IMG/VR virus record: IMGVR_UViG_3300037991_001277
Coordinates: 1-64,000 of that record
Strand: one strand, 5' to 3'
Length of the DNA stretch: 64,000 nt
Source of the DNA: a virus
Taxonomy: Duplodnaviria; Caudoviricetes
Shown: positions 1 through 64,000 of the stretch, piece by piece
Layout of the letters: each line of letters starts with the position of its first letter
Numbering within the stretch: the first letter of the stretch is position 1
Notes under the pieces: generated by a model
What the model saw: only the letters and a program-made list of their open reading frames with translations
The model's database searches: none
What the model was told of the DNA's origin: nothing
Position numbers and translations under genes: made by a program

Positions 1-472
1 CCCATACGGGTGGGGGTCAAGGGGCTAGAGGCTTGCGGCATAACGCTGTACTGAAGAGCAGCGGTAGGCTACCCGTTAGCGTGGGGCAGGGTATAAAGCA
101 GCACTGCGTAGCCAAAGGCTGAGCAGTACCACGGTCTATAGAAAGTAGCCTAGTGCAACCCCATAAGTCAGCGTCAGGCAAGCCCTACTCGCAGCGCAAC
201 GCTGCTACGCAGCGTGGTGCTGCTCGTCTATGAGTGGCTTGTTACGCCAACCAATAGCGTGCGGCTGCGCCCACCCGAAACAGGCTTGCAGTGCCTTGTT
301 ACGCAGGGCTAGTTACGCCCCTTAGCCGGAGGAATGTAGTTACGCCCCCTAGTTACGCTTCTTATGACCACGCATACCTCTCCAGCAAAAAAAAATTACA
401 AAAAAAAATTGACCCCTGCGTAGTCCTTTGATTACCGGATTATTGATAGGTTAGTTACGCATCGGGCTAGTC
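1..472. other. GC-rich non-coding region with GTTACGC repeats, hairpins and A-tracts; candidate genome end, packaging site or origin region
   Basis: No ORF in the track; visibly more GC-rich than the coding DNA; GTTACGC at 241, 298, 312, 339, 352 and 454; A9 tracts at 387-395 and 400-408. Confidence 0.45.
241..460 (+). repeat. Six direct copies of GTTACGC, four of them as TAGTTACGC
   Basis: Read directly at 241-247, 298-304, 312-318, 339-345, 352-358 and 454-460. Confidence 0.85.
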
Positions 473-946
473 ATGGCTGACGCTTTTGCTACTGCATTCT
501 CCTTCTTGAAGGCTTTGCAGCCCTCGCCTCACCACATGGATGAGGGGTTATCTGAGGAGCAAATGCGCCATTACAATAACATGCAGCGATTTAAGGCACG
601 CTTTGGAACAGGTGAGGCTGAACACCCACTACCTATGCCTGAGTCTATGCCTCTACGCAACTTAAACCCCGGACAGTACCCATTCAGTGGGCCGGGTGGC
701 CCAAGAATGAGCAGTCTACCTGACCCTACCATAGAGCCTGAAAACCAAGCACCTGAGCCTCCTATGCATTTACACCCATACATGATGGATTACATAGAAG
801 AACAGATGGGAGACCAACCTCGACCAATTAAACCAGTCAATGTTAGTGGTAACCCAATGGGTAGACTGAAAGAAGGCGATATACAAAACCTAGCAGAAGA
901 GTTTCATATTCCTATGAAGAAGGCATGGGAGTTTTTGAGAAGGTGA
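473..946 (+). CDS. Hypothetical Pro/Met-rich protein with the AW/AF-x-x-LK tag at both ends
   Basis: 157-aa ORF; N-terminus MADAFATAFSFLKA, C-terminus PMKKAWEFLRR. Confidence 0.7.
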   Translation: MADAFATAFSFLKALQPSPHHMDEGLSEEQMRHYNNMQRFKARFGTGEAEHPLPMPESMPLRNLNPGQYPFSGPGGPRMSSLPDPTIEPENQAPEPPMHLHPYMMDYIEEQMGDQPRPIKPVNVSGNPMGRLKEGDIQNLAEEFHIPMKKAWEFLRR

Positions 947-952
947 AGAGAT

Positions 953-2074
953 GTGTCACCTTTTGAGCAAGCCTACCAAGTCCTAAAAGACGACCAAGAC
1001 GACCCACGATACAGACCTATTTTGATGGGTGATTGGGGAGAAGATGACTACGGTGGGCGAGATAAAGTTGAAGAGCAATATTTACCACAGATTCTAAGAG
1101 ATTGGAGAGGCGGTAGGTCAGGAAAAATAGGTCATGGGGCAAACCGATATGCATTAGTTGGTGACAAGACTGTAGAAAAAATACCTCAAAGTTGGGGTTA
1201 TGCACAAGATAAAACTTCATTGGCTATGATAAATGCACTTGCTTCACTTGGTTATCCTATTCTCCCTGAAAGACCTATTGCTACAAATAACCCTCGCTTT
1301 TTCCCAACAGAACAAGATAAAGTAGACATGAGTTTTAGAGATTATATTGACCCACTTATTTATGCTGATGATGAAGAATCACAAAGAGAATTGAAGGAAC
1401 ATAGACGGGTTTTTATGAATGAATTAAGAGACCTTGACACAGAGGTTGCTGAATCTCCACTAGGATATGCTTTAGATGTGGGTGACATAATAGAAAATGA
1501 AGAAAATGTAGGCTATGATAAAGACGGAAATCTTGTAGCAATTGACCCCTTTGTAGGCAACGCTTACCCACTTCAAAGATTTGGAAAACTATTACATTCA
1601 ATGACTGGGCGAGTAGGCGGAAATGATAATGCAGAGCGATACTTTGGTAGAAAGGCAAGACAGGGTGCTGGTAGGAACTGGCGTAGAAATCCCCATTCAG
1701 GTACAAGTCAAAAAGATAAGTTAAAGTGGATGTATCGAGGCTTCAAAGATGTACCTCCAATGCAACTTGACTCGTTTACTCAATTATATCACGACCAAGA
1801 GCAATTCAAACCGTGGGATGCTGCCGAGCAAAAATTGCTTGACGACCCTTCTGCATTTGGTGAATACGAGCCAAATCCAACTCAAAGAGAACAATTAGAA
1901 AATGTAATTGCTGCTGGCCGTGGTAATTATAGAGCAGCAGGTAATGCTTTACAATGGATGAATACTCCTCCTGAGCAAAAACGCCTGTATGAGTTTGGTG
2001 ATAATGAACACGCAAGGCGTTACAGATATATGTTAGATTTCTTAAAACCTGAACCTGAACCTGATAGTTTTTGA
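953..2074 (+). CDS. Tagged protein with a protein-kinase-like fold (possibly a pseudokinase)
   Basis: GTG start after AGGTGA; tag MSPFEQAYQVLKD; Gly-loop-like KIGHGANRYALVGDKTVEKIP; catalytic-loop/DFG-like GDIIENEENVGYDKDGNLVAIDP. Confidence 0.5.
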   Translation: MSPFEQAYQVLKDDQDDPRYRPILMGDWGEDDYGGRDKVEEQYLPQILRDWRGGRSGKIGHGANRYALVGDKTVEKIPQSWGYAQDKTSLAMINALASLGYPILPERPIATNNPRFFPTEQDKVDMSFRDYIDPLIYADDEESQRELKEHRRVFMNELRDLDTEVAESPLGYALDVGDIIENEENVGYDKDGNLVAIDPFVGNAYPLQRFGKLLHSMTGRVGGNDNAERYFGRKARQGAGRNWRRNPHSGTSQKDKLKWMYRGFKDVPPMQLDSFTQLYHDQEQFKPWDAAEQKLLDDPSAFGEYEPNPTQREQLENVIAAGRGNYRAAGNALQWMNTPPEQKRLYEFGDNEHARRYRYMLDFLKPEPEPDSF

Positions 2075-2123
2075 CTATTGAAAGACCACTAGCCTTTTAT
2101 CAAGCAACATCATCGGATTAAAC

Positions 2124-3029
2124 ATGACCGCATTTGACGATGCCTTTTACATATTGAAAAACGAACACATGTTTGACATGGCATGTGATGCACTGCTCCG
2201 CAAAGGCAAAGCAGAAGAAATGATACAACTACAACAGATGAGGCAGTTTGTTCTTGACAATGAAAACTCACCTGACCCAGCAAAGCGACAAGCGGCTGAG
2301 GACATGTATCAACATCTAACTCGCATTATGAGTGCTCAGTCACGCACTTCACCTATGGTAGCACCTGAAGGGCCAGTTGGCGAAGGTGGTTCTATGGGTG
2401 CTATGGCTGGTAGTGCTCAACCACCTGAGCATCCAATGATGAAGGCTTGGGATAATTTGCGAAAGAATGTGGTCGGTATGCAAGACGGAATACAATACAG
2501 TATGCCTCCATCAGTTGCATCTATGGCTCAACGACCTTTAGTTCCTGAAATGACAACTCAAACATCCCCTGCACCGGGTATATTTGGTCGTTTCAAGCAA
2601 CCAGTAACCACTCAAGTCCCAACTGGTAATATGGTAATGGGTGGCCCACAACCAATGAATGTTCAAGAAAATCCACAAAGCCCTATGGCTGGATTTGGAG
2701 CAGGTCACCCTAATGTTTCAACTCCCGGAGGAATAGAGTCAATGGGAGCAACACCGGGTAGTGCAGTAGAGCGTATGCCTCACCCAAGTCCTTTCAATAT
2801 TCCGGGCCTCCCTCCTAAAATGAGCCTTGCTGGTCAAGGTTACACTGTGGATGATGCTGGCGAATATGTAAGACCGGAAAACCCCTATCAAAGTAAAGAA
2901 GTTAGAGAGCGTTTTGAAGATAAATTAGCCCAACCATTAGGTAGGACTATTGCTGGTATTAGAGATGCGAATACACCGAATCAACAACAAGCGGGCGACC
3001 AATTTAACCGACAGACCCGACAGTTTTGA
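2124..3029 (+). CDS. Hypothetical tagged P/M/Q/G-rich protein
   Basis: 301-aa ORF; MTAFDDAFYILKN at the start, internal HPMMKAWDNLRK; TTTAT box about 25 nt upstream. Confidence 0.7.
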   Translation: MTAFDDAFYILKNEHMFDMACDALLRKGKAEEMIQLQQMRQFVLDNENSPDPAKRQAAEDMYQHLTRIMSAQSRTSPMVAPEGPVGEGGSMGAMAGSAQPPEHPMMKAWDNLRKNVVGMQDGIQYSMPPSVASMAQRPLVPEMTTQTSPAPGIFGRFKQPVTTQVPTGNMVMGGPQPMNVQENPQSPMAGFGAGHPNVSTPGGIESMGATPGSAVERMPHPSPFNIPGLPPKMSLAGQGYTVDDAGEYVRPENPYQSKEVRERFEDKLAQPLGRTIAGIRDANTPNQQQAGDQFNRQTRQF

Positions 3030-3081
3030 TGTCGCTTCATAAGCGATATGCTTTTGTTTAAGCACGCTTTGGCATTAGATA

Positions 3082-5073
3082 ATGCCGAGTGAAAACTACG
3101 ACTTCATCTCAGGGGATTCTCCTGATGAAATCGAGAAGTATTTTCAACTTTTGACAAAAATACCACAGGCATTCAAAGGTATCAAAGCAGGTGTAAAAAA
3201 TCTTGCTGGTAAAGTCGGTGTCAAAGGCGGAGGCTCGGTAACAGAAGCAGCAGGTGCTGCAAAAGAGGCAGCAGGTGCTGCTGAAGGTATGGCTAGTGCT
3301 GCTGAAGCAGTGGAGTCTGCTGCACCTAAGCCGAGTTTACCCAAAGCAAGTGATGGAACAGACAGCGTACCTTTACCTGAATCACCTGCTGCTGAACCAG
3401 CGGCTGAAATGCCTGAACCTGAAGAACCAAGTGGGGCTGGTGGTAACAAGACTGATTACAAAAAAATCGGTATGCAGTTAGCCGGACAGATGCAAGCACA
3501 AAATGCTCAGAGAAAACAAGCGCAAGAGCAGCGTGCTATGGAAATGGCTAGGCGTGGTGCATCGGTACAAACTGGTGAGCCAATGAACCTTGCTTGGCGT
3601 TTGCTCAAAAATATTGATGAAGTTCAATTGTGTCCAACTTGTCAAGGTGTTGGTTTTGGATGTAGGTATTGTAAAGGAACAGGGCTTGCTGATAATGAAC
3701 GATTTCATCCCGAAGATACAACTAATGAATATCCGGGTTATGATGAAGATTGGCCTTATCCAACAGATAAAAAAATAGGGCAAACTGTGCCGGATGCGCA
3801 AAAGACAGATGATGGAAAACCTATCACTTTTTTCCATAATACTGAAGATTGGCTTGCTTCAAGACCCGAACCCATCAAAATGCGAACTAATTCTCAAGAC
3901 CAACCTTCATTTATGTATATGCCTTTTGCGGGTGCAAGTAAAGAAATGAAAAACCCTGCGGCTAAGATTTTTCGCAGAAGCGAACCCATGAACCTTGTTT
4001 GGCGGTTGCTCAAAGAAGAAGATGATGAAGTTCCCGACCCTCGTAAGTTCAAAATGCCTCAAGAAGATTATGTCGAGGCACTAAGAGAAAGAGCGAAGAG
4101 AATCAAAGGGCGACAAGCAGACCCCAACATGGCTGAAAATACAGAAAATGTACCAATGGGTCTGAAAGAAAAAGTGCCATTTACTCAGCCACCGGGCGGT
4201 GGGCCTATTCAATTACCGACTAAATTAACGCCTCCTAATGCTAGTCAAGGAATACAAAGAAGAGTTCATCCATTTACAAGAGAGGGTACATTTGAAGGAT
4301 TACCACTAGATACACCTGACGCTGACCCTAAAAAATACTTCACTCGCAGTGAAGCGATGGATATTGCATATCAATTGTTAAAGTTTGAAGAACTAACAGA
4401 TATGCACGCACCTGCTCCAAGAAACTTCAATGAGTATTTTGGTATCAAAGATTCATGGGTGAGTTTACCAAAAGAGGGGATGGATGCACGACCTCAATTA
4501 TATGATGAAGTAGCCAACGCTATGAACATCGCTTACAAACCAGTGGGTGGTCACGATAAATACAGTGATGGTAATGATTTGAAAAATGAAAGCAAGCACG
4601 CTCGGTATGATATGATTGACAATGACCAAGACCCATATGTAGACGCAGCAAGAGTATTTTCTCAACAAGAGCAAGGGTTCAAAGCATCTATTACCGCACA
4701 TGACGGACAACCAGCAGCAAAGCGTGCTGCTGTAGACCATATGATGGAGCATATGCAAATACCGGGTCATTACATAGAAGTTAGTGGAGCATGGCCTAGA
4801 ATCTTTGACAAACAAGGTATGCAACCTATTACAGACTATGACCATATTAGAGAATTAGTAAACAGACCTTTGCGTGAAACTGAAACAGCACCGGGTACTT
4901 ACACTCGCAAAATAGGAGAGAATGAGCGAGAAAAACAAATATTTGGCTCACCAATGAGAGATGGTGCTACTTGGGCTGATGACTTTATGCAACAAGCAAC
5001 AGAAGCAAGTAGAAACAATTCGGCTCTAGTTTTGAATGATTATAATTTTCCAAAATCAGTAGGAGTGATGTAA
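3082..5073 (+). CDS. Modular polyprotein-like protein with three EPM..LLK tags, including a DnaJ-type CxxCxGxG zinc-finger module
   Basis: 663-aa ORF; tags TGEPMNLAWRLLK (3571), SEPMNLVWRLLK (3979), SEAMDIAYQLLK (4348); CPTCQGVGFGCRYCKGTG just after the first tag. Confidence 0.75.
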   Translation: MPSENYDFISGDSPDEIEKYFQLLTKIPQAFKGIKAGVKNLAGKVGVKGGGSVTEAAGAAKEAAGAAEGMASAAEAVESAAPKPSLPKASDGTDSVPLPESPAAEPAAEMPEPEEPSGAGGNKTDYKKIGMQLAGQMQAQNAQRKQAQEQRAMEMARRGASVQTGEPMNLAWRLLKNIDEVQLCPTCQGVGFGCRYCKGTGLADNERFHPEDTTNEYPGYDEDWPYPTDKKIGQTVPDAQKTDDGKPITFFHNTEDWLASRPEPIKMRTNSQDQPSFMYMPFAGASKEMKNPAAKIFRRSEPMNLVWRLLKEEDDEVPDPRKFKMPQEDYVEALRERAKRIKGRQADPNMAENTENVPMGLKEKVPFTQPPGGGPIQLPTKLTPPNASQGIQRRVHPFTREGTFEGLPLDTPDADPKKYFTRSEAMDIAYQLLKFEELTDMHAPAPRNFNEYFGIKDSWVSLPKEGMDARPQLYDEVANAMNIAYKPVGGHDKYSDGNDLKNESKHARYDMIDNDQDPYVDAARVFSQQEQGFKASITAHDGQPAAKRAAVDHMMEHMQIPGHYIEVSGAWPRIFDKQGMQPITDYDHIRELVNRPLRETETAPGTYTRKIGENEREKQIFGSPMRDGATWADDFMQQATEASRNNSALVLNDYNFPKSVGVM

Positions 5074-5074
5074 A

Positions 5075-5239
5075 ATGAAACCGTTTGAAATAGCATGGGA
5101 TTCGCTTGAAAAGAAATTATGCCCTGAAGGTAAAGCCGCTGCAAAACGCAAGTTCAAGGTTTATCCATCAGCATATGCTAATGGGTGGGCTGTGCAATAC
5201 TGCCGTGGTAAGTTCAGGAAAAAGGGGAAAAAGAAATGA
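5075..5239 (+). CDS. Small basic tagged protein, 54 aa, absent from the ORF track
   Basis: Manual translation MKPFEIAWDSLEKKLCPEGKAAAKRKFKVYPSAYANGWAVQYCRGKFRKKGKKK; AGGAGTGA upstream; stop overlaps the next ATG (ATGA). Confidence 0.8.
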   Translation: MKPFEIAWDSLEKKLCPEGKAAAKRKFKVYPSAYANGWAVQYCRGKFRKKGKKK

Positions 5240-5439
5240 TACCTCTTGAAGCAGCATGGGCTGTAATGAAAGCCAAAAAAGATGCACCAAATTACCGTAA
5301 GGCAACTGGGTCAAAAAAATGCGGTAACTGTAAAGCATGGGATTCGTCAAAAACTGACGACCCAATGACTGGTTACTGTGAGTGGTACGACTTTACTTGT
5401 AGAGCCGACCATGTATGTGATGCTTGGGCTGGTGAGTAA
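5236..5439 (+). CDS. Small tagged Cys-rich protein with HiPIP-like (4Fe-4S) or Zn-binding cysteine spacing
   Basis: Tag MIPLEAAWAVMKA, then PNYR...CGNC..W...GYC..Y......VCDAW. Confidence 0.55.
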   Translation: MIPLEAAWAVMKAKKDAPNYRKATGSKKCGNCKAWDSSKTDDPMTGYCEWYDFTCRADHVCDAWAGE

Positions 5440-5440
5440 A

Positions 5441-7612
5441 ATGCCTGAAGAGCCTCGCCCTTTTGCTCTAATACCTATGGAGGATTTATCAGAAATGTTG
5501 AATCCTAATTCAGACAAAATGATGAGGCTACTAGGTAAACACATCCCTAGAGAAATGCTTACTGCTGACCGAGCGCAAGAAGTCTTTAATGCGCTTAAAC
5601 GAGAAGCAGAAATAAGAGAGCGTGACCAAGTATATTTCCCTCTACCTGATGAGCAGCCGCTTAACCAGCAATCAATGTTTAGAACTGAAACAAAGTTTAG
5701 TCCTAAGTTCCAAGATATAATGACAGGCGAACCAATGAACCTTGCTTGGCGGTTGCTCAAAGAGTATGATATTGAAGATGTTAAGAGATTGCTTGTAGGT
5801 GAAGGTGCTCATAGAGATTGGATAGAAAGGAATGCAAAAAAACTTCAACCCGGCTCTAATAGAGATTTACCAAGACCTCATGCTCTTTTATCCCATAAAG
5901 AACTGAGAGAGTTAGAGGCGCAAATGCAATATGACCCTAATTCTTATTATGAAGGTGAAGAAAAAGAATATACAGACCCGCAAACGGGCGAAGTTAAAAC
6001 CTATAGGGAAAGTTTTTTCAAACCTCATTTCCAAGAGGTTCGTGATGAAATAGATTTAAGAGAATTAGAGAATACACCGTGGGAACTCCCTGCACCACAG
6101 ACATTCAATTTTTTAGGTGGTGAGAGCAAACCAAGTTCTACTACAAGTTTCACAACTGATATGAGTTTCGGTGAGCCTTCTACTCTTGAGAGCATAGAAG
6201 GTAAGAAAAATAGAGGTTTTCAGGATATTTACACAGGCGAACCAATGGATATTGCATTCCAACTACTCAAAGAAGATTCTCTTGACCCTGAAGAGAGGAC
6301 ACCGATTAAAGACGAGAAGGTCAATTATAAGTTTCCATCAGCAGGGCCATATTGGACTTTGAATGATAGGCAAAAGAGAATAGCAGATGCTGTAATAGAT
6401 TTACCAAGTGAATATTTATCTGAAGAAGGGTGGGATGGATATGACTTTGACCATTTATTTGCAGAGGGTCACGAAACTGTTCCCGACCAAGAATATGACC
6501 GGCTAGAAGCCGCACTAAGATACTTCAAGACATACATCAAAAACCACATGGCTCACCCCGATACTGATAAATCACCTAAGTTTTTAGAATCATGGGATGA
6601 CCCTCGCCATCCGTGGGCTATGGCTAGGCATATGGCGTTTTACAGAGATACTGAGCCATATGACCATTTTTCTGAAGATTTCAAAGAGGCTAACAAAAGC
6701 GAACCAATGGATTTAGCATTTGATGCAATTAAGAAAAATCTAAACCGATGGTTCAAGGAAAAGTGGGTTGATGTATCTCGTAAAGACAAGGATGGTAAGC
6801 ACCCACCATGCGGTAGAAGCAAGGCAAAAAAATCTAGTAAGGGCTATCCAAAATGCAGACCTAGTGTAAAGGTATCAAGTAAAACTCCAAAAACTTCAGG
6901 CTCAATGACTGAGGGGCAAAAGGCTGCTGCAACAAAACGCAAGCGCAGTAAAAAACAAGGTGTAGGTGGCAAGCCTACTATCGTAAAAGAAGATTTTCTG
7001 AGTGACCCTATGAGTGACTTTAACATGATGGTGGCTTTACAAGACGAAGCGTACAAATTGGCTGAATTGAATACGCCTTATTCTCGTGAAAAATATCCTG
7101 AGTATGATGACTATGTAGAGGAGATAGAATACCAAGGAGAAAACATTCTTATGCAAATGATGAACAAACCTGAGTATGCACATTTGAGAGAAAGATACAA
7201 GCAAAGTATACCAGTAATGACCGAAACAGATGAGTTTCCCCAAGACTTCATTAACGCAAACAAAGGTAGTCCGATAGAAATTGCATTTAGATTATTAAAA
7301 GCACCACGCATACCTCGTAAAAAAGGACAACCCGCTGGTTCAAAGAAACATTCTGATTTGTATACTGACGAAAATCCAAAAGGCACTATACATGGTTTAG
7401 GTTTCAAGAACCCAGCAAAGGCTCGCCAATCAGTATCTAAAATTAAAAACAGTAGCCGTAGTCATGCTCACAAAACACAGGCGGCTATTGCTATGGAACA
7501 AAGAGCACGAGAGATGGGTAAGAAACAAGAGGCCGGTGTTTATCGTAATTTTATTGAGCAACAAAAAAAGAAAACTCAAAATATGAAAAAGATGGTAGGT
7601 GTAAAACAATGA
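5441..7612 (+). CDS. Modular polyprotein-like protein with four tags, mixing acidic and very basic phage-type modules
   Basis: Track ORF 5378..7612; the ATG at 5441 follows GGTGAG and is the more likely start; tags at 5723, 6233, 6698 and 7265; basic modules NLNRWFKEKWVDV..CGR..YPKCRP and HSDLYTDENPKGTIHGLGF..MEQRA. Confidence 0.75.
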   Translation: MPEEPRPFALIPMEDLSEMLNPNSDKMMRLLGKHIPREMLTADRAQEVFNALKREAEIRERDQVYFPLPDEQPLNQQSMFRTETKFSPKFQDIMTGEPMNLAWRLLKEYDIEDVKRLLVGEGAHRDWIERNAKKLQPGSNRDLPRPHALLSHKELRELEAQMQYDPNSYYEGEEKEYTDPQTGEVKTYRESFFKPHFQEVRDEIDLRELENTPWELPAPQTFNFLGGESKPSSTTSFTTDMSFGEPSTLESIEGKKNRGFQDIYTGEPMDIAFQLLKEDSLDPEERTPIKDEKVNYKFPSAGPYWTLNDRQKRIADAVIDLPSEYLSEEGWDGYDFDHLFAEGHETVPDQEYDRLEAALRYFKTYIKNHMAHPDTDKSPKFLESWDDPRHPWAMARHMAFYRDTEPYDHFSEDFKEANKSEPMDLAFDAIKKNLNRWFKEKWVDVSRKDKDGKHPPCGRSKAKKSSKGYPKCRPSVKVSSKTPKTSGSMTEGQKAAATKRKRSKKQGVGGKPTIVKEDFLSDPMSDFNMMVALQDEAYKLAELNTPYSREKYPEYDDYVEEIEYQGENILMQMMNKPEYAHLRERYKQSIPVMTETDEFPQDFINANKGSPIEIAFRLLKAPRIPRKKGQPAGSKKHSDLYTDENPKGTIHGLGFKNPAKARQSVSKIKNSSRSHAHKTQAAIAMEQRAREMGKKQEAGVYRNFIEQQKKKTQNMKKMVGVKQ

Positions 7613-7923
7613 GTGCATTTGACGAAGCATGGGATTTGCTTGAAAAAGGCAAAAAGAAATCTAAGCCGTTTCATGGATATAACCCGAAACGGCATCACAA
7701 AAAAGGTGGATTAAACGCTAAAGGCAGAGCCAAGTTCAAGCGTGAAACTGGCGCAAACCTAAAGCCACCAGTTACAACTAAGCCATCCAAACTCAAGCCG
7801 GGTAGTAAAAGGGCAAAGAGGCGTAAATCATTTTGCGCTCGTATGGGTGGTATGAAAGGGCCGACCAGTAAGAAAGGTAAACTTACACCAAAAGGTGCAG
7901 CGTTAAAGAGATGGAATTGTTAG
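7609..7923 (+). CDS. Tagged, highly basic protein resembling the DUF6321-type phage family
   Basis: MSAFDEAWDLLEK, then GGLNAKGRA..NLKPPV..RRKSFCARM..LKRWNC; family recalled from motif, not searched. Confidence 0.65.
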   Translation: MSAFDEAWDLLEKGKKKSKPFHGYNPKRHHKKGGLNAKGRAKFKRETGANLKPPVTTKPSKLKPGSKRAKRRKSFCARMGGMKGPTSKKGKLTPKGAALKRWNC

Positions 7924-7924
7924 T

Positions 7925-8356
7925 ATGACAGATATTGGTATAATCCGTAAAGAGCGTAAATCTCCTGAAGCAAAGCGTCATAAAAAAGAATATGACACAA
8001 AGTATGAGTCATCGCCTGAGCGAATCAAATACCGAGAAGAGTTGAATAGAGAAAGACGAAAGCGTGGTATGTACGGTGACCACTCTCACCGTGACATTTC
8101 TCATACCGAAGGTGGTAAATTGACAGTAGAAGATGAGCACGATAATCGAGCACGACATTTCCGAGAGAAAGGCACAAAACGCCCTTTAACAAAAGGACTG
8201 AGAGGCGATTTAGAGTTGTTAAGAAATCTTATGAATGGGCCAATGGATGAGCAAGACAAAAAGATAGCACAGGCTCTTCTTACATCGTTAGATGACTACA
8301 AACAAGAAGAGGGTGGCGAAGATAGAAAAGAATTGATGCATCCTTATCCATTCTAA
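7925..8356 (+). CDS. Basic protein with an HNH-like (D-x-S-H...N-R-A-R) motif
   Basis: KEYDTKYESSPERIKYREELNRERRKRG..RDISHTEGG..DNRARH resembles small phage HNH-like proteins. Confidence 0.45.
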   Translation: MTDIGIIRKERKSPEAKRHKKEYDTKYESSPERIKYREELNRERRKRGMYGDHSHRDISHTEGGKLTVEDEHDNRARHFREKGTKRPLTKGLRGDLELLRNLMNGPMDEQDKKIAQALLTSLDDYKQEEGGEDRKELMHPYPF

Positions 8357-8460
8357 GTTGTCCGACTTGTCTAATGTCTGATATAGACAAATAATATATT
8401 CTTGTAAAATGTATAAACAATACAACGGACAACCCGGACAACAGCCCCAGCAACCTTTAT
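8357..8460 (+). promoter_or_regulatory. AT-rich promoter region with nested inverted repeats upstream of the GTPase operon
   Basis: GTTGTCCG (8357-8364) pairs with CGGACAAC (8426-8433 and 8435-8442); TTGTCTA (8367-8373) pairs with TAGACAA (8384-8390); AT-rich core with GTATAAA and TTTAT. Confidence 0.5.
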
Positions 8461-9076
8461 GGTGACCCCCGGAGTGGACATACCAGTGGACACTATGGAC
8501 TCAACTGACCATCACGAAGCAGAAATTAGGCTAATGGGATTGATTTTAGCCCAAAGCACACTTGTTGGAGTAGCAATCGGTATCTTTGATGCTGAGGTTT
8601 GGCTCAAACAAGATAGCGTTTGGATTAACGGATTTACTTATGCTATGGGTGCATTCTTTATGCAAGGAATCGCTTACTACTTTTTCAAAATGTTCTTTGA
8701 GCAAAATCTACAGGAAAAAGTACGACACGGTAACATTGAGAAACAAAGAAACCACCAATACCGTATGATGCAGCAACAGTTTGATAACCGTAGGGCTGAA
8801 ATGGAAATGCGAATGCAAGAAGCGCAACTTGAGCGTGAACTTCGCTGGATGGAGGAAAACCCCGGTCAGATGCCCCCAAGTTGGGGAGTAGCAGGTGGCT
8901 CTCCATCAATGGTAGGCTCATTTGATAGTAGGGGTGGAGGCTCTTCGGTCTTTGATAGTAGCCGTATTCCTACTCACGAGGCAAAAATCCAACAACCACT
9001 TACTCTTGGTATAGATGAAGAAGTACCACTGAAGAAAGACGGCACTCCTGACAAAAGGTATCAAAAGAAAGAGTGA
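8459..9076 (+). CDS. Membrane protein: two TM helices, a coiled coil and a C-terminal KKDGTPDKRY motif
   Basis: Hydrophobic segments LMGLILAQSTLVGVAIGIF and FTYAMGAFFMQGIAYYFF; Q/E/R/M coiled-coil stretch; true start may be GTG 8486 or ATG 8495. Confidence 0.75.
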   Translation: MVTPGVDIPVDTMDSTDHHEAEIRLMGLILAQSTLVGVAIGIFDAEVWLKQDSVWINGFTYAMGAFFMQGIAYYFFKMFFEQNLQEKVRHGNIEKQRNHQYRMMQQQFDNRRAEMEMRMQEAQLERELRWMEENPGQMPPSWGVAGGSPSMVGSFDSRGGGSSVFDSSRIPTHEAKIQQPLTLGIDEEVPLKKDGTPDKRYQKKE

Positions 9077-9085
9077 GGAATATGA

Positions 9086-9343
9086 ATGGGTCGAATCTTT
9101 CGTACACCTTCTGATGATGCAACTGAGAGTACCCTTCGTGCTATTCACATAGCCAACACTGTGGATAATGCCTACGAAAGAACATGGGGTTGGATAAAAA
9201 CTGTTCTTGCATCTCTTATCACAGCCTTAGTTGTTAGTGGTATTGAGTTTCATAATACCAGTTTCAGTGTTTATGAAAATACTGTAGAGTGGACTGTTGA
9301 TAAGTTAGACCAACTTGTTAATTGGCTAAAATGGTGGGATTGA
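9086..9343 (+). CDS. Small single-TM membrane protein
   Basis: 85-aa ORF; WGWIKTVLASLITALVVSGI; amphipathic C-terminus LVNWLKWWD; GAGG RBS. Confidence 0.7.
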   Translation: MGRIFRTPSDDATESTLRAIHIANTVDNAYERTWGWIKTVLASLITALVVSGIEFHNTSFSVYENTVEWTVDKLDQLVNWLKWWD

Positions 9344-9349
9344 TGTTCT

Positions 9350-10072
9350 ATGGTAGACGCAGGTGGCACAGCCTTAGTAGGCGCAGCGATGTGGGGTCAG
9401 AATCTCTATAATTCTTACAAACCAAGAAAAGTTGGTGTCTATGGAGCACCTATGGTTGGTAAAACTACGCTTGACCGTTACCTTACAACTCCGGGTGAAA
9501 TGGAGGAAATACCCGAAGGTGAAAGAACTACTCACTCTCGTATACTAAAAATTGGTAAGTATAAAATGCCAAAGCCAACGAGAAAAAGAGTATCTTGGCA
9601 AGGTGAAAGGCGAGTTGTATATTCTGCTGACATAGGGGGGCAAGAGCGTTTTTGGAATCTTTGGATTGAAGATATGGTTACTCGTGGTGTAGAAGCAATT
9701 GTCTACATTTTTGACGATAGAGCATTCAAAGGAGGAGATGAAGGCTTACAACAAATTGCAGGTTTTCGCTATCTTGTAGATTGTCTCATCAATAGAAACT
9801 ATCGCTATCGCTCATTTTGGTCGAGACTAAAGGGTAAAAAATACCATCCAAAAGTCATCATGTTAGTAGCGAATAAGGCTGACCGATTTTTTGACGAGAC
9901 TGCTTCAAAACTTTGGCACGATGGAAGAATAGGCGAGCACAAGATATTTGACCCATTTAGAGATGATTTAATTCGCTTACAAAAAGCAGGTATTCCTACT
10001 AGAAGGTCGTTTATGGCAACAAGAATAGGATGGAATGTAGAAAAGACAATGGTGAGTCTTTTGACCTCGTGA
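9350..10072 (+). CDS. Small Ras-superfamily (Arf/Rab-like) GTPase
   Basis: G1 GAPMVGKTT, G2 candidate ERTT, G3 DIGGQERF, G4 VANKAD, G5-like MATRIGWNV; hydrophobic N-terminal extension. Confidence 0.88.
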   Translation: MVDAGGTALVGAAMWGQNLYNSYKPRKVGVYGAPMVGKTTLDRYLTTPGEMEEIPEGERTTHSRILKIGKYKMPKPTRKRVSWQGERRVVYSADIGGQERFWNLWIEDMVTRGVEAIVYIFDDRAFKGGDEGLQQIAGFRYLVDCLINRNYRYRSFWSRLKGKKYHPKVIMLVANKADRFFDETASKLWHDGRIGEHKIFDPFRDDLIRLQKAGIPTRRSFMATRIGWNVEKTMVSLLTS

Positions 10073-10127
10073 CCCAAAAAATGACCCCATAGGTAGCCTT
10101 TTGAATAACAACTCTTTCGGTGAGGAT

Positions 10128-10325
10128 ATGTCAGGTAAGAACTCTTCAACAACATTGGTATCTACTGGCGGTGGTAGCCGTAGTCTTAGAACCACAGTTC
10201 CTATGTGGATAGTTGAGCATTTTGGGTTAAATGCTGGTGACGATGTTCATTGGAAGTTTGTTGTTCAAGAGGGGCAGATTGTTGTAGTAATGACTCCTAC
10301 GCCTGAACAGGTTGTGATAGGATGA
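10128..10325 (+). CDS. AbrB/MazE/SpoVT-like DNA-binding protein
   Basis: SLRTTVPMWIVEHFGLNAGDDVHW fits the swapped-hairpin pattern; ATG 10128 follows GGTGAGG (the track starts at TTG 10101). Confidence 0.75.
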   Translation: MSGKNSSTTLVSTGGGSRSLRTTVPMWIVEHFGLNAGDDVHWKFVVQEGQIVVVMTPTPEQVVIG

Positions 10326-11260
10326 TTAACTTTAGTAGACCTCAACAACAACAACATCTTAACGAAGCACAATTAGCAACTTTGGCTATGCAAGGTAACG
10401 ACCAACTTACTCAGGCTGCGTTACAAGAAATGCTAATGGCTCAACAAGGTATGCAAGAAGTTGCTGCTGCTCAGAATATAGAAGTCCCAAAAGTTAATTT
10501 TTATCCAAGTCGCCACCCTGACCCAAGAAAGGCTAGGCGTAAGGATATTAAGCAAGCCTACAAATTACTTCAACCAGCAAAGCGTTCAGTATTCAATCCT
10601 ATGAGGTGGTTGTTTGGTCGCAAATACAGATATGCAAAAGATACTGGTACTTGTGTTGTAGATGGTTGTAACTGTGCCAATTTAATTCAACATGATAATC
10701 TCTACATGAAAATCAGCGATGAGGAAACTGGTCGCTCTTTATGGGAAATGTATTGGCAAAACCCAGTTACAGGCCAGCCTGAAGCATTTATTGCTCAGGA
10801 TAAAGTAACCAGTGGTAGAAAATTAAAGGGAACATATTGCCCTGAGCATATGCATCTTTACCATCTTTTGGTAAAGTGGGAGGCCGAAGAGGATAAGCAA
10901 AATGAGATGAATCCGAGTCGCCTTCGTGATAAAGTAAAGAGAGGGGTATCAATTGTTACAGTTCCTATTTCATCTGTGAAGAAAAACGACCCGACACCTG
11001 CTATGCTACAAAAGTATGAGCCTTTCTTTGCTGAACTAGAAAGAGACGCAGGTAAAACAAAAGGTATCAATATACTACATTATGCAAACCCAGCAACTGG
11101 TCAAAACGATATAACGATGGTTGTATTCGACTTGCGTATATTCCAAATGGAACTACAACAAATGAATATGCCGACACAAGCATTTCAAGAGTTACTTAAC
11201 ACTGAAAATGCCAAAGTACAACAGAACATTGATGTTGGACTAACTACTGGGGATGCGTGA
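10322..11260 (+). CDS. Hypothetical protein with a Q-rich N-terminus and probable Zn site (CVVDGC...YCPEH)
   Basis: 312-aa ORF coupled by an ATGA overlap. Confidence 0.7.
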   Translation: MINFSRPQQQQHLNEAQLATLAMQGNDQLTQAALQEMLMAQQGMQEVAAAQNIEVPKVNFYPSRHPDPRKARRKDIKQAYKLLQPAKRSVFNPMRWLFGRKYRYAKDTGTCVVDGCNCANLIQHDNLYMKISDEETGRSLWEMYWQNPVTGQPEAFIAQDKVTSGRKLKGTYCPEHMHLYHLLVKWEAEEDKQNEMNPSRLRDKVKRGVSIVTVPISSVKKNDPTPAMLQKYEPFFAELERDAGKTKGINILHYANPATGQNDITMVVFDLRIFQMELQQMNMPTQAFQELLNTENAKVQQNIDVGLTTGDA

Positions 11261-11927
11261 TACGATGTTCAACTTCGGCAACCAACCACAGCAAAACAGC
11301 GGATTTAATCTTTCACAGACTGGAGGAGGGAACGGAGGATTAGGCTTGAATATGGGTACTCAAAGCAACTTTACTCTTGGTGCTCAGCCTCAGCAACAAA
11401 ATCAAGGTTTCATGGCAGGTATGATGGGTGGCATGGGAATGAGCCAACAGCAACAACATATGATGCAAAATGGTCAGATAGCCCCTCCTTCTGAAATGGA
11501 GTTAATGTCTGCACTTTTACAATCACAAAATCCTATTCACCGCTTCATAGCAACTGGTGGGCTTGCGTCTCTAGTTGATTTGATTGCTACAGCAACAAGT
11601 CTTAGTTTGATAAACATTCTAAAAAATGGCACATTTGTTATGGATGAAGATGAAGGAGGTATGAAACTAGACCCTGCTACTTTACCATCTGAGTTACAAA
11701 CTCTAAGCGCAGAAAATGTCAAAATGCTTCTTACTAATTTAGTATCACAAAGTCAGCAAACTGTTCAGCAAGCAGAAATGCAAAGACAGCAAATTATGGC
11801 TATGGCTCAACAATCAATGATGGGTAGTGCTCTTGGTGCTGCTTTACAAGATGAGGGTATGATGAATAAAGTCGGTGGCGGAATTGGTAGTGTCGCTCGT
11901 GGACTTATAGGACTACCAAGACAGTGA
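11253..11927 (+). CDS. Hypothetical Q/G/M-rich low-complexity protein with a hydrophobic central segment
   Basis: 224-aa ORF; F-N/G-Q-rich N-terminus; GGLASLVDLIATATSLSLINIL. Confidence 0.7.
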   Translation: MRDTMFNFGNQPQQNSGFNLSQTGGGNGGLGLNMGTQSNFTLGAQPQQQNQGFMAGMMGGMGMSQQQQHMMQNGQIAPPSEMELMSALLQSQNPIHRFIATGGLASLVDLIATATSLSLINILKNGTFVMDEDEGGMKLDPATLPSELQTLSAENVKMLLTNLVSQSQQTVQQAEMQRQQIMAMAQQSMMGSALGAALQDEGMMNKVGGGIGSVARGLIGLPRQ

Positions 11928-11936
11928 GGGAATAAT

Positions 11937-12185
11937 ATGCAACCGGGTAGTATGTCTGATTACAGCATGAGAATAAGTCAAGCGAGTAGCACTATATTTG
12001 CTCCAAGTAGAAATATCATTGTAGAAATGATAATGGTACAGTTTATTTCAATCATTATTGCTTGTGCATCTATCTTAGTTTTCAAGGGAGATTCAATGAG
12101 CAGCGGAGATGTTAGTGTATTTGTAGTAGGTATCTTTGGAGGGTTAGTTTTCCTGACTACTCTTTACTCCCGAATTACTCGGTAA
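11937..12185 (+). CDS. Small two-TM membrane protein (holin-like topology)
   Basis: IIVEMIMVQFISIIIACASILVF and VSVFVVGIFGGLVFLTTLY; basic C-terminus. Confidence 0.7.
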   Translation: MQPGSMSDYSMRISQASSTIFAPSRNIIVEMIMVQFISIIIACASILVFKGDSMSSGDVSVFVVGIFGGLVFLTTLYSRITR

Positions 12186-12428
12186 CCACTTGTCTATAGG
12201 ACAGCCAACTGAGGGCGCAAGTGCTTTAATTTTCATTACACAATTGCACAGTCGGCAAGTACCCATTCTTTTTTGCATATAAGGGCATTGATAACACTCA
12301 TCAAGCCTCTCCATGTATTCTTCTTTTGAAACTCTACGACCTTTCAGTGCGTCTTTTGAAGCATTAAGTAAATCTTTACCACGCCTTTTGAGAGGCTGTT
12401 TTGGGACTCTCTCGTAAGGTGGCAGCAT
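12144..12428 (-). CDS. Cys-rich zinc-binding protein (R-x-x-x-C-x-x-C...C-x-x-C-x-C...CP-x-x-KW; DUF6171-like)
   Basis: ERLDECYQCP..TCRLCNCVMKIKA..GCPIDKW; ATG at 12428 preceded by GGAGGT on the minus strand; the only convincing minus-strand gene. Confidence 0.7.
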   Translation of the reverse strand: MLPPYERVPKQPLKRRGKDLLNASKDALKGRRVSKEEYMERLDECYQCPYMQKRMGTCRLCNCVMKIKALAPSVGCPIDKWLPSNSGVKSSQEN

Positions 12429-12488
12429 GATACCTCCGAAAAGGTTCAGGAGAAAAAGCATTATGGGTAATGCTGCTTTAAGCGTGTC

Positions 12489-13172
12489 ATGGCGGAGGGT
12501 GGTGGTATCACAAAAAGGTCTTGCCCTTTGTGCCAACATCCTAGTCGTGCCGACTTAGAAAAGGGTCTGCTTGATGGTGAAATATCACCTAAACAACTTG
12601 ACAAAGATATGGGCTGGCGACTCAACACAACTGACCGTCATTTCCGTAATCACATGGGTCAATATCACATGGCTTCTAACCCTCAATGCAAAGTATGTGC
12701 TCATCCTGAAAGGGCTGATTTTGAGCGTAGATTCTTTGAGGATGGCTCTGAATCTGAGGCTATTGCTGAGGAACTTGGAATTGCTGAGTCATCAGTTTAT
12801 CATCATATGAAGCATCACTTTCAACCTTTAGTTCAAAGAAGTGCAGCCGCTGAAATTACATTAGTGGTGGGAGAAGAAATCAACGCACTCAGGTCAAATG
12901 TTGAATTACTTAATGTTAAACTAACTGAGTTACTAAATGAAGGTAGCGTGCATGAAGATGGTTTTGTTAGAGACGCAGTTTCTCTACACAAAGAGGTCAG
13001 AGAATCAATAAAGGACTTATTGAAGATGAATGAACAATGGAGTCCTACAACTGAAAACAATCAAATTAACAACACAATTAACATTCTCAAACTTGAACTT
13101 GGAAAAGAAAGTCCTGAATCTTGGGCTAGAGTTCGTAAACAACTATTAGAGCACGCAGGTGATATGAATTGA
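12489..13172 (+). CDS. Probable terminase small subunit or DNA-binding protein with two tandem CxxCxH...HxxxH Zn-HTH repeats and a coiled coil
   Basis: CPLCQHPSRADLE...RHFRNHM and CKVCAHPERADFE...HHMKHHF; C-terminal coiled coil; upstream of TerL. Confidence 0.55.
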   Translation: MAEGGGITKRSCPLCQHPSRADLEKGLLDGEISPKQLDKDMGWRLNTTDRHFRNHMGQYHMASNPQCKVCAHPERADFERRFFEDGSESEAIAEELGIAESSVYHHMKHHFQPLVQRSAAAEITLVVGEEINALRSNVELLNVKLTELLNEGSVHEDGFVRDAVSLHKEVRESIKDLLKMNEQWSPTTENNQINNTINILKLELGKESPESWARVRKQLLEHAGDMN

Positions 13173-13570
13173 TGCCAGTTCCAGTGCCTGATTTGTTGCA
13201 GATGACCCATCCGGGTTATTCAATGGTGGATAGTAAATTGGTTATTTCTGAAAATCATGTACCAATGTATCTTGATTTTTGTCGCTGCGTTATAGAAAGA
13301 TTTGAGCACTATGGTGAACTAAATATCACACCACCTGATTTATTCAAGTTGTTAGCAAAGTCTTTTCAGACCGTATTTGAAGATGACGACCCTACTACAT
13401 TTTTCCCCGCTTACAATCTCATACCTCGTTTGCTTGAAGAGTTTGAATATACGATGGAAAACATGACTTCGGCATTTCAAGATAGTCCGAGAATAATGTC
13501 GTTCTATAGAAAAATAAGCGAAAAGTTGCGACAGTGTTTTGAATACCATATCATGGGGGATAATACATGA
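13169..13570 (+). CDS. Hypothetical protein
   Basis: 133-aa ORF overlapping both neighbours; GGTGA upstream. Confidence 0.65.
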   Translation: MMPVPVPDLLQMTHPGYSMVDSKLVISENHVPMYLDFCRCVIERFEHYGELNITPPDLFKLLAKSFQTVFEDDDPTTFFPAYNLIPRLLEEFEYTMENMTSAFQDSPRIMSFYRKISEKLRQCFEYHIMGDNT

Positions 13571-15669
13571 CGGAGGGTATGATGGGTAGAACCTCTGATA
13601 CGAGGATATACAATCCTCGCTCAGAATCCTCTGAAATGTTTAGGGCTAATCACGAAGATGAAAGGCCACCAAGCGGTATTGAAGATGCTAAAAGCAAGGA
13701 AAGACGCAAAGACAAAAAACAAGCCAAGCGAGAGCGAGAGGAAAAAGAGGATAAGAAAATCCGTCATATCAAAGTTCGCAGACACCATCTTGGTCTTGGT
13801 GATAGCAAACCTAGTGAAGATATGGATGAAGAAGAAGAGCAATACAAACCTCGTGGCTCTACAGATAATCCAGCAAATCAAACAATGCCATCAGGTGCTG
13901 GTGGATTCCTAAGTAGTCTTGCTATGGGTGCAAAAGGGCCGGGTGCTGCTGGGGGTCAAACGATTCAAATGTCTGAGCCTATGGATATGGCTTGGCGGTT
14001 ATTGAAATACGATGAATATTATGACGATGACGATGACGATGACTTTTACCATGAAAGTTTTTACTATGACGATGACGGAAATCCTCGTGACCCTCGTAAA
14101 AATCCCGAACATGAATACCATGAAGAAAATATGTATGATGAAGCGGGTGAAGAACTAAAAGATGAAATTGAACAACTTAGAGCATCTCCCGGCTTCCTTA
14201 ACAAACCTGAACCAGCGGTTACTGATAAAGAGAAAGAAGAAGAGGAACTTAAACAAAGTATTGCAGATTTCCTTTCTAGTCAAAAACTAGCAGGTGAGCC
14301 TATGGATATGGCTTGGCAACTACTCAAAATGTCTGAGGCTGAAGCCTTACATTACCACCATCCTGATATTGAAGCACAGCGTCATATTGATAAAAAGAGG
14401 AATGTTTCAGGACACCTCACAGGTCACATGAAGCAAGGTCTATCACGCAAAATAAGACAAGATGCGATAGATAGAGCACAAAGAAATGTATTAGCGGGTA
14501 TTCCTGAATATCTACGATTTGCACATGGCACTCATCCTGAAATGATGAGACGCAGGGCTATGATACCTGATGATAAAACACCTTTGCTACCTACTACTGC
14601 TGATGAGAGAAATAAAATTGCTGATTTGGAAGAGGTTGCTAGGAAAATTAAACTAAACCCTCAAACTGTTTATCATCAACAAATGTACTCTACTCAGATG
14701 CTACCACCCGGCCCATTCACTGAACCCGAACCTGAACCTGAACCTGATATTCAAGATTCGCCTATACCCGGAATGGCGTTTGTTAATGGTCAATTAGTGC
14801 CTGACCCTCGTGTGAAAAAAAGTAGTCCTATGGACTTTGCTTGGGATATGATTCAAAAAAAAGAATCTAAGCGTAGCGTAGCCCGTAGACGCAAGAAAGA
14901 GGGTTATGCTAAGTGGCGACCATCTACTGGTCAGTTTGAAAAGCCAAAAGGCGGTGGTGACCAACGAAACATTACATCAAGACGCTCTAAAAACATCAGT
15001 CGTAATCTACCGATGGGGCGTAAAACTGGATTAAATCGTTCACATTTTTCTGTTGAGTTTTCACACCGAGGTCTTGCTAGTAAACAACCTCCGTCTAAAG
15101 ACCCTCAAAAATACAGACCTTATCTTGCTTCACAAGATGCTCGTAAACTCTTGGGTGGAGTGAGAACAGTATACACACCACACATGAGACATAGCCAACG
15201 CTCCTTTATTGCTGGCCCTACAGGTGGTGGTCGCTTGACCAACACGCTTCAATACCCTCGTATTCCAAGACCAAGACTACATGCTGTTCGTGCTCCAAGT
15301 ATCGTACCACCTAAGATGAAAGTACCTCGCTTAGCACGACCTAAGATGCCGAGCATGATAACAATGAGTGAGGACACTCCTCAGCACAGTGATATTCTCA
15401 AAGCCAATGCATATCAAGCAGCATTGATGCGAATTGCTCTGAAAGAGATTCGTGAATTAATGCGTGAAAAGAAAGACAAGGATAGTAAAAAGAAAGGTAA
15501 GGGTGAACCCGACACCGCTGGTGCTGCAAGCACTTTACCCAACTATCCAGCCAATAATCCCAAGCAAACAAATCGAAATCAGGGTGCTACAGAAGATGCA
15601 AATAATGAGCCACGAGATTATGGGCTTGACCCCGGTGCTCTTGTAGGTAGAGGGAGTGGGCGAGTTTGA
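13567..15669 (+). CDS. Modular protein with three EPMDMAW-type tags, an acidic module and an Arg/Lys/Pro-rich module
   Basis: SEPMDMAWRLLK (13972), GEPMDMAWQLLK (14293), SSPMDFAWDMIQK (14821); poly-Asp tract; basic C-terminal third; DILKAN near the end. Confidence 0.75.
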   Translation: MTEGMMGRTSDTRIYNPRSESSEMFRANHEDERPPSGIEDAKSKERRKDKKQAKREREEKEDKKIRHIKVRRHHLGLGDSKPSEDMDEEEEQYKPRGSTDNPANQTMPSGAGGFLSSLAMGAKGPGAAGGQTIQMSEPMDMAWRLLKYDEYYDDDDDDDFYHESFYYDDDGNPRDPRKNPEHEYHEENMYDEAGEELKDEIEQLRASPGFLNKPEPAVTDKEKEEEELKQSIADFLSSQKLAGEPMDMAWQLLKMSEAEALHYHHPDIEAQRHIDKKRNVSGHLTGHMKQGLSRKIRQDAIDRAQRNVLAGIPEYLRFAHGTHPEMMRRRAMIPDDKTPLLPTTADERNKIADLEEVARKIKLNPQTVYHQQMYSTQMLPPGPFTEPEPEPEPDIQDSPIPGMAFVNGQLVPDPRVKKSSPMDFAWDMIQKKESKRSVARRRKKEGYAKWRPSTGQFEKPKGGGDQRNITSRRSKNISRNLPMGRKTGLNRSHFSVEFSHRGLASKQPPSKDPQKYRPYLASQDARKLLGGVRTVYTPHMRHSQRSFIAGPTGGGRLTNTLQYPRIPRPRLHAVRAPSIVPPKMKVPRLARPKMPSMITMSEDTPQHSDILKANAYQAALMRIALKEIRELMREKKDKDSKKKGKGEPDTAGAASTLPNYPANNPKQTNRNQGATEDANNEPRDYGLDPGALVGRGSGRV

Positions 15670-17999
15670 GTATCTTAGTTCGCAAATCTATTATTCGCAA
15701 GGGTGACGGTGTTTACGGCTACTACACTAATCCCGAAACAGGGCGACTTGAGCCTTATCTAAAGACTGCTCCTCCTCCTGAAGCATTCCATCCTGACCCT
15801 AATATTCCCGATGTACCCGCTTTTGCACATCATGGTGCAGCAAAGCATCACCCGTCAGGACACTTCGGTATGGGCGAGTTAATTCCCGGTAAGTTCGCTA
15901 CAGGTAAACATGGCGAGATGGTATACCTTGATGAGAACGGAGAGTCACATCACCACGGTATTGATGGTGTACTCCATGCTGTAGGTGAATCATTAGAGAA
16001 AAATGGATTGCTAGGTCAAAATCACCCGGAGTTAGGAGTTCTTACTCCGCAAAATCTTGTTCAAACAGCAATTGATATGACAAATGCAGAACATGAAGAT
16101 AAAAGTGGGTATCATAATATTCCTGATGTTGATGATATAAAACATCGAAAGATTCGTGTTGCTGGCTATGGTGGTCGTAAACCTACAACTCGTGCTCATG
16201 TGTCTCAGAGTGGTGACTACATTACAGCATATACTAATCGTCAAAACCGTAACGAAAAGGTAGGTGCTATGATTGAATCATATGCTGTTCCTTACAATCA
16301 TAATTTACAAAAGATACTACTAGAAAAACTTGGGCTGACAGATTTAGTTGGTGCTGAGTTTATTGACAATCCTCATATTGACATTAAGGATTTACACCCT
16401 CGTGGTAATCGTATTCGTGGTAGAGGTGGGGATAAAATTATGCAGACCCCTCAAGGGTATATGTTACCAAATCTCCACATTACTAATGCTCCTCCCGGTG
16501 TCACTCACGATGCAGCCCATACTGGAATCCAATCTTGGGAGGTTATGAATCACACTCCTGACTTCATGCACATGATGGCTGGTCGCCAACAAACTGGGCC
16601 AAAAAACTCTCTTGACAGTGCTAGAGTTCATATTGCTGAGGCGTTAAAAGTCATTGACCCTAATAAGATACCTGATGTTGATGTTCCGATTAACACTACA
16701 CCGGGAACTACGGGAAAACCTAGATACACTATGATGAACCTTAGAACAGTATTGAGGACACCAACTCTTACTGAAGGTATGATAAAAGAATTATCAAGAA
16801 CTCCAGCATTCAATATGTTGTTTGGTCGTATTATCAGTGGCTCAGCAGCAAGACCCGGTGTAGGTAAAAGAGCGTTTCAACATATTCTTGACACATTTGG
16901 AAAAGACCATGATGTTGGATTTGACGCTATGAGTGGTCACGCAATTCCGGGTAAACACCTAGAAACTCTTGACGGTCAAAAAACTACACAAGGATTGGGT
17001 ACTCACGAAAACGCTGCTAAGTTTTACGCTAAGGCCATGTTGAGTGGTGCTCACGATGAGCACGACAGTGCGTTACGAGCCTACATGCCAAGAGACGCTG
17101 ATGGTAATATTGATGCTGCTGTAATCCAAAGTTTAGGTTTGAATCTACAAAGTTATGATACAGTAGAGCAAAGAAGGCAAGGTACTCAGGCTTTAGCCGA
17201 TTTGTTAAGTGAAGCATTTGGTCATCAAACTCGTAGACAATTACCTGAGACTCTCCCAACTAGCGGGTTATCTTCTCGTTACATGACATACCCTGATGAA
17301 TTAGTTGAAAGATTACCTGCTCATGTTCCATTCTACAATGATGTATCTCTTGCTCCTAGTATGAGCACTTCAAGAACTGCTCCAGCAACAAAAAGACCTC
17401 GTTCTGCTCCAGCAGCACCAAGACCCGCTGCTGCTCCATCTCCACCTCCAGCCGCTGCTGCTCCCCCAGCGGCTGCACCACCCCCGTCAGTACCTCCAAG
17501 GGGAGCACCAACATTTACACCGCAAAGCCCTGAGTTAGTTGCAGCACGAAGGCGTGTTGGCGTGGCTGACCCAGCATCTCTTCGTAGAATTATACAAGCG
17601 GCTGGTGCAAGAGTACCTCAAGGACAAGGTATGCAACTATCCCCTCAAGAGCAAATGTATCAACAAACAATGGGCGACCCACGACAGCGTTTGCTCACCC
17701 AATACATGAAATCACAATCACAAGAACTCTCACCTATGGATAGAGTGATGAAGGCTATGGAGGATATGCAGATGGATGATGCTCGTGCTGATTCTAAGAT
17801 TATGAAACACGCACTGGCTCGACCAATCAATGTTGCAGACCTATCAGGTATTCATCATCTTGCTAAGAGTGTAGACCTAACGCCAGTTGATATTCGCTCA
17901 ATTGCATATGCCACTGGTGACTGGGAGAGAATCGCAAAGCGACTCAATGTTTCTACTGATGTTGTTAAGGTAGTCAAAGTAAGTGTAGGTGGTGTCTGA
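15666..17999 (+). CDS. Large hypothetical protein (His-rich N-half, Pro/Ala linker, C-terminal HTH-like segment), possibly virion-internal
   Basis: 777-aa ORF; N-terminus SILVRK; C-terminus WERIAKRLNVSTDVVKVVK. Confidence 0.7.
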   Translation: MSILVRKSIIRKGDGVYGYYTNPETGRLEPYLKTAPPPEAFHPDPNIPDVPAFAHHGAAKHHPSGHFGMGELIPGKFATGKHGEMVYLDENGESHHHGIDGVLHAVGESLEKNGLLGQNHPELGVLTPQNLVQTAIDMTNAEHEDKSGYHNIPDVDDIKHRKIRVAGYGGRKPTTRAHVSQSGDYITAYTNRQNRNEKVGAMIESYAVPYNHNLQKILLEKLGLTDLVGAEFIDNPHIDIKDLHPRGNRIRGRGGDKIMQTPQGYMLPNLHITNAPPGVTHDAAHTGIQSWEVMNHTPDFMHMMAGRQQTGPKNSLDSARVHIAEALKVIDPNKIPDVDVPINTTPGTTGKPRYTMMNLRTVLRTPTLTEGMIKELSRTPAFNMLFGRIISGSAARPGVGKRAFQHILDTFGKDHDVGFDAMSGHAIPGKHLETLDGQKTTQGLGTHENAAKFYAKAMLSGAHDEHDSALRAYMPRDADGNIDAAVIQSLGLNLQSYDTVEQRRQGTQALADLLSEAFGHQTRRQLPETLPTSGLSSRYMTYPDELVERLPAHVPFYNDVSLAPSMSTSRTAPATKRPRSAPAAPRPAAAPSPPPAAAAPPAAAPPPSVPPRGAPTFTPQSPELVAARRRVGVADPASLRRIIQAAGARVPQGQGMQLSPQEQMYQQTMGDPRQRLLTQYMKSQSQELSPMDRVMKAMEDMQMDDARADSKIMKHALARPINVADLSGIHHLAKSVDLTPVDIRSIAYATGDWERIAKRLNVSTDVVKVVKVSVGGV

Positions 18000-19201
18000 T
18001 GGGTAGCATCTTAGTTCGTAAGCAATCGTCTATGCAAATGGGTATGCCAATGCAAATGGGGGGTAGTTCAATGATGCCTATGATGGTGATTGGCTCTCAA
18101 TCTCAAGAAGCACAGCCACAACAGTTTGCTGGTGTAAATCCTCAAGGTATGGCTGGTCTATCACAACACCCAGTAACTGGTGCTTATCAAGCAACACCAA
18201 TTATGGAAACAAAACAAAATGAAGAAGGGGAAATGGTACAAACAGGTAACGAACTTGGTTCGCACCTCGGTGACGAATATGGTGCTCAAGCCCTTAATCA
18301 AATGAATCAAAGAAAACTGAAAGAGGGTCAGACTCGTGCGCCCGATGCTGCCCAAACAGCATTTGAAAGAGGTGCAAAGTATGGTGAGGCCGCTGATAAG
18401 TTCGGTAGAGGATTAGGGAGAGCCGTTGGTGTTCTTTCAGGCTTAGTCTCGCTTGCTAATGCTGGTGCTACTGGTCAAGATGCACTTTCAGGTGGTCTTG
18501 GTGCATATCAAACTGGTCAATTTACTTCTGATACAATGCAGAAACCTTTGGGTGAAGGTCTTGGTGGGGCAGCAGCAAGAATGGCTGGTAGGTCTGTTGG
18601 TGTTCAGAAGCCTAAGCCCGAAGTAGCAGACCCTACTCCTCAAGTCGCAAGCACTACTGAAGAACCTACTGAAGAACAACTCGTAAGTTATCGAGGTAAA
18701 GAGCCAATTATGAGCACGAATATAAGAGATGAGCCAGTTCCGTTCCAATCTCCAATGGCAAGAACTCGTGCGATGCGTGACATTCACGGTGACAGTAAAA
18801 TATTCGGTACAAGAATATCACCTGCTAATACTGTAGAACCGAAAGTAGACCACATGGGTATGCCTCTGCAAGAAGAAAGAGAAGGTGGAATGGTTGCCAT
18901 AGATGGAGGGCCACCCGGTCTTGATGTTGGAGCGAGCACACAACGAGAAATAGCCGCCCAACAAGCGAGAAATGTCAATGTTGCTCCACCTACAACTGAG
19001 TCTACTGAGCCTACTGATGCAGAAGTTGGTAAAGTAATCGGTGCTAATACTGTAGGGGTAAAAGATACCGAAGCAGGTAAGCATATCAAAGAGCAAACAG
19101 ATGCTGCTAAAAAAACTGATACTACAAATCCATCATCTGCATCATCATCATCAAGCAACTTAAAATCTTCTAATCCTATGCGATTCATCGGGGTGGTCTG
19201 A
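17999..19201 (+). CDS. Hypothetical protein with a Gly/Ala-rich hydrophobic segment (possible ejection/pilot-like protein)
   Basis: 400-aa ORF; N-terminus MGSILVRK shared with the upstream gene; GRGLGRAVGVLSGLVSLANAGA. Confidence 0.6.
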   Translation: MGSILVRKQSSMQMGMPMQMGGSSMMPMMVIGSQSQEAQPQQFAGVNPQGMAGLSQHPVTGAYQATPIMETKQNEEGEMVQTGNELGSHLGDEYGAQALNQMNQRKLKEGQTRAPDAAQTAFERGAKYGEAADKFGRGLGRAVGVLSGLVSLANAGATGQDALSGGLGAYQTGQFTSDTMQKPLGEGLGGAAARMAGRSVGVQKPKPEVADPTPQVASTTEEPTEEQLVSYRGKEPIMSTNIRDEPVPFQSPMARTRAMRDIHGDSKIFGTRISPANTVEPKVDHMGMPLQEEREGGMVAIDGGPPGLDVGASTQREIAAQQARNVNVAPPTTESTEPTDAEVGKVIGANTVGVKDTEAGKHIKEQTDAAKKTDTTNPSSASSSSSNLKSSNPMRFIGVV

Positions 19202-20685
19202 TGAGCAAGCGTGAAGAAGAAGCACAAATGAAAGAACTTATTGTTGAGATGGACATTAATATGTCTAAGCGTTCTTTCAAGTATTTTTTTGAAACAGTGC
19301 TAGGATTTGACTACGCTGACCACCACGCTCAGTGGGATGAAGGTTTGAAAGAGAACCGATACTACTGTGTCAAAGCGTCTCGTGACCACGGTAAATCTGT
19401 ATTCTTTATGTCCTATGCTCTTTGGATAGCAGCGTTCAATCCCAATACCCACATCATGGTTTTCAGTCACTCTCTTGAACAGACACTAGAACATATGCGT
19501 TTTATTCGTAACAACATAGATGGTGCTGCTTGTCTACATCATCTAAAGCCCGGTGGTATACCGTGGAGAAAGACCTACTTTGAGTTCACTAACGGTAGTC
19601 GTATTATGGCAAAATCGGTTGGCGGAGGTACTCGTGGTTTCCACCCTGATGTTGTAGTATGTGACGATATTCTATGGGGTACTACTGGTAGTGAACTTCA
19701 GCGTGCAGCCGACTGGTTCTATGGTGTTCTATTACCAGTTCTCCACCACACAGGAAAAATGATGATGGTAGGAACTCCGTTCAGTTACAATGATTTGTAC
19801 GCTGAACTTGAGAAGAAAGAGACATTCCAAGTGGAGACATACCCTGCTATCAATCGAGAAGGTGAACCACTTTGGCCTGAGCGTTGGAGTCTTGAAGCAC
19901 TAGAGCAAAGACGACTATCTATGCCAGCGATTCAGTTTACTCGTGAATATCTTTGTGAGCCAATTCACGATGTAGCAAGTATGTTCCCAATGACAATATT
20001 AGAAAAGGCTCGTGACGAAAATCTAGTTCTACTTGACCATGCTGAACATGAATATGACGAAGATGGGAATAGCATGGGCTTGTTTGGTCAGCACTTCATC
20101 GGCTGGGACACAGCGATTGCATCTGATAAGAATGCTGACTTTACTGCTATGACTGTACTGCGTACTATACCTGATGATAATGTCAAACAAATTGTTGGCA
20201 TAGTGCATGAGCGTGGTATGAGTTCTGTAGCGCAGAAGCGTCAGATTATTCTATTAAATCAAAGATTCCAACCTGATTTAATTGAACTTGAAGGTAACAA
20301 CTTTCAGCGTATGTTCGCTATGGAACTCAAAGAAATGCGTGAAGATATTCCTATCAGAACCTTTATGACAACCAAGACAAGAAAGGAAAGCCTCTTCATG
20401 TCTCTACTCATGGCTTTTGAACAGGGGCAAATCAAGACACCATACGGTAACGAAAAAAGTAGACAATTTACACATAAGTTAGAAGAGGAATTGAACAGAT
20501 TTGGAATGCAGAAAAACGGTAGACTAGAGAGCGTAGGAGTACACGATGACTTGGCTATGTCTCTTGCTCTAGCAAACTGGGGTACAAAAGAGTTCAAAGG
20601 CTCTATTGTCTTGCTTGATGACATATTACCCGGTCTTGATAACATTATAACAGGTAAACCAAATAACGGGTGGATGATACCATGA
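19201..20685 (+). CDS. terL: Terminase large subunit
   Basis: Walker A ASRDHGKS, Walker B VVVCDD, coupling motif VGTP, LWPERW, RNase H-like GWDTA...ADFTA and HDDLAMSLALA. Confidence 0.95.
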   Translation: MSKREEEAQMKELIVEMDINMSKRSFKYFFETVLGFDYADHHAQWDEGLKENRYYCVKASRDHGKSVFFMSYALWIAAFNPNTHIMVFSHSLEQTLEHMRFIRNNIDGAACLHHLKPGGIPWRKTYFEFTNGSRIMAKSVGGGTRGFHPDVVVCDDILWGTTGSELQRAADWFYGVLLPVLHHTGKMMMVGTPFSYNDLYAELEKKETFQVETYPAINREGEPLWPERWSLEALEQRRLSMPAIQFTREYLCEPIHDVASMFPMTILEKARDENLVLLDHAEHEYDEDGNSMGLFGQHFIGWDTAIASDKNADFTAMTVLRTIPDDNVKQIVGIVHERGMSSVAQKRQIILLNQRFQPDLIELEGNNFQRMFAMELKEMREDIPIRTFMTTKTRKESLFMSLLMAFEQGQIKTPYGNEKSRQFTHKLEEELNRFGMQKNGRLESVGVHDDLAMSLALANWGTKEFKGSIVLLDDILPGLDNIITGKPNNGWMIP

Positions 20686-20954
20686 AAGAAAGTAAAGTAG
20701 GCGGAAAGAAACACGGAATGGTACTAATCATTTCAGTTGGTAAAAAAGGTGACAAAGACCCTACTCATGCTGCTGACCCTGATACAAAAAAGAAGGCTCT
20801 ACCAATTCCACCTGAAGTTCTCCAAACAGGTCTTTTAGCAGGGCTTGGTGGTGCTGCCGTTGGTCATTTCATGGCATGGCTAACAAATAGAATGGATGCT
20901 CGCTCAACAGCAGGTTACACTCAAACAGAAGAGGGGTGGGAAAGAAATGAGTGA
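20682..20954 (+). CDS. Small hypothetical protein with one hydrophobic segment
   Basis: ATGA overlap with the terL stop; GLLAGLGGAAVGHFMAWL. Confidence 0.55.
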   Translation: MKESKVGGKKHGMVLIISVGKKGDKDPTHAADPDTKKKALPIPPEVLQTGLLAGLGGAAVGHFMAWLTNRMDARSTAGYTQTEEGWERNE

Positions 20955-21861
20955 TGTAAAACTCTACGAAGTTGGCCCTCGTGACGGTCTACAAAACATC
21001 GAAGAGTTTACTCCTACTTCTGATAAAATTGATTTGATAAATCGCCTTTACCACGCTGGTCTAAAGGAAATGGAAATCACATCTTTTGTGCATCCTAAAC
21101 TTGTACCTAATATGGCTGATGCAGAAGAGGTATTTACTGCAACTCAAGACATTGGTAATTTTGCTACTCTTGTACCAAATCAAAAGGGAATGGATAGAGC
21201 ATTGGCCGTTGGTGCTGAAAAAATCAATGTATTCTTTTCTGCGTCTGAGTTCTTTAACAAAGCAAACTTAGGAAAAAGCATGGATGATATAATCGCAGAA
21301 CTTGACGCTATGCTACAGGAGACAGACCCAAAAAATGTCAGGGCTTACATTTCATGTGCTTTTGGTGCTCCTAATGAAAAAGTAGACGAGCATAAATTGT
21401 TAGAAGCCATGCAAGCAGCACAACATATGGGTGACACTGTTGTGTTATGCGACACCATAGGTAAAGCCCACCCTTCTCTTATTCATCGAACTCTTGAATT
21501 ATCAAGACACATTGATTCTGAAATAGCATTACATCTCCATCACAAGGCTGACAAGAAAGACAATATGTTCCCAAATATTCAAAGTGCTTTGGACTGGGGT
21601 ATTACCCAGTTTGATACAAGCATTGGTGGTCTAGGTGGTTGCCCCTTCATACCGGGTAGCGGTAGTAATCTTTCAACAAACGACATGGTACGCTTTTTAC
21701 ACAAGAATGAATATGAAACTGGACTCGATATTTTTGAGTTAAATCAGATTGCTCAAATCTATTCTCCTAAGCAAGTTGAGCCTCGTACTCCAATTCGATT
21801 GCGAGTAAAAAATAGGCTTGAGGAACTCTTCAGTAAAAACCCTGTAAGTAGCAAATGGTAA
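20947..21861 (+). CDS. hmgL: Hydroxymethylglutaryl-CoA lyase (DRE-TIM metallolyase), candidate auxiliary metabolic gene
   Basis: YEVGPRDGLQN, TSFVHPK.VP.MADA, LCDTIG.A.P, LHLH, GGLGGCPF.PG.G.NLST.D; ATG 20947 is the likely start. Confidence 0.9.
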   Translation: MSDVKLYEVGPRDGLQNIEEFTPTSDKIDLINRLYHAGLKEMEITSFVHPKLVPNMADAEEVFTATQDIGNFATLVPNQKGMDRALAVGAEKINVFFSASEFFNKANLGKSMDDIIAELDAMLQETDPKNVRAYISCAFGAPNEKVDEHKLLEAMQAAQHMGDTVVLCDTIGKAHPSLIHRTLELSRHIDSEIALHLHHKADKKDNMFPNIQSALDWGITQFDTSIGGLGGCPFIPGSGSNLSTNDMVRFLHKNEYETGLDIFELNQIAQIYSPKQVEPRTPIRLRVKNRLEELFSKNPVSSKW

Positions 21862-21885
21862 ATAGGTCAATAAGGAGGTCAAATT

Positions 21886-23118
21886 ATGTGGGGGTCAGCA
21901 TTGATTGAAGATGACTTCGGAGAAGTCGTTTCGTTTACCCCTGTTTCCGATGGAGAGGCTACACCAATTAAGAAGCAACATCGCTTTGCTCCAAATGGAG
22001 ATGGTTGGTTTGAAGCAACACTTGGTTGTAATGCTGAGACACTTGTAAAGCGTCTACGAAAAGCAAGAAGAGGTAACAAAGACAATCGAAGTGACATTGA
22101 TAACTTCATTGATGATATTAGAATGATAAAATCTCTTGAGACAGATATGACAATCCAAAATCTATCTTGGAGCGATGGTTATGAAAATACCATTAAACAA
22201 CTTGGACTTAGTGACCGTAAACTCAAGAGTCTGAGAAAGTTTGGCGAATCTCGCTGTGTTAATCTTGAGAGAGCCTGTATAATGTGGGATAACGCTGAGG
22301 CGACTTTGAAAATGTTAGACGAGCATGAAGATGTTTGGGGAGTCGAAGAGCAACAGGCTTGGGCGGGTGCTATGAAAGATAGAAGCGAAGCCCGTAAAAT
22401 GTGGACTACTACTCTACAGCCTATTGATAAACTAACTAAAGCCGAGCAAGACTTCTTGCATTTTGCTGCTGAAGAATTAATGCGAAAAGGGCCAATGAAA
22501 GTCACTACTATACGCAGTAACTTTTCTGATGCTGGGATGTTAAAGAAATCTCAGACCGATAGAAAACTTACGACTCTTATGAATATGTACGGAGAAAATG
22601 TAGATATTGTTAAGGGGGCAGTAAGAGGCACATATGTTGTAATTTCTAGCGATGGTTTAGTTATGAAAGATGTATGGTCTTACAGTGCTGGGTTCATTGA
22701 CGCTGATGGTTACATCACTATTACTGAGCGTGGTGAACCTCGTGCTGGTATGATTGCTACTGGTGATAGAGGAAAAGTACACTGTGAAGATTTATTCAAG
22801 ACACTTGACTGTGGTGTATTATCAGTAGATAACAAGGTCTACAAAGATTCACAAAGAAGCCAGCACCGATTACAATTTTACTCTAAGGCTGATTTACGAA
22901 AGTTACTTGATGGGGTGTCTCCCCACCTCAAGATGAAGTCTGTTCAAGCAAAGGCTGTTCTAGCCTATCTTGATGAAAAAGATAAAACTCGTAAAGAAGA
23001 ACTCAAGCGATTAGTAAGGTATGAGAATTGGAAAGACGATAGGAAAAAATCTCGTGCTTTGTTAGATGGTTGGGGTATTGATGCTGACACAATTGGAAAA
23101 TATAGGGAGGGTCTATGA
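21886..23118 (+). CDS. Protein with a C-terminal LAGLIDADG endonuclease domain and a long helical N-terminal region
   Basis: YSAGFIDADGYITI followed by a typical LAGLIDADG beta region and ..PHLKMKSVQAKAVL; GGAGG RBS. Confidence 0.8.
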   Translation: MWGSALIEDDFGEVVSFTPVSDGEATPIKKQHRFAPNGDGWFEATLGCNAETLVKRLRKARRGNKDNRSDIDNFIDDIRMIKSLETDMTIQNLSWSDGYENTIKQLGLSDRKLKSLRKFGESRCVNLERACIMWDNAEATLKMLDEHEDVWGVEEQQAWAGAMKDRSEARKMWTTTLQPIDKLTKAEQDFLHFAAEELMRKGPMKVTTIRSNFSDAGMLKKSQTDRKLTTLMNMYGENVDIVKGAVRGTYVVISSDGLVMKDVWSYSAGFIDADGYITITERGEPRAGMIATGDRGKVHCEDLFKTLDCGVLSVDNKVYKDSQRSQHRLQFYSKADLRKLLDGVSPHLKMKSVQAKAVLAYLDEKDKTRKEELKRLVRYENWKDDRKKSRALLDGWGIDADTIGKYREGL

Positions 23119-24881
23119 TGGCTGAAGAAAAAGAAGGTATTGTCAGTCGTTTCCTCTCTACATTAGCGAGTCCTTTCAGAAGAAGGACTACGCCTCAGCC
23201 TCAGATGCCATTGTATACTACTGGTATACAAGAGCCAGTATTAGCACAAGGTATCACTCTCCCAGCACTTTATGCTGTATCAAATGAAAATCTTATTCTC
23301 AGAACTGTCATAACAAAACTTGGTCAAGAGATATTCCGTAGAGGTTACTTTTGGGAGAAGAAGTTCCGTAAGAAGTGTATTGAATGTGAAGAGGAGTTCC
23401 AACATGAAGTTACTGAGTGTAACTCCTGTGGTGGTCAAGTTCGTGACCCTGACCCTGAGCAGGTAGTCTATGCCAAGTGGTTGTTACAACAACAGAACTC
23501 TATGGAGCAAAGTTTCATGCAAGTATTGCATGAAGTTGAGCGTGATTTGAATATTGTAGATGATGCATTCCTTTTGATGATTAAAGAGTATTATGTCGAT
23601 GAAAAGACTGGAGAAGTGCAGTTTTACAGAATCAAAGAGTTAATTCGTGGTGACCCTATTTTTATGCGAATCATCGCTGACAAGAGAGGTGTCCGTGGTG
23701 GTAGATACAAGATTTGTCGCATTCACCGTGACCAAGTTGCATATCCCGGTCAAGAGCCAAAATGTCAAGTCTGTGGTTCTCGTTTAGTTGATGCTCACTA
23801 TGTCAATATGGCTGGGTCGGGTAAGAATCAATACTTTATGAAAGGTGAAGTGCTTCACATATCAAAGTATAATCCCGGTAAATTGTATGGTCGTGCTCCA
23901 GTAAACACTCTTTGGCGACAAGCCATGACACTGACTGCTATGGATAATTACATCTATACAGCCTATCAAAAGCGTAGGATTCCAAAAGGTATAGTGAGTG
24001 TAACCACAGACAATCTTGAGTCAATGAAGTCTTTTTGGAAAGGCGTTGATGAAAAGATGGAGCGTGACCCTCACTATATTCCAAAAGTTGGTATTGAGTC
24101 AGCATCGGGTCGTGGTGGTGTAAATTGGATTAAGTTCATGGACACCCTTGAAGAAATGCAATACATCGCTGTGCGTGATGAAATTAGAAATCGTATTGCT
24201 GCCTTCTATGGTGTATCTTCAATCTTTATGATTGACAACGGTAAGGCTGGTGGTTTGAATAACGAAGGTCTACAGATTCTTGTAACAAATCGTGCAGTAG
24301 AATACGGTCAGAAAGTGTATACTGAAGTCTTATTCCCTCGTATGCTCAAAGAGTTAGATGTTACAGATTGGAAACTAACTCTCTATCCAAACGAAGAAGA
24401 AGATGAAATCACTAGATTGCGAAGAGATGAGATGGAGGTTAATCTTGCTCAGCGCATGGCTATGCTTGGCTACAAACCTGAACTAATGGAGGAGGGCGAG
24501 CGTGATATTCGATTTATATATCGAAAACAAGAAGAGCAACAGGCTGCTCAACAAGCAGGTGGAATGCCACAGGGCGGTATGCCACCCGGAGGAGGAATGC
24601 CACCCGGAGGAGGTGTACCCCCTCAAATGATGCAAGGTGGTAGAATGCCTCCTCAAATGATGCAGGGCAGACAAAGTATGCCACCAGTTATGCCACCATC
24701 TCAACCGGGTGGTGAAGGTATGGGTATTCGGACTCCACGCTCACCAGCAAGACCTCAACAAAGAGCGACACCGGGAGCAGGTGCTCCAGTAAGTAGTGTT
24801 CAACAGAGAGGGTTACCACCTACTCTTCCACAGCAAAACTCACAAAGACTACAAGCCAGTCGAAGGCTTAGAGGACAGTAA
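23115..24881 (+). CDS. Portal protein with zinc-ribbon insertions and a P/G/Q/M-rich tail
   Basis: Lies between TerL and the protease; DLNIVDDAFL, EVLHISKYNP..LYGRAP, RNRIAAFYGV motifs; CIEC...CNSC and CRIH...CQVC. Confidence 0.85.
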   Translation: MMAEEKEGIVSRFLSTLASPFRRRTTPQPQMPLYTTGIQEPVLAQGITLPALYAVSNENLILRTVITKLGQEIFRRGYFWEKKFRKKCIECEEEFQHEVTECNSCGGQVRDPDPEQVVYAKWLLQQQNSMEQSFMQVLHEVERDLNIVDDAFLLMIKEYYVDEKTGEVQFYRIKELIRGDPIFMRIIADKRGVRGGRYKICRIHRDQVAYPGQEPKCQVCGSRLVDAHYVNMAGSGKNQYFMKGEVLHISKYNPGKLYGRAPVNTLWRQAMTLTAMDNYIYTAYQKRRIPKGIVSVTTDNLESMKSFWKGVDEKMERDPHYIPKVGIESASGRGGVNWIKFMDTLEEMQYIAVRDEIRNRIAAFYGVSSIFMIDNGKAGGLNNEGLQILVTNRAVEYGQKVYTEVLFPRMLKELDVTDWKLTLYPNEEEDEITRLRRDEMEVNLAQRMAMLGYKPELMEEGERDIRFIYRKQEEQQAAQQAGGMPQGGMPPGGGMPPGGGVPPQMMQGGRMPPQMMQGRQSMPPVMPPSQPGGEGMGIRTPRSPARPQQRATPGAGAPVSSVQQRGLPPTLPQQNSQRLQASRRLRGQ

Positions 24882-24926
24882 GGCTATTTAGGGTGGTATT
24901 GCTACGAGTACAGTAGAGGCGAGACT

Positions 24927-25274
24927 ATGGACTTACTGAAAATGAATCCTATGGCTAGAAAACTAACTGTTCACACAGATGCATTTAACAAAGCATTAGA
25001 GAGCAGTGACCCGTTTGCTGCTCAGCAACATCTTAATGAAATCCTAAAGTTTGCTGGATTTTTGAATGATGATATTCATTCGGCTATCAAAAAATCACAA
25101 AAAGAAGTTGCAGTTGTTCAACCGGGCGAATCAACTCTAATGAAGATGAATGAAAGTGGTGCTAGATTTAATCTTGCACAAAGAAGTGACATACTACCGG
25201 GAACAATTATTTCAGGTCGTGTAGGTCGAGGATTCAAGAAGCATACTGGTACTTTTGGTCGTTATTCTCAATAA
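24927..25274 (+). CDS. Hypothetical head-module protein
   Basis: 115-aa ORF; MDLLKM start; GAGG RBS. Confidence 0.65.
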   Translation: MDLLKMNPMARKLTVHTDAFNKALESSDPFAAQQHLNEILKFAGFLNDDIHSAIKKSQKEVAVVQPGESTLMKMNESGARFNLAQRSDILPGTIISGRVGRGFKKHTGTFGRYSQ

Positions 25275-25283
25275 GGTGATTAA

Positions 25284-25631
25284 ATGGCTGAAGAATCTGT
25301 CGCTGAGCGTTTGATGAATGCTTTGGTAACAAAAATGGAGTCAATGGATAATGACCTTCAAGTTTTGAAATCAGAAAACATACAACTTAAACAGGCTTTA
25401 CAAAATCCTATTTCTATGCTTAGAAAGGCAGGGTTTGTAGCAACTATGACTCCTTTGAGTCAAGATGTTGAAACAGATGCATTTAGAGGCGACATTGGAG
25501 TTGGCACAAACGATGACTCTGCTCTTTTGAAAAGCCAAAACGAATACACAAATAATGAGATTCACTTAATGTCTTGGGAGGAGATTCACGAAATGGCCGA
25601 ACAAGCAAAATCAACAGAGGTGACACAATGA
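25284..25631 (+). CDS. Small scaffold-like protein: coiled coil plus the MSWEEIH motif shared with the protease-scaffold C-terminus
   Basis: N-terminal coiled coil; C-terminal LMSWEEIHEMA versus NMSWEEVHQLA in 32119..33510. Confidence 0.6.
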   Translation: MAEESVAERLMNALVTKMESMDNDLQVLKSENIQLKQALQNPISMLRKAGFVATMTPLSQDVETDAFRGDIGVGTNDDSALLKSQNEYTNNEIHLMSWEEIHEMAEQAKSTEVTQ

Positions 25632-26593
25632 AGCCGATACCATCCCCAATGAGCCGAGAAGCGTTTGACTTAATGAACAAAGCACAGTATCTTTCTGAGC
25701 GTATAGACATGCTTGAAAAGGAAAAATGTCCTAAATGTGAAAACACAAAAATGGGCTGCGCTAAAATGGGCTGCGGTGGTAAAATGGAAAAAGGGCTTGA
25801 GATGGTCGAGCACGAAGGTAAGAAAGTTCCTAAGTTTGCCGCTGATGGTAAAGGTGCAAAAGACATGAAGGCAAAGGCTGACATGGCTACTAAAGACAAA
25901 TATTGTATGAAGAACTTTGGCAAGAAATATTCTGAGTGTTCTGATAAGCAAAAAGCACAGTGCGATAAAGCGCATGGTAAGGCTGACAAAGATGACAAAA
26001 TGAAAGGTGACACATTCACAATCGCTGATGCTCAAAGAGAAAACGCAGGTGTTTTGCCGGACTCCCCACCACCTAGAACATCTCCTATGGCGTATGAGAG
26101 AATGAGGCAAAGAATGGGAGGAAATACTCCATCTGAATTAGAAGAGACTGAAACCCCCATTGGTAGGTCTACAGGTGACACTATACCATTGAGTGAAGGT
26201 AAAACTCGTGACCAAAAGCGTGGCGTGCGTGGTCGTGGAGTGAAAGTATTCAGAAGGCCGGGAGAAGAGAGTCCTAAGAGAATGTCTCCTGAACAGAGAA
26301 ACCCACCAAAAGAAGTTGCTAAATCAATAGAAGCAGGTAGCCAACCCGGATTTATTACGGCTTACGATTCAACACCTCAAGGTGTTATGTTTATGTCTGA
26401 AACTGGTGGTCAGACAAGAAACGCCTACTATACTACAAATCAATATCCATACAATGCTGAAGATGTTACCAACAAAGGTGCTACATCGGTACAAGTTAGT
26501 CTTGACAGATTGGCCGCTATGTTAAACCCACATGAAGGTGGCGGAGTAAGTCGTCTTGATAACAACGGGGTTTTGAGCAACAACCCCTATTGA
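25628..26593 (+). CDS. Hypothetical K/M/C-rich head-module protein with a tag-like N-terminus
   Basis: ATG 25628 after GAGGTGA (track start 25574); SPMSREAFDLMNKA; repeated MEK/MK sites. Confidence 0.65.
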   Translation: MKPIPSPMSREAFDLMNKAQYLSERIDMLEKEKCPKCENTKMGCAKMGCGGKMEKGLEMVEHEGKKVPKFAADGKGAKDMKAKADMATKDKYCMKNFGKKYSECSDKQKAQCDKAHGKADKDDKMKGDTFTIADAQRENAGVLPDSPPPRTSPMAYERMRQRMGGNTPSELEETETPIGRSTGDTIPLSEGKTRDQKRGVRGRGVKVFRRPGEESPKRMSPEQRNPPKEVAKSIEAGSQPGFITAYDSTPQGVMFMSETGGQTRNAYYTTNQYPYNAEDVTNKGATSVQVSLDRLAAMLNPHEGGGVSRLDNNGVLSNNPY

Positions 26594-26605
26594 GGGGGTC
26601 TTTGA

Positions 26606-29600
26606 TTGATTGAAACGCCATCAGATTGGTATTATAGAAGTCGTAACGAACTTCTCAAATCTATAGTCGATGGTATCGACATTAGTAATGCCATTGGGGA
26701 TTATTATTTTGCTAAGATGAACTTAGAAAGATATGGTATAAAAATAGAAGAAACACCATCTGACCAAATCTGTGACTCACTACTCAAAGCAAAACAAAGA
26801 CGGCATCGTTTTGACAAAAAACAAACTGGTGAGTTTAGTTTCATAAGAGGAGCAGAGATGAAACTAGGTGAACATCCTTGGCAAAACAGAATGCAAGAGC
26901 GCAGTTTGATGGACTTAGCCTCATCATTTCCTGTTGCTAATTTCGCCCAAGGCCAACATTATGCTGAGTCTCATCCTCATCACAAAAATCATCACCCCTT
27001 ACGACAAAAAAATACCATCACTGATAGGTCAAAAATGGTTGAAAAATTGAGAAGATTCTATTTACCATCTAAGCCCGGAGAGCCTAGTTTATCTGAAAGA
27101 TATAGAGAAGCCGAAAAAGGTAAAGAAAATTACGAACTTAAACAAAATAATCCCTCTGTAGTTGGTAATAAAAAATACGACATGGAGGCTGGTAAGGATG
27201 TAGACCATCAAAACTTCTTAGGGCCACTAAAGGGAGTCTATGCTCACGACTTGTATATGCGTGATTTTGAAAAATGGAAAAGTGAAAATCCATCTCTTGT
27301 CAAAGAAATGATAGACAAATATCCAGTGCCTATCGAACATGAGCACGCTTTACAATTAATGCATTTTGAAGATGCTGCTGATAGGTGGGAGAGCGACCAA
27401 TATCATGGTGAAATGTATGACCCAAAAAAAGGAATGACAGAGCAAGAGATTCAAGACCATCTTTACAGCGGTAAAAGTGAGTCTGAACTTGAGGCATCTG
27501 CTCTTAGAGAAGCACTTGGTTATGAGGGCTATCTCTATGGATTAGAGTTTTTGTCACCAGTAGAAAGGCAAAAAGTCATTAATCATATTCACGATAAAGG
27601 CACTGACGCACACGATGCTCAGACCATAGACTTAGGAAATGGGTTCACCATAAGCACTGGTCGTATCAAGAGAAATCTTGCTCAGCGATTTACTGGTGAG
27701 TTTGACCACTATATGCGACCACAACATATGCATGGTGCGAATGTCAAAAAACACTATGAAACAATTGATGACATACCTGATGGTGAAGTGAGATTTACTA
27801 ATCAAGCGTTGATGCAAGCGTTGAAAAGTATACCCTTTGATGCTGAAAACAAATCTACAACAAGTGTCTATGATAATTTATTAGAAGAATACAATGAGTA
27901 TCTTAATGAACATAATAGTGATTTTTCTGAAGAAAATGAAGAAAATCAATTAATGCAACTACCAGTAAAGGGTATGAAGCAGGGTGTTAAAATTAATGCT
28001 GGTTCAAAAGACCATCCACTTCACCACGGCCAAGGTATACTTGAAGAATTAAAGATTCTCGATGAGAGAGAGCAAAATCATTTGGATATTGGAACTATGC
28101 TAAATCTCATGGGTTATAATGAAGATATGACCGAAATGGAAAGTCATCCTCTTTTACTTGGATTTGAAGGAGCACTGGTATCTCCTACTAAAATCAAAGA
28201 AGTTCTAAACAAAGCAAAGTATTTTTCCAAAACAAACGCTAATCAAAAGTCAATTCGTAATCACGATTGGTTTCATTCCGGTGGGTATAATGGGTATGAT
28301 ATTACTGATATTCCAGTAGACGAAAGAGAGCATTACCTTACTGATGATGAAAATAACATCATAGGTCTTGGTGCTCACTTTGCTGAGGACTTTCACCATC
28401 AAGGAGGAATGGGTAGAAATGTGCTTCATTATTTAGAAATGATACACGACTCTTTACCAAAAGACAGTGATGGATTTTCTGCTATTGGTAAAATAGAAGG
28501 AGACCAGTTTATTCCTAATCCCAAAACTAACGGCCTTTGGGGTAGATACCTTCCCTCTTTATATTCAAGAGAATCAAGAGAGCACGCTGGTTCACATGGT
28601 ATAATTTCATTATGGGATTCTTCATCTCACATTCATGGTTCGCCTAGAAATCCAAAGAATATGCCTTTTCGTCAAGCAACTTCTTTGAGTGGTGGCTATG
28701 CTAATAGTATTCGTTACATGACAGATGATGAAAGAAGAATGTACTTTAATGGCCCTGCTTGGAATATTCACAAAGATGGGGATAATCATTTTACTACAAA
28801 TCCAATTAATGCCATAGGTGGGAAAGCACTTGCTACAACTCAAAGTGATACTAATGCACTACATACACATCGTAATGCTACATCAGGTGGTAGACTCCAT
28901 CCTCCTCACGAGCCAATGAAAAAGAACAGGTGGCTTACTAAAGACAACCTCCCTGCTGGAGCAAAACTTAGTCACAATGAAAAAAATAGAGAGTCTTTCA
29001 AGATTTTTCAAAGACATAAGAGAAAGAAAACTGGTGGTATGGAATCTCTTACCGCTGGTCAGAAAAGTGCAGTAGCAGACTTAAATGATGAGTATGATGG
29101 GATTAGCGACTCAATAATGAACTTTGAAGAAGGGAGTGATGAGTTTGCACGAGCCAACTTGAGGCTTCACGAAATAGAGGCTGAGATAGATGATATTTAC
29201 GCTGTTGCTAGAGAAGATGAGAAAAACACATTTGACCATGTTTCAAATCATGCTCAAAAAAAGCACGAGGCTGACTTAGACGCTATTGTAGATATGGCGA
29301 TAAAAATGAAACCTGAGTATGAAAAAGCAGACCCTGATGCTTTTAATCCTGAGTTCCCTGATAAGTTCATAGCAAATACATCTCGATTATTCAAAGATGC
29401 AAATATTGCTTTAATGCGTCTACCTAATTCAGTTCATGGTTTAGAATCATATGGTTATGGGGAAATTATGAAAGAGCAAAAAAGTGCTAGTGAATTAATG
29501 TCTAGTGGAGATGAAGTTGTGTCTCCTCATCATACTATAGCATCTGTATTAGGTGCTGCTGGTAAAGAAATCCTACCTACTATGTCTCAAGAAAAAGTTC

Positions 29601-32083
29601 GCTCTCTACTCAATTTACCTAATGATGAAGCACACAATAACATGATTGGTAGATTACTTGAGGGAATGGATGCTCCTGTAAAAGTGCTAAGACATGGTGA
29701 TTTACTAGGCTCAGGTGTGAGTTTTGTAGGTGAAGAACCTAACTCTATGTTCACCACTGACGACCATCACGAAGCAATCGAGTCAATTTTGAGAGACCAC
29801 ATTAACACACGACCATCAGCAAAGGAGCAACCTACTGAAAGGCATAAGGCTGATAGAAAGTTTGCTGGAGTTTTTAGAGAAAAGTACGGCAAGAGTCTAT
29901 CTCAGTTAGAGCCTTTATTCAGACCTAATCAACAAAATCAACTTCAGTTACACGGTTTAAGTCGAGTAAAACTAAGCCATCGTGATGGTAATTATGGTAA
30001 AAAAATGAATGCCATTGGTAGTGTTAAAGGGCATATGAATGAACCTATTAATAATGCTAAAAGCGCAGTCCATGACCTCTTTGTGTTCGACCCAACAAAA
30101 GCACAAACAATGGATAAGGTTGTAGCACCATCTACTACAGTTAGAAATGCCGATTTTAGTATGTTCCCAATTCACTCAGCAACCAGTGGTAAAGGAGTCT
30201 CAGTTCAAGATATGTTTGCGTCAGGTGCTATGGATAGTGGATATTTGTTAGAGCCATCAGTTGGTGCTGAGTTCCCCGGTAACAAAACAATCATGGTTGG
30301 AAATAACACTCAACCTGAATATCTACACAGTATTCCTGAATCATTAATGACTTCTGTGCATGGTCAAGAGGCTGTAAAACAAGTATTATCATCAGGCTAT
30401 CAAGTTCCTGTTGCTACTACAAATATGAATAGACCTAACATTCTCGGTCTGCCTCCAAATATTGACCCAAATTACATTTCAACAAGCGACCCATCTGAAA
30501 CACTAATGGTGCTAATGAACCCTGATGCTTTGTTAAAGGCTGATGAGTCACGACCTCCACCTATTTTACCGATGCACCGTATCTTTAGTTTGAAAGATTT
30601 TGAAGCGTTAAGAGGATTCAGCGGTGACTGGGTTGTATCTGCATTCTATGATGGAAAGCGTATGATGATTATGAGAAAGGGTACTCGCTTTACTGCTTAT
30701 GATGAAAATAACGATGCTGTTCCATTAAGTGAAGAAGATAAGAAAAGTCTGAAAGCCTTGACTGAAAAGAACTACATCGTAGATGCTGTTAGAATGAAAG
30801 ACAACATACACATCATAGATTTGATTGACTACGATGATACAAATGTTTCAGACATGACAGTAAGAGAAAGGCTCAAGATTCTAAGAGGACAGTTCGATAG
30901 CCACGAACATATCTTAGTACCTGCTCCACACGATACACGAATCACAGAAGATGGTGGCTTGGAATCTACAGTAGAAAGTCTACAAGAAGAGCATAAGCAA
31001 CTATTACTTCGTGATGCTAAATCAACATATATGCGTGGTGAGCGCAGACACCCTAAGTGGTTTTTACTTCGTAAGAATAAAAATGTCAGTTTCATTATCT
31101 TAGATGTAAGAGGTAAAAGCCCATACACCTATCGTTTAGGAGCAGGGCCACTTGACTCTGAAGGGTTTGGTAATAGAGGAGTTGATTACGAAGGTAAGCA
31201 GTATCTTGATGTTGGTACTATCAAAAGCCCTAAGCCATTCAAAGAAGGAGACACTGTATCAATATCTGTATCAGGTGTTAAAAAGCGGAATCGAAATGGT
31301 AAAACAATCTACGATGTAACTTCTTCAAAGATAGTAGGAGAGGCTGAATCTGAGAGTCCAGCAAGTCTTGAAACATTATCTCTTTTGGCTAAATCCCACC
31401 CTATTATCCATGTTCCTTACGATATAACCCTCAAAGAAAACCAAATATCCATCGTTTTTGAGGGGTTAGACGAGGTAATTTACAAGTCAGAATCCAGTCA
31501 TACTGGAAATTGGGCGCACTCTCCGCAGTCAGTTATGGGTAGTTTAACCCAGTCTGATTACTCTCTACAACTAGCAGAAAGCGTTAGACCGCTATGGAAT
31601 CAGGCTGTTTCATTGATGATGAAAGGTGTCGATAAAAAAGAAGAAGGTGTAGTTGAAGAAATTATTCCTGAGAAGAATTATCATTCAATGCATTCAAAAA
31701 AAGATAGAAAGCACAGTGAGAAAAACTCCGCTGGTATTATTGATGCTGATGATGAAATGAATATCATCAAGCCAAGTATGAAGAAAATGCTCAAGACAAT
31801 TACTCGTATTGCTGACATTACAGAACGAATTGATACTCTACAAAAAGAAAAAATGTCAGGTAGAGTAAGTGCTCAAGGATTAGGTATTGATGTTGGAGAC
31901 GGTACTGAATCTCCTAGAGGGCCAACTTCATTGACAAGTGAAGAAAGTCTGCCTGATTGGGATATGATAGAGCGACCTACAGAGGATTCCGAAGAAGAAT
32001 ACGAACATTTGCGTAACAAACGCAAAAAGAGAAAAAAGGGCAAGCAGCACAGCGATTTCAATAAGTATGGTGAAGAAGAGTGA
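26606..32083 (+). CDS. 1825-aa protein with a C-terminal ATP-dependent DNA-ligase-like (NTase plus OB) domain, apparently inactive
   Basis: Motif I reads WVVSAFYDGKR (no Lys); YIVDA, IIDL, RERLKIL, LLRDAKSTYMRGERRHPKW; OB-like YRLGAG...DVGT. Confidence 0.75.
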   Translation: MIETPSDWYYRSRNELLKSIVDGIDISNAIGDYYFAKMNLERYGIKIEETPSDQICDSLLKAKQRRHRFDKKQTGEFSFIRGAEMKLGEHPWQNRMQERSLMDLASSFPVANFAQGQHYAESHPHHKNHHPLRQKNTITDRSKMVEKLRRFYLPSKPGEPSLSERYREAEKGKENYELKQNNPSVVGNKKYDMEAGKDVDHQNFLGPLKGVYAHDLYMRDFEKWKSENPSLVKEMIDKYPVPIEHEHALQLMHFEDAADRWESDQYHGEMYDPKKGMTEQEIQDHLYSGKSESELEASALREALGYEGYLYGLEFLSPVERQKVINHIHDKGTDAHDAQTIDLGNGFTISTGRIKRNLAQRFTGEFDHYMRPQHMHGANVKKHYETIDDIPDGEVRFTNQALMQALKSIPFDAENKSTTSVYDNLLEEYNEYLNEHNSDFSEENEENQLMQLPVKGMKQGVKINAGSKDHPLHHGQGILEELKILDEREQNHLDIGTMLNLMGYNEDMTEMESHPLLLGFEGALVSPTKIKEVLNKAKYFSKTNANQKSIRNHDWFHSGGYNGYDITDIPVDEREHYLTDDENNIIGLGAHFAEDFHHQGGMGRNVLHYLEMIHDSLPKDSDGFSAIGKIEGDQFIPNPKTNGLWGRYLPSLYSRESREHAGSHGIISLWDSSSHIHGSPRNPKNMPFRQATSLSGGYANSIRYMTDDERRMYFNGPAWNIHKDGDNHFTTNPINAIGGKALATTQSDTNALHTHRNATSGGRLHPPHEPMKKNRWLTKDNLPAGAKLSHNEKNRESFKIFQRHKRKKTGGMESLTAGQKSAVADLNDEYDGISDSIMNFEEGSDEFARANLRLHEIEAEIDDIYAVAREDEKNTFDHVSNHAQKKHEADLDAIVDMAIKMKPEYEKADPDAFNPEFPDKFIANTSRLFKDANIALMRLPNSVHGLESYGYGEIMKEQKSASELMSSGDEVVSPHHTIASVLGAAGKEILPTMSQEKVRSLLNLPNDEAHNNMIGRLLEGMDAPVKVLRHGDLLGSGVSFVGEEPNSMFTTDDHHEAIESILRDHINTRPSAKEQPTERHKADRKFAGVFREKYGKSLSQLEPLFRPNQQNQLQLHGLSRVKLSHRDGNYGKKMNAIGSVKGHMNEPINNAKSAVHDLFVFDPTKAQTMDKVVAPSTTVRNADFSMFPIHSATSGKGVSVQDMFASGAMDSGYLLEPSVGAEFPGNKTIMVGNNTQPEYLHSIPESLMTSVHGQEAVKQVLSSGYQVPVATTNMNRPNILGLPPNIDPNYISTSDPSETLMVLMNPDALLKADESRPPPILPMHRIFSLKDFEALRGFSGDWVVSAFYDGKRMMIMRKGTRFTAYDENNDAVPLSEEDKKSLKALTEKNYIVDAVRMKDNIHIIDLIDYDDTNVSDMTVRERLKILRGQFDSHEHILVPAPHDTRITEDGGLESTVESLQEEHKQLLLRDAKSTYMRGERRHPKWFLLRKNKNVSFIILDVRGKSPYTYRLGAGPLDSEGFGNRGVDYEGKQYLDVGTIKSPKPFKEGDTVSISVSGVKKRNRNGKTIYDVTSSKIVGEAESESPASLETLSLLAKSHPIIHVPYDITLKENQISIVFEGLDEVIYKSESSHTGNWAHSPQSVMGSLTQSDYSLQLAESVRPLWNQAVSLMMKGVDKKEEGVVEEIIPEKNYHSMHSKKDRKHSEKNSAGIIDADDEMNIIKPSMKKMLKTITRIADITERIDTLQKEKMSGRVSAQGLGIDVGDGTESPRGPTSLTSEESLPDWDMIERPTEDSEEEYEHLRNKRKKRKKGKQHSDFNKYGEEE

Positions 32084-32118
32084 TGCCGCTTTATTTATGT
32101 AGGTGAACAAACAGAGGA

Positions 32119-33510
32119 TTGGTTAGTGTGTTGCGAAGTCAGCGGAGGAATGGTATCGAACTCCTCAAGGGGGTCAATGACCTCATTGTGGCAGGGTATG
32201 CTTCAGTTGAACTCGTAGACAAACAAGGAGATTTAATTACAAGGTCAGCATTGAAAGACGCTTTCAAGAAGTTTATGTCAGACCCAAAATACAGAAATGT
32301 CCAACTAGCACATTCAAACATACAAGTAGGAGAAGTAATTTCAAATTATACAGATAATCAAGGGAGGTTGTGGAAAAGCGAAGTAGACGATGCTGGAATG
32401 TTTGTTGTAGTAAAATTAAGAAACGACATTGAGAAGGCACGAGAAGTAGCAAGCGAAATCCGAAAAGGAAACCTAACGGGATTCAGCATCGGAGGACAGG
32501 CATTCAAGCGAGTAAACAAAAGCGATAAATCCCACGGCTCATATCAAGAAATATCAAAACTAGAATTACACGAAATCACAATATGCGAAAAAGGAATTAA
32601 CCCCGAAGCCACATTCAACATACTAAAAGAAGATAAAAACAAGGTGAACAAAATGACCGATGAAGTAATGGAACAAATGAACGATGTACTAACCCGATTA
32701 GAAGGCAGACTTGACTCTATGGAGAAAGGAGAAATGCCTCAAGCATTGAAAGACGCTCAAAAGAAGAAAAAAGAAGATTCTGAAGAGAAAGACGACAAAA
32801 TGAAGGCGAACTACATGGACAAAGATGAGAAGAAAGATGAAGAGAAAGACGACAAGAAAGATGACAAGATGAAATCTGAGTTTTCAGATGTTATCACTTC
32901 TGAATACCTAGATTGGATGGAGAGCACTCTCAAATCCGCAGGTATTGACACTGATGGTGCTCGTGCTCACTTTGACGGAATCGCAAAAGCAAATCTAGGC
33001 TCTACTCCTGAAGCAATTGGAGACGGTGCTGATTACTTCGCTGGTCAAGTCAAGGGTCGTGCTCAAGAAGGAGGCAACCCATCTACTAACGCTATCCAGC
33101 GTGCTGGACTAAGCGGTGGTGGCAGTCTTGAAAAGTCTGACTTTATCACAGGTCACAACATTGATGCTTACCGCATTGAAGAAGCATATGGCGTATTCAA
33201 AGCAGCAAAGCAAGAAGAAGAGTTCCGCAAGTCTCTTGAAGCAAACTTTGAAGGTCGCTTCGCACAAGAAACTCAAGCAGAAATCGCAAAGGCTCAGGCA
33301 GCAAACTTTGACGCTCGTGCTCCTCTTGACGAGGTAATGAAGGCTCTAGGAGCACTCAACGAGAGAATTGACAATCTATCTAATGGCGAAGGCGAATTAA
33401 TCGCTAAGTCTGCCTCACCAACCATTGATGTACCAAGCACACAAGACTTGGCTAACATGAGTTGGGAGGAAGTTCACCAACTTGCTGGAGGACTATACCG
33501 CAGTGAGTGA
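32119..33510 (+). CDS. Prohead protease (HK97-type serine protease) fused to a scaffold domain
   Basis: VAGYASVELVDKQGDLI, QLAH (His), GFSIGG (Ser), LHEITICEKGINPEA; charged coiled-coil C-terminal half; directly before the MCP. Confidence 0.9.
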   Translation: MVSVLRSQRRNGIELLKGVNDLIVAGYASVELVDKQGDLITRSALKDAFKKFMSDPKYRNVQLAHSNIQVGEVISNYTDNQGRLWKSEVDDAGMFVVVKLRNDIEKAREVASEIRKGNLTGFSIGGQAFKRVNKSDKSHGSYQEISKLELHEITICEKGINPEATFNILKEDKNKVNKMTDEVMEQMNDVLTRLEGRLDSMEKGEMPQALKDAQKKKKEDSEEKDDKMKANYMDKDEKKDEEKDDKKDDKMKSEFSDVITSEYLDWMESTLKSAGIDTDGARAHFDGIAKANLGSTPEAIGDGADYFAGQVKGRAQEGGNPSTNAIQRAGLSGGGSLEKSDFITGHNIDAYRIEEAYGVFKAAKQEEEFRKSLEANFEGRFAQETQAEIAKAQAANFDARAPLDEVMKALGALNERIDNLSNGEGELIAKSASPTIDVPSTQDLANMSWEEVHQLAGGLYRSE

Positions 33511-33522
33511 GGACTCATACAA

Positions 33523-33553
33523 TAACAAAAAATAGGAGATGAAAAATATGGCA
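33523..33553 (+). promoter_or_regulatory. Leader/RBS repeated before the MCP and the next gene
   Basis: TAACAAAAAATAGGAGATGAAAAATATGGCA here; TAACAAAAAAATATAGGAGATGAAAAAATATGGCA at 34730-34764. Confidence 0.65.
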
Positions 33554-34723
33554 CGAAATTATGTACGAACAGTAACAGACATGGAAAGATACTACTACGG
33601 AGCAGGTAACTCAATGGGTTACACTTACACTGGTAGTGAACTTCTCAAAGCAGATTCACCAATGCTAAGCACCACTGCTGGAACATACCAAGCAATCTAT
33701 GGTCGCAAAGTTTGGTCACAGTTGAACCAAGAGTTCAACGCATTTTCAATTCTACCAAAGAAGCCGTGGGAGCGCAGTGGATGGAGAGTCATCACTGAGA
33801 AGCCTAACAGCGGTGCAGTACACGGTGGAATCGCAGAAAACGGTACACTACCTGAAACTGTTAAGCCTACTTTCCAACATGTAGCAGCAAAGCCAAAGAC
33901 AATCGCTCACTCTTTCGATGTAAGCGAAGTTGCAGTATTCCTTGCAGACAAGGATGACGGACTTGGTGACATGCGCTCAGTTCTGAAAGAAGAAATGGGT
34001 AAGCACCACGCTGAAATGGTAAACAAGATGCTCTTGACTGACTGTTCTACAGCAGCAGGTAACAACTTTGAATCACTTGACAGAATCACCGCTGCTGAAG
34101 CAAGCAACGGAGCAGGTTCAGCAACTACCTTGAAAACCACATCCAGCAACAACCACGCTGATGATGGTGACCTTGACATTTACAGCATTGACCGCAGAGA
34201 CAATGCTTGGGCTAGTGCAGAAGTAAACTGTGCAGCAGATACTACAGCAGGTAACAAGCGTGTTCTATCATTAGACCACCTTGACACAATCTTCCAGCAA
34301 GTTTGGGAGCGTGGTGGTAATCCAAAGGTTATCCTAACTGGATATGACACTCTAATGAGACTACAGCAACTACTACAGGCTCAACAAAGATTCATGGAGG
34401 AGAAGAGAGTTACTCCAACCTACAACGGTGTTAAGGGTGTACCCGGTATCGAAGCAGGTTTCATTGTAGCAACTTACAATGGTGTACCTATCATTCCATC
34501 CAAGGATGTTGTAAAGACAGATGGCCTAAGCAGAATGTACCTCTTAGACACTGACTACATGTACTTTAGCACAGCAATCCCTACTCAATACTTTGAGTCC
34601 GGTATCGAAACTGGCGACCCATTCGCTATCAACAGACTAGGACAAGAAGGACTTTACCGTACAATGGGTGAAGTTTGGACTACTTTCTTCGGAGCACAGG
34701 CAAGCATCCGTGACTTGAAGTGA
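33548..34723 (+). CDS. Major capsid protein (HK97 fold)
   Basis: Follows the protease-scaffold; about 390 aa; GGIAENGTLP, PKTIAHSFDVSE, ATYNGVPIIPS, MYLLDT, C-terminal ASIRDLK; strongly biased codon usage; ATG 33548 is optimally spaced from AGGAGA. Confidence 0.9.
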   Translation: MARNYVRTVTDMERYYYGAGNSMGYTYTGSELLKADSPMLSTTAGTYQAIYGRKVWSQLNQEFNAFSILPKKPWERSGWRVITEKPNSGAVHGGIAENGTLPETVKPTFQHVAAKPKTIAHSFDVSEVAVFLADKDDGLGDMRSVLKEEMGKHHAEMVNKMLLTDCSTAAGNNFESLDRITAAEASNGAGSATTLKTTSSNNHADDGDLDIYSIDRRDNAWASAEVNCAADTTAGNKRVLSLDHLDTIFQQVWERGGNPKVILTGYDTLMRLQQLLQAQQRFMEEKRVTPTYNGVKGVPGIEAGFIVATYNGVPIIPSKDVVKTDGLSRMYLLDTDYMYFSTAIPTQYFESGIETGDPFAINRLGQEGLYRTMGEVWTTFFGAQASIRDLK

Positions 34724-34758
34724 GGATAATAACAAAAAAATATAGGAGATGAAAAAAT

Positions 34759-35160
34759 ATGGCAGTAACATTGACAAGAACGACAGGCAGTGGTGGAGTA
34801 ATGACCATCAAAACTGAACTAGACCTTTATGCAGGTAGCCCAAATGATAGCACAGCATGGCTCGATGGTGGAGCAGCGGCTGACTCTTATCCGGGTGCTC
34901 TTGATGGATTCCAAGCAAAAAATACCAACACAACTGATGCAGTGGCTGGATTAAAACTCATTGTTGGAGAATGCACTTTGGTTCAAAATGGAAATGTATT
35001 CACAGTTGGAGGAGACGCAAGTATTGTTCAATCCGTTATCATTGGTGGTAGCGGTGCGGCTGGTAAGTCTTTGACAGCAGTAGCAAGCGGTGGTACAATC
35101 ACATTTACCGCAGAAGCAACCATTGATACTACAGTTGGATTCATGGCTATCGTGGCATGA
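34759..35160 (+). CDS. Probable capsid decoration or minor capsid protein
   Basis: 133-aa beta-rich T/G/A protein directly after the MCP with the same leader. Confidence 0.55.
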   Translation: MAVTLTRTTGSGGVMTIKTELDLYAGSPNDSTAWLDGGAAADSYPGALDGFQAKNTNTTDAVAGLKLIVGECTLVQNGNVFTVGGDASIVQSVIIGGSGAAGKSLTAVASGGTITFTAEATIDTTVGFMAIVA

Positions 35161-35170
35161 GGTGAACCTC

Positions 35171-35545
35171 ATGCCTACAGTAACCTACATGGGGCGTTCT
35201 TGGACTACAAGAAATATAGACGCTTCTTATCCCGACTTTGTGAGGGGTAGACCTGTTGAAGTCACAACAGCGTGGCTCGACAAGTGGGGGCATAGACTTA
35301 GTGACGATTTTATCGTAGAAGGGTATGAATCTGTAGATTCAGGTAATGATGATATTCCTGATGCTGGATGGAGTCGTGCTGATATAGCAGCATGGCTCGC
35401 AAAATACGACATTAAGCCAAAAGGCTATGCAACTAAAACTACTCTCCTACAACTTGTCGAGACTGTTATGAGTCCTGACGGTGCTGAGGAGACAGAAGCA
35501 CTTATAGAAGAGAGTGCAGAAGAAGAAACAACTGGAGATGAATGA
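35171..35545 (+). CDS. Head-module protein with a HeH/LEM/SAP-like helical motif and acidic tail
   Basis: ATG 35171 after GAGGTGA; WSRADIAAWLAKYDIKPKGYATKTTLLQLV. Confidence 0.6.
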   Translation: MPTVTYMGRSWTTRNIDASYPDFVRGRPVEVTTAWLDKWGHRLSDDFIVEGYESVDSGNDDIPDAGWSRADIAAWLAKYDIKPKGYATKTTLLQLVETVMSPDGAEETEALIEESAEEETTGDE

Positions 35546-35778
35546 ATATGGCAGTAACTATTGACCCACGACCAACCTATTTTGGAGACAGAATGATTGT
35601 AACAGGTAGCACCGATGGTGCTGAAACGATTGATTTGAGTAGTCTTTTGGCCTCAATTGATGGCGCAATTGCTAACCCAATCGGCTCAGCGGCTACGGCT
35701 ACTACTACTGGTATTGACGGAGCAACACTAGATGTTGGTGCGGCTTGTACTTTTGTAGCAATCGGCAGACGCTCTTGA
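35542..35778 (+). CDS. Small virion structural protein (possible paralog of 34759..35160)
   Basis: MAVTIDP start; C-terminal TFVAIG versus GFMAIV in the 133-aa protein. Confidence 0.55.
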   Translation: MNMAVTIDPRPTYFGDRMIVTGSTDGAETIDLSSLLASIDGAIANPIGSAATATTTGIDGATLDVGAACTFVAIGRRS

Positions 35779-35789
35779 GGTGGCTGTAA

Positions 35790-35963
35790 TTGGCAAAGAC
35801 CGTGACAATCCTTGGCCCTTATCCGCCAAAGGATTTCCAAGATAACACCGCTAAGTCTGCAATAGAGACAGCAATTAGTGATGCTATCGCTAGTAATACC
35901 TGTGTGTCTTGTGACCCACATGTTATTCTAGGTAATGTGTTCATATTCGTTACAACCAGTTGA
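35790..35963 (+). CDS. Small hypothetical protein, 57 aa, absent from the ORF track
   Basis: TTG start after GAGGTGG; MAKTVTILGPYPPKDFQDNTAKSAIETAISDAIASNTCVSCDPHVILGNVFIFVTTS fills the gap between neighbours. Confidence 0.6.
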   Translation: MAKTVTILGPYPPKDFQDNTAKSAIETAISDAIASNTCVSCDPHVILGNVFIFVTTS

Positions 35964-35978
35964 GAGTGAGGGGTATGT

Positions 35979-36278
35979 ATGTCACTGAAGGAGCAATCAA
36001 TTGACTTAACGGATATTGAGCGTTTTCAAAAGCAAGGCATTCGTTCTGACGCACAAACTCTACTTGGTAAAGTCATTGATGAGGAAAACCCGCTAAAGGG
36101 TGTGACTCAAACACAGCGTAAGCGTAATCTTGAGGCCAGTGATGTTCTAAACATTGGCTCAGGCACTCGCTGCCAACACTGTGGTATGCTTCATTTCCTA
36201 TGGCGAGAAACCTGCGGTAGTTGCAGTAAACCTATGGAATACAACCTTGCTTCTGTTGATGAGGAGGCAAGAGCATGA
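35979..36278 (+). CDS. Zinc-ribbon protein
   Basis: RCQHCG...TCGSC near the C-terminus; GAGGG RBS. Confidence 0.7.
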   Translation: MSLKEQSIDLTDIERFQKQGIRSDAQTLLGKVIDEENPLKGVTQTQRKRNLEASDVLNIGSGTRCQHCGMLHFLWRETCGSCSKPMEYNLASVDEEARA

Positions 36279-36388
36279 CCCGTTGTAAACTCCTTGATGA
36301 ATGGTTTGATGCTAAGTCGAAAGAAGTCGATGATGCTGAAAAGAAAAGCAAGAAGTGTTTTGTAACGGGGGATAAGAAATGCCAATAA
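36275..36388 (+). CDS. Possible 37-aa ORF
   Basis: ATGA overlap and GAGGAGG RBS; MTRCKLLDEWFDAKSKEVDDAEKKSKKCFVTGDKKCQ. Confidence 0.4.
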   Translation: MTRCKLLDEWFDAKSKEVDDAEKKSKKCFVTGDKKCQ

Positions 36389-37941
36389 TTTTCAATCCCG
36401 GTGAGGCTGAAACACGACCACTTGACCCTTCTGCTATTGTCTATACTACTGCACAGAAAGTTGCAGATTTCCTCTCAATTGGCCCTCAAGATGCGGTACT
36501 TGTTAGTGCAGATAGCACTACTAATACCGTTTTCGTCACTGGTGCTGATTACAGAACTATTGGTTTTGAATCGGGAGATACTATCCTCATTTACTCGGAT
36601 GCTGACCCACTAGGTATTGAGAGAGTAATTACAACCATAAGCACAAGTGCAAATGGGGTTGAACTTAATTTTGATACTACAATCACTGCTTCTAATTATC
36701 AGGCTGCTGACAATACCTATGTTCAAAACACAGCATCGTTTACCAATGGTAAAACTCGTGGTATGAAAAGGTCAGTTGTAGAGGCTCGTATCAAAGAGGC
36801 TCAGGATAAAATTGACAACCTTACACACAACGCTTGGCGACCATATCTTGTGAGTGCCGAGTACATTAACTTCGACACATACAAGCCATACAGGAGAAGA
36901 TACTATACAGATTATGTCGGTACTGCTCCTCTACTGTTTAGAAATGTGCAACAGATTCTTCGTCTTGAATTATGGCAGGGAGACGACTATCGAGAAATCT
37001 GTAGTGCTGAGGCTCGTATTCACATACCTGACGATGTAAGAGCACTTTCAGGCTCTATCATCATGTCTACAGGTAACGGCTCGGCTGCTACATTGACTAT
37101 CGGTACTGGTAGTAATCAATGGCGTGCTGACTTTGACCCTGCTACAACTGCACAAAATCTTGCTGACCTCATCAATAAAGAGGACAGAGTAAATAAAGCA
37201 GCAGTGGAGTTTTCACCAGCATACAAATTAGAAGGTTCTTCAAGCAACATCAATGTCGATAACGAGTTCCTCGCTACAGCAAATGCTGATTACGGCACTG
37301 GTAAAGTAAAGGTTACCAGTATGCGTGCTGGTAAAGGTGGTGAAACTTGTTCTATTGTCACCACTGACAGCAATATCCAACTCAAACAAACCACCAAACA
37401 TACAGCAACTATTACCAGTATTGTATCTACTACTGTCAATGTAGACGATACCAGTTCTTTTTCACACGCTGGTGTCTGTGTAAAGGGCGACACTGTGTTT
37501 AGATATACTGGTAAAACTGCTACATCATTTACAGGATGCGTTATTGTTGTAGGTAGTCCTCTTAGTGACCTTAGTGGAGAAATCATTCAGCACACTTTTA
37601 CTATCGACTTACAAGGTGGCTCAGCAAGTGGTGATAATGCTCGTCTAAGAGATTGGTGGGCTGACTATGAGATGGGTATTATCTACTTCAACAACTCCTA
37701 TCCGTTCTTTGAGTGGAATGCTATCAAGTGCTCATACATTTATGGTGAGAGATACTTAGAGAAAGCCATTGAAGAGGCTGCTACAAAGATGGTGGCGATT
37801 GATGTTCTAATGTCAGATGACAGAAGTGTATTGATTCCTGAAGGAACTCAGAATGTAGATTTGACTTCAAAGATTCAGTTGCTACGGGCTGAAGTCGATG
37901 CTATCTTAGCCCGATATATCGAAATTGTTGTGTTTGAGTGA
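36379..37941 (+). CDS. Head-tail connector/adaptor-like protein with inserted beta-rich domains
   Basis: N-terminal YTTAQKVADFL and IKEAQDKIDNLT, C-terminal YIYG..AIEEAATKMVAID, typical of adaptor proteins; position after the head genes. Confidence 0.6.
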   Translation: MPIIFNPGEAETRPLDPSAIVYTTAQKVADFLSIGPQDAVLVSADSTTNTVFVTGADYRTIGFESGDTILIYSDADPLGIERVITTISTSANGVELNFDTTITASNYQAADNTYVQNTASFTNGKTRGMKRSVVEARIKEAQDKIDNLTHNAWRPYLVSAEYINFDTYKPYRRRYYTDYVGTAPLLFRNVQQILRLELWQGDDYREICSAEARIHIPDDVRALSGSIIMSTGNGSAATLTIGTGSNQWRADFDPATTAQNLADLINKEDRVNKAAVEFSPAYKLEGSSSNINVDNEFLATANADYGTGKVKVTSMRAGKGGETCSIVTTDSNIQLKQTTKHTATITSIVSTTVNVDDTSSFSHAGVCVKGDTVFRYTGKTATSFTGCVIVVGSPLSDLSGEIIQHTFTIDLQGGSASGDNARLRDWWADYEMGIIYFNNSYPFFEWNAIKCSYIYGERYLEKAIEEAATKMVAIDVLMSDDRSVLIPEGTQNVDLTSKIQLLRAEVDAILARYIEIVVFE

Positions 37942-37947
37942 TGCCCT

Positions 37948-38283
37948 ATGAAGCCTCAAGATGAGTTTTTGGAAATGCTGACTGCTGAATTGTCAGACCC
38001 AAAGATGCAAAAAGAACTTCGTGCTGTTATTACTCAGCGACCTGAAGTGTTTAGAGATAAGGTCGAAGCACAAGAATTAGGCATGTATAGTATTAGAAAA
38101 ACTGACGATGGTTACAAAAAAGGTAACCAAGCAGCACCTCAGTCTGAGATTAATGCTGCATTAAAAAATGCCGATAAGCGTATGCTCCGTGAATCACCAC
38201 TGTTAATTGAGAAAAAGTTGGTGTTTAAGGGTGGCTTGTTGCTGCCTGATAAGAAGGCATACAAGAAAATGAAGGCGGAGTGA
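37948..38283 (+). CDS. Hypothetical neck-region protein
   Basis: 111-aa ORF in the operon. Confidence 0.6.
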   Translation: MKPQDEFLEMLTAELSDPKMQKELRAVITQRPEVFRDKVEAQELGMYSIRKTDDGYKKGNQAAPQSEINAALKNADKRMLRESPLLIEKKLVFKGGLLLPDKKAYKKMKAE

Positions 38284-38287
38284 TAAT

Positions 38288-38734
38288 ATGGTTGCTACAT
38301 TTACTGAGTCTCTTGATATGGTTATTAGCACTCTCAATGACTGGAATCGTGCTAACACTAGCAACATCAAACCAGTCATAGCCGATATTGCTACCCTTGT
38401 TCCTGAGCGTGGAAAGAGGATTGATTTATCTCGCCACGACTATATTCTGTGCTACGAAACAGCACACAACGAAGAAGCACCTGAATTGCTGTATGACTTC
38501 GTTACCACTCGTCTCAACATAACAGTTGATGCTCGTACATCAAAGGGTAGAAAGCATCTTCAGTTGATGGAGAATGAGATTAGAAGATTGATTCACTCCG
38601 TAAGAAAAGGTGACGGTGTAAACTTTGACCGCATGGTTTACAAGACCCGTACCGATTTATCTGATAGGTCGAAAGTATTATTCCGAATGACCTTTCAGAT
38701 AGAAGTAGTTATCTTTGCGGAGTTAGTGCCTTGA
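38288..38734 (+). CDS. Probable tail terminator or tail-completion protein
   Basis: 148 aa, directly before the tail tube gene; RLNITVDART...ENEIRRLI...FRMTFQIEVV pattern. Confidence 0.55.
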   Translation: MVATFTESLDMVISTLNDWNRANTSNIKPVIADIATLVPERGKRIDLSRHDYILCYETAHNEEAPELLYDFVTTRLNITVDARTSKGRKHLQLMENEIRRLIHSVRKGDGVNFDRMVYKTRTDLSDRSKVLFRMTFQIEVVIFAELVP

Positions 38735-38745
38735 GTTGAGCCGAC

Positions 38746-40758
38746 ATGCCATCTACAGTATACAAAGGAGATTTAACCGAAGTCTCATTCGGTCACGAAA
38801 CAGCATTGGAACTAAAACACAATGGATTTGGCTCATCGTTTTTGTTCAAACATGTATCTACAGATGCTAATTCAAACACCAGTGTTATTGGATTTTCAGG
38901 CGGTGGCTCTGCTTTACCTTGTGCTGGAGGACTTTTGAAATATCCAGTTGGTATGCTGGTCGGTTGTAAAATCTCTATTGTTGGTAAGACAAACTTCACG
39001 GCAGACGATTCTCACAATACTGGTCGCACTTACACTGTATTAGAGCACAAAAATCACTCTTCAAATGGAACGGAATTAACCGTTACACCTGCTTTGAAAT
39101 CAGGAATTGGTAATTCTGGCGCAAACGATATACTCATCATCAACTCTTTTGGTACACCAACCTTTGATGCAAATATGACTGGATGGAATATCACAGCGGC
39201 TTCTAGTAGTGAGCGTGTGCTTACTGACCAGTTCCTCGGTCTTGCTGCTACTGTTACTCTACCTGAAACAAAAGTAGACCTCAAGCGTTACCACATTGTA
39301 GGACTTGGCCGTGATGCTGCGGTGCAAGTACCGGGTCGTTTCCTAAATGAAGGTGGGTCATTTGAAGTCAATCTACACAATCCACGATGGTTGTATTATT
39401 GCTTAGGTATGGAGTCTATATCTTACATGGCAAACGGTGCTGCTGCAAATCTGTATGACTCACTTATGAGCAACACTCGCACTCTAAATGGTGCTGTCGA
39501 AAAAGGACAGTCTCTGATTACAGTAGATGGTGCTCTTCAATTTACCAGTGCTGCAAATGGTAGTGCTGGAACATCTAACGCTCAAGCAGGTGATTACATT
39601 CTTATTAGAGACACAACGGTAGAGGATATTATAACTCACCGTGAAGGTACAACAGCGACTGGTGCTGCTTTTGGTGCGGTGAATATTGAAGGAGATGACT
39701 TCTTTGACACCACTCAAAAGAATGAGATTCGTAGAATCGCTGCTATTGATGGTAATACTATCTTCCTAGATGACGGTCTTTGTTACGGTCACGCTGATGG
39801 TTGTCAAGTGCGTATCATTCGCTTTGATGGAGACGGGGGAGGAGCAACCAATACTGGTAGCCCTCATCGTGCATCAACAGGTGCTCTTACATTCCCTATC
39901 AGTCGTTTGCTTTATTCTCGTGATAGCGTGCCATCTTTTGCTATGGAGGTAAGCATTCGTAGAAGAGATGTAGAGGGTGCTGATGCTGATGTTACAGACG
40001 GAGGAACAACAGACCCTAAACAACTCACTCGTGTGTTTAAGGGGTGCAAGGTCAAAGATTTCTCTATGACTGCTGATACAGATGCTGCTCTTCGACTTAG
40101 CGTAAACTTTGATTCAGCACTATGCTACACAGATACTGGTCGTCTTGAAACCACTGCTGTATCTAATTACTCAAGTGGTACAAAAGGTGACAGATACAAA
40201 ACTCATCGTATGTTTGAAGAAACAGCAAGCACGCCTGTTCTACGAAAAGAGGCTGGTATTGAGAAAGGTACACAAAAGCCATACATGTTCTACAACGGAA
40301 CAGTTGTAATTGCTGGAGTAAACATAGGTCAAGTTGTTTCATTCACTATTACTGGCAACACTGGAGTGCAGCAATTCTACACCATCAACGGTGCTGCTAC
40401 ATCCGACAGTGTTACTGACCAAATCCCATTCGGTGGCTCTCGTAACGCTTCACTTGCTATTGAGGGTAAAACTGAGTACAGCATGGACTGTGAGATTATT
40501 GTAGATGACCCAGTATTCTATCATAAGATGCGAAGGGCAGTAGACCACCCATCAAGTGCTGATAATATGATTCGTTTATCCTTTACAAAGCCGGGGTCTG
40601 CCACTCCTCGTGAGCAGATTGACATTATAGTAGATGACTTCTTTATCACAGAAGCACCACTACCAATCCCTGAAGATAAAGGCGTAATCAAAGCACCTTT
40701 GAAGATTTTACCAAAGGCTTTGCGTGTAGTTTCAAGAGACACGATACTACATTCTTGA
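38746..40758 (+). CDS. Major tail tube protein with inserted accessory domains
   Basis: YKGDLTEVSFGHET start, GGSFEVNL...WLYYCLG, SFAMEV, VFKGCKVKDFSM, SFTITGN; upstream of the chaperones and tape measure. Confidence 0.7.
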   Translation: MPSTVYKGDLTEVSFGHETALELKHNGFGSSFLFKHVSTDANSNTSVIGFSGGGSALPCAGGLLKYPVGMLVGCKISIVGKTNFTADDSHNTGRTYTVLEHKNHSSNGTELTVTPALKSGIGNSGANDILIINSFGTPTFDANMTGWNITAASSSERVLTDQFLGLAATVTLPETKVDLKRYHIVGLGRDAAVQVPGRFLNEGGSFEVNLHNPRWLYYCLGMESISYMANGAAANLYDSLMSNTRTLNGAVEKGQSLITVDGALQFTSAANGSAGTSNAQAGDYILIRDTTVEDIITHREGTTATGAAFGAVNIEGDDFFDTTQKNEIRRIAAIDGNTIFLDDGLCYGHADGCQVRIIRFDGDGGGATNTGSPHRASTGALTFPISRLLYSRDSVPSFAMEVSIRRRDVEGADADVTDGGTTDPKQLTRVFKGCKVKDFSMTADTDAALRLSVNFDSALCYTDTGRLETTAVSNYSSGTKGDRYKTHRMFEETASTPVLRKEAGIEKGTQKPYMFYNGTVVIAGVNIGQVVSFTITGNTGVQQFYTINGAATSDSVTDQIPFGGSRNASLAIEGKTEYSMDCEIIVDDPVFYHKMRRAVDHPSSADNMIRLSFTKPGSATPREQIDIIVDDFFITEAPLPIPEDKGVIKAPLKILPKALRVVSRDTILHS

Positions 40759-40769
40759 GGTGATTTAAC

Positions 40770-41312
40770 ATGGTAACACCAGCACAGCGAGCAAAAAAAT
40801 ATGGAGAACTGTCTTACGAAGAGTATGCTCTTTGGTATGCTTCTGAGATAGGAGTAACTGAAGGAGATATTACTGCTGCTGGTAAAATGCGCTCAGTAGA
40901 ACTCATTGAAGATGCAGTTACTGCACTTTTACCTACAGTAGATGAGCAAGATGTTGCTGAAGAGCCAACAGAAGAAGTATATGAAGCAACATCAGAATTG
41001 GCTACACCTGAAGAGATTGGTGATAGCGAAGATTTTCCAACAGACCTGACCTATGACGCTATGACCGTCAAGGAACTTCAGGCACTATGCAAAGACCGTG
41101 GGCTACCTGTCTACGGCACAAAAGCCGAAATCGCTCTACGCTTGAAGCGTGACGATGAAGGCATATCCGAGTCCACGACTGAGACTGAAGCCCCCGCTGA
41201 AGCGGCTGCTGAAGTTGAGTCGGACACCCCCGCTGAAGCGGCTGTGACCAATGGTGAGACAAATGACGAAAACAGTAGTAGCAAACAAGAATCTTTTGAT
41301 GAGACGGCATGA
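40770..41312 (+). CDS. Acidic protein with a SAP domain
   Basis: YDAMTVKELQALCKDRGLPVYGTKAEIALRL matches the SAP consensus. Confidence 0.8.
   Translation: MVTPAQRAKKYGELSYEEYALWYASEIGVTEGDITAAGKMRSVELIEDAVTALLPTVDEQDVAEEPTEEVYEATSELATPEEIGDSEDFPTDLTYDAMTVKELQALCKDRGLPVYGTKAEIALRLKRDDEGISESTTETEAPAEAAAEVESDTPAEAAVTNGETNDENSSSKQESFDETA
41191..41244 (+). repeat. 18-bp direct repeat CCCCCGCTGAAGCGGCTG (two copies) within the SAP gene
   Basis: At 41191-41208 and 41227-41244; encodes (A/T)PAEAA. Confidence 0.8.
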
Positions 41313-41640
41313 TGAACAGAAACACGAAATTAGCGTAGACCCCGATAATCCTGATATTATCATGGAGGTTTGGGTGCGTGATGTTTCTTTCTTCGACATT
41401 CAAAAGGCTGCACAAGAAATGTTTAACATCGGTAAAGATGGTCAAATGTCTCTAAACCTAGAAGGCTTTTACAAATACGCTTTTTCAAATTGGGTAGTAC
41501 GAACTAACCCAGCCATGTCGAATGATGACTTATTGAAACTCAAGGGTCACATTGGTGAACAAATATCTGCACTCCTACCAAGTCCTAACGAACTGGGTGA
41601 AATGATGGCAGGGGGGTTTACCAAAGGCGGGAAGAAGTGA
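41263..41640 (+). CDS. Probable tail assembly chaperone (gpG-like)
   Basis: Between the tail tube and tape measure; ATG 41263 after GGTGA; G6 run near the 3' end. Confidence 0.6.
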   Translation: MTKTVVANKNLLMRRHDEQKHEISVDPDNPDIIMEVWVRDVSFFDIQKAAQEMFNIGKDGQMSLNLEGFYKYAFSNWVVRTNPAMSNDDLLKLKGHIGEQISALLPSPNELGEMMAGGFTKGGKK

Positions 41641-41915
41641 TTCGGGATTTCCTGAGTCGCAAAGTCATAGCGACACCTGCCGATTTAGAACTCTCTCTTG
41701 AGATGAAAGCATACATTGTAGCAAAGCATTATACAATTTCAATAAAAGAGGTACATGAGATGACTCCACAGCAATTCTATCAATCCTATACTTGGGCGAT
41801 GATTGCTCGTGAAGAAGAGGAAAAAGCAAACAAAAGAGCAACACAATCAGCGAAAAATGGTAGTCGAGAAACAGTGTCTCTTGACTATGATTTCCTAAAT
41901 AGGGAGGATTTCTGA
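41637..41915 (+). CDS. Probable second tail chaperone segment (gpT-like)
   Basis: -1 frame relative to the upstream gene; YTISIKEVHEMTPQQF resembles gpT-type motifs; directly before the tape measure. Confidence 0.55.
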   Translation: MIRDFLSRKVIATPADLELSLEMKAYIVAKHYTISIKEVHEMTPQQFYQSYTWAMIAREEEEKANKRATQSAKNGSRETVSLDYDFLNREDF

Positions 41916-43228
41916 TGGTAGCACTGGCTGGCTTAACCGTAGCCCTTACTGGGTTATCGACTGGTGCTGGTGTAGTATCAGGTATCTTTGGTGCTCTTGG
42001 TGGTATATTTGGTAGTGCAATTTCAGCAATAACTGGTGCTTTTGCTGGTGCTGTTACACTCATAAAAGAGGGGTTTCAAGTTGTCAAAGATTGGTTTAAT
42101 GAAAATATCATGCCAATTTTCCAAGCACTTTGGGAGTATTCTGAGCCTATTATAATGACAATAGGGCAGTTCATAATGGACACGCTTGGCCTTGCGTTTG
42201 ATACATTAAAGGTAGCATGGGAGATTTTCGTGCTTGCGATGGATTTATTGTGGCAAGAAGTAATAGTACCGTTATGGAATCTAGTTGGCCCAATTATCGA
42301 AGGCGGTCTTGTTGTATTAGGTATCTTATGGGATGTTCTTGTTAAAGGAATGAAATTAGCATGGGATAATTTGATTGTGCCTCTTTGGAACTTAGTGGGT
42401 ATTCCTATCACGGCTGGCTTAACTGCGATTGGTTTACTTTGGGATGCGATTATGGCTGGTATGGCCTTGGCTTGGAATAATATTACAGTTCCTTTATGGA
42501 ATCTAGTTGGCCCACCAATAGAGGATGGTATAAAGGCAGTCGGTGCAGGGTGGGATTTACTCGTAGATGGTATGAAAGCAATTTGGGGTGTTACAGTTGT
42601 ACCACTTTGGAATCTAGTTGGTGGGCCAATGATTGCTGGTATGGAGGTTATCAAAGCATTTTGGAATGTACTCGTAAGCGGTATGAAATTAGTTTGGGAT
42701 AATACTCTTGGTGCTCTATGGGATGCAGCAGGGCCGGGTATAATGCAGGGTATAGAAAATCTGAAGGTTGTTTGGGATGCTATGGTAACAGTGCTTGAAT
42801 GGACTTGGGATAATATTCTATCACCTGTATTTGACGCATTTGCCTATGCACTAGATTTAGTATGGGATGCTATACAGCCGATTCTCGATGCAATTGAAAA
42901 GGTGATGGAATATGGCGGCAAAATCATTGATGCTGGTTTAGAAATGATGGGATTCGCTGACGGTGGTATAGCAACTGGGCCTGAGTCGGGTTACCCAGTA
43001 ATGTTACACGGAACAGAAGCAGTTGTTCCTCTACCGGATGGTCGTTCTATTCCTGTAGAAATGAAAGGTGGTGGAGGCGGAGGCGGTAACACCTACAATA
43101 TTACAATCAATCCATCAGGCATGACAGACAGAACTGACAAGCGTGAGTTCGCAAGAAAGATGAGCAACGCCATCCAGCAAGAGATTGCTCGTGCAAGCGG
43201 TGGTTCAACAATGAGGTCGGGTAGATGA
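41915..43228 (+). CDS. Tape measure protein (short, 437 aa)
   Basis: Trp-periodic amphipathic repeats; C-terminal FADGGIATGP...LHGTEAVVPL and YNITIN motifs. Confidence 0.85.
   Translation: MVALAGLTVALTGLSTGAGVVSGIFGALGGIFGSAISAITGAFAGAVTLIKEGFQVVKDWFNENIMPIFQALWEYSEPIIMTIGQFIMDTLGLAFDTLKVAWEIFVLAMDLLWQEVIVPLWNLVGPIIEGGLVVLGILWDVLVKGMKLAWDNLIVPLWNLVGIPITAGLTAIGLLWDAIMAGMALAWNNITVPLWNLVGPPIEDGIKAVGAGWDLLVDGMKAIWGVTVVPLWNLVGGPMIAGMEVIKAFWNVLVSGMKLVWDNTLGALWDAAGPGIMQGIENLKVVWDAMVTVLEWTWDNILSPVFDAFAYALDLVWDAIQPILDAIEKVMEYGGKIIDAGLEMMGFADGGIATGPESGYPVMLHGTEAVVPLPDGRSIPVEMKGGGGGGGNTYNITINPSGMTDRTDKREFARKMSNAIQQEIARASGGSTMRSGR
42269..42720 (+). repeat. 111-bp (37-aa) tandem repeat in the tape measure gene
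   Basis: PLWNLVG codons start at 42269, 42380, 42491 and 42602, exactly 111 bp apart; degenerate copies flank them. Confidence 0.85.
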
Positions 43229-44466
43229 GTGACGGATATGGTACACCTATTCGCCTCCACTTTGACGGTGGAGTAGGTCACAAAATAGGTCTTGGTGACA
43301 AACCTTTTCCTCCTATGGAACTTCAAGCACTCTCTATTGCTCTTAGCGTAGAGCGTAAAGTTGGTGGTATGCCTATACCGCTATTCGGAGGGTCAAGAAT
43401 AGGTATTGATTTGAACATGGTTAATTCTACAATTGTTATTGAGGGTATTTTTACAGACGATGATGTAAACAGACGCTCATCACCTGCTACTGCTGCTACC
43501 AGTGTAATTGATTTTGCAGTTAATCAAGCAGAAACTTCTAGCATTGGTAAGTTCGTACAAGTAGCAAACTCAATTTTTTTCAGCAATTTAGAAAAACTAG
43601 AGTTAAAGGAAAAGCAATCTGCTGATAGTAGCGTCACTGTAGTAAAGACTATTCATTTTGTGCCTGATAACAGTAAGGACTTTTCAAACCCCGGTGTTTC
43701 AAATGTTGTAACAGACACTAATTCTCCATCCGGTACAAAAGTATACACTCATTCTTCATCAACAACACCAGCACATATCGCTGCTTCTGTCGTGACAGCA
43801 TTAGGAGCAAGTCATCTAAACTCAACAATCACTGGCTCTGTATCAACATCTGAGTTTGCACCTGCTGCTGGTAGTTCAAAACTTACACTTACACAAGGCG
43901 TTAATGGTGCGATGTTAGTTAATGATAGCGTAAAATGGTTTGTAGATGCTGACAACTATGCTCCATATCACCGACCATTCAGTGGAGGCTCAAGCGCAAC
44001 TGATTTGAACAATAAATCGGCTGGAGATAAAGTGCAAGACTTGTATGGTATCTTACACAATACAGACAGAGGCACTGCTGCTTTAGTCGCTGGCTTAGCA
44101 GTTGGTGTGGCAACTGGCGGTGTTGGTTTAGCCGTTGGTGCTGTAGCAGGTGGTGTTTTAGGTTTTGATGGTTTATTTAATGGTGATTATCCTATTGGTT
44201 TACAAATACCTTACAACTCAATGATTACTGCTGATGATGGTAAAAAATATAGTGTCCGTAACTTTATGATTCAGACTGGTCTTTTTGTAGATACAAATGA
44301 AAAAATAGCATCGGGTAATACAAAGTCAGCAAATGTAGATTTTAGTACAACAGATGAAACCACTGGTATTCAAGGTACAATACAGAAGTTTGATGTTGGG
44401 TACAATGCTGGTGAGCAACACTATACATTCCAAATGGTCTTTGCTCCGATTGACATGATTATTTGA
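43225..44466 (+). CDS. Probable distal tail or baseplate protein
   Basis: Directly after the tape measure; beta-rich, IDLNMVNSTIVIEGIF and GTIQKFDVGYNAGE..YTFQMVF; internal Gly-rich hydrophobic stretch. Confidence 0.55.
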   Translation: MSDGYGTPIRLHFDGGVGHKIGLGDKPFPPMELQALSIALSVERKVGGMPIPLFGGSRIGIDLNMVNSTIVIEGIFTDDDVNRRSSPATAATSVIDFAVNQAETSSIGKFVQVANSIFFSNLEKLELKEKQSADSSVTVVKTIHFVPDNSKDFSNPGVSNVVTDTNSPSGTKVYTHSSSTTPAHIAASVVTALGASHLNSTITGSVSTSEFAPAAGSSKLTLTQGVNGAMLVNDSVKWFVDADNYAPYHRPFSGGSSATDLNNKSAGDKVQDLYGILHNTDRGTAALVAGLAVGVATGGVGLAVGAVAGGVLGFDGLFNGDYPIGLQIPYNSMITADDGKKYSVRNFMIQTGLFVDTNEKIASGNTKSANVDFSTTDETTGIQGTIQKFDVGYNAGEQHYTFQMVFAPIDMII

Positions 44467-44475
44467 GGTGATAAA

Positions 44476-47400
44476 ATGCCAATTATGCTTCAATCTAATC
44501 ACGCTTTATTTTTTGACGGAGTAAGCGACAGCGTGATTATTCCTCAAGGTAATTTTAGCAAGTTAGGGCAAGATTACGATAAAGAGACAGCCATCACTAG
44601 AAGAAGTTCTGAAGAAATTGTATCTCATTCATCAGGGCGAGGTATAATTGCTGATGCGTTAGGCAGTGGGCTTGCTATTGAAGCATGGGTTATACCTGAC
44701 TGCGGTGGTGTGATTTTGATGAAAGACGGTCAGTTTAGGCTAAGCATGGGTACTGTCGATACACCCGGCCCAATTGAGTTTGAAGCCAATCTTACATCTT
44801 CTTCTATTGGTGATTTCAAAGTTTTACTTCGTAGTGCTCAACCTGAAACAAATGGCTACGATGGTCATGTTTACCCAGTTACAACATTTGGTGGTTTAGA
44901 TGACTCATACAATCGTTTTGATAGTGGTAAAGATAAAGCAACATCGTTAAGCAAAAATCAAAGACCGTTATACCACATTGTTGCGTGTATTAATCAAAGT
45001 AATGCTGAAATCTATGTAAATGGTGATTTAGTTGCTAATCAAAATATTCCTGTTGGTAGTGCTTTGAAAAGTAAAAACTCTCATGTTTACATTGGAGGAA
45101 AAGGCGGTGAGTTTAGAGGTGTAATTGAGGGTATTCATGTCTCTTCTTCATTTAGTAATGAAATGACAACTCGTAATCCTTCTATGGTAAGTGAGAAAAC
45201 CATATCGTTATTTAGATTTGAAGAACCTATTTCACCACTAGATACTGTTTACACTATTAGCAGTATAGATTCTACATACAGTGATTCGGGGGGTGGAACT
45301 CCGTTTACTGAAAATGACCTTACTGCCATCACCATACCCACTGCTGATGCTCAGTCTTTGGCTAATGCTTTGACTGGTAAAACAATTACAGACACTTATG
45401 TTGATTTTACAATCTCTCCATACTCAACTGGTGACTATTCTGTTATTGACAGATACAGCACTCCCGGCACGACTACTAATCATCTTGTTCCTCATGTTCC
45501 TTACAATCTTCTTATTAATCCCGGCTCGATAAATCAAAACTCAAAGAAGCCAAACGGTAAACCACCTGAGCGTGTACGACTCCATCGTATCAATATTTCA
45601 TCAGGTGAATTATTAGTATCAAGCATTCATTTAGATTTCAAAAATACAACAAATACCAATGGGTTGCGACCTATTCTTCATTCTACTCACACTTCTGCTA
45701 ATGGAGCAAACTCGTTTGTTGTTATTTCAGCAGATTGTTTAATTGAAAATGGTACAGGTCGCCCATATCAACCACCGCATCTTGCTACTCAGTTGATTGA
45801 TAGAGCAGGTCAAATGTTGATTGATGAAGGTGAGTATGAGCAACACGCTATGGTATATTCAAGCCGTATGTCTACAACCGCTGTTGATACTGATAATCCA
45901 TTTGCTGTAGCATGGCCTACAGATTTAGACGAAAGTTTTCAGATAGGTCACTCAGGTCGCCATATTCTAAATCATATTGAAGGACATTCATATCTTAGAA
46001 TGATGCCTCGTGCTAACGAGGAAAACCTAGACCAACAGGCTGGTAATTCAGACATTCTTACACTGATGTACGATGCTGCTACAAAAGGCATTGACAAAAT
46101 GTTCCCTATTAATTCTCAAGTTGATTATTACAAAGACACAGCAGCGTTTGAAATCAAAACAGTTGTGAACTCAAGTGCGCCACATGAAGTAGTATCAAAT
46201 GGTCTAGCAGGGGCTAATAGAACTTTGATAGCAATTGGTGGTTCTAAGACTGGTGCTCGTAACTTTAACCCACTACCGTTTGTTTTGAAAGGGCCAGTTC
46301 CGTCAGACTTAGATAATATTGATAGTAATGTTCGTAAGTTCCATCTACACCCTTCAAGAAATAGCCGTGTTGCTCTATTACATGTACCCACTCTTGCTTC
46401 TCGTGGCTTAGCACCATATGTAGAAGTACACTACAACGCAATTGATTTTACAGGCGCATCAATGAATAAAACCGCACCAATGTTAATGGTCGAAAAAACT
46501 GTACCTGCTTCAAATTATGAAGTAGCAAGTGGGGTATATGTTTACGATGACATAGCCACAGATGTTGCTGCTGGAACTGCCACACTTTACTCCCCCGGTG
46601 GTTACATTGATGTTGGTAAATCAAAAGAAGGAAACTTAGGCTCTATTAATTTCTCTCATTCTCTAGTTGGGGATAATAGCGAAGGATTTGAGGCTGATGT
46701 TGAATTAGACGAGAGACTCACACCTGCTAATTTTACAGCAACAACCACTAATGGTAATACTACTCCTCAAAGTCTTACTGCGTCTCATACAACAAAGGCT
46801 CAGCACGACTCTGTTTTCCATCGCATACTTATTGAAAGAGTGCAAAACGCTGACGCTTTAGAAATTACATCTGAGTTTAATCGTATGACTCCTCATACTG
46901 TTCACGGTAGCCCAAGTGCTGGTCAATTTGATATTGGTGTAACTTCTTCTGCCTCTGCTATACATGAAATGTTTGACATTATTGACAATGTAGAAATCAC
47001 AACTCTAGTTGGAGTTACACATCGCTTCTTTATTCAACCATCTGATAGAACTAGAACTAATCAATTACAGTACATTTACTCAACAGGGGATAGACCTGAC
47101 TCTAGTAACATAGCCGTTGTAATGTTCCTTATGGGTCGCTCAAAATTGCGTGGTGTTGAGCAGATAGAAGGTGATGAAGGGCGTTTCACAGTGGTAAACT
47201 GCGTAGGTCTTTCTGATGTAGCAGCGACTCGTAGTATCAATGAGTTAGGCTCAGGTAGCCCTGACTCTCATGTTGTCAAAGAGATAGACCCTAACGCACC
47301 AGTTGTGAGTGTAACGCTAGGAGGAGTAGGTCAAGGAGCATATGATACAAAGCCATCGTTTGACAGAAGCACACTAGCGCATTTACCTTACAGTAGCAGA

Positions 47401-50400
47401 AGAGGTTTCTCTTGTCTTGCTACTAAAGTAAGAGTTGATTTGAGTTCAAGTAATGAAACTCAGTTCATAGAAGTGTCTCCTCTAAACAATGAGTCGCCTG
47501 ATTTAGCAAGTTGGGGTACATACCCATTCCCTAAAGTTGGGAGAATATATCTGAAGAACGGAGCGAATGCGGAGTATCAGAGTAAGAACGGCTCTTGCTT
47601 TTTGTTTACGGATTCTACTATTGCTACCCGAAGATTCCTATTACCAAATGGTAACGCAGTTGCTACATTCCAAGACTGGGTAGTTGGTAGTGGATTGCGT
47701 AAAGATGCTGGAACTTTAACAGGCACTCAGTCTCAAGATTTCCCGCTTGGTGAAATTATTATGGGAGACGGGCATTTCTTTGTCGAAAACTTGCAGTCAG
47801 ATGGTACAACTGTTAATGACAGAATGTTCCAATCTATGGATAATATATCGCATGACTATCAACTTGGAACTCAATTTGCTTCTACTCGTGCGCTAGTAGA
47901 GATTCCTTTGTTTAGAGGGCAATTCTTTGTAGATAGATTCCGTAACAGTTACCCAAGCCCTGACAACTCTTTGAAACTACATATCGACCCTACTATGACA
48001 GCGCATACATGGAATCCATCTCCAGTTGGTCGTAGATACCAAGATATGCCTCCTTCTGATAGAAGTGCATACGGAGCATTCGCAAAGAGTATACTTAGTA
48101 ATCAGCGAAATAATCAGTCTAACATTACTAATTTTGAGATACTTACTTCTACTTATCGAATCTATGTAAGCAATCCTAAAATGTACCCAGCAGGTGATAC
48201 ATCATCTAACAAATATTTCAATGTAGACGATGTACTGCTCTACCGTAGAGTATTTTTACCATCGGGTGAATGGGCTATCTATTCTAATAACCCAGCGGCA
48301 GATGGTTACATAGAAATTGTAAAAGAAGAATCCTATGTATCTGAAGCATTTGTAGGAGAAGTGGTAATAGGATTGCCATTACTAATGGGTAATGCTTACG
48401 ATTCCCAAGTGTTAGTACCACTGAAAGGAGATTCTCTTAATGCTGCTGCTGACTTTGAAAACAGAGGTGAACATTACTACGATGCTGCTAGTGTAAAAAC
48501 ACAAGGCGGCAATATTGACTATGGTTTACGACAGTATGTGAGCGCAGTAGAGTTCAAAGCAGGGCCACTGTCAAATCCTCACGCAGCAAAGATTCAATCT
48601 AAGCGTGCAGCGGGAACTATTCTGAGTGTAGAGCCTATTATGAATGGGTCTGTTTACACTGGGTTTGCTCATCTTATTATGAGTCAAGAAGATGTAGATA
48701 AGTTCCCGACTATTGAAAGGCAACCTAATGCGATAAACGCTGATTATGAATGGGAAATGGGTCAAGCGCACTATAGTTTAGAAATCGGTGCTAATACATT
48801 TGTTTACTTTGGAGAAGGTAACAAAAACAAAAGTACGCTGGTTACCAGCGGTACAACTCCTACTGATTCTCTTGATACACTTTCAAGCATTATAGTAATG
48901 ACAAAAGAAAACAACTCAATTCCATCTTATCTTGACAACGACACTCTGAAAGGAGAAGTTGCCACGCTTACTAAATATGGATATGATGTTTTCTTTTCAA
49001 GTGACAAGTACAACACATTATTGGATAATACAGTAAATATGTCACACACTGGTAGACCACTTCATTATTCAGCACCTTGGGAAGTTACTGGGTTGGGTGG
49101 TTCGGATGATGAACTGGGTCTAGCCATAGGTAAAAGCGAAATACTTCAATCAAACACTTTTCATCTAAATGTCCAACATGAGGACTGGCTTTATGCTGAG
49201 CATCATAAGGATGGAGAAGTAGTCAAAGTCACACTACTAGGACAAGTTGATTACATAGACGAAAGTATAATTGTCCATAATCCAGTTACTCTCCCACAGG
49301 CTGCTGGAATAGTTCATCTCAAATCAGCAGTACCTACTGCTAACAAAACCAGTCTGAACGCTATGATAGGAGCAGCGGCTCTTTCTGCTACAGAGTTTGT
49401 TTACCTTAGAACTGGTTGTCATTCAATGATGGTAAATGATGAGGAGGCTTGTCTAAACAGAACTTGGCTATTCCCTTACGCTCAAGGTGGTCTGCGTAGA
49501 GGAGATACAATATGGATGAATATGACTTACAATAACCCCCATGCTGTTCAAGGAATGTTTGCTAAAAGCCGTGGTGTACTGAATGAAGCACTTGTTTGGA
49601 AAGGCTTCAACGGTGGTTTAGGTTTGATGGCGGCTGAGCCTCGTGATTCTATACCACTTGAAAACTTCTTAATTGGAGACAGTTGTATTGATACTGCTCG
49701 TAATTTTGTTCAGCATGTGAATAAAACAATTGAGTTAAATTACACTAACCTTGGTATTGGTAACCCACCAACAGTTGCTTACCTCGACCCATACTTAGCA
49801 ACAGAAGGACACGCTCGTGTATTATTATACGATGTAGCGCATGACCGTGAGTTCATAGCATTCCAAGATATACATATGCAAGTTCAAACATCTCAAAAGG
49901 CTGCTGAAATTGGCTTTGAAAGACTATCTACCTCTCAAAATGTAGCCGATGGAACTGATGAAGTTGATTTGAGTTTTTATTCTATCAAGTATAATGGTGG
50001 TGGTCAAAATCCATTTATCACTCAAGTAGATGTTGCTAATGGTTATCCTTCTCAAAATAAATACATCAGAGCGTATCAACATTCTAATTTTATGGAAAGT
50101 GCTTATGCTCATAATATTGCTAACAGTATGGCAAGTGAAATGCTAGACCCCGTAAAGGGTATTGTTACAAGAGTAGCAGCATTACGGGGGCAAACAGCAT
50201 TCAACAAACAAAATGGTACTGGTTACCCATCAGGTACGACTACTAATGTGGCTACAACTGCCATAAATACTACAGGCACTGGATTAACTGTAGATATTAC
50301 TACAACAGGAGGTCAAATTACTACTATTGCTGTTAATAATCCCGGTAGCGGCTATTTAACTTCAAGAAGTGGCGGTAGCGGCTTTGAGTCAAAAGTAAGA

Positions 50401-53400
50401 ATTAGCGGTGGAGATAACAATGCTGTTTTCAAAGTATTCACAACAAACACATCTTTGATTAACACATTAACTACCATGACTCAGAGTATGATTTATGGTA
50501 AAGCCCACGGTCATTTCGTACATACAGGTTTCCACACTGGTGGGCCACTAGCAAGAGAGCGCACTCTTGGTGATAGTATTACATCAAGAACAAACAATGC
50601 AACAGTTACAATATACCACGCAAATAAAGAGCATAAAAAGACAAGAAAATTATTTTCATCAAATGATATTCTAGTCAAGGCTTTAATGCAGCATCGAATA
50701 AAGAAAGGTAAAACATTGACTTTGAAGGCAGGTGGGTCTACTTACAACAATGGTACTTTCTTTAATGTAAGAACAACATCTGATGGTAAAGGAAAAGGAA
50801 TGACTGTTGATGTTACAATATCAAGTAATGCAGTGGCTACAGCCACAGTAAGAAGGCATGGTAACAGTCTATACAAAGATGGAGATACAATTTTCATTGA
50901 GGATAGAAGAGTCAATGATTTACCATCAGCAGCACCACCTGTTGTGGCCGGTGATGGTAAAGGTAGTTTTACACTAAACCTTAACAATACTAACGATGAA
51001 ACATCTACTCTCTTTGATACACCGGATGGAACTCGTGTAATCCCAGCATTCCTTGCATTAAAGGGGATTAGGTCTGAGGCTCTTGATTTATCTAACATGA
51101 ATGAAACAAGATTACAACATTTGCCTCAATGGACTCAAATGGATTTCACAAGAAGAATGACTATCGACTTAGGAGAAGTTGCTGTTAAAGATGGTATTAC
51201 TAATGTCGAAGCAGCGGCAACTGAAGTAGTTCGTATGATTAATCAGGCTGCTGCTAAGAAAGGGCGCACTCACAGCGATAATAACAACAAACAATATCCC
51301 GTAAAAGTTGCTGGTGAGGCTGATTTTGCTACAACTGGTTCTACTCACGACCCTGCTGTATGGTGGGATGAGGACAAAGCGTTTGAGTCTCACGACAAAG
51401 GAACTCATATGGGTTACATTCGTGCTCACCTTGGTAGGGTTGTGAAAAATATAGATGGTAGCGAAGAAGGATTTTCAATAATTATCCACAGCACTGTACC
51501 GGGTGCTACTGGTCGTAATTTCTGTGTATGGCTCGACAATAGTAAGGGGCAAATACCTTACAGACCTGAGTTTATGATAGGTCACGGAGGTAGATTCAGA
51601 ACATTTTGGTGTATGCCTGATGAAATAAGTGGGGAAAATATGCACCCAGCACCAATGCCGCTAAATAAACACGGTAGACCTTTTGCTCCTATTACTTCTT
51701 TACGACAGTACACACAGCCCGATGAGTCAATGCAAGCAGTAGCATCGAAGGGAGAGTTTTCCAACAATCACGATGAAACTACAACACCAAAATTGCGTGC
51801 TGTATCAGCATATAGTGGTAGTGGTCAAAATCATAATACACTCAATACCGAGTCTGTTGAAATAGAAGGATTCAACACATCGTTTACTGAAGGACTAAGA
51901 GTAGGTACTAATGCTGTAGCAAGAGTAAACTTTGGTGGTCTTGTAGCGGCTGGTATTCCGGGCTTTGCTCCTGATGCGGGTAAGTGGGGATTCGGTAGAA
52001 AAGGAGATAATAGATTTGCTAATGATTATGGCCTACTAACAACAGTAAGTAACACAGACCCGGCTTCTACATACACAGGTCATGTGCCTACACCTGATAC
52101 ATTCCCTGAAAACATAGGAGACACCAATCTCTATGGGCTACGCCTTCAAGACCATAGAGGAGTAAGTCACGGACTGCGTTACATTTACAAAAATATGGAT
52201 GATGAGTTTGCTTTAGATAACACAATCTTACCAAAAACTTTGGATAACGAAGTTGCCATCTATTTCAATCACAAAGACTGCTCTCAGGGCGGCTTTACAA
52301 TTGGGAGACATATGCATGGTATAAGTGACCCAACTGGTAGATTCCCTGCTATACCTGATAATGCTAATTTAGCAAATTGGAGAGGTAACTACTGGAGAGG
52401 AACACCTGCACCAAACGCTTCTTACAACACAAATGTAGTTTACAGCGCAGCAAATCAAACAATTACTGTCACTCTCTATGCTCCATATGACGCTTGTGAC
52501 CATCACGACATTTTAGGCTATATGGGATTCCCCGCTGAGAATGGTGTCATACATTTATCTGACCCATTTAATCACATGGGTATAGCCACTATAACCGCTG
52601 GTGGTTCAGGATATACAGCAAATCAAACAGGTGCAGATGCCATAGGAGTAGGCGGTAGTGGCGATGGGATGACTTTGAGTATCAATACAAATAGTAGTAA
52701 TGCAGTCACAAGTGTTACTATTACATCCCTTGGTGAAGGTGGTTACATTAACGGAGATACAATTAGCGTAAGTGGTATAGGAGGTACTAACGCTCAGTTT
52801 ACGCTAGGAGAATCTATCAATGGTAACTGGGGTAATATGTTCTCCTATACTCATCGAACAAGGAATGATAAAACCGGCACTCATGTTTTCCACGGTGTTG
52901 TTGGTGATACATATGTTTCAAGACATAAACATCACTCTTCGTCTACTATCAGTGCTCCAGTCTTTGAGGCTGGTGATTATGTTGTAGGCGAAACAACCGA
53001 ATCTACATCAGCACTTATCACACCAGTTGCTAATTGGACTACACTGATAACAGATGAATTAATGGCTGCTGTGACTGCTTTTGCTATCAACTTAGACAAT
53101 CCTAACAAACAAGAAGGACACTTCTTTGATTGCACAGAAATGTATGCTGCTGACGGTAGAACATTTGCTGAATGGGGTATTACTGAAGAGTCAATTAAAA
53201 TTAAGGCTTACAATACAAAAAATGACATAGAACCCATATCTAACTTCTTTACAGCAAGTTTATCCCAAGATATAGGTATTAGAGCCAGTCATATTGAATA
53301 TGGTGAAGTTGAGAGTTTGAAACTTGACGATGAAGGCGTATCTATAGGAGGTACTGGAGATAGACCAGTGACTAATGATTTGATAGATAATGGGCGTAGC

Positions 53401-56400
53401 GTAAACTGTGGGTATATACCATCGACTGTTTTACAAATTACAACAAGCGGTAGAGGTCATAACGCTAATACACCTACTCCAAACATAGTAGACTCACAAA
53501 ACAATCCAATTGATACTAACACATGGCGTAAAAACTTGATAGGAGAGAACTTTATTGAATCTAGTGGTGACTTAATTCTACCAAATATTGACAACCCAAC
53601 ATTAAAAATGAGTGCTATAGGACACTCAGGAGGGGCTTTACTCCTTCATAGTGACAATGCTATGTGGCATTTTGCTAAACCATCGGGCGAAGAATCTAAT
53701 GTAAATCATGTTTTCAATGGTTCATCAAATGACTTAACAAGAGTAAACTCTTTTGGTACTCAAACTCCAATAAGTTACGGCAAACACACAGCAATTACTG
53801 AAAGCCAAGGAACATCATTAGCCGCTGCTGAAAGCACATTTAAGGCAATTAGTGATGAAAACTTGAGAAGTGAAGATTGGCCTTCATCAAACCCAAGTGG
53901 TACTATTGTTATACAGAAATACAATGACACTAGGAGAGCATTTTTGTTTGCTGGTAAACGCTCTCTTGGTAGCGTACATTCTATACCAATTATTCGTTTT
54001 ACAGGTGCTCGTGATAGCCCTGATAACTATGTTCCTCTGTTCTTTGGTGGTGGGTTTAGTGGGGCTACTATTGACATAAATGATGGTACTCAAAATGACT
54101 ATTCAGAGCACAATACACATCCGTATGCAAATGGGCCGACTGGTTCATCAGGCATTCAAAATGCCAATGAGATTCTTTCATCTTTCTCTACAATTGATTG
54201 TAACGCTATCATGGCATTTTTCCCAGCAACTGCGTTGTTAAAGCAACATCGTGGTAGTATTAACCCACCAGTTTACAACAAAGATAGTATTCTTTCTCAA
54301 GACCTAAAACGAGGTTCACATACTCCAAGTAACATTCACCCCAATGCTGCTCCATATACTGCTGGAGTACATATGCAAGTTCCTTCTCCTATGGTATTAC
54401 GCTTTGCACACCCAACTGCAAGGTATCAAGACCATAGAGATGGAACAGAAAATAAAACAACCTTCATCATATTTGGGCCGGGTCAGGCATTTCCATTAAC
54501 ACAAGAGTCTGCAAGTCCAAATAATAATTTTGAACCACATCCCGGTCATGCTATTAGCACTGGTAATGGTTGGTCAAGAGTTCCGAATATGTCAAGCGGG
54601 GCTGGTGGTCGTGCCTTTTTACCAAATCACATTCATAATTCAAATGGCGATTATATGCCTGAGCGTGCTGCTACCCAGTTAAATAAACGCAGATTCCATT
54701 ATCGCCAAGTGCTTAATTGGGAATCACCTCTTGGTATTGCCGATAATGTATTTTTGAGAGAGCGACCTGAAAGCGGTAGAAACTATGGTAATTCATTTAC
54801 CGCTGCTGCGTTTAAGCAGTACAACAGTTTTGGTAACTTTACTGATAATGTTGCACTAGCATATTCTGTGGCTCAACCAAGTAGGCACGCTATGTTTTAT
54901 GGTCATGGTATGGTTAAGAATGCTGATTTGTGTTGGCATATGGATAATGGTAACCATCCCGGTGGTTCGTGGATGGATAATCAAATTACCATGAATCCAC
55001 CAAGAGAAGCAGATGACGCTAGAATCCCAGCCCAAACCACTACAACTCAAATTAACAAAACTGCATTTAGAGTCGCTGGAACACTGGCTACAAAAATGTT
55101 GTATTCTAATGGTAATTCAAGTTCCCCAGCGTTTGCAGCAGAAACGCTAGATGCTGATGATGTAGACCATGATTACATCGTAGTTGATGCCACTCGTTGT
55201 CAAAATAGCGAAGAGTTAGCGTGTGTACTAGGTGCTGCAATCAATACATTCCCCGGTAAAGGTGCTCTAAAAGCAATAGGTGGTACATTCATGCCATCTA
55301 TGGGTAACTCTACTAAACAAGACCGTTATGGTTGGATTGAGGCTGAGTCTACTGTTATACCAGCAGGTGTTTATGGTGGAGGCGCAGGTGGTGTGACCCC
55401 ACACTCTAGTGTTTCGGGGTTAGGTTATTCAAACAATGTAATTTCAAATGAGCCTATGACTAGACAGATTCTGACTACATCTACATTTACTGGAAATATT
55501 ACTAGCGGTGACCCAGTAATTGCAGTTACTGGTACATTCCCTCCGAATATGCAAGCAGGGCAAACTGTAACTGGTCTTGGAATACAAGCCAACACTGTTG
55601 TTGTCAGTTTTACTTCTAATACCATTACTGTATCTCCTAACCCTAATGCAACAAACAGCGGTGTAACCATTACGCATACACATAACACATTGGGTAATAC
55701 GGCATCATTAGCATCAAATCTCAAAGCAGGTGACTGTTTTATTGATTTACGAATAGTAGGTTATTCAATCACTGATGCTCAATCTGTTGTTAATCGTATA
55801 CCTGCTTCGGGTTGGTTGCGTACTGAAGCAAATACTGATTATGGCGGTGTTGTATCGTCTAGTGTAAAAACGGCAGCATGGGCTTGTTATCACAGTCGTG
55901 CTACCTATAGAGACGGCTCTGATTTATTCTGTAGATTCTTCTTATCTAACAATAAAATCACAGGTTTGAAGGCGTTTGAAGATGGCGAGGCTTGGCGTAT
56001 TTATGCTAACACCACCACTCCGTTTAATAGTCAAAATGGCTCAAATGTAGGAGGAGTAAGTCTACCTCACCCTGCTCCTACTAATGGTACAAAAGTATGG
56101 ATATGGTCAAAGAGTTCAACTCTTGGTGTAGACAACTCTACTAACTTTCAAAGATACCTTGAGAAAGGAATAGGAGCAGTTCACTTTAGCGGTATTGTCG
56201 ATGCAATAGATAGAACAAAACCAGTTGGTGTCGTTGGTTGGCATGGTGAAAGGTACTCTTACCTCAACACTCTACCAGTAGATGGTGGTTATTCCGCTGG
56301 TCTAGGTGCTTGGCATTCTATGCTTGGATTCTCACCATATGGTGCTGCATCATCTTGTGCGACTATACTAGGGCATTTACCACATACCACTCCTCTACCT

Positions 56401-59400
56401 AACTCGCCTGAAAGTATGCCTCCCACTGATGTACCGGGTCGCAGTCTTGACAATTTCCCAAGTGACGGTGATACAGAATCAGACCAAGTAAGTTTCTCTG
56501 TAGATGACCCAGTGGCATTTGGCACATATGTCGTAGGCTGGGCTGACGGTGCTCAGTTCAACAACCCACCAGTGATGCGAACTATGCCTGAGTTACAGAA
56601 AGAGTTGGTTCATCCTCAAGGTACTTACGCTCGTGCGTTATTAGTAGTAGCACATGAGGGTGAACTTAGTTTAGTAGCAAGGAAAGATAGAGATTCATAC
56701 ACTACTACTGGTGATTATCTTTTAGCCGGTGGTACTACTCAATGGGATGAAAGATTCCATAACGCTGACCGATTTATTGCTCCAGCAAACGCTGGGCCAA
56801 ATGTTGAGGCTTTGATTGTCGATGGCACAGCACCGCCTACAATTGCTGATTATACAGCAACAAGTGCTTTAGATGACGCACCTTTCAATGCTCAGTTCTA
56901 CCTACATGGTAGTATATCTGCTGATACTTCATTGTTAAACGCACAGCCTTGCTTTGCTGAAACAGGCGATTTATTCTTTGATATTGACAAAAATGTAGGT
57001 ATTATAAATCACGAAGAAGATATAGCGGAAAGAAATCTTGCTACTGATTTTATTACAGCGAATACAAATCCTTCTGCTATTTTGGTTCACAATGTAGGTA
57101 CTAATCAATCTCCAGTATTTTGGGCTGGTGATGTAAACGCTTACGATGTGCTAAAACGCTCCCCTCACAAAAACTTCAGCACAGAACATATTGTGTGGAA
57201 GCGAATGGATGGTGGTACAGTTACTATGCCAGCATCAAATGCTCGTGGTTTAGGAGCAGTGCCGTGGATTACTCGTGTTAAAAACGCAGTAGTAGGTGGT
57301 GCTGCTGGAACTGCTCATCAAATGGGAGAGAAGTTGTATGGTAACATTCGATTCTCTTTTGAGACAACAAACTCAGCCATGATGCCAGTTCTACAGGCAC
57401 AAGAAATAGCACACCCTACATTAGCAAAAGAGCACCCTATTGCTCTTGGTGGTATACTTGAGATACCAAATGAAGAAATACAATTTGAAGATATTACCGT
57501 TGTTGATGATACAGGACAGGTACACACACTAGAAGGCGGCTCTCCTTTGGGTATTGTTATCAGAGCGTATAAACCAACATCGACTAGACTAGCAAGTGGT
57601 TTACAGCCAGTTCCAGCCAACAGCGGTATCGCTCCTAACTTTGAGATTCAGTTACCCGACCCTGAATCTATACCCGGAAATATCCTTGTCCGTAGTGGCT
57701 TTGACCCAATTCAAGCGTACCAAACTGAAACCGTTGGTGACGGTGGTATGATTCATCCTGATTTGGGTGCTTCTCACATTGGTCATTTGTTTGACAATGT
57801 AGTGAAGTCACCGAGAAAAGGGCCAACTATGAACGAAGTAGGATGGGAGCACATATCGCAAGGAGAAAACTTCCCTGAGTCTACTCGTGATGGATGGGTA
57901 GAAGCAACACGCAATAACTCACTACGCAGTTCTTACGAGCAGCAAGACAGAGCACTGTATTTCCACATCACTAAGATGGGTCACAGTCACACTGAAAAGT
58001 TCCCAGTAACTTACACTCACGCTGCTGGGGTAGTAAATCAAGATTTGACGGTCAATAGTTTCGCCAGTCCTGTTCTAACTGCTAGTGCTACTATTACTCC
58101 CTCTATATTCGATGCTGGATTTGGAACAAAAGAAGTAGCGGATAATCGTAGATTTATTCGCATAACAAATCCAGCGGGTGAAAGCGTTGTTGCTTCATAT
58201 GCTTCTATTGGAACTGGCGGTGAGGCTAATCAATTCAAGGGTGTAGTAGGAGATATTGACTTCGACCAATTCCTTGTAGACAACCCACCTGCTACAACAA
58301 CATTGACGATTACTCCTTCTTACTATATCCCAGCGGGTAGCACTCGTATATTTGCAGCAAGAAGATTGCGTGACCACGCAGAAGTAAGTGGTAACAGTCC
58401 TGACATGGCTCACACTCTATACTTTGATGGTGATTCTCAAACCACTATTCATTCAAGATATAGCAAACCACAACTAACTCCAATGCCTATTCCTCGTATG
58501 GGTCACCACTTCGTCAATGCTACCATGCCTATGATGCCGGGTCATTGGGCGCATCCTTCGTATGCAGGTTTGTATGACAGAGCAAACTCAGATAGACTTG
58601 CTGCTCTAGGTGACGAGGACTACACTTCATTGGCTGAGAACTTAGTTGAAGTAGATGGTACAACAAATAATCAAACATCAATTCCTACAGCAGTTAAAGA
58701 GAGAATATTCCCTCTTAACCCAGCATTAAGAGTAGGTTCGCTCACTGCCAACCCATCAGGGCCAAGTGACATTCACGGTGGCGCATTTACCCTAATGTTT
58801 GAGACAAAAATCAAGTATGACGGTTACGGTATACTAGCATCAAAAGGCACTGCTGGAGATATGAATAAGGCCGGAGGTCACTCTATTGTGCTTGAGGCTG
58901 GGGGCAATTATACTCAAACCAATCATTTCCCTGACCCTGCTGAAGTTGGAGCATATCAAATTGTCATTCAACCAAACTTGCGCTCACAACAAATTACAGG
59001 ATTTCATCGTAACAATGCTGACTCTACAGGCTTACCAACTGCTGGTACAGAATTGTCGAGTCTCACAAGTCAGCAAGTTGCTCTTGTAATAGGAATAAGG
59101 TACGATGAAGGGCGACACGCAACACTAACTAACTCTGCTAATATCGGTGGTTTGACACTAATATTGTCCGAGGCTACATTGGCTGATGTAAGAGGTTGTG
59201 AGATATTCTTGAATGAGGTCATACTAGACCACGACCCTGACCACGGTAGCCAGTTTACCAACATCCCTCCGATGCTGCTTTATAATCCACTTGGAGTCCA
59301 AGGTAGCGAAAGTCCTCACTTTACTCGTAGAGGTCACCCATACCACCCTACTACATCTGAAGTTTCTTTCAAAGATGCTACGCCCGGATTTACAACTAAC

Positions 59401-62400
59401 ATTCCGTGGTGGAGTATTATGCACCAAGGTACTCCATCTGACGCATCTGCTGTTGGTTTCAGGCATCTTGCCTTGTATCGTATTGACAATTACTATCAGT
59501 TCTGTCGTGCAAGTTATGGAGCAATAGGTGCTCAATTGACACTGGCTGGTTATCCTAGCATATACCCTGATATTTACTCAAAGATAATGGAGAATGTCAG
59601 TCTTACTCCTACTTGTATAGTAGTAGGAAATCACAGTTCTTCTACTACTATACAAGTTGATGACTGTTCACTATTCCCTGAGATACCGTATTATGGTCAA
59701 AAATTACAGTATATCGACCCTGATACGGGGGAAACTGTATCTTTTGCTTACACAAAAAGACGGGGTACAACACACAGTTCAAGCAGTATGAATGAGCCTG
59801 ATATATTCCATCTACCTACAGGTGTCACATTAACAAGCGGTACTAAACTGACACTAAGCAAACCGTACTCTACAAAATCTGTTAATGACATTTTCAACAT
59901 AGATAGTGAAAGTGTAATGACAAAGAATCTAGGACAGTTACTAAATGGTACAAGAGATACAAACAGTCTTTTCCTAACCGATGCGTACCTATGTGCTTGG
60001 AGTCCTAATTTGGGTCGCCCTCATACTTTCTATTCCGATGCAAGTAGAACATGGATTACAAACGGTGTGAATCACACAGCAGATAGAGCAGTGAACAACG
60101 CAGCATACAACAGTATGCCACAGCATTTTGAGACAATACACTATCAGGATGTTAATTATACCGCAAGTCATGGGCCGTTTGCTTTGAAGATGAAAACACC
60201 AAAGCCTCCTCAACCACTTGCTGGAACTGTTCATGCTATTACTACCACTACTGTTACAGTGATAACAATGACCACGACTGTTAGTGGTGTATCTTCAAAT
60301 GATGTGCTATTCGCAAAAGGTAGAGTTATTGGTAGAGTAAACACTGTTAGTGGTGCTAATATTACGCTCCACACCAAAATATTTCAGAGCAGTAACTTGG
60401 TAACTGGAGATACTGTGTATGTAGGTGCTGATGGTTCAATTGATACCGCTGTAAATATAAACTCTATGACTGGTATTTCGTCTCAGGGTGGTGCAACTGC
60501 TATGCTCACTAACTTTTGGCCTTGCGGTAGTCGTGGTGGGGCATTGGTTAGTCGATTAGATGGCTACGCCATGTCAGCGGCAGCATGGCATTTACCGCAA
60601 AATTATGCACATGGGGCTGGCCTTCACTGGCGAGATGATGACGATAGTGGTAGTTATGCAGTTGCTAACGGTGTAAGCACTATATCAGCAACTGGTATTC
60701 GCACTTATCCATTTGGTTATCGCTTTGGATTAAGACAGGCTTGGAATAGACCTCAATGGGGTCATTATGGTATGCGTGCATTCCAAGAGCAAGCCACTCA
60801 TTCAGGAGCAAGTAACTTTGCAGTAGGCTACAAAGCAGGGCCACTGGTAGAATATGAAGCCATAACAAGTAACGGATGGCTTTACGCTGGTGGAGATACA
60901 ACGCAAAGCAATACTAACTTACCAACAACCTATGTTGGTATTATCGAGCGTAGCACTACAGCAGCGGGTATGTTGAATGCTGACAAGTACGAATGGCAAG
61001 TTCGTTACAGTGAAGGGCGAAGAATGACAAGAGGATTTGGTTGTGCTATTCGTACCATAAGAAATGCGAGCACTGTACTAAGAGATTGGTGGGGTGATTC
61101 AGCAGGTAAAGGCATGAGTCAATATAGACAAGCGGCTGCGTATTATCTGATTGATTGGTGGGGTAATACTCGTGGTGAAGATGTACGAAGATTCCCAGTT
61201 CGTAGTTTCGGTATTAACCCATCTTGGGATGCTGGAGATGCATACGAATATGATAGAGCCAATGGTCGTACACCATTTGAGCGAGTTTGGAATAACGGTA
61301 AGCCTATCTTTGACTTGAAGGGTATTGTCGATTTCACTAACGGTAATGTATTATCATCACCTACAGTTACTATTCCTAGATTCGGTGGTAGAAAGAACAC
61401 TGGTAACAATAATACAGACACTACCTTAGTCGATGTATTTGCTCCTACAAACGCTATGCGAGTAGGAGATATGGGTAATGGTCGTGGTGTACGATTCCCA
61501 ACTCAGTTTAACGAAGATAGATTGGTAGAACTCAGTGCCGTCTACGAAAACTCAGGTATAGTGTTATCAGGTAACACAGCAGAGCCTACATTTGGCGAAG
61601 GTCTAATTCGCCCAAGAAACGATGTACTGCAAGCAAGTGAAATTGTAAGAGGTATCAGTAGTAGACTAGAAGTAGACGAGGATGGTTTGTTAAAACCTGA
61701 AGCAACAGTGAGTGACAAGGTAGAGTCAATCAGTGGTACATCAGTACACAAAGATGCTATTTCTCGCTCTTCTCCAAGAATTGGTATAGATGGTGATACA
61801 ATAGAATCTTTCACTGGTAGTAATAGCAACATGATAGCCATTAACTCAGAGGCACATAGTCTACACACTAACAGAGGCGTGGGTCAAAGAGTTGTATTAC
61901 ATGGTGGTATGCAATCAGGTTCTCAAACGCTTGGTGACTATGACTTAACATCACTATCGTTTGCTGCTCAGCCTCATGGTGGTGTGATGAGATTTAGCCA
62001 CACTAGCAACTTTAAGCCGATGGGTGGAACTTACATCCTAGAGGCTCGCAGTTTCGCTAGTCCATTCGATGACACAGGATGGGGGCGCAGCGGTATGAGT
62101 GGTACTAAAACAAGCAATCCATACCAAACAACAAGTTCGATAGCAAACCCAACAAACAAGAGTGATGACGCTGTGCAGTTTATGCTTAGACCTATTCGAT
62201 TGCTTGACAATCAACACATAGCAGTATTTAGACCAGCATTGGCTCTACATAGCGGTAGTAAACAAAATGGTAGCACTGCATTTACTGCCACTGCTGGTGG
62301 TAAGTATGGGTTGTTTACCTACTCAACACCAAACGGTAGAGCGAGCAGTGGGTCATACATGCGTGCTACTAACCCTGACACATCAGCCCCGTATCAACCA

Positions 62401-62682
62401 GTGTACTTAGTTGAGTCTAGCAGTGACACTGTGCCAGTGTCAAAAGGCCCAAAGTTGCCGGGTACGGAGGTTACTGGCTTTGATAAAACGACATTGAAGA
62501 GTAGCGTTACTAGACTTATCATAAGTGAAAATACCCTACAGCATTTCAAGAGTGATGCTCCTAGAAGAACAGGCCAAGGTAAGGACTACACTGTTAAATC
62601 AAGGTTCAGTCAATCGCTGCATAGTAAAGGGCATAAAGAAGATGTATCATTCAACACATCAGACCACAGTGGTGATGCGTGA
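44476..62682 (+). CDS. Giant 6068-aa virion tail or adhesin protein with an N-terminal LamG/ConA-like domain
   Basis: Single 18.2-kb ORF; ALFFDGVSDSV, IEAWVIPD, YHIVA, EIYVNG, YIGGKGGEFRGVIEGIH are LamG hallmarks; T/S/G/N-rich beta modules. Confidence 0.8.
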   Translation: MPIMLQSNHALFFDGVSDSVIIPQGNFSKLGQDYDKETAITRRSSEEIVSHSSGRGIIADALGSGLAIEAWVIPDCGGVILMKDGQFRLSMGTVDTPGPIEFEANLTSSSIGDFKVLLRSAQPETNGYDGHVYPVTTFGGLDDSYNRFDSGKDKATSLSKNQRPLYHIVACINQSNAEIYVNGDLVANQNIPVGSALKSKNSHVYIGGKGGEFRGVIEGIHVSSSFSNEMTTRNPSMVSEKTISLFRFEEPISPLDTVYTISSIDSTYSDSGGGTPFTENDLTAITIPTADAQSLANALTGKTITDTYVDFTISPYSTGDYSVIDRYSTPGTTTNHLVPHVPYNLLINPGSINQNSKKPNGKPPERVRLHRINISSGELLVSSIHLDFKNTTNTNGLRPILHSTHTSANGANSFVVISADCLIENGTGRPYQPPHLATQLIDRAGQMLIDEGEYEQHAMVYSSRMSTTAVDTDNPFAVAWPTDLDESFQIGHSGRHILNHIEGHSYLRMMPRANEENLDQQAGNSDILTLMYDAATKGIDKMFPINSQVDYYKDTAAFEIKTVVNSSAPHEVVSNGLAGANRTLIAIGGSKTGARNFNPLPFVLKGPVPSDLDNIDSNVRKFHLHPSRNSRVALLHVPTLASRGLAPYVEVHYNAIDFTGASMNKTAPMLMVEKTVPASNYEVASGVYVYDDIATDVAAGTATLYSPGGYIDVGKSKEGNLGSINFSHSLVGDNSEGFEADVELDERLTPANFTATTTNGNTTPQSLTASHTTKAQHDSVFHRILIERVQNADALEITSEFNRMTPHTVHGSPSAGQFDIGVTSSASAIHEMFDIIDNVEITTLVGVTHRFFIQPSDRTRTNQLQYIYSTGDRPDSSNIAVVMFLMGRSKLRGVEQIEGDEGRFTVVNCVGLSDVAATRSINELGSGSPDSHVVKEIDPNAPVVSVTLGGVGQGAYDTKPSFDRSTLAHLPYSSRRGFSCLATKVRVDLSSSNETQFIEVSPLNNESPDLASWGTYPFPKVGRIYLKNGANAEYQSKNGSCFLFTDSTIATRRFLLPNGNAVATFQDWVVGSGLRKDAGTLTGTQSQDFPLGEIIMGDGHFFVENLQSDGTTVNDRMFQSMDNISHDYQLGTQFASTRALVEIPLFRGQFFVDRFRNSYPSPDNSLKLHIDPTMTAHTWNPSPVGRRYQDMPPSDRSAYGAFAKSILSNQRNNQSNITNFEILTSTYRIYVSNPKMYPAGDTSSNKYFNVDDVLLYRRVFLPSGEWAIYSNNPAADGYIEIVKEESYVSEAFVGEVVIGLPLLMGNAYDSQVLVPLKGDSLNAAADFENRGEHYYDAASVKTQGGNIDYGLRQYVSAVEFKAGPLSNPHAAKIQSKRAAGTILSVEPIMNGSVYTGFAHLIMSQEDVDKFPTIERQPNAINADYEWEMGQAHYSLEIGANTFVYFGEGNKNKSTLVTSGTTPTDSLDTLSSIIVMTKENNSIPSYLDNDTLKGEVATLTKYGYDVFFSSDKYNTLLDNTVNMSHTGRPLHYSAPWEVTGLGGSDDELGLAIGKSEILQSNTFHLNVQHEDWLYAEHHKDGEVVKVTLLGQVDYIDESIIVHNPVTLPQAAGIVHLKSAVPTANKTSLNAMIGAAALSATEFVYLRTGCHSMMVNDEEACLNRTWLFPYAQGGLRRGDTIWMNMTYNNPHAVQGMFAKSRGVLNEALVWKGFNGGLGLMAAEPRDSIPLENFLIGDSCIDTARNFVQHVNKTIELNYTNLGIGNPPTVAYLDPYLATEGHARVLLYDVAHDREFIAFQDIHMQVQTSQKAAEIGFERLSTSQNVADGTDEVDLSFYSIKYNGGGQNPFITQVDVANGYPSQNKYIRAYQHSNFMESAYAHNIANSMASEMLDPVKGIVTRVAALRGQTAFNKQNGTGYPSGTTTNVATTAINTTGTGLTVDITTTGGQITTIAVNNPGSGYLTSRSGGSGFESKVRISGGDNNAVFKVFTTNTSLINTLTTMTQSMIYGKAHGHFVHTGFHTGGPLARERTLGDSITSRTNNATVTIYHANKEHKKTRKLFSSNDILVKALMQHRIKKGKTLTLKAGGSTYNNGTFFNVRTTSDGKGKGMTVDVTISSNAVATATVRRHGNSLYKDGDTIFIEDRRVNDLPSAAPPVVAGDGKGSFTLNLNNTNDETSTLFDTPDGTRVIPAFLALKGIRSEALDLSNMNETRLQHLPQWTQMDFTRRMTIDLGEVAVKDGITNVEAAATEVVRMINQAAAKKGRTHSDNNNKQYPVKVAGEADFATTGSTHDPAVWWDEDKAFESHDKGTHMGYIRAHLGRVVKNIDGSEEGFSIIIHSTVPGATGRNFCVWLDNSKGQIPYRPEFMIGHGGRFRTFWCMPDEISGENMHPAPMPLNKHGRPFAPITSLRQYTQPDESMQAVASKGEFSNNHDETTTPKLRAVSAYSGSGQNHNTLNTESVEIEGFNTSFTEGLRVGTNAVARVNFGGLVAAGIPGFAPDAGKWGFGRKGDNRFANDYGLLTTVSNTDPASTYTGHVPTPDTFPENIGDTNLYGLRLQDHRGVSHGLRYIYKNMDDEFALDNTILPKTLDNEVAIYFNHKDCSQGGFTIGRHMHGISDPTGRFPAIPDNANLANWRGNYWRGTPAPNASYNTNVVYSAANQTITVTLYAPYDACDHHDILGYMGFPAENGVIHLSDPFNHMGIATITAGGSGYTANQTGADAIGVGGSGDGMTLSINTNSSNAVTSVTITSLGEGGYINGDTISVSGIGGTNAQFTLGESINGNWGNMFSYTHRTRNDKTGTHVFHGVVGDTYVSRHKHHSSSTISAPVFEAGDYVVGETTESTSALITPVANWTTLITDELMAAVTAFAINLDNPNKQEGHFFDCTEMYAADGRTFAEWGITEESIKIKAYNTKNDIEPISNFFTASLSQDIGIRASHIEYGEVESLKLDDEGVSIGGTGDRPVTNDLIDNGRSVNCGYIPSTVLQITTSGRGHNANTPTPNIVDSQNNPIDTNTWRKNLIGENFIESSGDLILPNIDNPTLKMSAIGHSGGALLLHSDNAMWHFAKPSGEESNVNHVFNGSSNDLTRVNSFGTQTPISYGKHTAITESQGTSLAAAESTFKAISDENLRSEDWPSSNPSGTIVIQKYNDTRRAFLFAGKRSLGSVHSIPIIRFTGARDSPDNYVPLFFGGGFSGATIDINDGTQNDYSEHNTHPYANGPTGSSGIQNANEILSSFSTIDCNAIMAFFPATALLKQHRGSINPPVYNKDSILSQDLKRGSHTPSNIHPNAAPYTAGVHMQVPSPMVLRFAHPTARYQDHRDGTENKTTFIIFGPGQAFPLTQESASPNNNFEPHPGHAISTGNGWSRVPNMSSGAGGRAFLPNHIHNSNGDYMPERAATQLNKRRFHYRQVLNWESPLGIADNVFLRERPESGRNYGNSFTAAAFKQYNSFGNFTDNVALAYSVAQPSRHAMFYGHGMVKNADLCWHMDNGNHPGGSWMDNQITMNPPREADDARIPAQTTTTQINKTAFRVAGTLATKMLYSNGNSSSPAFAAETLDADDVDHDYIVVDATRCQNSEELACVLGAAINTFPGKGALKAIGGTFMPSMGNSTKQDRYGWIEAESTVIPAGVYGGGAGGVTPHSSVSGLGYSNNVISNEPMTRQILTTSTFTGNITSGDPVIAVTGTFPPNMQAGQTVTGLGIQANTVVVSFTSNTITVSPNPNATNSGVTITHTHNTLGNTASLASNLKAGDCFIDLRIVGYSITDAQSVVNRIPASGWLRTEANTDYGGVVSSSVKTAAWACYHSRATYRDGSDLFCRFFLSNNKITGLKAFEDGEAWRIYANTTTPFNSQNGSNVGGVSLPHPAPTNGTKVWIWSKSSTLGVDNSTNFQRYLEKGIGAVHFSGIVDAIDRTKPVGVVGWHGERYSYLNTLPVDGGYSAGLGAWHSMLGFSPYGAASSCATILGHLPHTTPLPNSPESMPPTDVPGRSLDNFPSDGDTESDQVSFSVDDPVAFGTYVVGWADGAQFNNPPVMRTMPELQKELVHPQGTYARALLVVAHEGELSLVARKDRDSYTTTGDYLLAGGTTQWDERFHNADRFIAPANAGPNVEALIVDGTAPPTIADYTATSALDDAPFNAQFYLHGSISADTSLLNAQPCFAETGDLFFDIDKNVGIINHEEDIAERNLATDFITANTNPSAILVHNVGTNQSPVFWAGDVNAYDVLKRSPHKNFSTEHIVWKRMDGGTVTMPASNARGLGAVPWITRVKNAVVGGAAGTAHQMGEKLYGNIRFSFETTNSAMMPVLQAQEIAHPTLAKEHPIALGGILEIPNEEIQFEDITVVDDTGQVHTLEGGSPLGIVIRAYKPTSTRLASGLQPVPANSGIAPNFEIQLPDPESIPGNILVRSGFDPIQAYQTETVGDGGMIHPDLGASHIGHLFDNVVKSPRKGPTMNEVGWEHISQGENFPESTRDGWVEATRNNSLRSSYEQQDRALYFHITKMGHSHTEKFPVTYTHAAGVVNQDLTVNSFASPVLTASATITPSIFDAGFGTKEVADNRRFIRITNPAGESVVASYASIGTGGEANQFKGVVGDIDFDQFLVDNPPATTTLTITPSYYIPAGSTRIFAARRLRDHAEVSGNSPDMAHTLYFDGDSQTTIHSRYSKPQLTPMPIPRMGHHFVNATMPMMPGHWAHPSYAGLYDRANSDRLAALGDEDYTSLAENLVEVDGTTNNQTSIPTAVKERIFPLNPALRVGSLTANPSGPSDIHGGAFTLMFETKIKYDGYGILASKGTAGDMNKAGGHSIVLEAGGNYTQTNHFPDPAEVGAYQIVIQPNLRSQQITGFHRNNADSTGLPTAGTELSSLTSQQVALVIGIRYDEGRHATLTNSANIGGLTLILSEATLADVRGCEIFLNEVILDHDPDHGSQFTNIPPMLLYNPLGVQGSESPHFTRRGHPYHPTTSEVSFKDATPGFTTNIPWWSIMHQGTPSDASAVGFRHLALYRIDNYYQFCRASYGAIGAQLTLAGYPSIYPDIYSKIMENVSLTPTCIVVGNHSSSTTIQVDDCSLFPEIPYYGQKLQYIDPDTGETVSFAYTKRRGTTHSSSSMNEPDIFHLPTGVTLTSGTKLTLSKPYSTKSVNDIFNIDSESVMTKNLGQLLNGTRDTNSLFLTDAYLCAWSPNLGRPHTFYSDASRTWITNGVNHTADRAVNNAAYNSMPQHFETIHYQDVNYTASHGPFALKMKTPKPPQPLAGTVHAITTTTVTVITMTTTVSGVSSNDVLFAKGRVIGRVNTVSGANITLHTKIFQSSNLVTGDTVYVGADGSIDTAVNINSMTGISSQGGATAMLTNFWPCGSRGGALVSRLDGYAMSAAAWHLPQNYAHGAGLHWRDDDDSGSYAVANGVSTISATGIRTYPFGYRFGLRQAWNRPQWGHYGMRAFQEQATHSGASNFAVGYKAGPLVEYEAITSNGWLYAGGDTTQSNTNLPTTYVGIIERSTTAAGMLNADKYEWQVRYSEGRRMTRGFGCAIRTIRNASTVLRDWWGDSAGKGMSQYRQAAAYYLIDWWGNTRGEDVRRFPVRSFGINPSWDAGDAYEYDRANGRTPFERVWNNGKPIFDLKGIVDFTNGNVLSSPTVTIPRFGGRKNTGNNNTDTTLVDVFAPTNAMRVGDMGNGRGVRFPTQFNEDRLVELSAVYENSGIVLSGNTAEPTFGEGLIRPRNDVLQASEIVRGISSRLEVDEDGLLKPEATVSDKVESISGTSVHKDAISRSSPRIGIDGDTIESFTGSNSNMIAINSEAHSLHTNRGVGQRVVLHGGMQSGSQTLGDYDLTSLSFAAQPHGGVMRFSHTSNFKPMGGTYILEARSFASPFDDTGWGRSGMSGTKTSNPYQTTSSIANPTNKSDDAVQFMLRPIRLLDNQHIAVFRPALALHSGSKQNGSTAFTATAGGKYGLFTYSTPNGRASSGSYMRATNPDTSAPYQPVYLVESSSDTVPVSKGPKLPGTEVTGFDKTTLKSSVTRLIISENTLQHFKSDAPRRTGQGKDYTVKSRFSQSLHSKGHKEDVSFNTSDHSGDA

Positions 62683-64000
62683 TGGGTTTACTCAAGGACA
62701 AGCGAGCAACAGCAGATACAGATGCTGTAATGAAAGCGGTTCGTAAACCAAAGTTTGTGGATAATGCTCTACATCTTGGTGAGTATACTCCACAGAGAAA
62801 CTTGGAGAAGAAAGTCACAGTAAAGCAGCGCAAGACTGCTAACTATGGTATCGCTACTCCGCATACTTACACCTTGACCGAACTGCAAGATTCTGTAATT
62901 CTGAAACATACAGGTACACATGGTAGAAACTACGAAGGAGCAATTGTTTACTTAGATTCATCAATCACCAGTGACACTGACAAAAACAAACCAGTGCTGC
63001 TTTATGGTAAAGATGCTGAGCATGAGAGACTACGAACATCTTCAGTAATTTCTAGCGGCACTGGTACTACATTCGCTGTTAGAAACACCAAGGGTAAAAC
63101 ACTGGAGTCGCTTGGATTTGCAGGTAGGCAAGCGCACTTCGGACAGCCTGTTGATGCTGGTTTAAGAACCACAGACTTGGCAGTACGCATTAGTAGAGAT
63201 ATTGCTGACTCTCTTACATCTGTGAACATAGCACTACCTATGAGTCCAAGTAACTCTGAGGTAGATAGAAGGGCGCACAGTAATAGTTTCCTTGGTGTAG
63301 ATTTCCACGGAATAACACTTGTAGATGCTATGCGATTTATTAGCCGACATGATGGTAGAGTTATCCACTTTGACAGGTTTGGTAACTTGCTTTATGTTCC
63401 ATTCCAATTTGAAGAAAAGAGTAGATTCATAGACGCTAACGCTCGTACTGGCCCTGCTATCAACAACCCAGTTGAGAACATATCAAATCGAGTTATTGTA
63501 GAAGGCGTGGCTACGGCTGTAAACGATACTGCTTATGCAGAGGTAAACAATTCAGAAAAGCAGTCAGGTCGTGCCGGAGAGGTATTAGAAGAACCGCAAG
63601 TTGTCGGTGATTTTACTGTACGCAGTAATGAGCAAGCAAGAGAAGTAGGGCGTAACATACTCAAAGCCAACTCAGTCATGCTTGGTAATTTAACAAGTGC
63701 TGGTCACCCTAACTCTTGGGATTTAAGACCGGGTATGACTATTGAGTACGATGGTCAGAGAAAGATATTGGTAGAGGTTAGACACAAACTCGCTAGTAAT
63801 ACTGCTGACCTTGTATTCTTGAGTGTAGAAAGTGGTGTAGAAGGTGTACTACAAGGATTGCTTGAAGGTACTAAAAACACAGGCGACCTAGAAGATTCAA
63901 TCGAGCAGATTGTTGAGAAGAATATGGCTTTATTCGGTGACTTAGAAATCATATCAGTTGTTATCACAGAGGTAGTAGGCCACGGTGTATCAGGCGATGG
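62682..64000 (+). CDS. Baseplate-hub-like tail protein, truncated by the window end and absent from the ORF track
   Basis: ATG overlaps the giant gene's stop, GGTGA upstream; MGLLKDKRATAD...; GITLVDAMRFISRHDGRVIHFDRFGNLLY, NRVIVEG and WDLRPGMTIEY are hub-like; reads open to the end. Confidence 0.65.
   Translation, partial: MGLLKDKRATADTDAVMKAVRKPKFVDNALHLGEYTPQRNLEKKVTVKQRKTANYGIATPHTYTLTELQDSVILKHTGTHGRNYEGAIVYLDSSITSDTDKNKPVLLYGKDAEHERLRTSSVISSGTGTTFAVRNTKGKTLESLGFAGRQAHFGQPVDAGLRTTDLAVRISRDIADSLTSVNIALPMSPSNSEVDRRAHSNSFLGVDFHGITLVDAMRFISRHDGRVIHFDRFGNLLYVPFQFEEKSRFIDANARTGPAINNPVENISNRVIVEGVATAVNDTAYAEVNNSEKQSGRAGEVLEEPQVVGDFTVRSNEQAREVGRNILKANSVMLGNLTSAGHPNSWDLRPGMTIEYDGQRKILVEVRHKLASNTADLVFLSVESGVEGVLQGLLEGTKNTGDLEDSIEQIVEKNMALFGDLEIISVVITEVVGHGVSGD

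What the first reader, a model, noticed from the sequence alone, without database searches (positions are those of the whole stretch)
473..15669. A recurring EPM-x-x-A-W-x-L-L-K tag heads about 20 unrelated modules: candidate capsid-targeting/cleavage cassette system for virion cargo polyproteins
Seen: the same short amphipathic motif opens six separate ORFs: MADAFATAFSFLK (473), MSPFEQAYQVLK (953), MTAFDDAFYILK (2124), MKPFEIAWDSLEK (5075), MIPLEAAWAVMK (5236) and MSAFDEAWDLLEK (7609). It also recurs inside large ORFs at module boundaries (2433, 3571, 3979, 4348, 5723, 6233, 6698, 7265, 13972, 14293, 14821; weaker at 911, 17730 and 25643). The segments after each tag are unrelated: kinase-like, DnaJ zinc finger, HiPIP-like, very basic modules and poly-Asp. 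Established: T4 internal proteins share a short N-terminal capsid-targeting sequence that loads them into the prohead and is removed by the prohead protease. Inference: this is an analogous, probably archaeal-virus system in which the tag addresses cargo to the procapsid and cleavage after its Lys releases many small effectors for injection. Here the tag also works internally, so one gene would encode a string of cargoes.
Basis: partly seen in the sequence, partly recalled or inferred. Interest (0 to 1): 0.92.

Follow-up and report, generated by a model that had tools for sequence, protein, structure and literature searches.

The report
Shared peptide tag on archaeal-virus proteins
An abundant ocean virus of archaea puts the same 12-residue helical tag at the start of, or between, about 20 unrelated small protein modules encoded beside its capsid genes, which most likely marks them as cargo to be loaded into the virus head and cut apart there, though this is inferred and not shown.

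Summary
A 12-residue motif, [M/G/S]-x-[P/A]-[M/F]-[D/E]-x-A-[W/F/Y]-x-Φ-L-K, occurs 18 times in nine + strand ORFs at nt 473-14859. It occurs nowhere else in the 105.5-kb genome (shuffles expect 0.03-1.6 copies). Codons vary synonymously, so selection acts on the peptide.

The genome is a magrovirus-like archaeal tailed virus. Relatives carry 11-13 tags each, and 411 protein clusters in public metagenomes carry two or more. The tag sits at N-termini, between modules and sometimes at C-termini. The same module occurs alone with an N-terminal tag or fused behind an internal one.

Best reading (about 0.45): a portable docking peptide that brings interchangeable effector modules into the procapsid and ends in a cleavage site (Φ-L-K↓) for the HK97-type S78 prohead protease. 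Support is indirect:
- Conserved Φ-Φ-K sites lie at domain boundaries of the protease-scaffold protein and in the capsid protein N-arm.
- The tagged genes share a strand with the virion genes and lack the promoter of the replication genes.
- One cyanophage record annotates a protein built of homologous modules as structural.

No binding or cleavage was shown, and a complex prediction gave no answer. This would be a new variant of T4-type capsid targeting and of polyvalent proteins.

The parts
473..511 (+). N-terminal tag MADAFATAFSFLK of ORF 473-946 (weakest copy, 8.4 bits)
905..943 (+). C-terminal tag HIPMKKAWEFLRR, followed directly by the stop of ORF 473-946
   Evidence: (15.1 bits)
953..988 (+). 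N-terminal tag (GTG start) MSPFEQAYQVLK of ORF 953-2074, whose module is a kinase-like lead. It is in the same frame as ORF 473, two codons after that ORF's stop.
2124..2159 (+). N-terminal tag MTAFDDAFYILK of ORF 2124-3029
2427..2465 (+). Internal tag EHPMMKAWDNLRK in ORF 2124-3029
3574..3609 (+). Internal tag GEPMNLAWRLLK in ORF 3082-5073, followed by a CxxCxGxG x2 zinc-finger module
3979..4014 (+). Internal tag SEPMNLVWRLLK in ORF 3082-5073
4348..4383 (+). Internal tag SEAMDIAYQLLK in ORF 3082-5073
5075..5113 (+). N-terminal tag MKPFEIAWDSLEK of ORF 5075-5239 (module = N-terminal half of DUF5872; phrog_27331)
5236..5271 (+). N-terminal tag MIPLEAAWAVMK of ORF 5236-5439 (Cys-rich module; weak DUF7140 match)
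5726..5761 (+). Internal tag GEPMNLAWRLLK in ORF 5378-7612
6236..6271 (+). Internal tag GEPMDIAFQLLK in ORF 5378-7612
6698..6733 (+). Internal tag SEPMDLAFDAIK in ORF 5378-7612, followed by the C-terminal half of DUF5872
7265..7300 (+). Internal tag GSPIEIAFRLLK in ORF 5378-7612. The module after it (residues 643-726) is 82-87% identical to T4-like cyanophage proteins.
7609..7647 (+). N-terminal tag MSAFDEAWDLLEK of ORF 7609-7923 (DUF6321 module)
13972..14007 (+). Internal tag SEPMDMAWRLLK in ORF 13567-15669, followed by a poly-Asp module. This tag is conserved in orthologues.
14293..14328 (+). Internal tag GEPMDMAWQLLK in ORF 13567-15669, within an insertion specific to this genome and close kin
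14821..14859 (+). Internal tag SSPMDFAWDMIQK in ORF 13567-15669, followed by a conserved very basic Pro-rich domain
25643..25681 (+). Diverged tag-like N-terminus SPMSREAFDLMNK of the head-block ORF 25574/25628-26593. Conserved as M[KR]PIPSPxSxEA[FY]xLLxKA in relatives.
   Evidence: not recovered by the HMM
32119..33510 (+). Prohead protease (Peptidase_S78) fused to a scaffold-like C-terminal region. It has conserved Φ-Φ-K sites at K17 (at least 90% conserved), and at K170, K339 and K430 (all invariant). The C-terminus carries a MSWEEVH helix motif.
33539..34723 (+). Major capsid protein (HK97 fold family; 35% identical to HVTV-1 MCP). GSELLK37|AD in the N-arm is invariant in 46 aligned relatives.
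25284..25631 (+). Small coiled-coil scaffold-like protein. Its C-terminus carries the same MSWEEIHEMA motif as the protease, and a variable linker holds a conserved [LIV][LIV]K|[SGA] site.
15666..19201 (+). ORFs 15666-17999 and 17999-19201 lie between the tagged cluster and the terminase. Both start (M)(G)SILVRK. Orthologues have variable short N-termini that end in Φ-Φ-(x)-K before the conserved body.
241..460 (+). Upstream control region of the tagged cluster, with six GTTACGC repeats (four as TAGTTACGC)

Best explanation
The tag is a short amphipathic helix (Pro cap, hydrophobic face M/F-A-W-L-L, final Lys). It acts as a portable docking peptide for a set of interchangeable, mostly uncharacterised effector modules of a magrovirus-like archaeal tailed virus.

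Proposed mechanism:
1. The tagged proteins are made together with the virion proteins.
2. The tag binds a component of the assembling procapsid (scaffold, capsid-protein inner face or protease), so each tagged chain is co-assembled into the head.
3. The HK97-type S78 prohead protease then cuts after the tag's Φ-L-K. This removes N-terminal tags and cuts the polyproteins into pieces about 100-250 residues long.
4. The pieces stay with the DNA and leave with it at infection.

Shown:
- The motif exists, is non-random and is under peptide-level selection.
- It is confined to one gene cluster.
- It lies at N-terminal, internal and C-terminal positions.
- Modules fuse and split at tags.
- The protease is of the S78 family.

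Inferred: docking to the procapsid, cleavage after Lys, and packaging and ejection.
For: (1) Real and specific. There are 18 copies against 0.03-1.6 expected, all in nine + strand ORFs at 473-14859.

(2) Peptide-level selection. Codons vary synonymously among copies. In 282 unique copies from relatives, A is kept in 269, L in 269 and K in 272 (R in 3), while the flanks are unconserved. In 318 copies from 150 metagenome proteins, K is kept in 317.

(3) Docking rather than a mere joint. Of 339 copies, 113 head an ORF and 14 have fewer than 12 residues after them. Of the 318 copies, 17 are N-terminal and 22 are C-terminal. Every tagged chain has at least one tag.

(4) Modular units. Fifteen of 21 module families with at least 4 members occur in more than one upstream context: stand-alone with an N-terminal tag, fused behind an internal tag, or untagged first module. 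Median spacing between tags is 166 aa.

(5) The tag's end resembles conserved candidate maturation sites of this virus.
- In the protease, a variable-length N-terminus is followed by [LIV][LI]K|[GAS].
- ILK170|ED is invariant at the junction between protease and linker.
- K339 and K430 are invariant in otherwise variable scaffold linkers.
- The MCP has GSELLK37|AD, invariant in 46 sequences, and it aligns with ..MSK|ADN of HVTV-1.
- The scaffold-like ORF 25284 has [LIV][LIV]K|[SGA].
- ORF 15666 and ORF 17999 orthologues show the same pattern near their N-termini.

(6) Context.
- The cluster lies on the same strand as terminase, portal, protease and MCP, upstream of them.
- Thirteen copies of a conserved TATA-type promoter drive the opposite-strand replication genes. 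None lies on the + strand.
- In one relative, tagged ORFs sit between terminase and portal.
- A head-block ORF has a diverged tag-like N-terminus.

(7) Modules elsewhere.
- The same basic modules are fused in the cyanophage T4-GC119 protein, which lies between the terminase genes g16 and g17. The S-P4 GenBank record labels it 'T4-like structural protein'.
- The P-TIM68 homologue lies directly after the MCP gene.

(8) Effector-type domains occur among tagged proteins of relatives: GNAT, HD phosphohydrolase, SAM lyase, SLOG/YAcAr, DprA-like, and a kinase-like lead. This is the kind of content described for virion-delivered polyvalent proteins (PMC5512222, passages read).

(9) Precedent. The T4 ~10-aa CTS loads proteins, including GFP, into the scaffolding core, which the gp21 prohead protease digests once assembly is complete (PMC9958956, passages read). 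SPN3US head proteins lose N-terminal propeptides to the prohead protease (PMC10052503, passages read).
Against: - Nothing I ran shows directly that the tagged proteins are in virions, that the tag binds a head protein, or that it is cut.
- The residue after the tag's Lys is mostly E, D or A. The candidate sites in protease and MCP are mostly followed by G, A or S, although ILK170 is followed by E.
- HVTV-1, whose MCP and protease are related, has no tag (0 matches over the whole genome) and no other recurring motif apart from acidic low-complexity runs. The tag therefore does not simply follow the capsid lineage.
- The tagged cluster is the first block after a control region. It could be an early rightward unit rather than a late one, and transcription timing was not measured.
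- The cyanophage homologues have no tags. Sullivan et al. 2010 call T4-GC119 only 'a hypothetical protein' in a mobile cassette (PMC3037559, passages read). The proteomics table that might settle this (Table S8) is a supplement I could not open.
- The specificity of S78 proteases for Lys is recalled from HK97, not retrieved.
Confidence: 0.45

Rival explanations
1. The tag is a docking motif for a hub other than the procapsid. The tagged proteins would be cytoplasmic host-takeover factors, expressed first from the rightward unit and recruited by the helix to one viral or host protein. Candidates are the virus's own group II chaperonin, the conserved small GTPase encoded inside the cluster, or a host factor. 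They would not be packaged.
For: - The tag can sit at the N-terminus, internally or at the C-terminus, and one copy per chain seems to suffice, as for short linear docking motifs.
- The cluster is adjacent to a control region at the start of the rightward genes.
- A Ras/Roc-like GTPase (ORF 9350) conserved in 122 confirmed viral stretches lies amid the tagged genes.
- The virus encodes a Cpn60/TCP-1 chaperonin. A T4 head-protein N-terminus is reported to direct proteins to GroEL (title seen in the reference list of PMC10052503).
- Related haloviruses with the same capsid type lack the tag.
- SAM lyase and kinase-like modules are classically early, non-packaged functions in T3/T7 (recalled).
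Against: - The strict tag pattern has 1 hit in 185,579 prokaryotic species genomes, and that hit is a mis-binned magrovirus-like contig. The tag therefore does not copy a host motif.
- The near-absolute K (not R) and the likeness to conserved Φ-Φ-K sites in protease, scaffold and MCP are not explained.
- The cluster lacks the promoter shared by the replication genes.
- Module homologues in cyanophages lie in structural or packaging gene neighbourhoods.
Confidence: 0.25
2. The tag is only a polyprotein processing site, cut by the viral S78 protease or a host protease. It has no targeting role, and the released modules act wherever they are made.
For: - Tags sit between modules at domain-size spacing (median 166 aa).
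- The Lys is strictly conserved.
- Similar Φ-Φ-K sites occur in the protease's own polypeptide.
Against: - 113 of 339 tags head stand-alone ORFs, where nothing needs to be separated. Tags also end proteins with 0-10 residues after them.
- Ten conserved positions upstream of the Lys, including the Pro cap and the Trp, are more than the candidate sites in protease and MCP possess.
Confidence: 0.1
3. The tag is a junction element that persists because it promotes recombination and shuffling of modules. On this reading it would be an inert helical spacer tolerated at joints, without a specific binding partner.
For: - Module shuffling is extreme. ORFs 3082 and 5378 have 3 and 0 full-length orthologues among 160 related loci.
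- There are 130 module clusters, 76 of them singletons.
- Three copies in the window share nearly identical DNA (3574, 3979, 5726).
Against: - Most copies differ at synonymous sites, so DNA identity is not what is kept.
- An inert spacer would not hold A, W/F/Y, L-L and K across 411 protein clusters.
- An inert spacer would not be needed at the N-terminus of single-module ORFs.
Confidence: 0.05
4. The tag is a membrane-targeting amphipathic helix, like the MinD or FtsA targeting sequences. It would bring the modules to the host membrane, where the cluster's small membrane proteins also act.
For: - The tag is predicted helical (H119-129, H290-297, H442-464 and H632-641 coincide with the four tags of ORF 5378, low-confidence model).
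- It has a hydrophobic face.
- Three predicted membrane proteins (ORFs 8459, 9086, 11937) lie in the cluster (by eye).
Against: - Conserved acidic residues (E at position 2 in 285 of 318 copies, D at position 5 in 264 of 318) give a net charge near zero or negative. This is unlike known membrane-targeting helices (recalled).
- The helix is only about 10 residues long.
Confidence: 0.05

Closest known systems
Phage T4 capsid-targeting sequence (CTS) of internal proteins IPII/IPIII
   Same: A ~10-residue peptide shared by otherwise unrelated proteins of a tailed virus. It loads them, and foreign proteins such as GFP, into the prohead core, which the gp21 prohead protease digests once assembly is complete. 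The internal protein IPI is injected with the DNA and inhibits a host restriction enzyme (PMC9958956, passages).
   Different: - The T4 CTS is N-terminal only. Here the tag is also internal (226 of 339 copies) and C-terminal.
- Different protease family (recalled: T4 gp21 cuts after Glu; here an S78 HK97-type enzyme with a putative Lys site).
- No sequence likeness to the T4 CTS.
- About 18 copies per genome, and polyprotein strings.
- The host is archaeal.
Polyvalent proteins of phages and conjugative elements (Iyer et al. 2017, PMC5512222)
   Same: Strings of 2-15 conflict-related domains in one polypeptide, encoded next to packaging genes. They are proposed to be packaged and delivered with the DNA and sometimes processed proteolytically (passages). 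Comparable content occurs here in relatives: GNAT, HD, SLOG, DprA-like, ParB-like, and a kinase-like lead.
   Different: - No embedded peptidase domain and no MuF or portal fusion was found in the tagged proteins.
- Modules here are separated by one conserved 12-residue tag. No such shared inter-domain tag appears in the passages I read.
- Single-module ORFs carry the tag as well.
Propeptide-bearing head and ejection proteins of giant phages (SPN3US, phiKZ)
   Same: Many internal head proteins are trimmed by the prohead protease at a short consensus motif. Multiple motif copies occur within one propeptide (PMC10052503, passages).
   Different: There the motif is a 3-residue site ending in Glu inside long propeptides of 20-254 aa. 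It is not a conserved 12-residue helix, and no polyprotein of unrelated modules is involved.
Encapsulin cargo-loading (targeting) peptides
   Same: A short peptide on the cargo docks onto the inner face of an HK97-fold shell, and cargo of different kinds shares it (recalled; search listing only).
   Different: - It is usually C-terminal, one per cargo, and not cleaved.
- The consensus is different.
- The shell carries no DNA.
- Binding of the present tag to the MCP is untested.
HK97 maturation protease C-terminal tail as an encapsidation signal (Duda, Oh & Hendrix 2013)
   Same: In the same protease family (S78), a short terminal segment carries the protease, and fused passengers, into the prohead (recalled; only the title was seen, in the reference list of PMC12749128; the paper is not held).
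   Different: The likely counterpart here is the C-terminal MSWEE[IV]H helix shared by the protease-scaffold protein and ORF 25284, not the tag. The two share only a loose M-[AS]-W-x-x-[LIV] pattern.

Membership tests
T4-type CTS / internal-protein system | One short peptide shared at the N-terminus of several otherwise unrelated proteins of the virus | tested here: met
   Six ORFs start with the tag, and 113 of 339 copies in relatives are N-terminal. However, 226 of 339 are internal, and some are C-terminal.
T4-type CTS / internal-protein system | The peptide ends in the cleavage motif of the virus's own prohead protease | tested here: inconclusive
   The tag ends in Φ-L-K. Conserved Φ-Φ-K sites lie at domain junctions of the protease-scaffold protein, in the MCP N-arm and in ORF 25284. 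No cleavage data exist.
T4-type CTS / internal-protein system | Tagged proteins are present in the prohead or virion and injected | not testable with these tools
   The virus is uncultured and no proteome is at hand. The only hint is a GenBank label 'structural protein' on a cyanophage protein built of homologous modules.
T4-type CTS / internal-protein system | Homology to the T4 CTS or a T4 gp21-type protease | tested here: not met
   The protease is Peptidase_S78 (41.2 bits, cutoff 21). The tag consensus [GS]EPMD[IL]AW[RQ]LLK is unlike the T4 CTS (recalled sequence).
Polyvalent proteins (Iyer et al. 2017) | Two to 15 distinct domains in one polypeptide, encoded by a phage beside packaging genes | tested here: met
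   Window ORFs have up to 5 modules, and metagenome proteins have up to 7 tag stretches. The cluster lies upstream of the terminase on the same strand.
Polyvalent proteins (Iyer et al. 2017) | Domains belong to known conflict or effector families, often with MuF, an embedded peptidase, zeta toxin or ART | tested here: inconclusive
   Only a few hits among 129 + 74 proteins: GNAT, HD, SAM lyase, SLOG, DprA-like, ParB-like. No MuF and no embedded peptidase were found. Most modules have no family.
Encapsulin-type cargo-loading peptide | The peptide binds the luminal face of the HK97-fold shell protein | not tested
   No test of binding gave an answer. See Tried and rejected.
Peptidase S78 (HK97-type prohead protease), for ORF 32119 | Match to the family profile above the curated cutoff, in the gene position between portal and MCP | tested here: met
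   PF04586 at 41.2 bits (cutoff 21), residues 23-177. PHROG head maturation protease families also match. The gene lies directly upstream of the MCP gene.
Magroviruses (viruses of Marine Group II archaea) | ~100-kb genome; MCP, portal and protease distantly related to haloarchaeal siphoviruses; own PolB-based replication module; a ligase inside the structural module | tested here: met
   The genome is a 105,554-bp circular assembly. The MCP is 35% identical to HVTV-1, against 33% reported by Philosof et al. (PMC5434244, passages). PolB, a chaperonin and an SNF2 helicase are present. A weak ligase domain lies in the 1825-aa head-block ORF. The host was not tested here.

The most novel reading that the evidence does not exclude
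Archaeal tailed viruses of the open ocean have a genetically portable 'address-and-cut' cassette. Any protein module that acquires the 12-residue helix, at either end or between modules, is loaded into the capsid, cut free by the HK97-type protease and delivered with the DNA. Each virus would then carry a rapidly shuffled arsenal of about 20 small effectors, some drawn from the same gene pool as cyanophage and pelagiphage proteins. That would be a modular system of effector delivery by a virion in which one signal both loads and processes the cargo, and the first such system in archaeal viruses. The tag could also be used to load foreign proteins into HK97-fold capsids.
Probability: 0.35. Interest if true: 0.85.

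Novelty: new variant of a known kind. Interest (0 to 1): 0.78.

Why it matters
Magroviruses are reported to dominate the archaeal virome of surface oceans (PMC5434244, passages), yet most of their genes are unannotated.

This tag organises about 3 kb of coding sequence per genome into roughly 20 units. It recurs in at least 411 protein clusters in public data. It gives the first handle on a large block of viral dark matter.

If it is a loading and cleavage signal, several things follow:
- It predicts which proteins are delivered into the host at infection.
- It explains how modules are exchanged freely between genomes, including modules 82-87% identical to cyanophage proteins.
- It extends the T4 CTS principle to HK97-type proteases and to archaeal viruses.
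- It offers a short tag for packaging foreign proteins into HK97-fold shells.

The claim can be tested with a recombinant capsid and protease system, without culturing the host.

Tried and rejected
**Complex prediction.** I submitted MCP (alignment A3), protease-scaffold (A4) and a 41-residue piece of ORF 5378 centred on a consensus tag. The verdict was 'no answer' (score 0.00, mark 0.32), controls were not run, and the partner's fold was uncertain. It counts neither for nor against binding.

**AlphaFold2 of ORF 5378 without an alignment.** The model is poor (mean pLDDT 40.9). I used only the fact that predicted helices coincide with the four tags.

**Halovirus comparison.** The tag HMM finds 0 matches in the whole HVTV-1 genome. 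A motif-blind 11-mer scan finds only acidic low-complexity repeats there. The hope of linking the tag to published halovirus virion proteomes therefore failed. The HVTV-1 paper (PMC3592136) is not held.

**T4-like CTS in cyanophage homologues.** The P-TIM68 protein starts MMKSFIDFSENLE, which looked CTS-like to me. Against that:
- It does not fit L/I-x-E well.
- The S-SM2, Bellamy and SynMITS9220M01 homologues start directly with the module.
- S-P4 gp060 starts differently again.

I dropped this as evidence.

**'Structural protein' status of T4-GC119.** The text of Sullivan et al. 2010 calls it a hypothetical protein. Only the GenBank label remains.

**LLK enrichment in head genes.** Seven of 13 non-tag LLK tripeptides lie in the head block. 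This is suggestive but based on small numbers. The LLK near the N-terminus of the 1825-aa ORF is not kept in all relatives, so I do not count it.

**Host mimicry.** The strict DNA pattern in 185,579 species genomes gave 1 hit, a magrovirus-like contig binned with a Parvibaculum MAG. The same pattern in IMG/VR gave 36 stretches. That pattern is narrow (Trp form only) and undercounts the tag.

**Homologue search with ORF 7609.** Only the 120 best of 6467 hits were listed, all close relatives, so it was no help for distant forms.

**Kinase-like claim for ORF 953.** Only 4 homologues covering at least 150 residues were in my loci, too few for a good fold. I used the ESM Atlas instead, and it gave a lead only.

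**Not tried.** RNA runs (look-up of sequencing runs, read laying) and the second structure job.

**Literature.** The words 'motif' and 'polyprotein' gave nothing relevant in PMC5434244, PMC10160649 and PMC11706807 (find mode). DUF6321, DUF5872 and their Pfam accession numbers occur in 2 papers, seen in the listing only and unrelated to phage heads.

Full report
**What the window is.** The window is the first 64 kb of a single 105,554-bp contig. Its ends overlap by 8 bases, so it is a circular assembly with an arbitrary start. From nt 473 to about 67 kb, all genes but one lie on the + strand; the exception is the small ORF 12144-12539. The rest of the genome is on the - strand.

Recognisable genes on the + strand:
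- Large terminase, 19201-20685.
- Portal, 23115-24881.
- A Peptidase_S78 prohead protease fused to a scaffold-like region, 32119-33510.
- The major capsid protein, 33539-34723.
- A tail tube-like protein and a tape-measure-like protein.

The MCP is 35% identical to those of Haloarcula siphoviruses HVTV-1, HCTV-1 and HCTV-5. The - strand part encodes family B DNA polymerase, a Cpn60/TCP-1 chaperonin and an SNF2 helicase. The 1825-aa ORF between portal and protease has a weak ATP-dependent ligase domain.

These features match the published description of magroviruses: about 100 kb, MCP about 33% identical to halovirus MCPs, and a ligase embedded in the structural module (PMC5434244, passages read). 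More than 120 related contigs exist in IMG/VR. I did not test the host assignment.

- A regular expression for the motif finds 18 sites in six-frame translation of the whole genome. All 18 are on the + strand, inside nine ORFs, between nt 476 and 14859.
- Shuffling residues within the six-frame segments gives 1.6 hits on average (maximum 6 of 300 shuffles). Shuffling the nine ORFs themselves gives 0.03 (maximum 2 of 2000).
- A profile built from the 18 copies scores them 8.4-17.7 bits. The next best site in the genome scores 5.0 bits.
- A motif-blind search for recurring 11-mers returns the tag first.
- Six copies open ORFs (473, 953 with a GTG start, 2124, 5075, 5236, 7609). Eleven are internal. 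One (905) is the last 13 residues of ORF 473-946.
- The site at 25643 is not a profile match. It is a conserved, tag-like N-terminus of the head-block ORF 25574 family, with one extra residue.

**The peptide is what is conserved.**
- The 18 copies use different codons for the same residues (Glu GAG/GAA, Pro CCA/CCC/CCT/CCG, Leu TTG/CTA/CTC/TTA, Lys AAA/AAG). Only three copies (3574, 3979, 5726) are nearly identical in DNA.
- In 160 related loci the profile finds 476 hits of at least 8 bits on the gene strand and 16 on the other strand.
- Among 282 unique copies, Ala is kept in 269, the second Leu in 269 and Lys in 272 (Arg in 3). Position 3 is Pro in 204 and Ala in 77. The twelve residues on either side show no conservation.
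- N-terminal copies read M-[TNSK]-[PA]-F-[DE]. Internal ones read [GS]-E-P-M-D. Position 4 is F in 101 of 113 N-terminal copies and M in 167 of 226 internal copies. I have no explanation for this difference.
- A low-confidence model of ORF 5378 puts a helix on each of its four tags, starting after the Pro.

**Spread.**
- Four near-complete relatives (103-116 kb) have 11-13 tags each, clustered within about 15 kb. In one of them, some tags lie in ORFs between terminase and portal.
- I searched a 30-column tag profile against 1.84 billion representative proteins. It finds 411 proteins at E ≤ 0.001, 135 at ≤ 1e-10 and 8 at ≤ 1e-30, with up to 7 tag stretches in one protein. A single copy cannot reach significance in that search, so these are multi-tag proteins and the count is a lower bound.
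- In the best 150 of these, my HMM marks 318 tags. The consensus is [GS]EPMD[IL]A[WFMY][RQ]LLK, with Lys in 317. The median distance between tags is 166 residues (10th-90th percentile 94-258). Seventeen are N-terminal, and 22 have 10 or fewer residues after them.
- The strict Trp form of the tag, written as a DNA pattern, occurs once in 185,579 prokaryotic species genomes. That contig is collinear with this virus and mis-binned.
- HVTV-1 has no tag and no other recurring motif beyond acidic runs.

**The modules.** Splitting the nine ORFs at the tags gives 20 segments. Known families are few:
- DUF5872, split in two halves. One half is in ORF 5075 and the other in ORF 5378 residues 452-526, and each half follows its own tag.
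- DUF6321 (ORF 7609).
- A weak DUF7140 match (ORF 5236).
- PHROG families of unknown function.

Family hits in larger sets:

| Set | Pfam / PHROG hits |
|---|---|
| 129 representative tagged ORFs from relatives (Pfam) | DUF5872 in 3, DUF6321 in 2; GNAT, HD_4, DUF3293, SAM lyase and mRNA_cap_C in 1 each |
| Same 129 ORFs (PHROGs) | phrog_6437 in 15; an HD phosphohydrolase and a ParB-like family in 1 each |
| 74 multi-tag metagenome proteins (Pfam) | DUF5872 in 3, SLOG/YAcAr in 2, GNAT in 2; DprA-like, DnaJ_CXXCXGXG and a phage zinc-binding domain in 1 each |

- phrog_6437 matches the untagged ORF 7925 of the window.
- ORF 953 has no Pfam family. Its nearest named ESM Atlas clusters carry kinase-fold families at 0.92-0.93, which is a lead only.
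- Clustering 391 segments from relatives gives 130 families, 76 of them singletons. Of the 21 families with at least 4 members, 15 occur in more than one upstream context. For example, the DUF6321 module follows an N-terminal tag 4 times and an internal tag 4 times. Genes therefore fuse and split at tags.
- Some families are always first in their ORF and have the tag only on their C-side (for example 30 of 31 for the N-domain of ORF 13567).
- ORF 13567 orthologues (57 unique) share the N-domain, one tag and the basic C-domain. Residues 150-420 of the window's copy, with two more tagged modules, are an insertion.

**Links to bacteriophages.**
- Residues 643-726 of ORF 5378, which start two residues after a tag, are 82-87% identical to proteins of T4-like cyanophages (P-TIM68, S-SM2, Bellamy, SynMITS9220M01). 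They are 75% identical to a Pelagibacter phage protein.
- DUF6321 is found in 365 phage records, mostly cyanophages and pelagiphages.
- In S-SM2, Bellamy and SynMITS9220M01 the homologue is a 600-700-aa protein, labelled T4-GC119 in the S-SM2 record, that lies directly upstream of the large terminase gene. In S-SM2, the one I translated, it strings the same small modules together without tags.
- In P-TIM68 the homologue follows the MCP gene.
- The S-P4 record calls its copy 'T4-like structural protein, T4 GC0119'. The text of Sullivan et al. 2010 calls T4-GC119 a hypothetical protein in a mobile cassette. The proteomics table is a supplement I could not open. The label is therefore a hint only.

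**Why a docking role.**
- A site needed only to separate modules would not stand at the N-terminus of single-module ORFs of 54, 67 and 104 residues.
- It would also not stand at the very end of proteins.
- Every tagged chain has at least one tag, in any position, which is how a docking peptide behaves.

This step is inference from anatomy.

**Why the procapsid and the protease.** Three lines of evidence, all indirect.

1. *The tag ends like sites that look like maturation sites of this virus.*
   - In 46 aligned protease-scaffold proteins (55-98% identical), a variable-length N-terminus ends in [LIV][LI]-K followed by G, A or S, just before the conserved S78 domain.
   - I168-L169-K170 is invariant, exactly where the protease domain meets a variable acidic and basic linker.
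   - K339 and K430 are invariant within variable linkers, each with a hydrophobic residue two or three places before.
   - The MCP has G-S-E-L-L-K37 followed by A-D, invariant in 46 sequences. It aligns with M-S-K followed by A-D-N in HVTV-1.
   - The small coiled-coil ORF 25284 has [LIV][LIV]-K followed by S, G or A in a variable linker.
   - ORF 15666 and ORF 17999 orthologues have short variable N-termini ending in Φ-Φ-(x)-K.
   - That HK97's own protease cuts after Lys is my recollection, not a retrieved fact.
2. *Context.*
   - The tagged cluster is on the virion-gene strand.
   - A 19-base promoter-like element (GTTGATATATAAAGCAACA) stands about 25 bases upstream of an ATG 13 times on the - strand among the replication genes, and never on the + strand.
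   - The region upstream of the first tagged ORF instead has six GTTACGC repeats.
   - This places the tagged genes in a different regulatory class from the replication genes. It does not prove that they are late.
3. *Precedent.*
   - The T4 CTS loads proteins, even GFP, into the prohead core, and IPI is injected and blocks a restriction enzyme (PMC9958956).
   - SPN3US trims many head proteins at a short motif (PMC10052503).
   - Phage polyvalent proteins are proposed to be packaged effectors (PMC5512222).

**A separate docking motif.** The protease-scaffold protein and ORF 25284 share a C-terminal M-S-W-[ED]-E-[IV]-H helix. It is the more likely counterpart of the HK97 protease's encapsidation tail (recalled). 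It resembles the tag only loosely (M-[AS]-W-x-x-[LIV]). Whether both bind one site is open.

**What speaks against the favoured reading.**
- There is no direct evidence of packaging, binding or cleavage.
- The residue after the tag's Lys is mostly acidic (E 109, D 40 and A 31 of 318). Most of the other candidate sites are followed by G, A or S.
- Haloviruses with the same capsid type lack the tag.
- The cluster could be an early rightward operon.
- A conserved small GTPase and a viral chaperonin are alternative partners.

I therefore put the full mechanism at about 0.45 and a non-capsid hub at about 0.25. The remainder is split among a pure processing site, a recombination joint, a membrane helix and the unknown.

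**Comparison and novelty.** The system works most like the T4 CTS combined with polyvalent proteins. It is not a member of either.
- The protease family differs and there is no sequence likeness.
- The tag is used internally and at C-termini.
- There is no embedded peptidase or MuF domain.

I found no mention of the motif or of polyproteins in three magrovirus papers searched by word. I rate it a new variant of a known kind. The tag is real and widespread, lies in an abundant and uncultured virus group, and can be tested with recombinant proteins.

Noticed in passing
G000 contig nt 71076-105481, - strand (loci L291-L293; outside the window): Thirteen copies of a conserved element GTTGATATATAAAG[CG]AACA, each about 20-30 bases upstream of an ATG of the replication-module genes. 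None lies on the + strand. It looks like an archaeal BRE/TATA promoter that defines one temporal class. The recurring 'LIYKGT/LIYKAT' pseudo-N-termini of - strand ORFs are its translation.
   Followed up: partly
window 241-460: Six GTTACGC repeats (four as TAGTTACGC) lie in the non-coding region just upstream of the first tagged ORF, with one more at nt 105503 across the circular junction. They are probably binding sites of a regulator for the rightward genes.
   Followed up: partly
window 33457-33486 and 25569-25598: The protease-scaffold protein and the small coiled-coil ORF 25284 end in the same M-S-W-[ED]-E-[IV]-H-x-[LM]-A helix, conserved in relatives. It is a likely capsid-docking motif of the scaffold proteins.
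   Followed up: partly
window 7304-7555 (ORF 5378 residues 643-726): This module is 82-87% identical in protein to T4-like cyanophages (P-TIM68, S-SM2, Bellamy, SynMITS9220M01) and 75% identical to Pelagibacter phage Mosig. That is unusually close for viruses of an archaeon and of bacteria, and points to recent exchange or very strong constraint.
   Followed up: partly
window 5075-5239 and 6734-6955: The Pfam family DUF5872 is split here. Its N-terminal half is a 54-aa ORF and its C-terminal half is a module of ORF 5378. Each half stands behind its own tag.
   Followed up: no
window 944-955: ORF 473-946 and ORF 953-2074 are in the same frame, separated by one TGA and two codons. A tag lies directly before the stop and another directly after it. 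Read-through or a recent split was not examined.
   Followed up: no
window 9350-10072: A small Ras/Roc-like GTPase (G1 GAPMVGKTT, G3 DIGGQE, G4 NKAD by eye; weak Pfam Roc match) sits inside the tagged cluster. It is conserved at 66-98% identity in the 80 related viral loci kept (122 confirmed stretches). It is flanked by small membrane proteins and an AbrB/MazE-like ORF.
   Followed up: partly
window 15666-15710, 17999-18025, 32119-32170: ORF 15666 and ORF 17999 both begin (M)(G)SILVRK, and the protease begins xVSVLRS. This is a second short N-terminal motif shared by virion-block proteins, variable in relatives but ending in Φ-Φ-(x)-K.
   Followed up: partly
window 44476-62682: A single 6068-aa ORF follows the tape-measure-like gene and a 413-aa ORF. 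It is presumably a giant tail or adhesin protein. It was not analysed.
   Followed up: no
window 26606-32083: An 1825-aa ORF between portal and protease has a weak ATP-dependent DNA ligase domain (residues 1397-1485). Its position matches that of the 1335-aa 'zeta toxin' protein of HVTV-1. It is a candidate packaged polyvalent protein.
   Followed up: partly
window 20896-21861; G000 nt 67323-68819 (- strand): An HMGL-like (pyruvate carboxyltransferase family) gene lies between terminase and portal. A full-length group II chaperonin (Cpn60/TCP-1, E 1e-120) lies at the start of the leftward module.
   Followed up: no
window 41915-43228: The tape-measure-like protein contains a Trp-rich internal repeat (LAWDNLI / PLWNLVG / ILWDVLV). 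It was the second recurring motif in the 11-mer scan.
   Followed up: no
locus L249 (GTDB contig titled as a Parvibaculum sp. MAG): This 16-kb contig, binned with an alphaproteobacterial MAG, is collinear with window nt 9.3-18 kb at 74-91% protein identity. It is almost certainly a mis-binned magrovirus fragment.
   Followed up: yes

What the first reader, a model, noticed from the sequence alone, without database searches (positions are those of the whole stretch)
8459..12185. Viral operon built around an Arf/Rab-like small GTPase with membrane proteins: candidate membrane-remodelling or egress machine
Seen: seven co-oriented genes encode a 2-TM coiled-coil protein, a 1-TM protein, a small GTPase with G1, G3 and G4 intact and a hydrophobic N-terminal extension, an AbrB-like regulator, a Q-rich Zn protein, a Q/G/M-rich low-complexity protein and a 2-TM protein. 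No endolysin is recognisable in the window. Established: Arf/Sar1 GTPases use an N-terminal amphipathic helix to recruit coats and bend membranes; a small GTPase has been linked to extracellular-vesicle formation in haloarchaea; how tailed viruses exit wall-less or S-layer archaea is poorly understood. Inference: this may be a GTPase-timed lysis, budding or membrane-compartment system of a tailed archaeal virus. It would also bear on the distribution of 'eukaryotic-signature' GTPases.
Basis: partly seen in the sequence, partly recalled or inferred. Interest (0 to 1): 0.85.

Follow-up and report, generated by a model that had tools for sequence, protein, structure and literature searches.

The report
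Viral Arf-like GTPase membrane gene cassette
A 105-kb tailed virus of the magrovirus type, a group assigned to abundant ocean archaea, carries its own very divergent Arf-like GTP switch in a conserved block with small membrane proteins, an untested candidate for how such viruses act on or leave through the host membrane.

Summary
Seven tightly packed, co-oriented genes at 8459-12185 encode two small membrane proteins, a 240-aa small GTPase, an AbrB/MazE-type protein, a Cys/His orphan protein, a Q/G/M-rich protein and a 2-TM protein.

All seven are found in the same order in 77-80 of 80 related IMG/VR loci. A five-gene core (g1, g2, GTPase, g5, g6) survives in relatives whose GTPase is only 36-40% identical. 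In one clade it sits at the other end of the structural arm.

G1, G3 (D, GG) and G4 are invariant in 72 of 72 unique family members. The catalytic-Gln position varies: Q52/E14/D6.

By profile the nearest relatives are Arf-type GTPases of Asgard archaea. Pfam's Arf cut-off is not met, and a tree gives no supported sister.

The viral profile matched none of 200 further genomes of the presumed host order, against 78 of 201 genomes in an Asgard-titled MAG's phylum.

Function is untested. My best guess, at 0.4, is a GTP-switched membrane module acting late in infection, probably in release.

This scan reported the same cassette earlier on at least a dozen other genomes.

The parts
8409..8467 (+). 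Putative promoter region of the cassette: TATA-like ATGTATAAAC (8409-8418) and a conserved element CTTTATGGTGACC (8455-8467) about 28-40 nt ahead of the likely true start of g1 (8495)
   Evidence: MAFFT alignment of 120 nt upstream of g1 from the window and 29 diverse loci. Positions of these two elements are conserved at >=80% while the flanks do not align. The exact 13-mer occurs once in the window. Its role as a promoter is inference.
8459..9076 (+). g1: membrane protein with two hydrophobic segments (25-43, about 56-80), a long charged helical stretch and a Gly/Ser-rich tail. Likely true start Met13 at 8495
   Evidence: ORF. TM scan. Family consensus starts at Met13, and TM2 and the stretch RMQEAQLERELRWME are conserved. 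Found in 77 of 80 loci. HMM hits in distant clades at E 6e-7 to 5e-15.
9086..9343 (+). g2: 85-aa protein with one central TM segment (37-55)
   Evidence: Found in 79 of 80 loci. Weak HMM hits (E 2e-4 to 5e-4) to 72-75-aa 1-TM ORFs at the same position in L092, L093 and L094.
9350..10072 (+). g3: 240-aa small GTPase with an N-terminal uncharged helix (4-23), a long insert in the switch-I region and a basic insert before G4
   Evidence: Motifs. AF2 model pLDDT 86.7. Foldseek hits to Ras, Rab, Rho and ArfR at E about 1e-8. Profile against PDB: GerdArfR1 (8OUN) at 5.5e-6, Arl8 at about 1e-4. hhalign to Asgard Arf-type groups at 97-98.6%. Found in 80 of 80 loci.
10101..10325 (+). g4: 74-aa SpoVT/AbrB (MazE)-type domain protein, an accessory of this clade only
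   Evidence: PF04014 at E 4e-4 for the window's protein. 19 of 24 members hit at E<=0.01, best 4.1e-6. Found in 79 of 80 close loci. No ORF lies between the GTPase and g5 in L085-L088 and L092-L094.
10322..11260 (+). g5: 312-aa orphan protein with a Q-rich N-terminus, conserved Cys/His and an invariant Arg72. It follows the GTPase directly, with overlapping stop and start, in the L085-L088 and L094 loci
   Evidence: Alignment A3. AF2 pLDDT 75.6. No PDB sequence hit and no Foldseek PDB hit at E<1. One weak BFVD hit. 639 clusters, none with a Pfam domain among the 120 listed. Found in 80 of 80 loci. HMM E 1e-24 to 5e-46 in distant clades.
11253..11927 (+). g6: 224-aa protein with a Q/G/M-rich low-complexity N-terminal half and a conserved C-terminal half holding one moderately hydrophobic helix (about 99-122)
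   Evidence: Found in 80 of 80 loci. HMM E 6e-19 to 1e-23 in L092 and L093. blastp E 5e-6 to the ORF at the same position in L088.
11937..12185 (+). g7: 82-aa protein with two TM segments and a short basic C-terminus (YSRITR), holin-like in size and layout only
   Evidence: Found in 80 of 80 loci. HMM E 2e-10 and 6.5e-9 in L093 and L092. No HMM hit in L085-L088 or L094.

Best explanation
The block is one transcription unit of a magrovirus-type archaeal tailed virus. It encodes a GTP-switched membrane module.

Shown: the genes, their conservation as a block, an intact guanine-nucleotide-binding site, an N-terminal helix on the GTPase, and three small membrane proteins.

Inferred: in the GTP state the GTPase exposes its N-terminal helix and docks on the host cytoplasmic membrane, where g1, g2 and g7 sit. 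g5, its most constant neighbour, is its effector or regulator. g6 supplies a multivalent low-complexity scaffold.

The cassette lies on the strand and arm of the virion and packaging genes. No ordinary lysis genes were recognised among the ORFs scanned. I therefore think it acts late, most likely to time or carry out disruption of the membrane for virion release.
For: - Tight packing, with gaps of -8 to 28 nt. SD-like GAGG motifs precede the internal genes g2 and g7, and none precedes g1.
- A conserved upstream element lies ahead of g1. A convergent gene ends the unit.
- g1 to g7 are in the same order in 77-80 of 80 loci.
- The core g1-g2-GTPase-g5-g6 is kept at 36-40% GTPase identity. In L085-L088 and L094 it lies next to the thermosome gene; for L094 a homologue of the window genome's last + strand gene lies upstream too.
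- The GTPase is the best-conserved cassette gene, at median 74% identity. g5 follows at 67%.
- G1, G3 (D, GG) and G4 are 72 of 72.
- A confident Ras-like fold follows a helix at residues 4-23. All 29 full-length members keep an uncharged or amphipathic N-terminal segment.
- Arf-type proteins are the nearest relatives.
- Precedents, passages read: the ArvA GTPase drives vesicle formation in Haloferax (PMC10927574). Asgard ArfR binds membranes through its N-terminal helix (bioRxiv 10.1101/2024.02.28.582541). Egress of head-tailed archaeal viruses is uncharacterised and holins remain elusive (PMC10791045).
Against: - There is no functional data of any kind.
- No partner matches a holin, endolysin, GAP, GEF or coat family.
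- g7, the most holin-like gene, gave no HMM hit in one clade.
- The position of the catalytic Gln varies (Q52/E14/D6 of 72; His or Ala in distant members), so a normal GAP-driven cycle is uncertain.
- The hydrophobic moment of the window's N-terminal helix is modest at 0.25, and its pLDDT is only 52-67.
- To my recollection, no known lysis cassette includes a GTPase.
- Late timing is inferred from gene position alone.
Confidence: 0.4

Rival explanations
1. The cassette remodels the host membrane during infection rather than breaking it. The Arf/Sar1-like switch recruits g5 and g6 to the membrane to build a membrane-attached assembly or replication site, or to shed vesicles, by analogy with ArvA-driven vesicle formation.
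For: - Arf-type relatives are nearest.
- ArvA precedent with an operon of GTPase plus Zn-ribbon protein (PMC10927574).
- g6 has a Q/G/M-rich low-complexity half suited to multivalent assemblies.
- In the L085-L088 and L094 loci the cassette sits directly after the thermosome gene.
Against: - No coat-like or ArvB/ArvC-like domain at E<=1.
- g5 has no fold match.
- To my knowledge the presumed hosts have no endomembranes.
- There is no experimental hint.
Confidence: 0.25
2. The membrane proteins are virion-borne entry (ejection) proteins, or they block superinfection. The GTPase regulates their insertion. The cassette belongs to the set of virion cargo genes that flank it.
For:
- From recollection, phage ejection proteins often have TM segments.
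Against: - All 8 of 8 strict tag matches lie in flanking ORFs (3082-5073, 5378-7612, 13567-15669) and none lies in g1 to g7.
- An AbrB-type regulator and a cytosolic GTP switch are unlikely virion cargo.
- The cassette keeps its composition when moved to another neighbourhood.
Confidence: 0.12
3. The cassette is a toxin-antitoxin-like or anti-defence module. The AbrB/MazE-type protein neutralises or regulates a GTPase-based effector.
For: g4 belongs to the SpoVT/AbrB (MazE antitoxin) Pfam family in 19 of 24 members, and it sits next to the GTPase.
Against: - g4 is missing from both distant clades while the rest is kept.
- 0 of 7 proteins hit PADLOC at E<=0.1.
- The five-gene core with membrane proteins does not look like a two-gene TA pair.
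Confidence: 0.05
4. The genes are neighbours only through general genome collinearity and do not work together.
For: The 80 close loci are collinear well beyond the cassette. g9 and g11 are also found in 80 of 80.
Against: - The core is kept with translational coupling (GTPase stop overlaps g5 start) in clades that share little else by blastp.
- It is also kept in a different neighbourhood.
Confidence: 0.05

Closest known systems
Arf-family small GTPases, especially Asgard archaeal ArfR (GerdArfR1, PDB 8OUN/8OUM) and eukaryotic Arl8
   Same: - Ras-like fold.
- A helix directly ahead of strand 1.
- G3 with a double Gly and Trp seven residues on: DIGGQERFWNLW against DxGGQxxxRxxW (alignments).
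- Best PDB profile hits are 8OUN at 5.5e-6 and Arl8A at 9e-5.
   Different: - 240 aa instead of about 180, with about 30 extra residues in the switch-I region and a basic insert before G4.
- The Pfam Arf score is 10.1 bits against a cut-off of 22.3.
- The Gln position is variable.
- The tree gives no supported sister.
- It is encoded by a virus assigned to a non-Asgard host.
Asgard ~290-aa proteins with an N-terminal CxxC...HxDH domain fused to an Arf-type GTPase (loci L107, L110, L111, L114), named by no source here
   Same: They are the closest cellular relatives found: hhalign 98.6%, E 5e-16, 30% identity over 132 columns. They share the switch-II string GGQxDFWxLW. Their best Pfam family is Arf, above the cut-off.
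   Different: - They carry a fused N-terminal Cys/His domain that is unrelated to g5 (hhalign probability 0.03).
- No cassette partners lie within the roughly 1.5 kb held on each side.
- They lack the viral inserts.
ArvA-ArvB-ArvC vesiculation operon of Haloferax volcanii (PMC10927574)
   Same: A small GTPase with an N-terminal helix, in an operon with a Cys-rich (Zn-ribbon) protein, acting on the archaeal cytoplasmic membrane (passages read).
   Different: - No DUF2072 or DUF2073 hit in g1 to g7 at E<=1.
- The viral profile found nothing in 200 further genomes of the presumed host order.
- The viral cassette adds three membrane proteins and a low-complexity protein.
Phage holin-based lysis cassettes
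   Same: Small 1-2 TM proteins with a charged C-terminus (g7, g2) in a late operon near the packaging genes.
   Different: - No endolysin.
- No PHROG lysis family hit at E<=0.1.
- From recollection, lysis cassettes do not include a GTPase.
Arf-type GTPases in a putative mobile region of Atabeyarchaeia (PMC11529989)
   Same: Arf-like GTPases carried on a mobile genetic element of archaea (passages read).
   Different: That case is an integrated region of an Asgard genome with ordinary Arf-clade proteins. This one is a lytic-type tailed virus with a far more divergent protein in a fixed membrane cassette.

Membership tests
Ras-superfamily small GTPase | G1 P-loop GxxxxGK[ST] | tested here: met
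   GAPMVGKTT. G32, G37, K38, T39 and T40 are 72 of 72.
Ras-superfamily small GTPase | G3 DxxG and G4 NKxD (guanine specificity) | tested here: met
   D94, G96, G97 and N175-K176-A177-D178 are all 72 of 72.
Ras-superfamily small GTPase | Ras-like alpha/beta fold | tested here: met
   AF2 pLDDT 86.7. Foldseek gives 1209 PDB matches at E<=0.001, led by Rab1, RhoC, Ras and ArfR, with target TM-scores of 0.6-0.69.
Ras-superfamily small GTPase | Binds and hydrolyses GTP | not testable with these tools
   Needs purified protein. The catalytic-Gln position is Q52/E14/D6 of 72.
Arf family (Arf/Arl/Sar1/ArfR) | Reaches the Pfam PF00025 gathering score | tested here: not met
   10.1 bits against 22.3. 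Only 10 of 30 members match at E<=1, and Roc (20) and MMR_HSR1 (16) match more members. The model also rings in 9 of 14 control genomes, so it is not very specific.
Arf family (Arf/Arl/Sar1/ArfR) | N-terminal amphipathic helix directly before strand 1 | tested here: inconclusive
   A helix at 4-23 is predicted, with pLDDT 52-67. The segment is uncharged. Its hydrophobic moment is 0.25 in the window and up to 0.5 in distant members. No TM-grade hydrophobicity.
Arf family (Arf/Arl/Sar1/ArfR) | Switch-II signature DxGGQ(H) followed by Trp seven residues on | tested here: met
   DIGGQERFWNLW aligns to the Arl8 and ArfR strings. GG and W105 are conserved. That this string marks the family is recalled, not tested.
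Arf family (Arf/Arl/Sar1/ArfR) | Branches inside the Arf/ArfR clade in a tree | tested here: inconclusive
   Quick IQ-TREE on 57 rows (18 viral, 39 Asgard). The viral rows form one group (SH-aLRT 100) on a long stem with no supported sister. No eukaryotic, MglA or ArvA references were available.
Arf family (Arf/Arl/Sar1/ArfR) | Interswitch toggle coupling nucleotide state to helix release | not testable with these tools
   Needs GDP-bound and GTP-bound structures.
ArvABC vesiculation system | ArvB (DUF2073) and ArvC (DUF2072) partners beside the GTPase | tested here: not met
   Neither family appears among the Pfam hits of g1 to g7 at E<=1.
Holin-endolysin lysis cassette | Recognisable endolysin, or a holin family, next to the small TM proteins | tested here: not met
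   Pfam, PHROGs and NCBIfam give no such hit for g1 to g7.
ArfGAP | ArfGap zinc-finger domain in g5 | tested here: not met
   No ArfGap hit at E<=1. The g5 profile finds 0 PDB sequences at E<=1. Cys spacing is C-x4-C-x-C ... C-P-E-H.
SpoVT/AbrB (PF04014) | Domain match for g4 | tested here: inconclusive
   The window's protein scores 20.7 bits against a 24.7 cut-off. 19 of 24 members hit at E<=0.01, best 4.1e-6. The profile finds no AbrB chain in the PDB.
Magrovirus-type archaeal tailed virus | About 100-kb genome, HK97-type capsid protein nearest to haloviruses, PolB and a chaperonin | tested here: met
   105,554 bases. TerL, portal, protease and MCP. PolB and thermosome. All 11 MCP hits in GenBank phage records are archaeal tailed viruses, the best being HVTV-1 and HCTV-1/5 at 33-35%. 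This matches the description in PMC5434244 (passages). I built no tree against reference magroviruses.

The most novel reading that the evidence does not exclude
Viruses of the magrovirus group, reported as among the most abundant marine planktonic viruses (PMC10160649), carry a self-contained membrane machine driven by an Arf-type GTPase (switch, membrane anchors, orphan effector, low-complexity scaffold). It carries out virion release or vesiculation in hosts that seem to lack any such GTPase. If so, a 'eukaryotic-signature' membrane switch works in a prokaryotic virus, and viruses carry Arf-type GTPases between archaeal lineages (Asgard-like relatives, Poseidoniales-assigned viruses).
Probability: 0.25. 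Interest if true: 0.88.

Novelty: new variant of a known kind. Interest (0 to 1): 0.7.

Why it matters
How head-tailed archaeal viruses leave their cells is an open question (PMC10791045, passages read). Magroviruses are reported as possibly the third most abundant group of marine planktonic viruses (PMC10160649, passage).

This cassette gives that question a concrete, clonable candidate: seven genes, five of them core.

It also bears on the distribution of Arf-type GTPases. These are held to be almost exclusive to Asgard archaea and eukaryotes (bioRxiv 10.1101/2024.02.28.582541, passages read). Here a very divergent relative is fixed in a virus family, and the sampled genomes of the assigned host order show no counterpart.

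The GTPase nature is already in automatic annotation: JGI names some clusters 'GTPase SAR1 family protein'. No paper I could search discusses the gene or the cassette.

Tried and rejected
Complex prediction. GTPase (A2) with g5 residues 50-290 (A3): verdict 'no answer', score 0.00. This is no evidence either way.

Expression. The look-up of sequencing runs, kind rna, listed no RNA holder.

Fold of g5.
- Foldseek against PDB gave nothing at E<1.
- BFVD gave one weak unnamed hit: E 1.6e-4, TM 0.24/0.35, rmsd 22.
- The ESM Atlas gave no usable hit and holds no model.
- Libraries pdb_via_wide and pdb_via were not on the machine.

Defence. 0 of 7 proteins hit PADLOC.

GenBank phages. tblastn of the GTPase found no match in 50,697 records at E<=1e-5.

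Host link by thermosome. The viral thermosome is 39-41% identical to those of three genomes of the Poseidoniales-centred order and 37-38% to an Asgard-phylum genome. This does not discriminate.

Promoter motif. The 13-mer ahead of g1 is not a general late motif. There is 1 exact match in the window. With one mismatch there are 20 matches against 9 expected, mostly on the other strand.

g5 and the N-terminal Cys/His domain of the Asgard fusion proteins are unrelated (hhalign probability 0.03).

Cassette-partner HMMs found nothing at E<=1 in the ORFs beside the Asgard GTPases. Only about 1.5 kb each side was held.

Tree. It was a quick search with Asgard references only. Rows L128 and L132 (no ORF with both P-loop and NKxD by my regex) and L144 (no G4 after the P-loop) were left out. 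It gave no supported sister for the viral clade.

HMMs. They used only unique ORFs whose blastp alignment covered at least 60% of the query.

P0008 gave no IMG/VR locus. The contexts of P0007, P0022, P0030 and P0044 were not examined.

Literature.
- 'magroviruses' + 'GTPase': 0 papers.
- 'archaeal virus' + 'small GTPase' + 'Caudoviricetes': 3 papers. I read passages of two; for the third (PMC11431627) I saw the listing only.
- 'GTP' or 'GTPase' occurs 0 times in the main text of PMC5434244, PMC11706807, PMC10160649 and PMC8651126.
- Supplementary tables were closed. They may list the gene.

Full report
WHAT THE WINDOW IS

The window is the first 64 kb of a 105,554-base IMG/VR virus record that is rated 99% complete. 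Recognised genes:
- Large terminase at 19201-20685 and portal at 23115-24881.
- Prohead protease at 32119-33510 and an HK97-type capsid protein at 33539-34723.
- Beyond the window, on the other strand: a family-B DNA polymerase, a PD-(D/E)XK nuclease and a thermosome-type chaperonin.

The capsid protein's only matches among 50,697 GenBank phage records are 11 archaeal tailed viruses. The best are the roughly 102-kb haloviruses HVTV-1 and HCTV-1/5, at 33-35% identity.

This is the picture given for magroviruses, the viruses assigned to Marine Group II (Poseidoniales) archaea (PMC5434244, passages read). I built no tree against reference magroviruses, so 'magrovirus-type' is a description and not a formal placement.

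THE OBSERVATION

They are packed with gaps of 9, 6, 28, -4, -8 and 9 nt. A 102-nt gap precedes g1, and a convergent gene (12144-12539, minus strand, DUF6171-like) follows g7.

Hydrophobicity scans find membrane segments in g1, g2 and g7 and none in the GTPase. SD-like GAGG strings precede the internal genes g2 and g7 but not g1.

Upstream of g1, two short elements are conserved across 30 otherwise unalignable upstream regions. They are ATGTATAAAC at 8409-8418 and CTTTATGGTGACC at 8455-8467. The protein-family consensus begins at Met13. I read this as a promoter with a short-leader or leaderless first gene that starts at 8495. That reading is inference.

THE GTPASE

Single-sequence searches barely see it:
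- Pfam: Roc at E 0.0058, Arf at 0.56.
- PDB: 8OUN at 0.012.
- A phmmer scan of 1.84 billion representatives found 75 proteins at E<=0.001. Judged by their lengths and by alignment of the longer ones, they look like members or fragments of the same family.

The family is large. A profile search gave 500 clusters at E<=0.001, and the best 120 listed are all of this family. JGI names several of them 'GTPase SAR1 family protein'.

Over 72 unique members from related loci:
- The P-loop, D94, G96, G97 and NKAD are invariant.
- T60 and H62 are invariant.
- T77, just before strand 2, is Thr or Ser in all.
- The position of the catalytic Gln is Q in 52, E in 14 and D in 6. Distant members have His or Ala there.

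So guanine-nucleotide binding is under strong constraint, while the usual hydrolysis residue is not.

The AlphaFold2 model is confident (pLDDT 86.7). It has a helix at 4-23, a poorly ordered insert of about 30 residues in the switch-I region, and a helical basic insert before G4. Foldseek finds the generic small-GTPase fold and does not discriminate between subfamilies.

WHICH SUBFAMILY

A profile of 30 members finds, among PDB sequences:
- The Asgard archaeal Arf protein GerdArfR1 (8OUN, E 5.5e-6). The identity of that entry is from bioRxiv 10.1101/2024.02.28.582541.
- Then Arl8A/B (9e-5 to 3e-3).
- Then Rab33B (2e-3).

The switch-II string DIGGQERFWNLW aligns to the Arl8 and ArfR strings.

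No member reaches Pfam's Arf cut-off. More members touch Roc (20 of 30) and MMR_HSR1 (16) than Arf (10).

I then searched whole genomes with the viral profile.
- In 201 genomes of the order centred on a Poseidoniales single-cell assembly, only that assembly matched, and only on its own 106-kb virus-like contig.
- In 201 genomes of the phylum of an Asgard-titled MAG, 78 matched at E<=0.01.

Part of this contrast must reflect the many small GTPases of those genomes: 34-42 PF00025 matches in each of five.

The best cellular matches fall into three groups:
1. Proteins of about 290 aa with an N-terminal CxxC...HxDH domain fused to an Arf-type GTPase: hhalign 98.6%, E 5e-16, sharing GGQxDFWxLW.
2. 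Proteins of about 215 aa with DCPGD in G3 and an insert before G4: 97.9%, E 4e-13.
3. ArfR-like proteins with a C-terminal extension: 97.3%.

A Ras-like protein of the same MAG scores lower: 95%, E 4e-8.

All three groups have Arf as their best Pfam family, above the cut-off. That model also rings in 9 of 14 control genomes.

A quick maximum-likelihood tree of 57 rows keeps the 18 viral rows together (SH-aLRT 100) on a long stem with no supported sister.

Verdict on subfamily: this is a very divergent Ras-superfamily GTPase whose nearest relatives are Arf-type. Arf-family membership is not shown.

THE CASSETTE AS A UNIT

tblastn of each product against 80 related IMG/VR loci (GTPase 66-98% identical) finds the following, always in the same order and strand:

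| Gene | Loci with a hit (of 80) |
|---|---|
| g1 | 77 |
| g2 | 79 |
| GTPase | 80 |
| g4 | 79 |
| g5 | 80 |
| g6 | 80 |
| g7 | 80 |

The three loci without g1 begin less than 300 nt upstream of the GTPase.

These loci are collinear beyond the cassette too, so the informative cases are the distant ones.

- L092 and L093 (GTPase 37-39% identical; L093 is the contig of the Poseidoniales single-cell assembly). The order is g1 (2 TM), g2 (1 TM), GTPase, g5, g6, g7 (2 TM), then the HTH gene. There is no AbrB gene.
- L085-L088 and L094 (34-36% by blastp for L088 and L094). The order is thermosome, a short ORF, g1, g2-like, GTPase, g5 (GTPase stop overlapping its start) and a g6-like N/Q/G/M-rich protein. 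There is no AbrB and no g7 hit.

In L094 the genes upstream correspond to the window genome's last + strand gene (64451-67153) and to its thermosome. In that clade, therefore, the core sits at the other end of the structural arm.

Five genes travel together. g7 was found in two of the three clades. AbrB is a clade-specific addition.

THE PARTNERS

- g5 is the second best conserved gene, at median 67% identity against 74% for the GTPase. It has no Pfam, PDB-sequence or fold match. It has 639 relatives, and the 120 listed have no Pfam domain and no name beyond 'hypothetical'. It has an invariant Arg72 in a confident helix and conserved Cys/His.
- g4 is SpoVT/AbrB-like in 19 of 24 members.
- g6 is half low-complexity.
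- None of the seven hits PADLOC or a PHROG of known function.

MECHANISM

Shown: the genes, the block, the nucleotide-binding site, the helix and the membrane segments.

Inferred: the GTPase cycles on and off the membrane through its N-terminal helix, as Arf, ArfR and ArvA are reported or proposed to do. There it meets g1, g2 and g7, while g5 and g6 act as effector or regulator and scaffold.

Three things point to a late function at the membrane, most simply release (confidence 0.4):
- The position in the virion and packaging arm.
- The holin-like size and layout of g7 and g2.
- The lack of recognised lysis genes among the 28 window ORFs scanned.

Membrane remodelling without lysis (0.25) and an entry or exclusion role (0.12) remain open. 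A toxin-antitoxin reading and mere collinearity are unlikely.

COMPARISON AND NOVELTY

The closest known things are:
- Arf/ArfR GTPases, for the switch.
- The ArvABC vesiculation operon, for the idea of a GTPase plus a Cys-rich partner at an archaeal membrane.
- Holin cassettes, for layout only.

Defining features of the last two were tested and not met.

A precedent for Arf-type GTPases on an archaeal mobile element exists in Atabeyarchaeia (PMC11529989).

No paper I could search mentions this gene or cassette. Supplements were closed and may list it. JGI's automatic name shows that the GTPase nature is already in public annotation.

Within this scan the same cassette has been reported on at least a dozen other genomes, with the same general reading.
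- The contrast between the host order and the Asgard-titled MAG's phylum.
- The Asgard fusion proteins as nearest relatives.
- The variable Gln position.
- The relocated five-gene core next to the thermosome.
- The likely promoter and corrected start of g1.

Noticed in passing
window 3577-14824 (ORFs 3082-5073, 5378-7612, 13567-15669): A repeated peptide tag of the form (G/S)EPM(D/N)xA(W/F)xLLK occurs 8 times by a strict regex. All copies are on the + strand in three large ORFs that flank the cassette, and none is in g1 to g7.
   Followed up: partly
window 12144-12539 (-): The only minus-strand gene in this stretch. It is 131 aa with CxxC pairs, DUF6171-like (E 1.2e-5) and matches phrog_13558 (1.3e-10). 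It overlaps the end of g7 and the start of the HTH gene at 12489. It is found in 40 of 80 related loci by tblastn. In L092 and L093 a + strand ORF of 88-94 aa, Cys-rich at least in L093, occupies that place instead.
   Followed up: partly
window 12489-13172 (+): A 227-aa protein with two CxxC-type motifs and an HTH (HTH_20 at 8.6e-8), and a weak hit to a small-terminase PHROG (0.087). It is found in 80 of 80 loci and in L092 and L093. It may be the small terminase or a late regulator.
   Followed up: no
window 20896-21861 (+): An HMGL-like (HMG-CoA lyase family) gene sits between terminase and portal (PF00682, E 1.6e-28). As I recall, archaeal membrane lipids derive from HMG-CoA, so a link to membrane biology is conceivable. 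It was also noted earlier (e1-6236361).
   Followed up: no
window 44476-62682 (+): A single 6068-aa ORF downstream of the tail-tube-like gene. It was not scanned.
   Followed up: no
L093 (Poseidoniales single-cell assembly, contig of 106,262 bases): A virus-sized contig with a distant version of the cassette lies in a single-cell assembly titled Poseidoniales. This is direct, though single, support for the host assignment of this wider virus group. Four other genome-contig hits lie in MAGs titled Parvibaculum (two contigs), Maricaulis or Flavobacteriales, and one in an Asgard-titled MAG. These are probably binning errors.
   Followed up: partly
L107, L110, L111, L114, L133 (Asgard-phylum genomes): A group of proteins of about 290-298 aa fuses an N-terminal CxxC...HxDH domain and a basic helix to an Arf-type GTPase carrying GGQxDFWxLW. 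No source here names them, and I did not look for them in the literature.
   Followed up: partly
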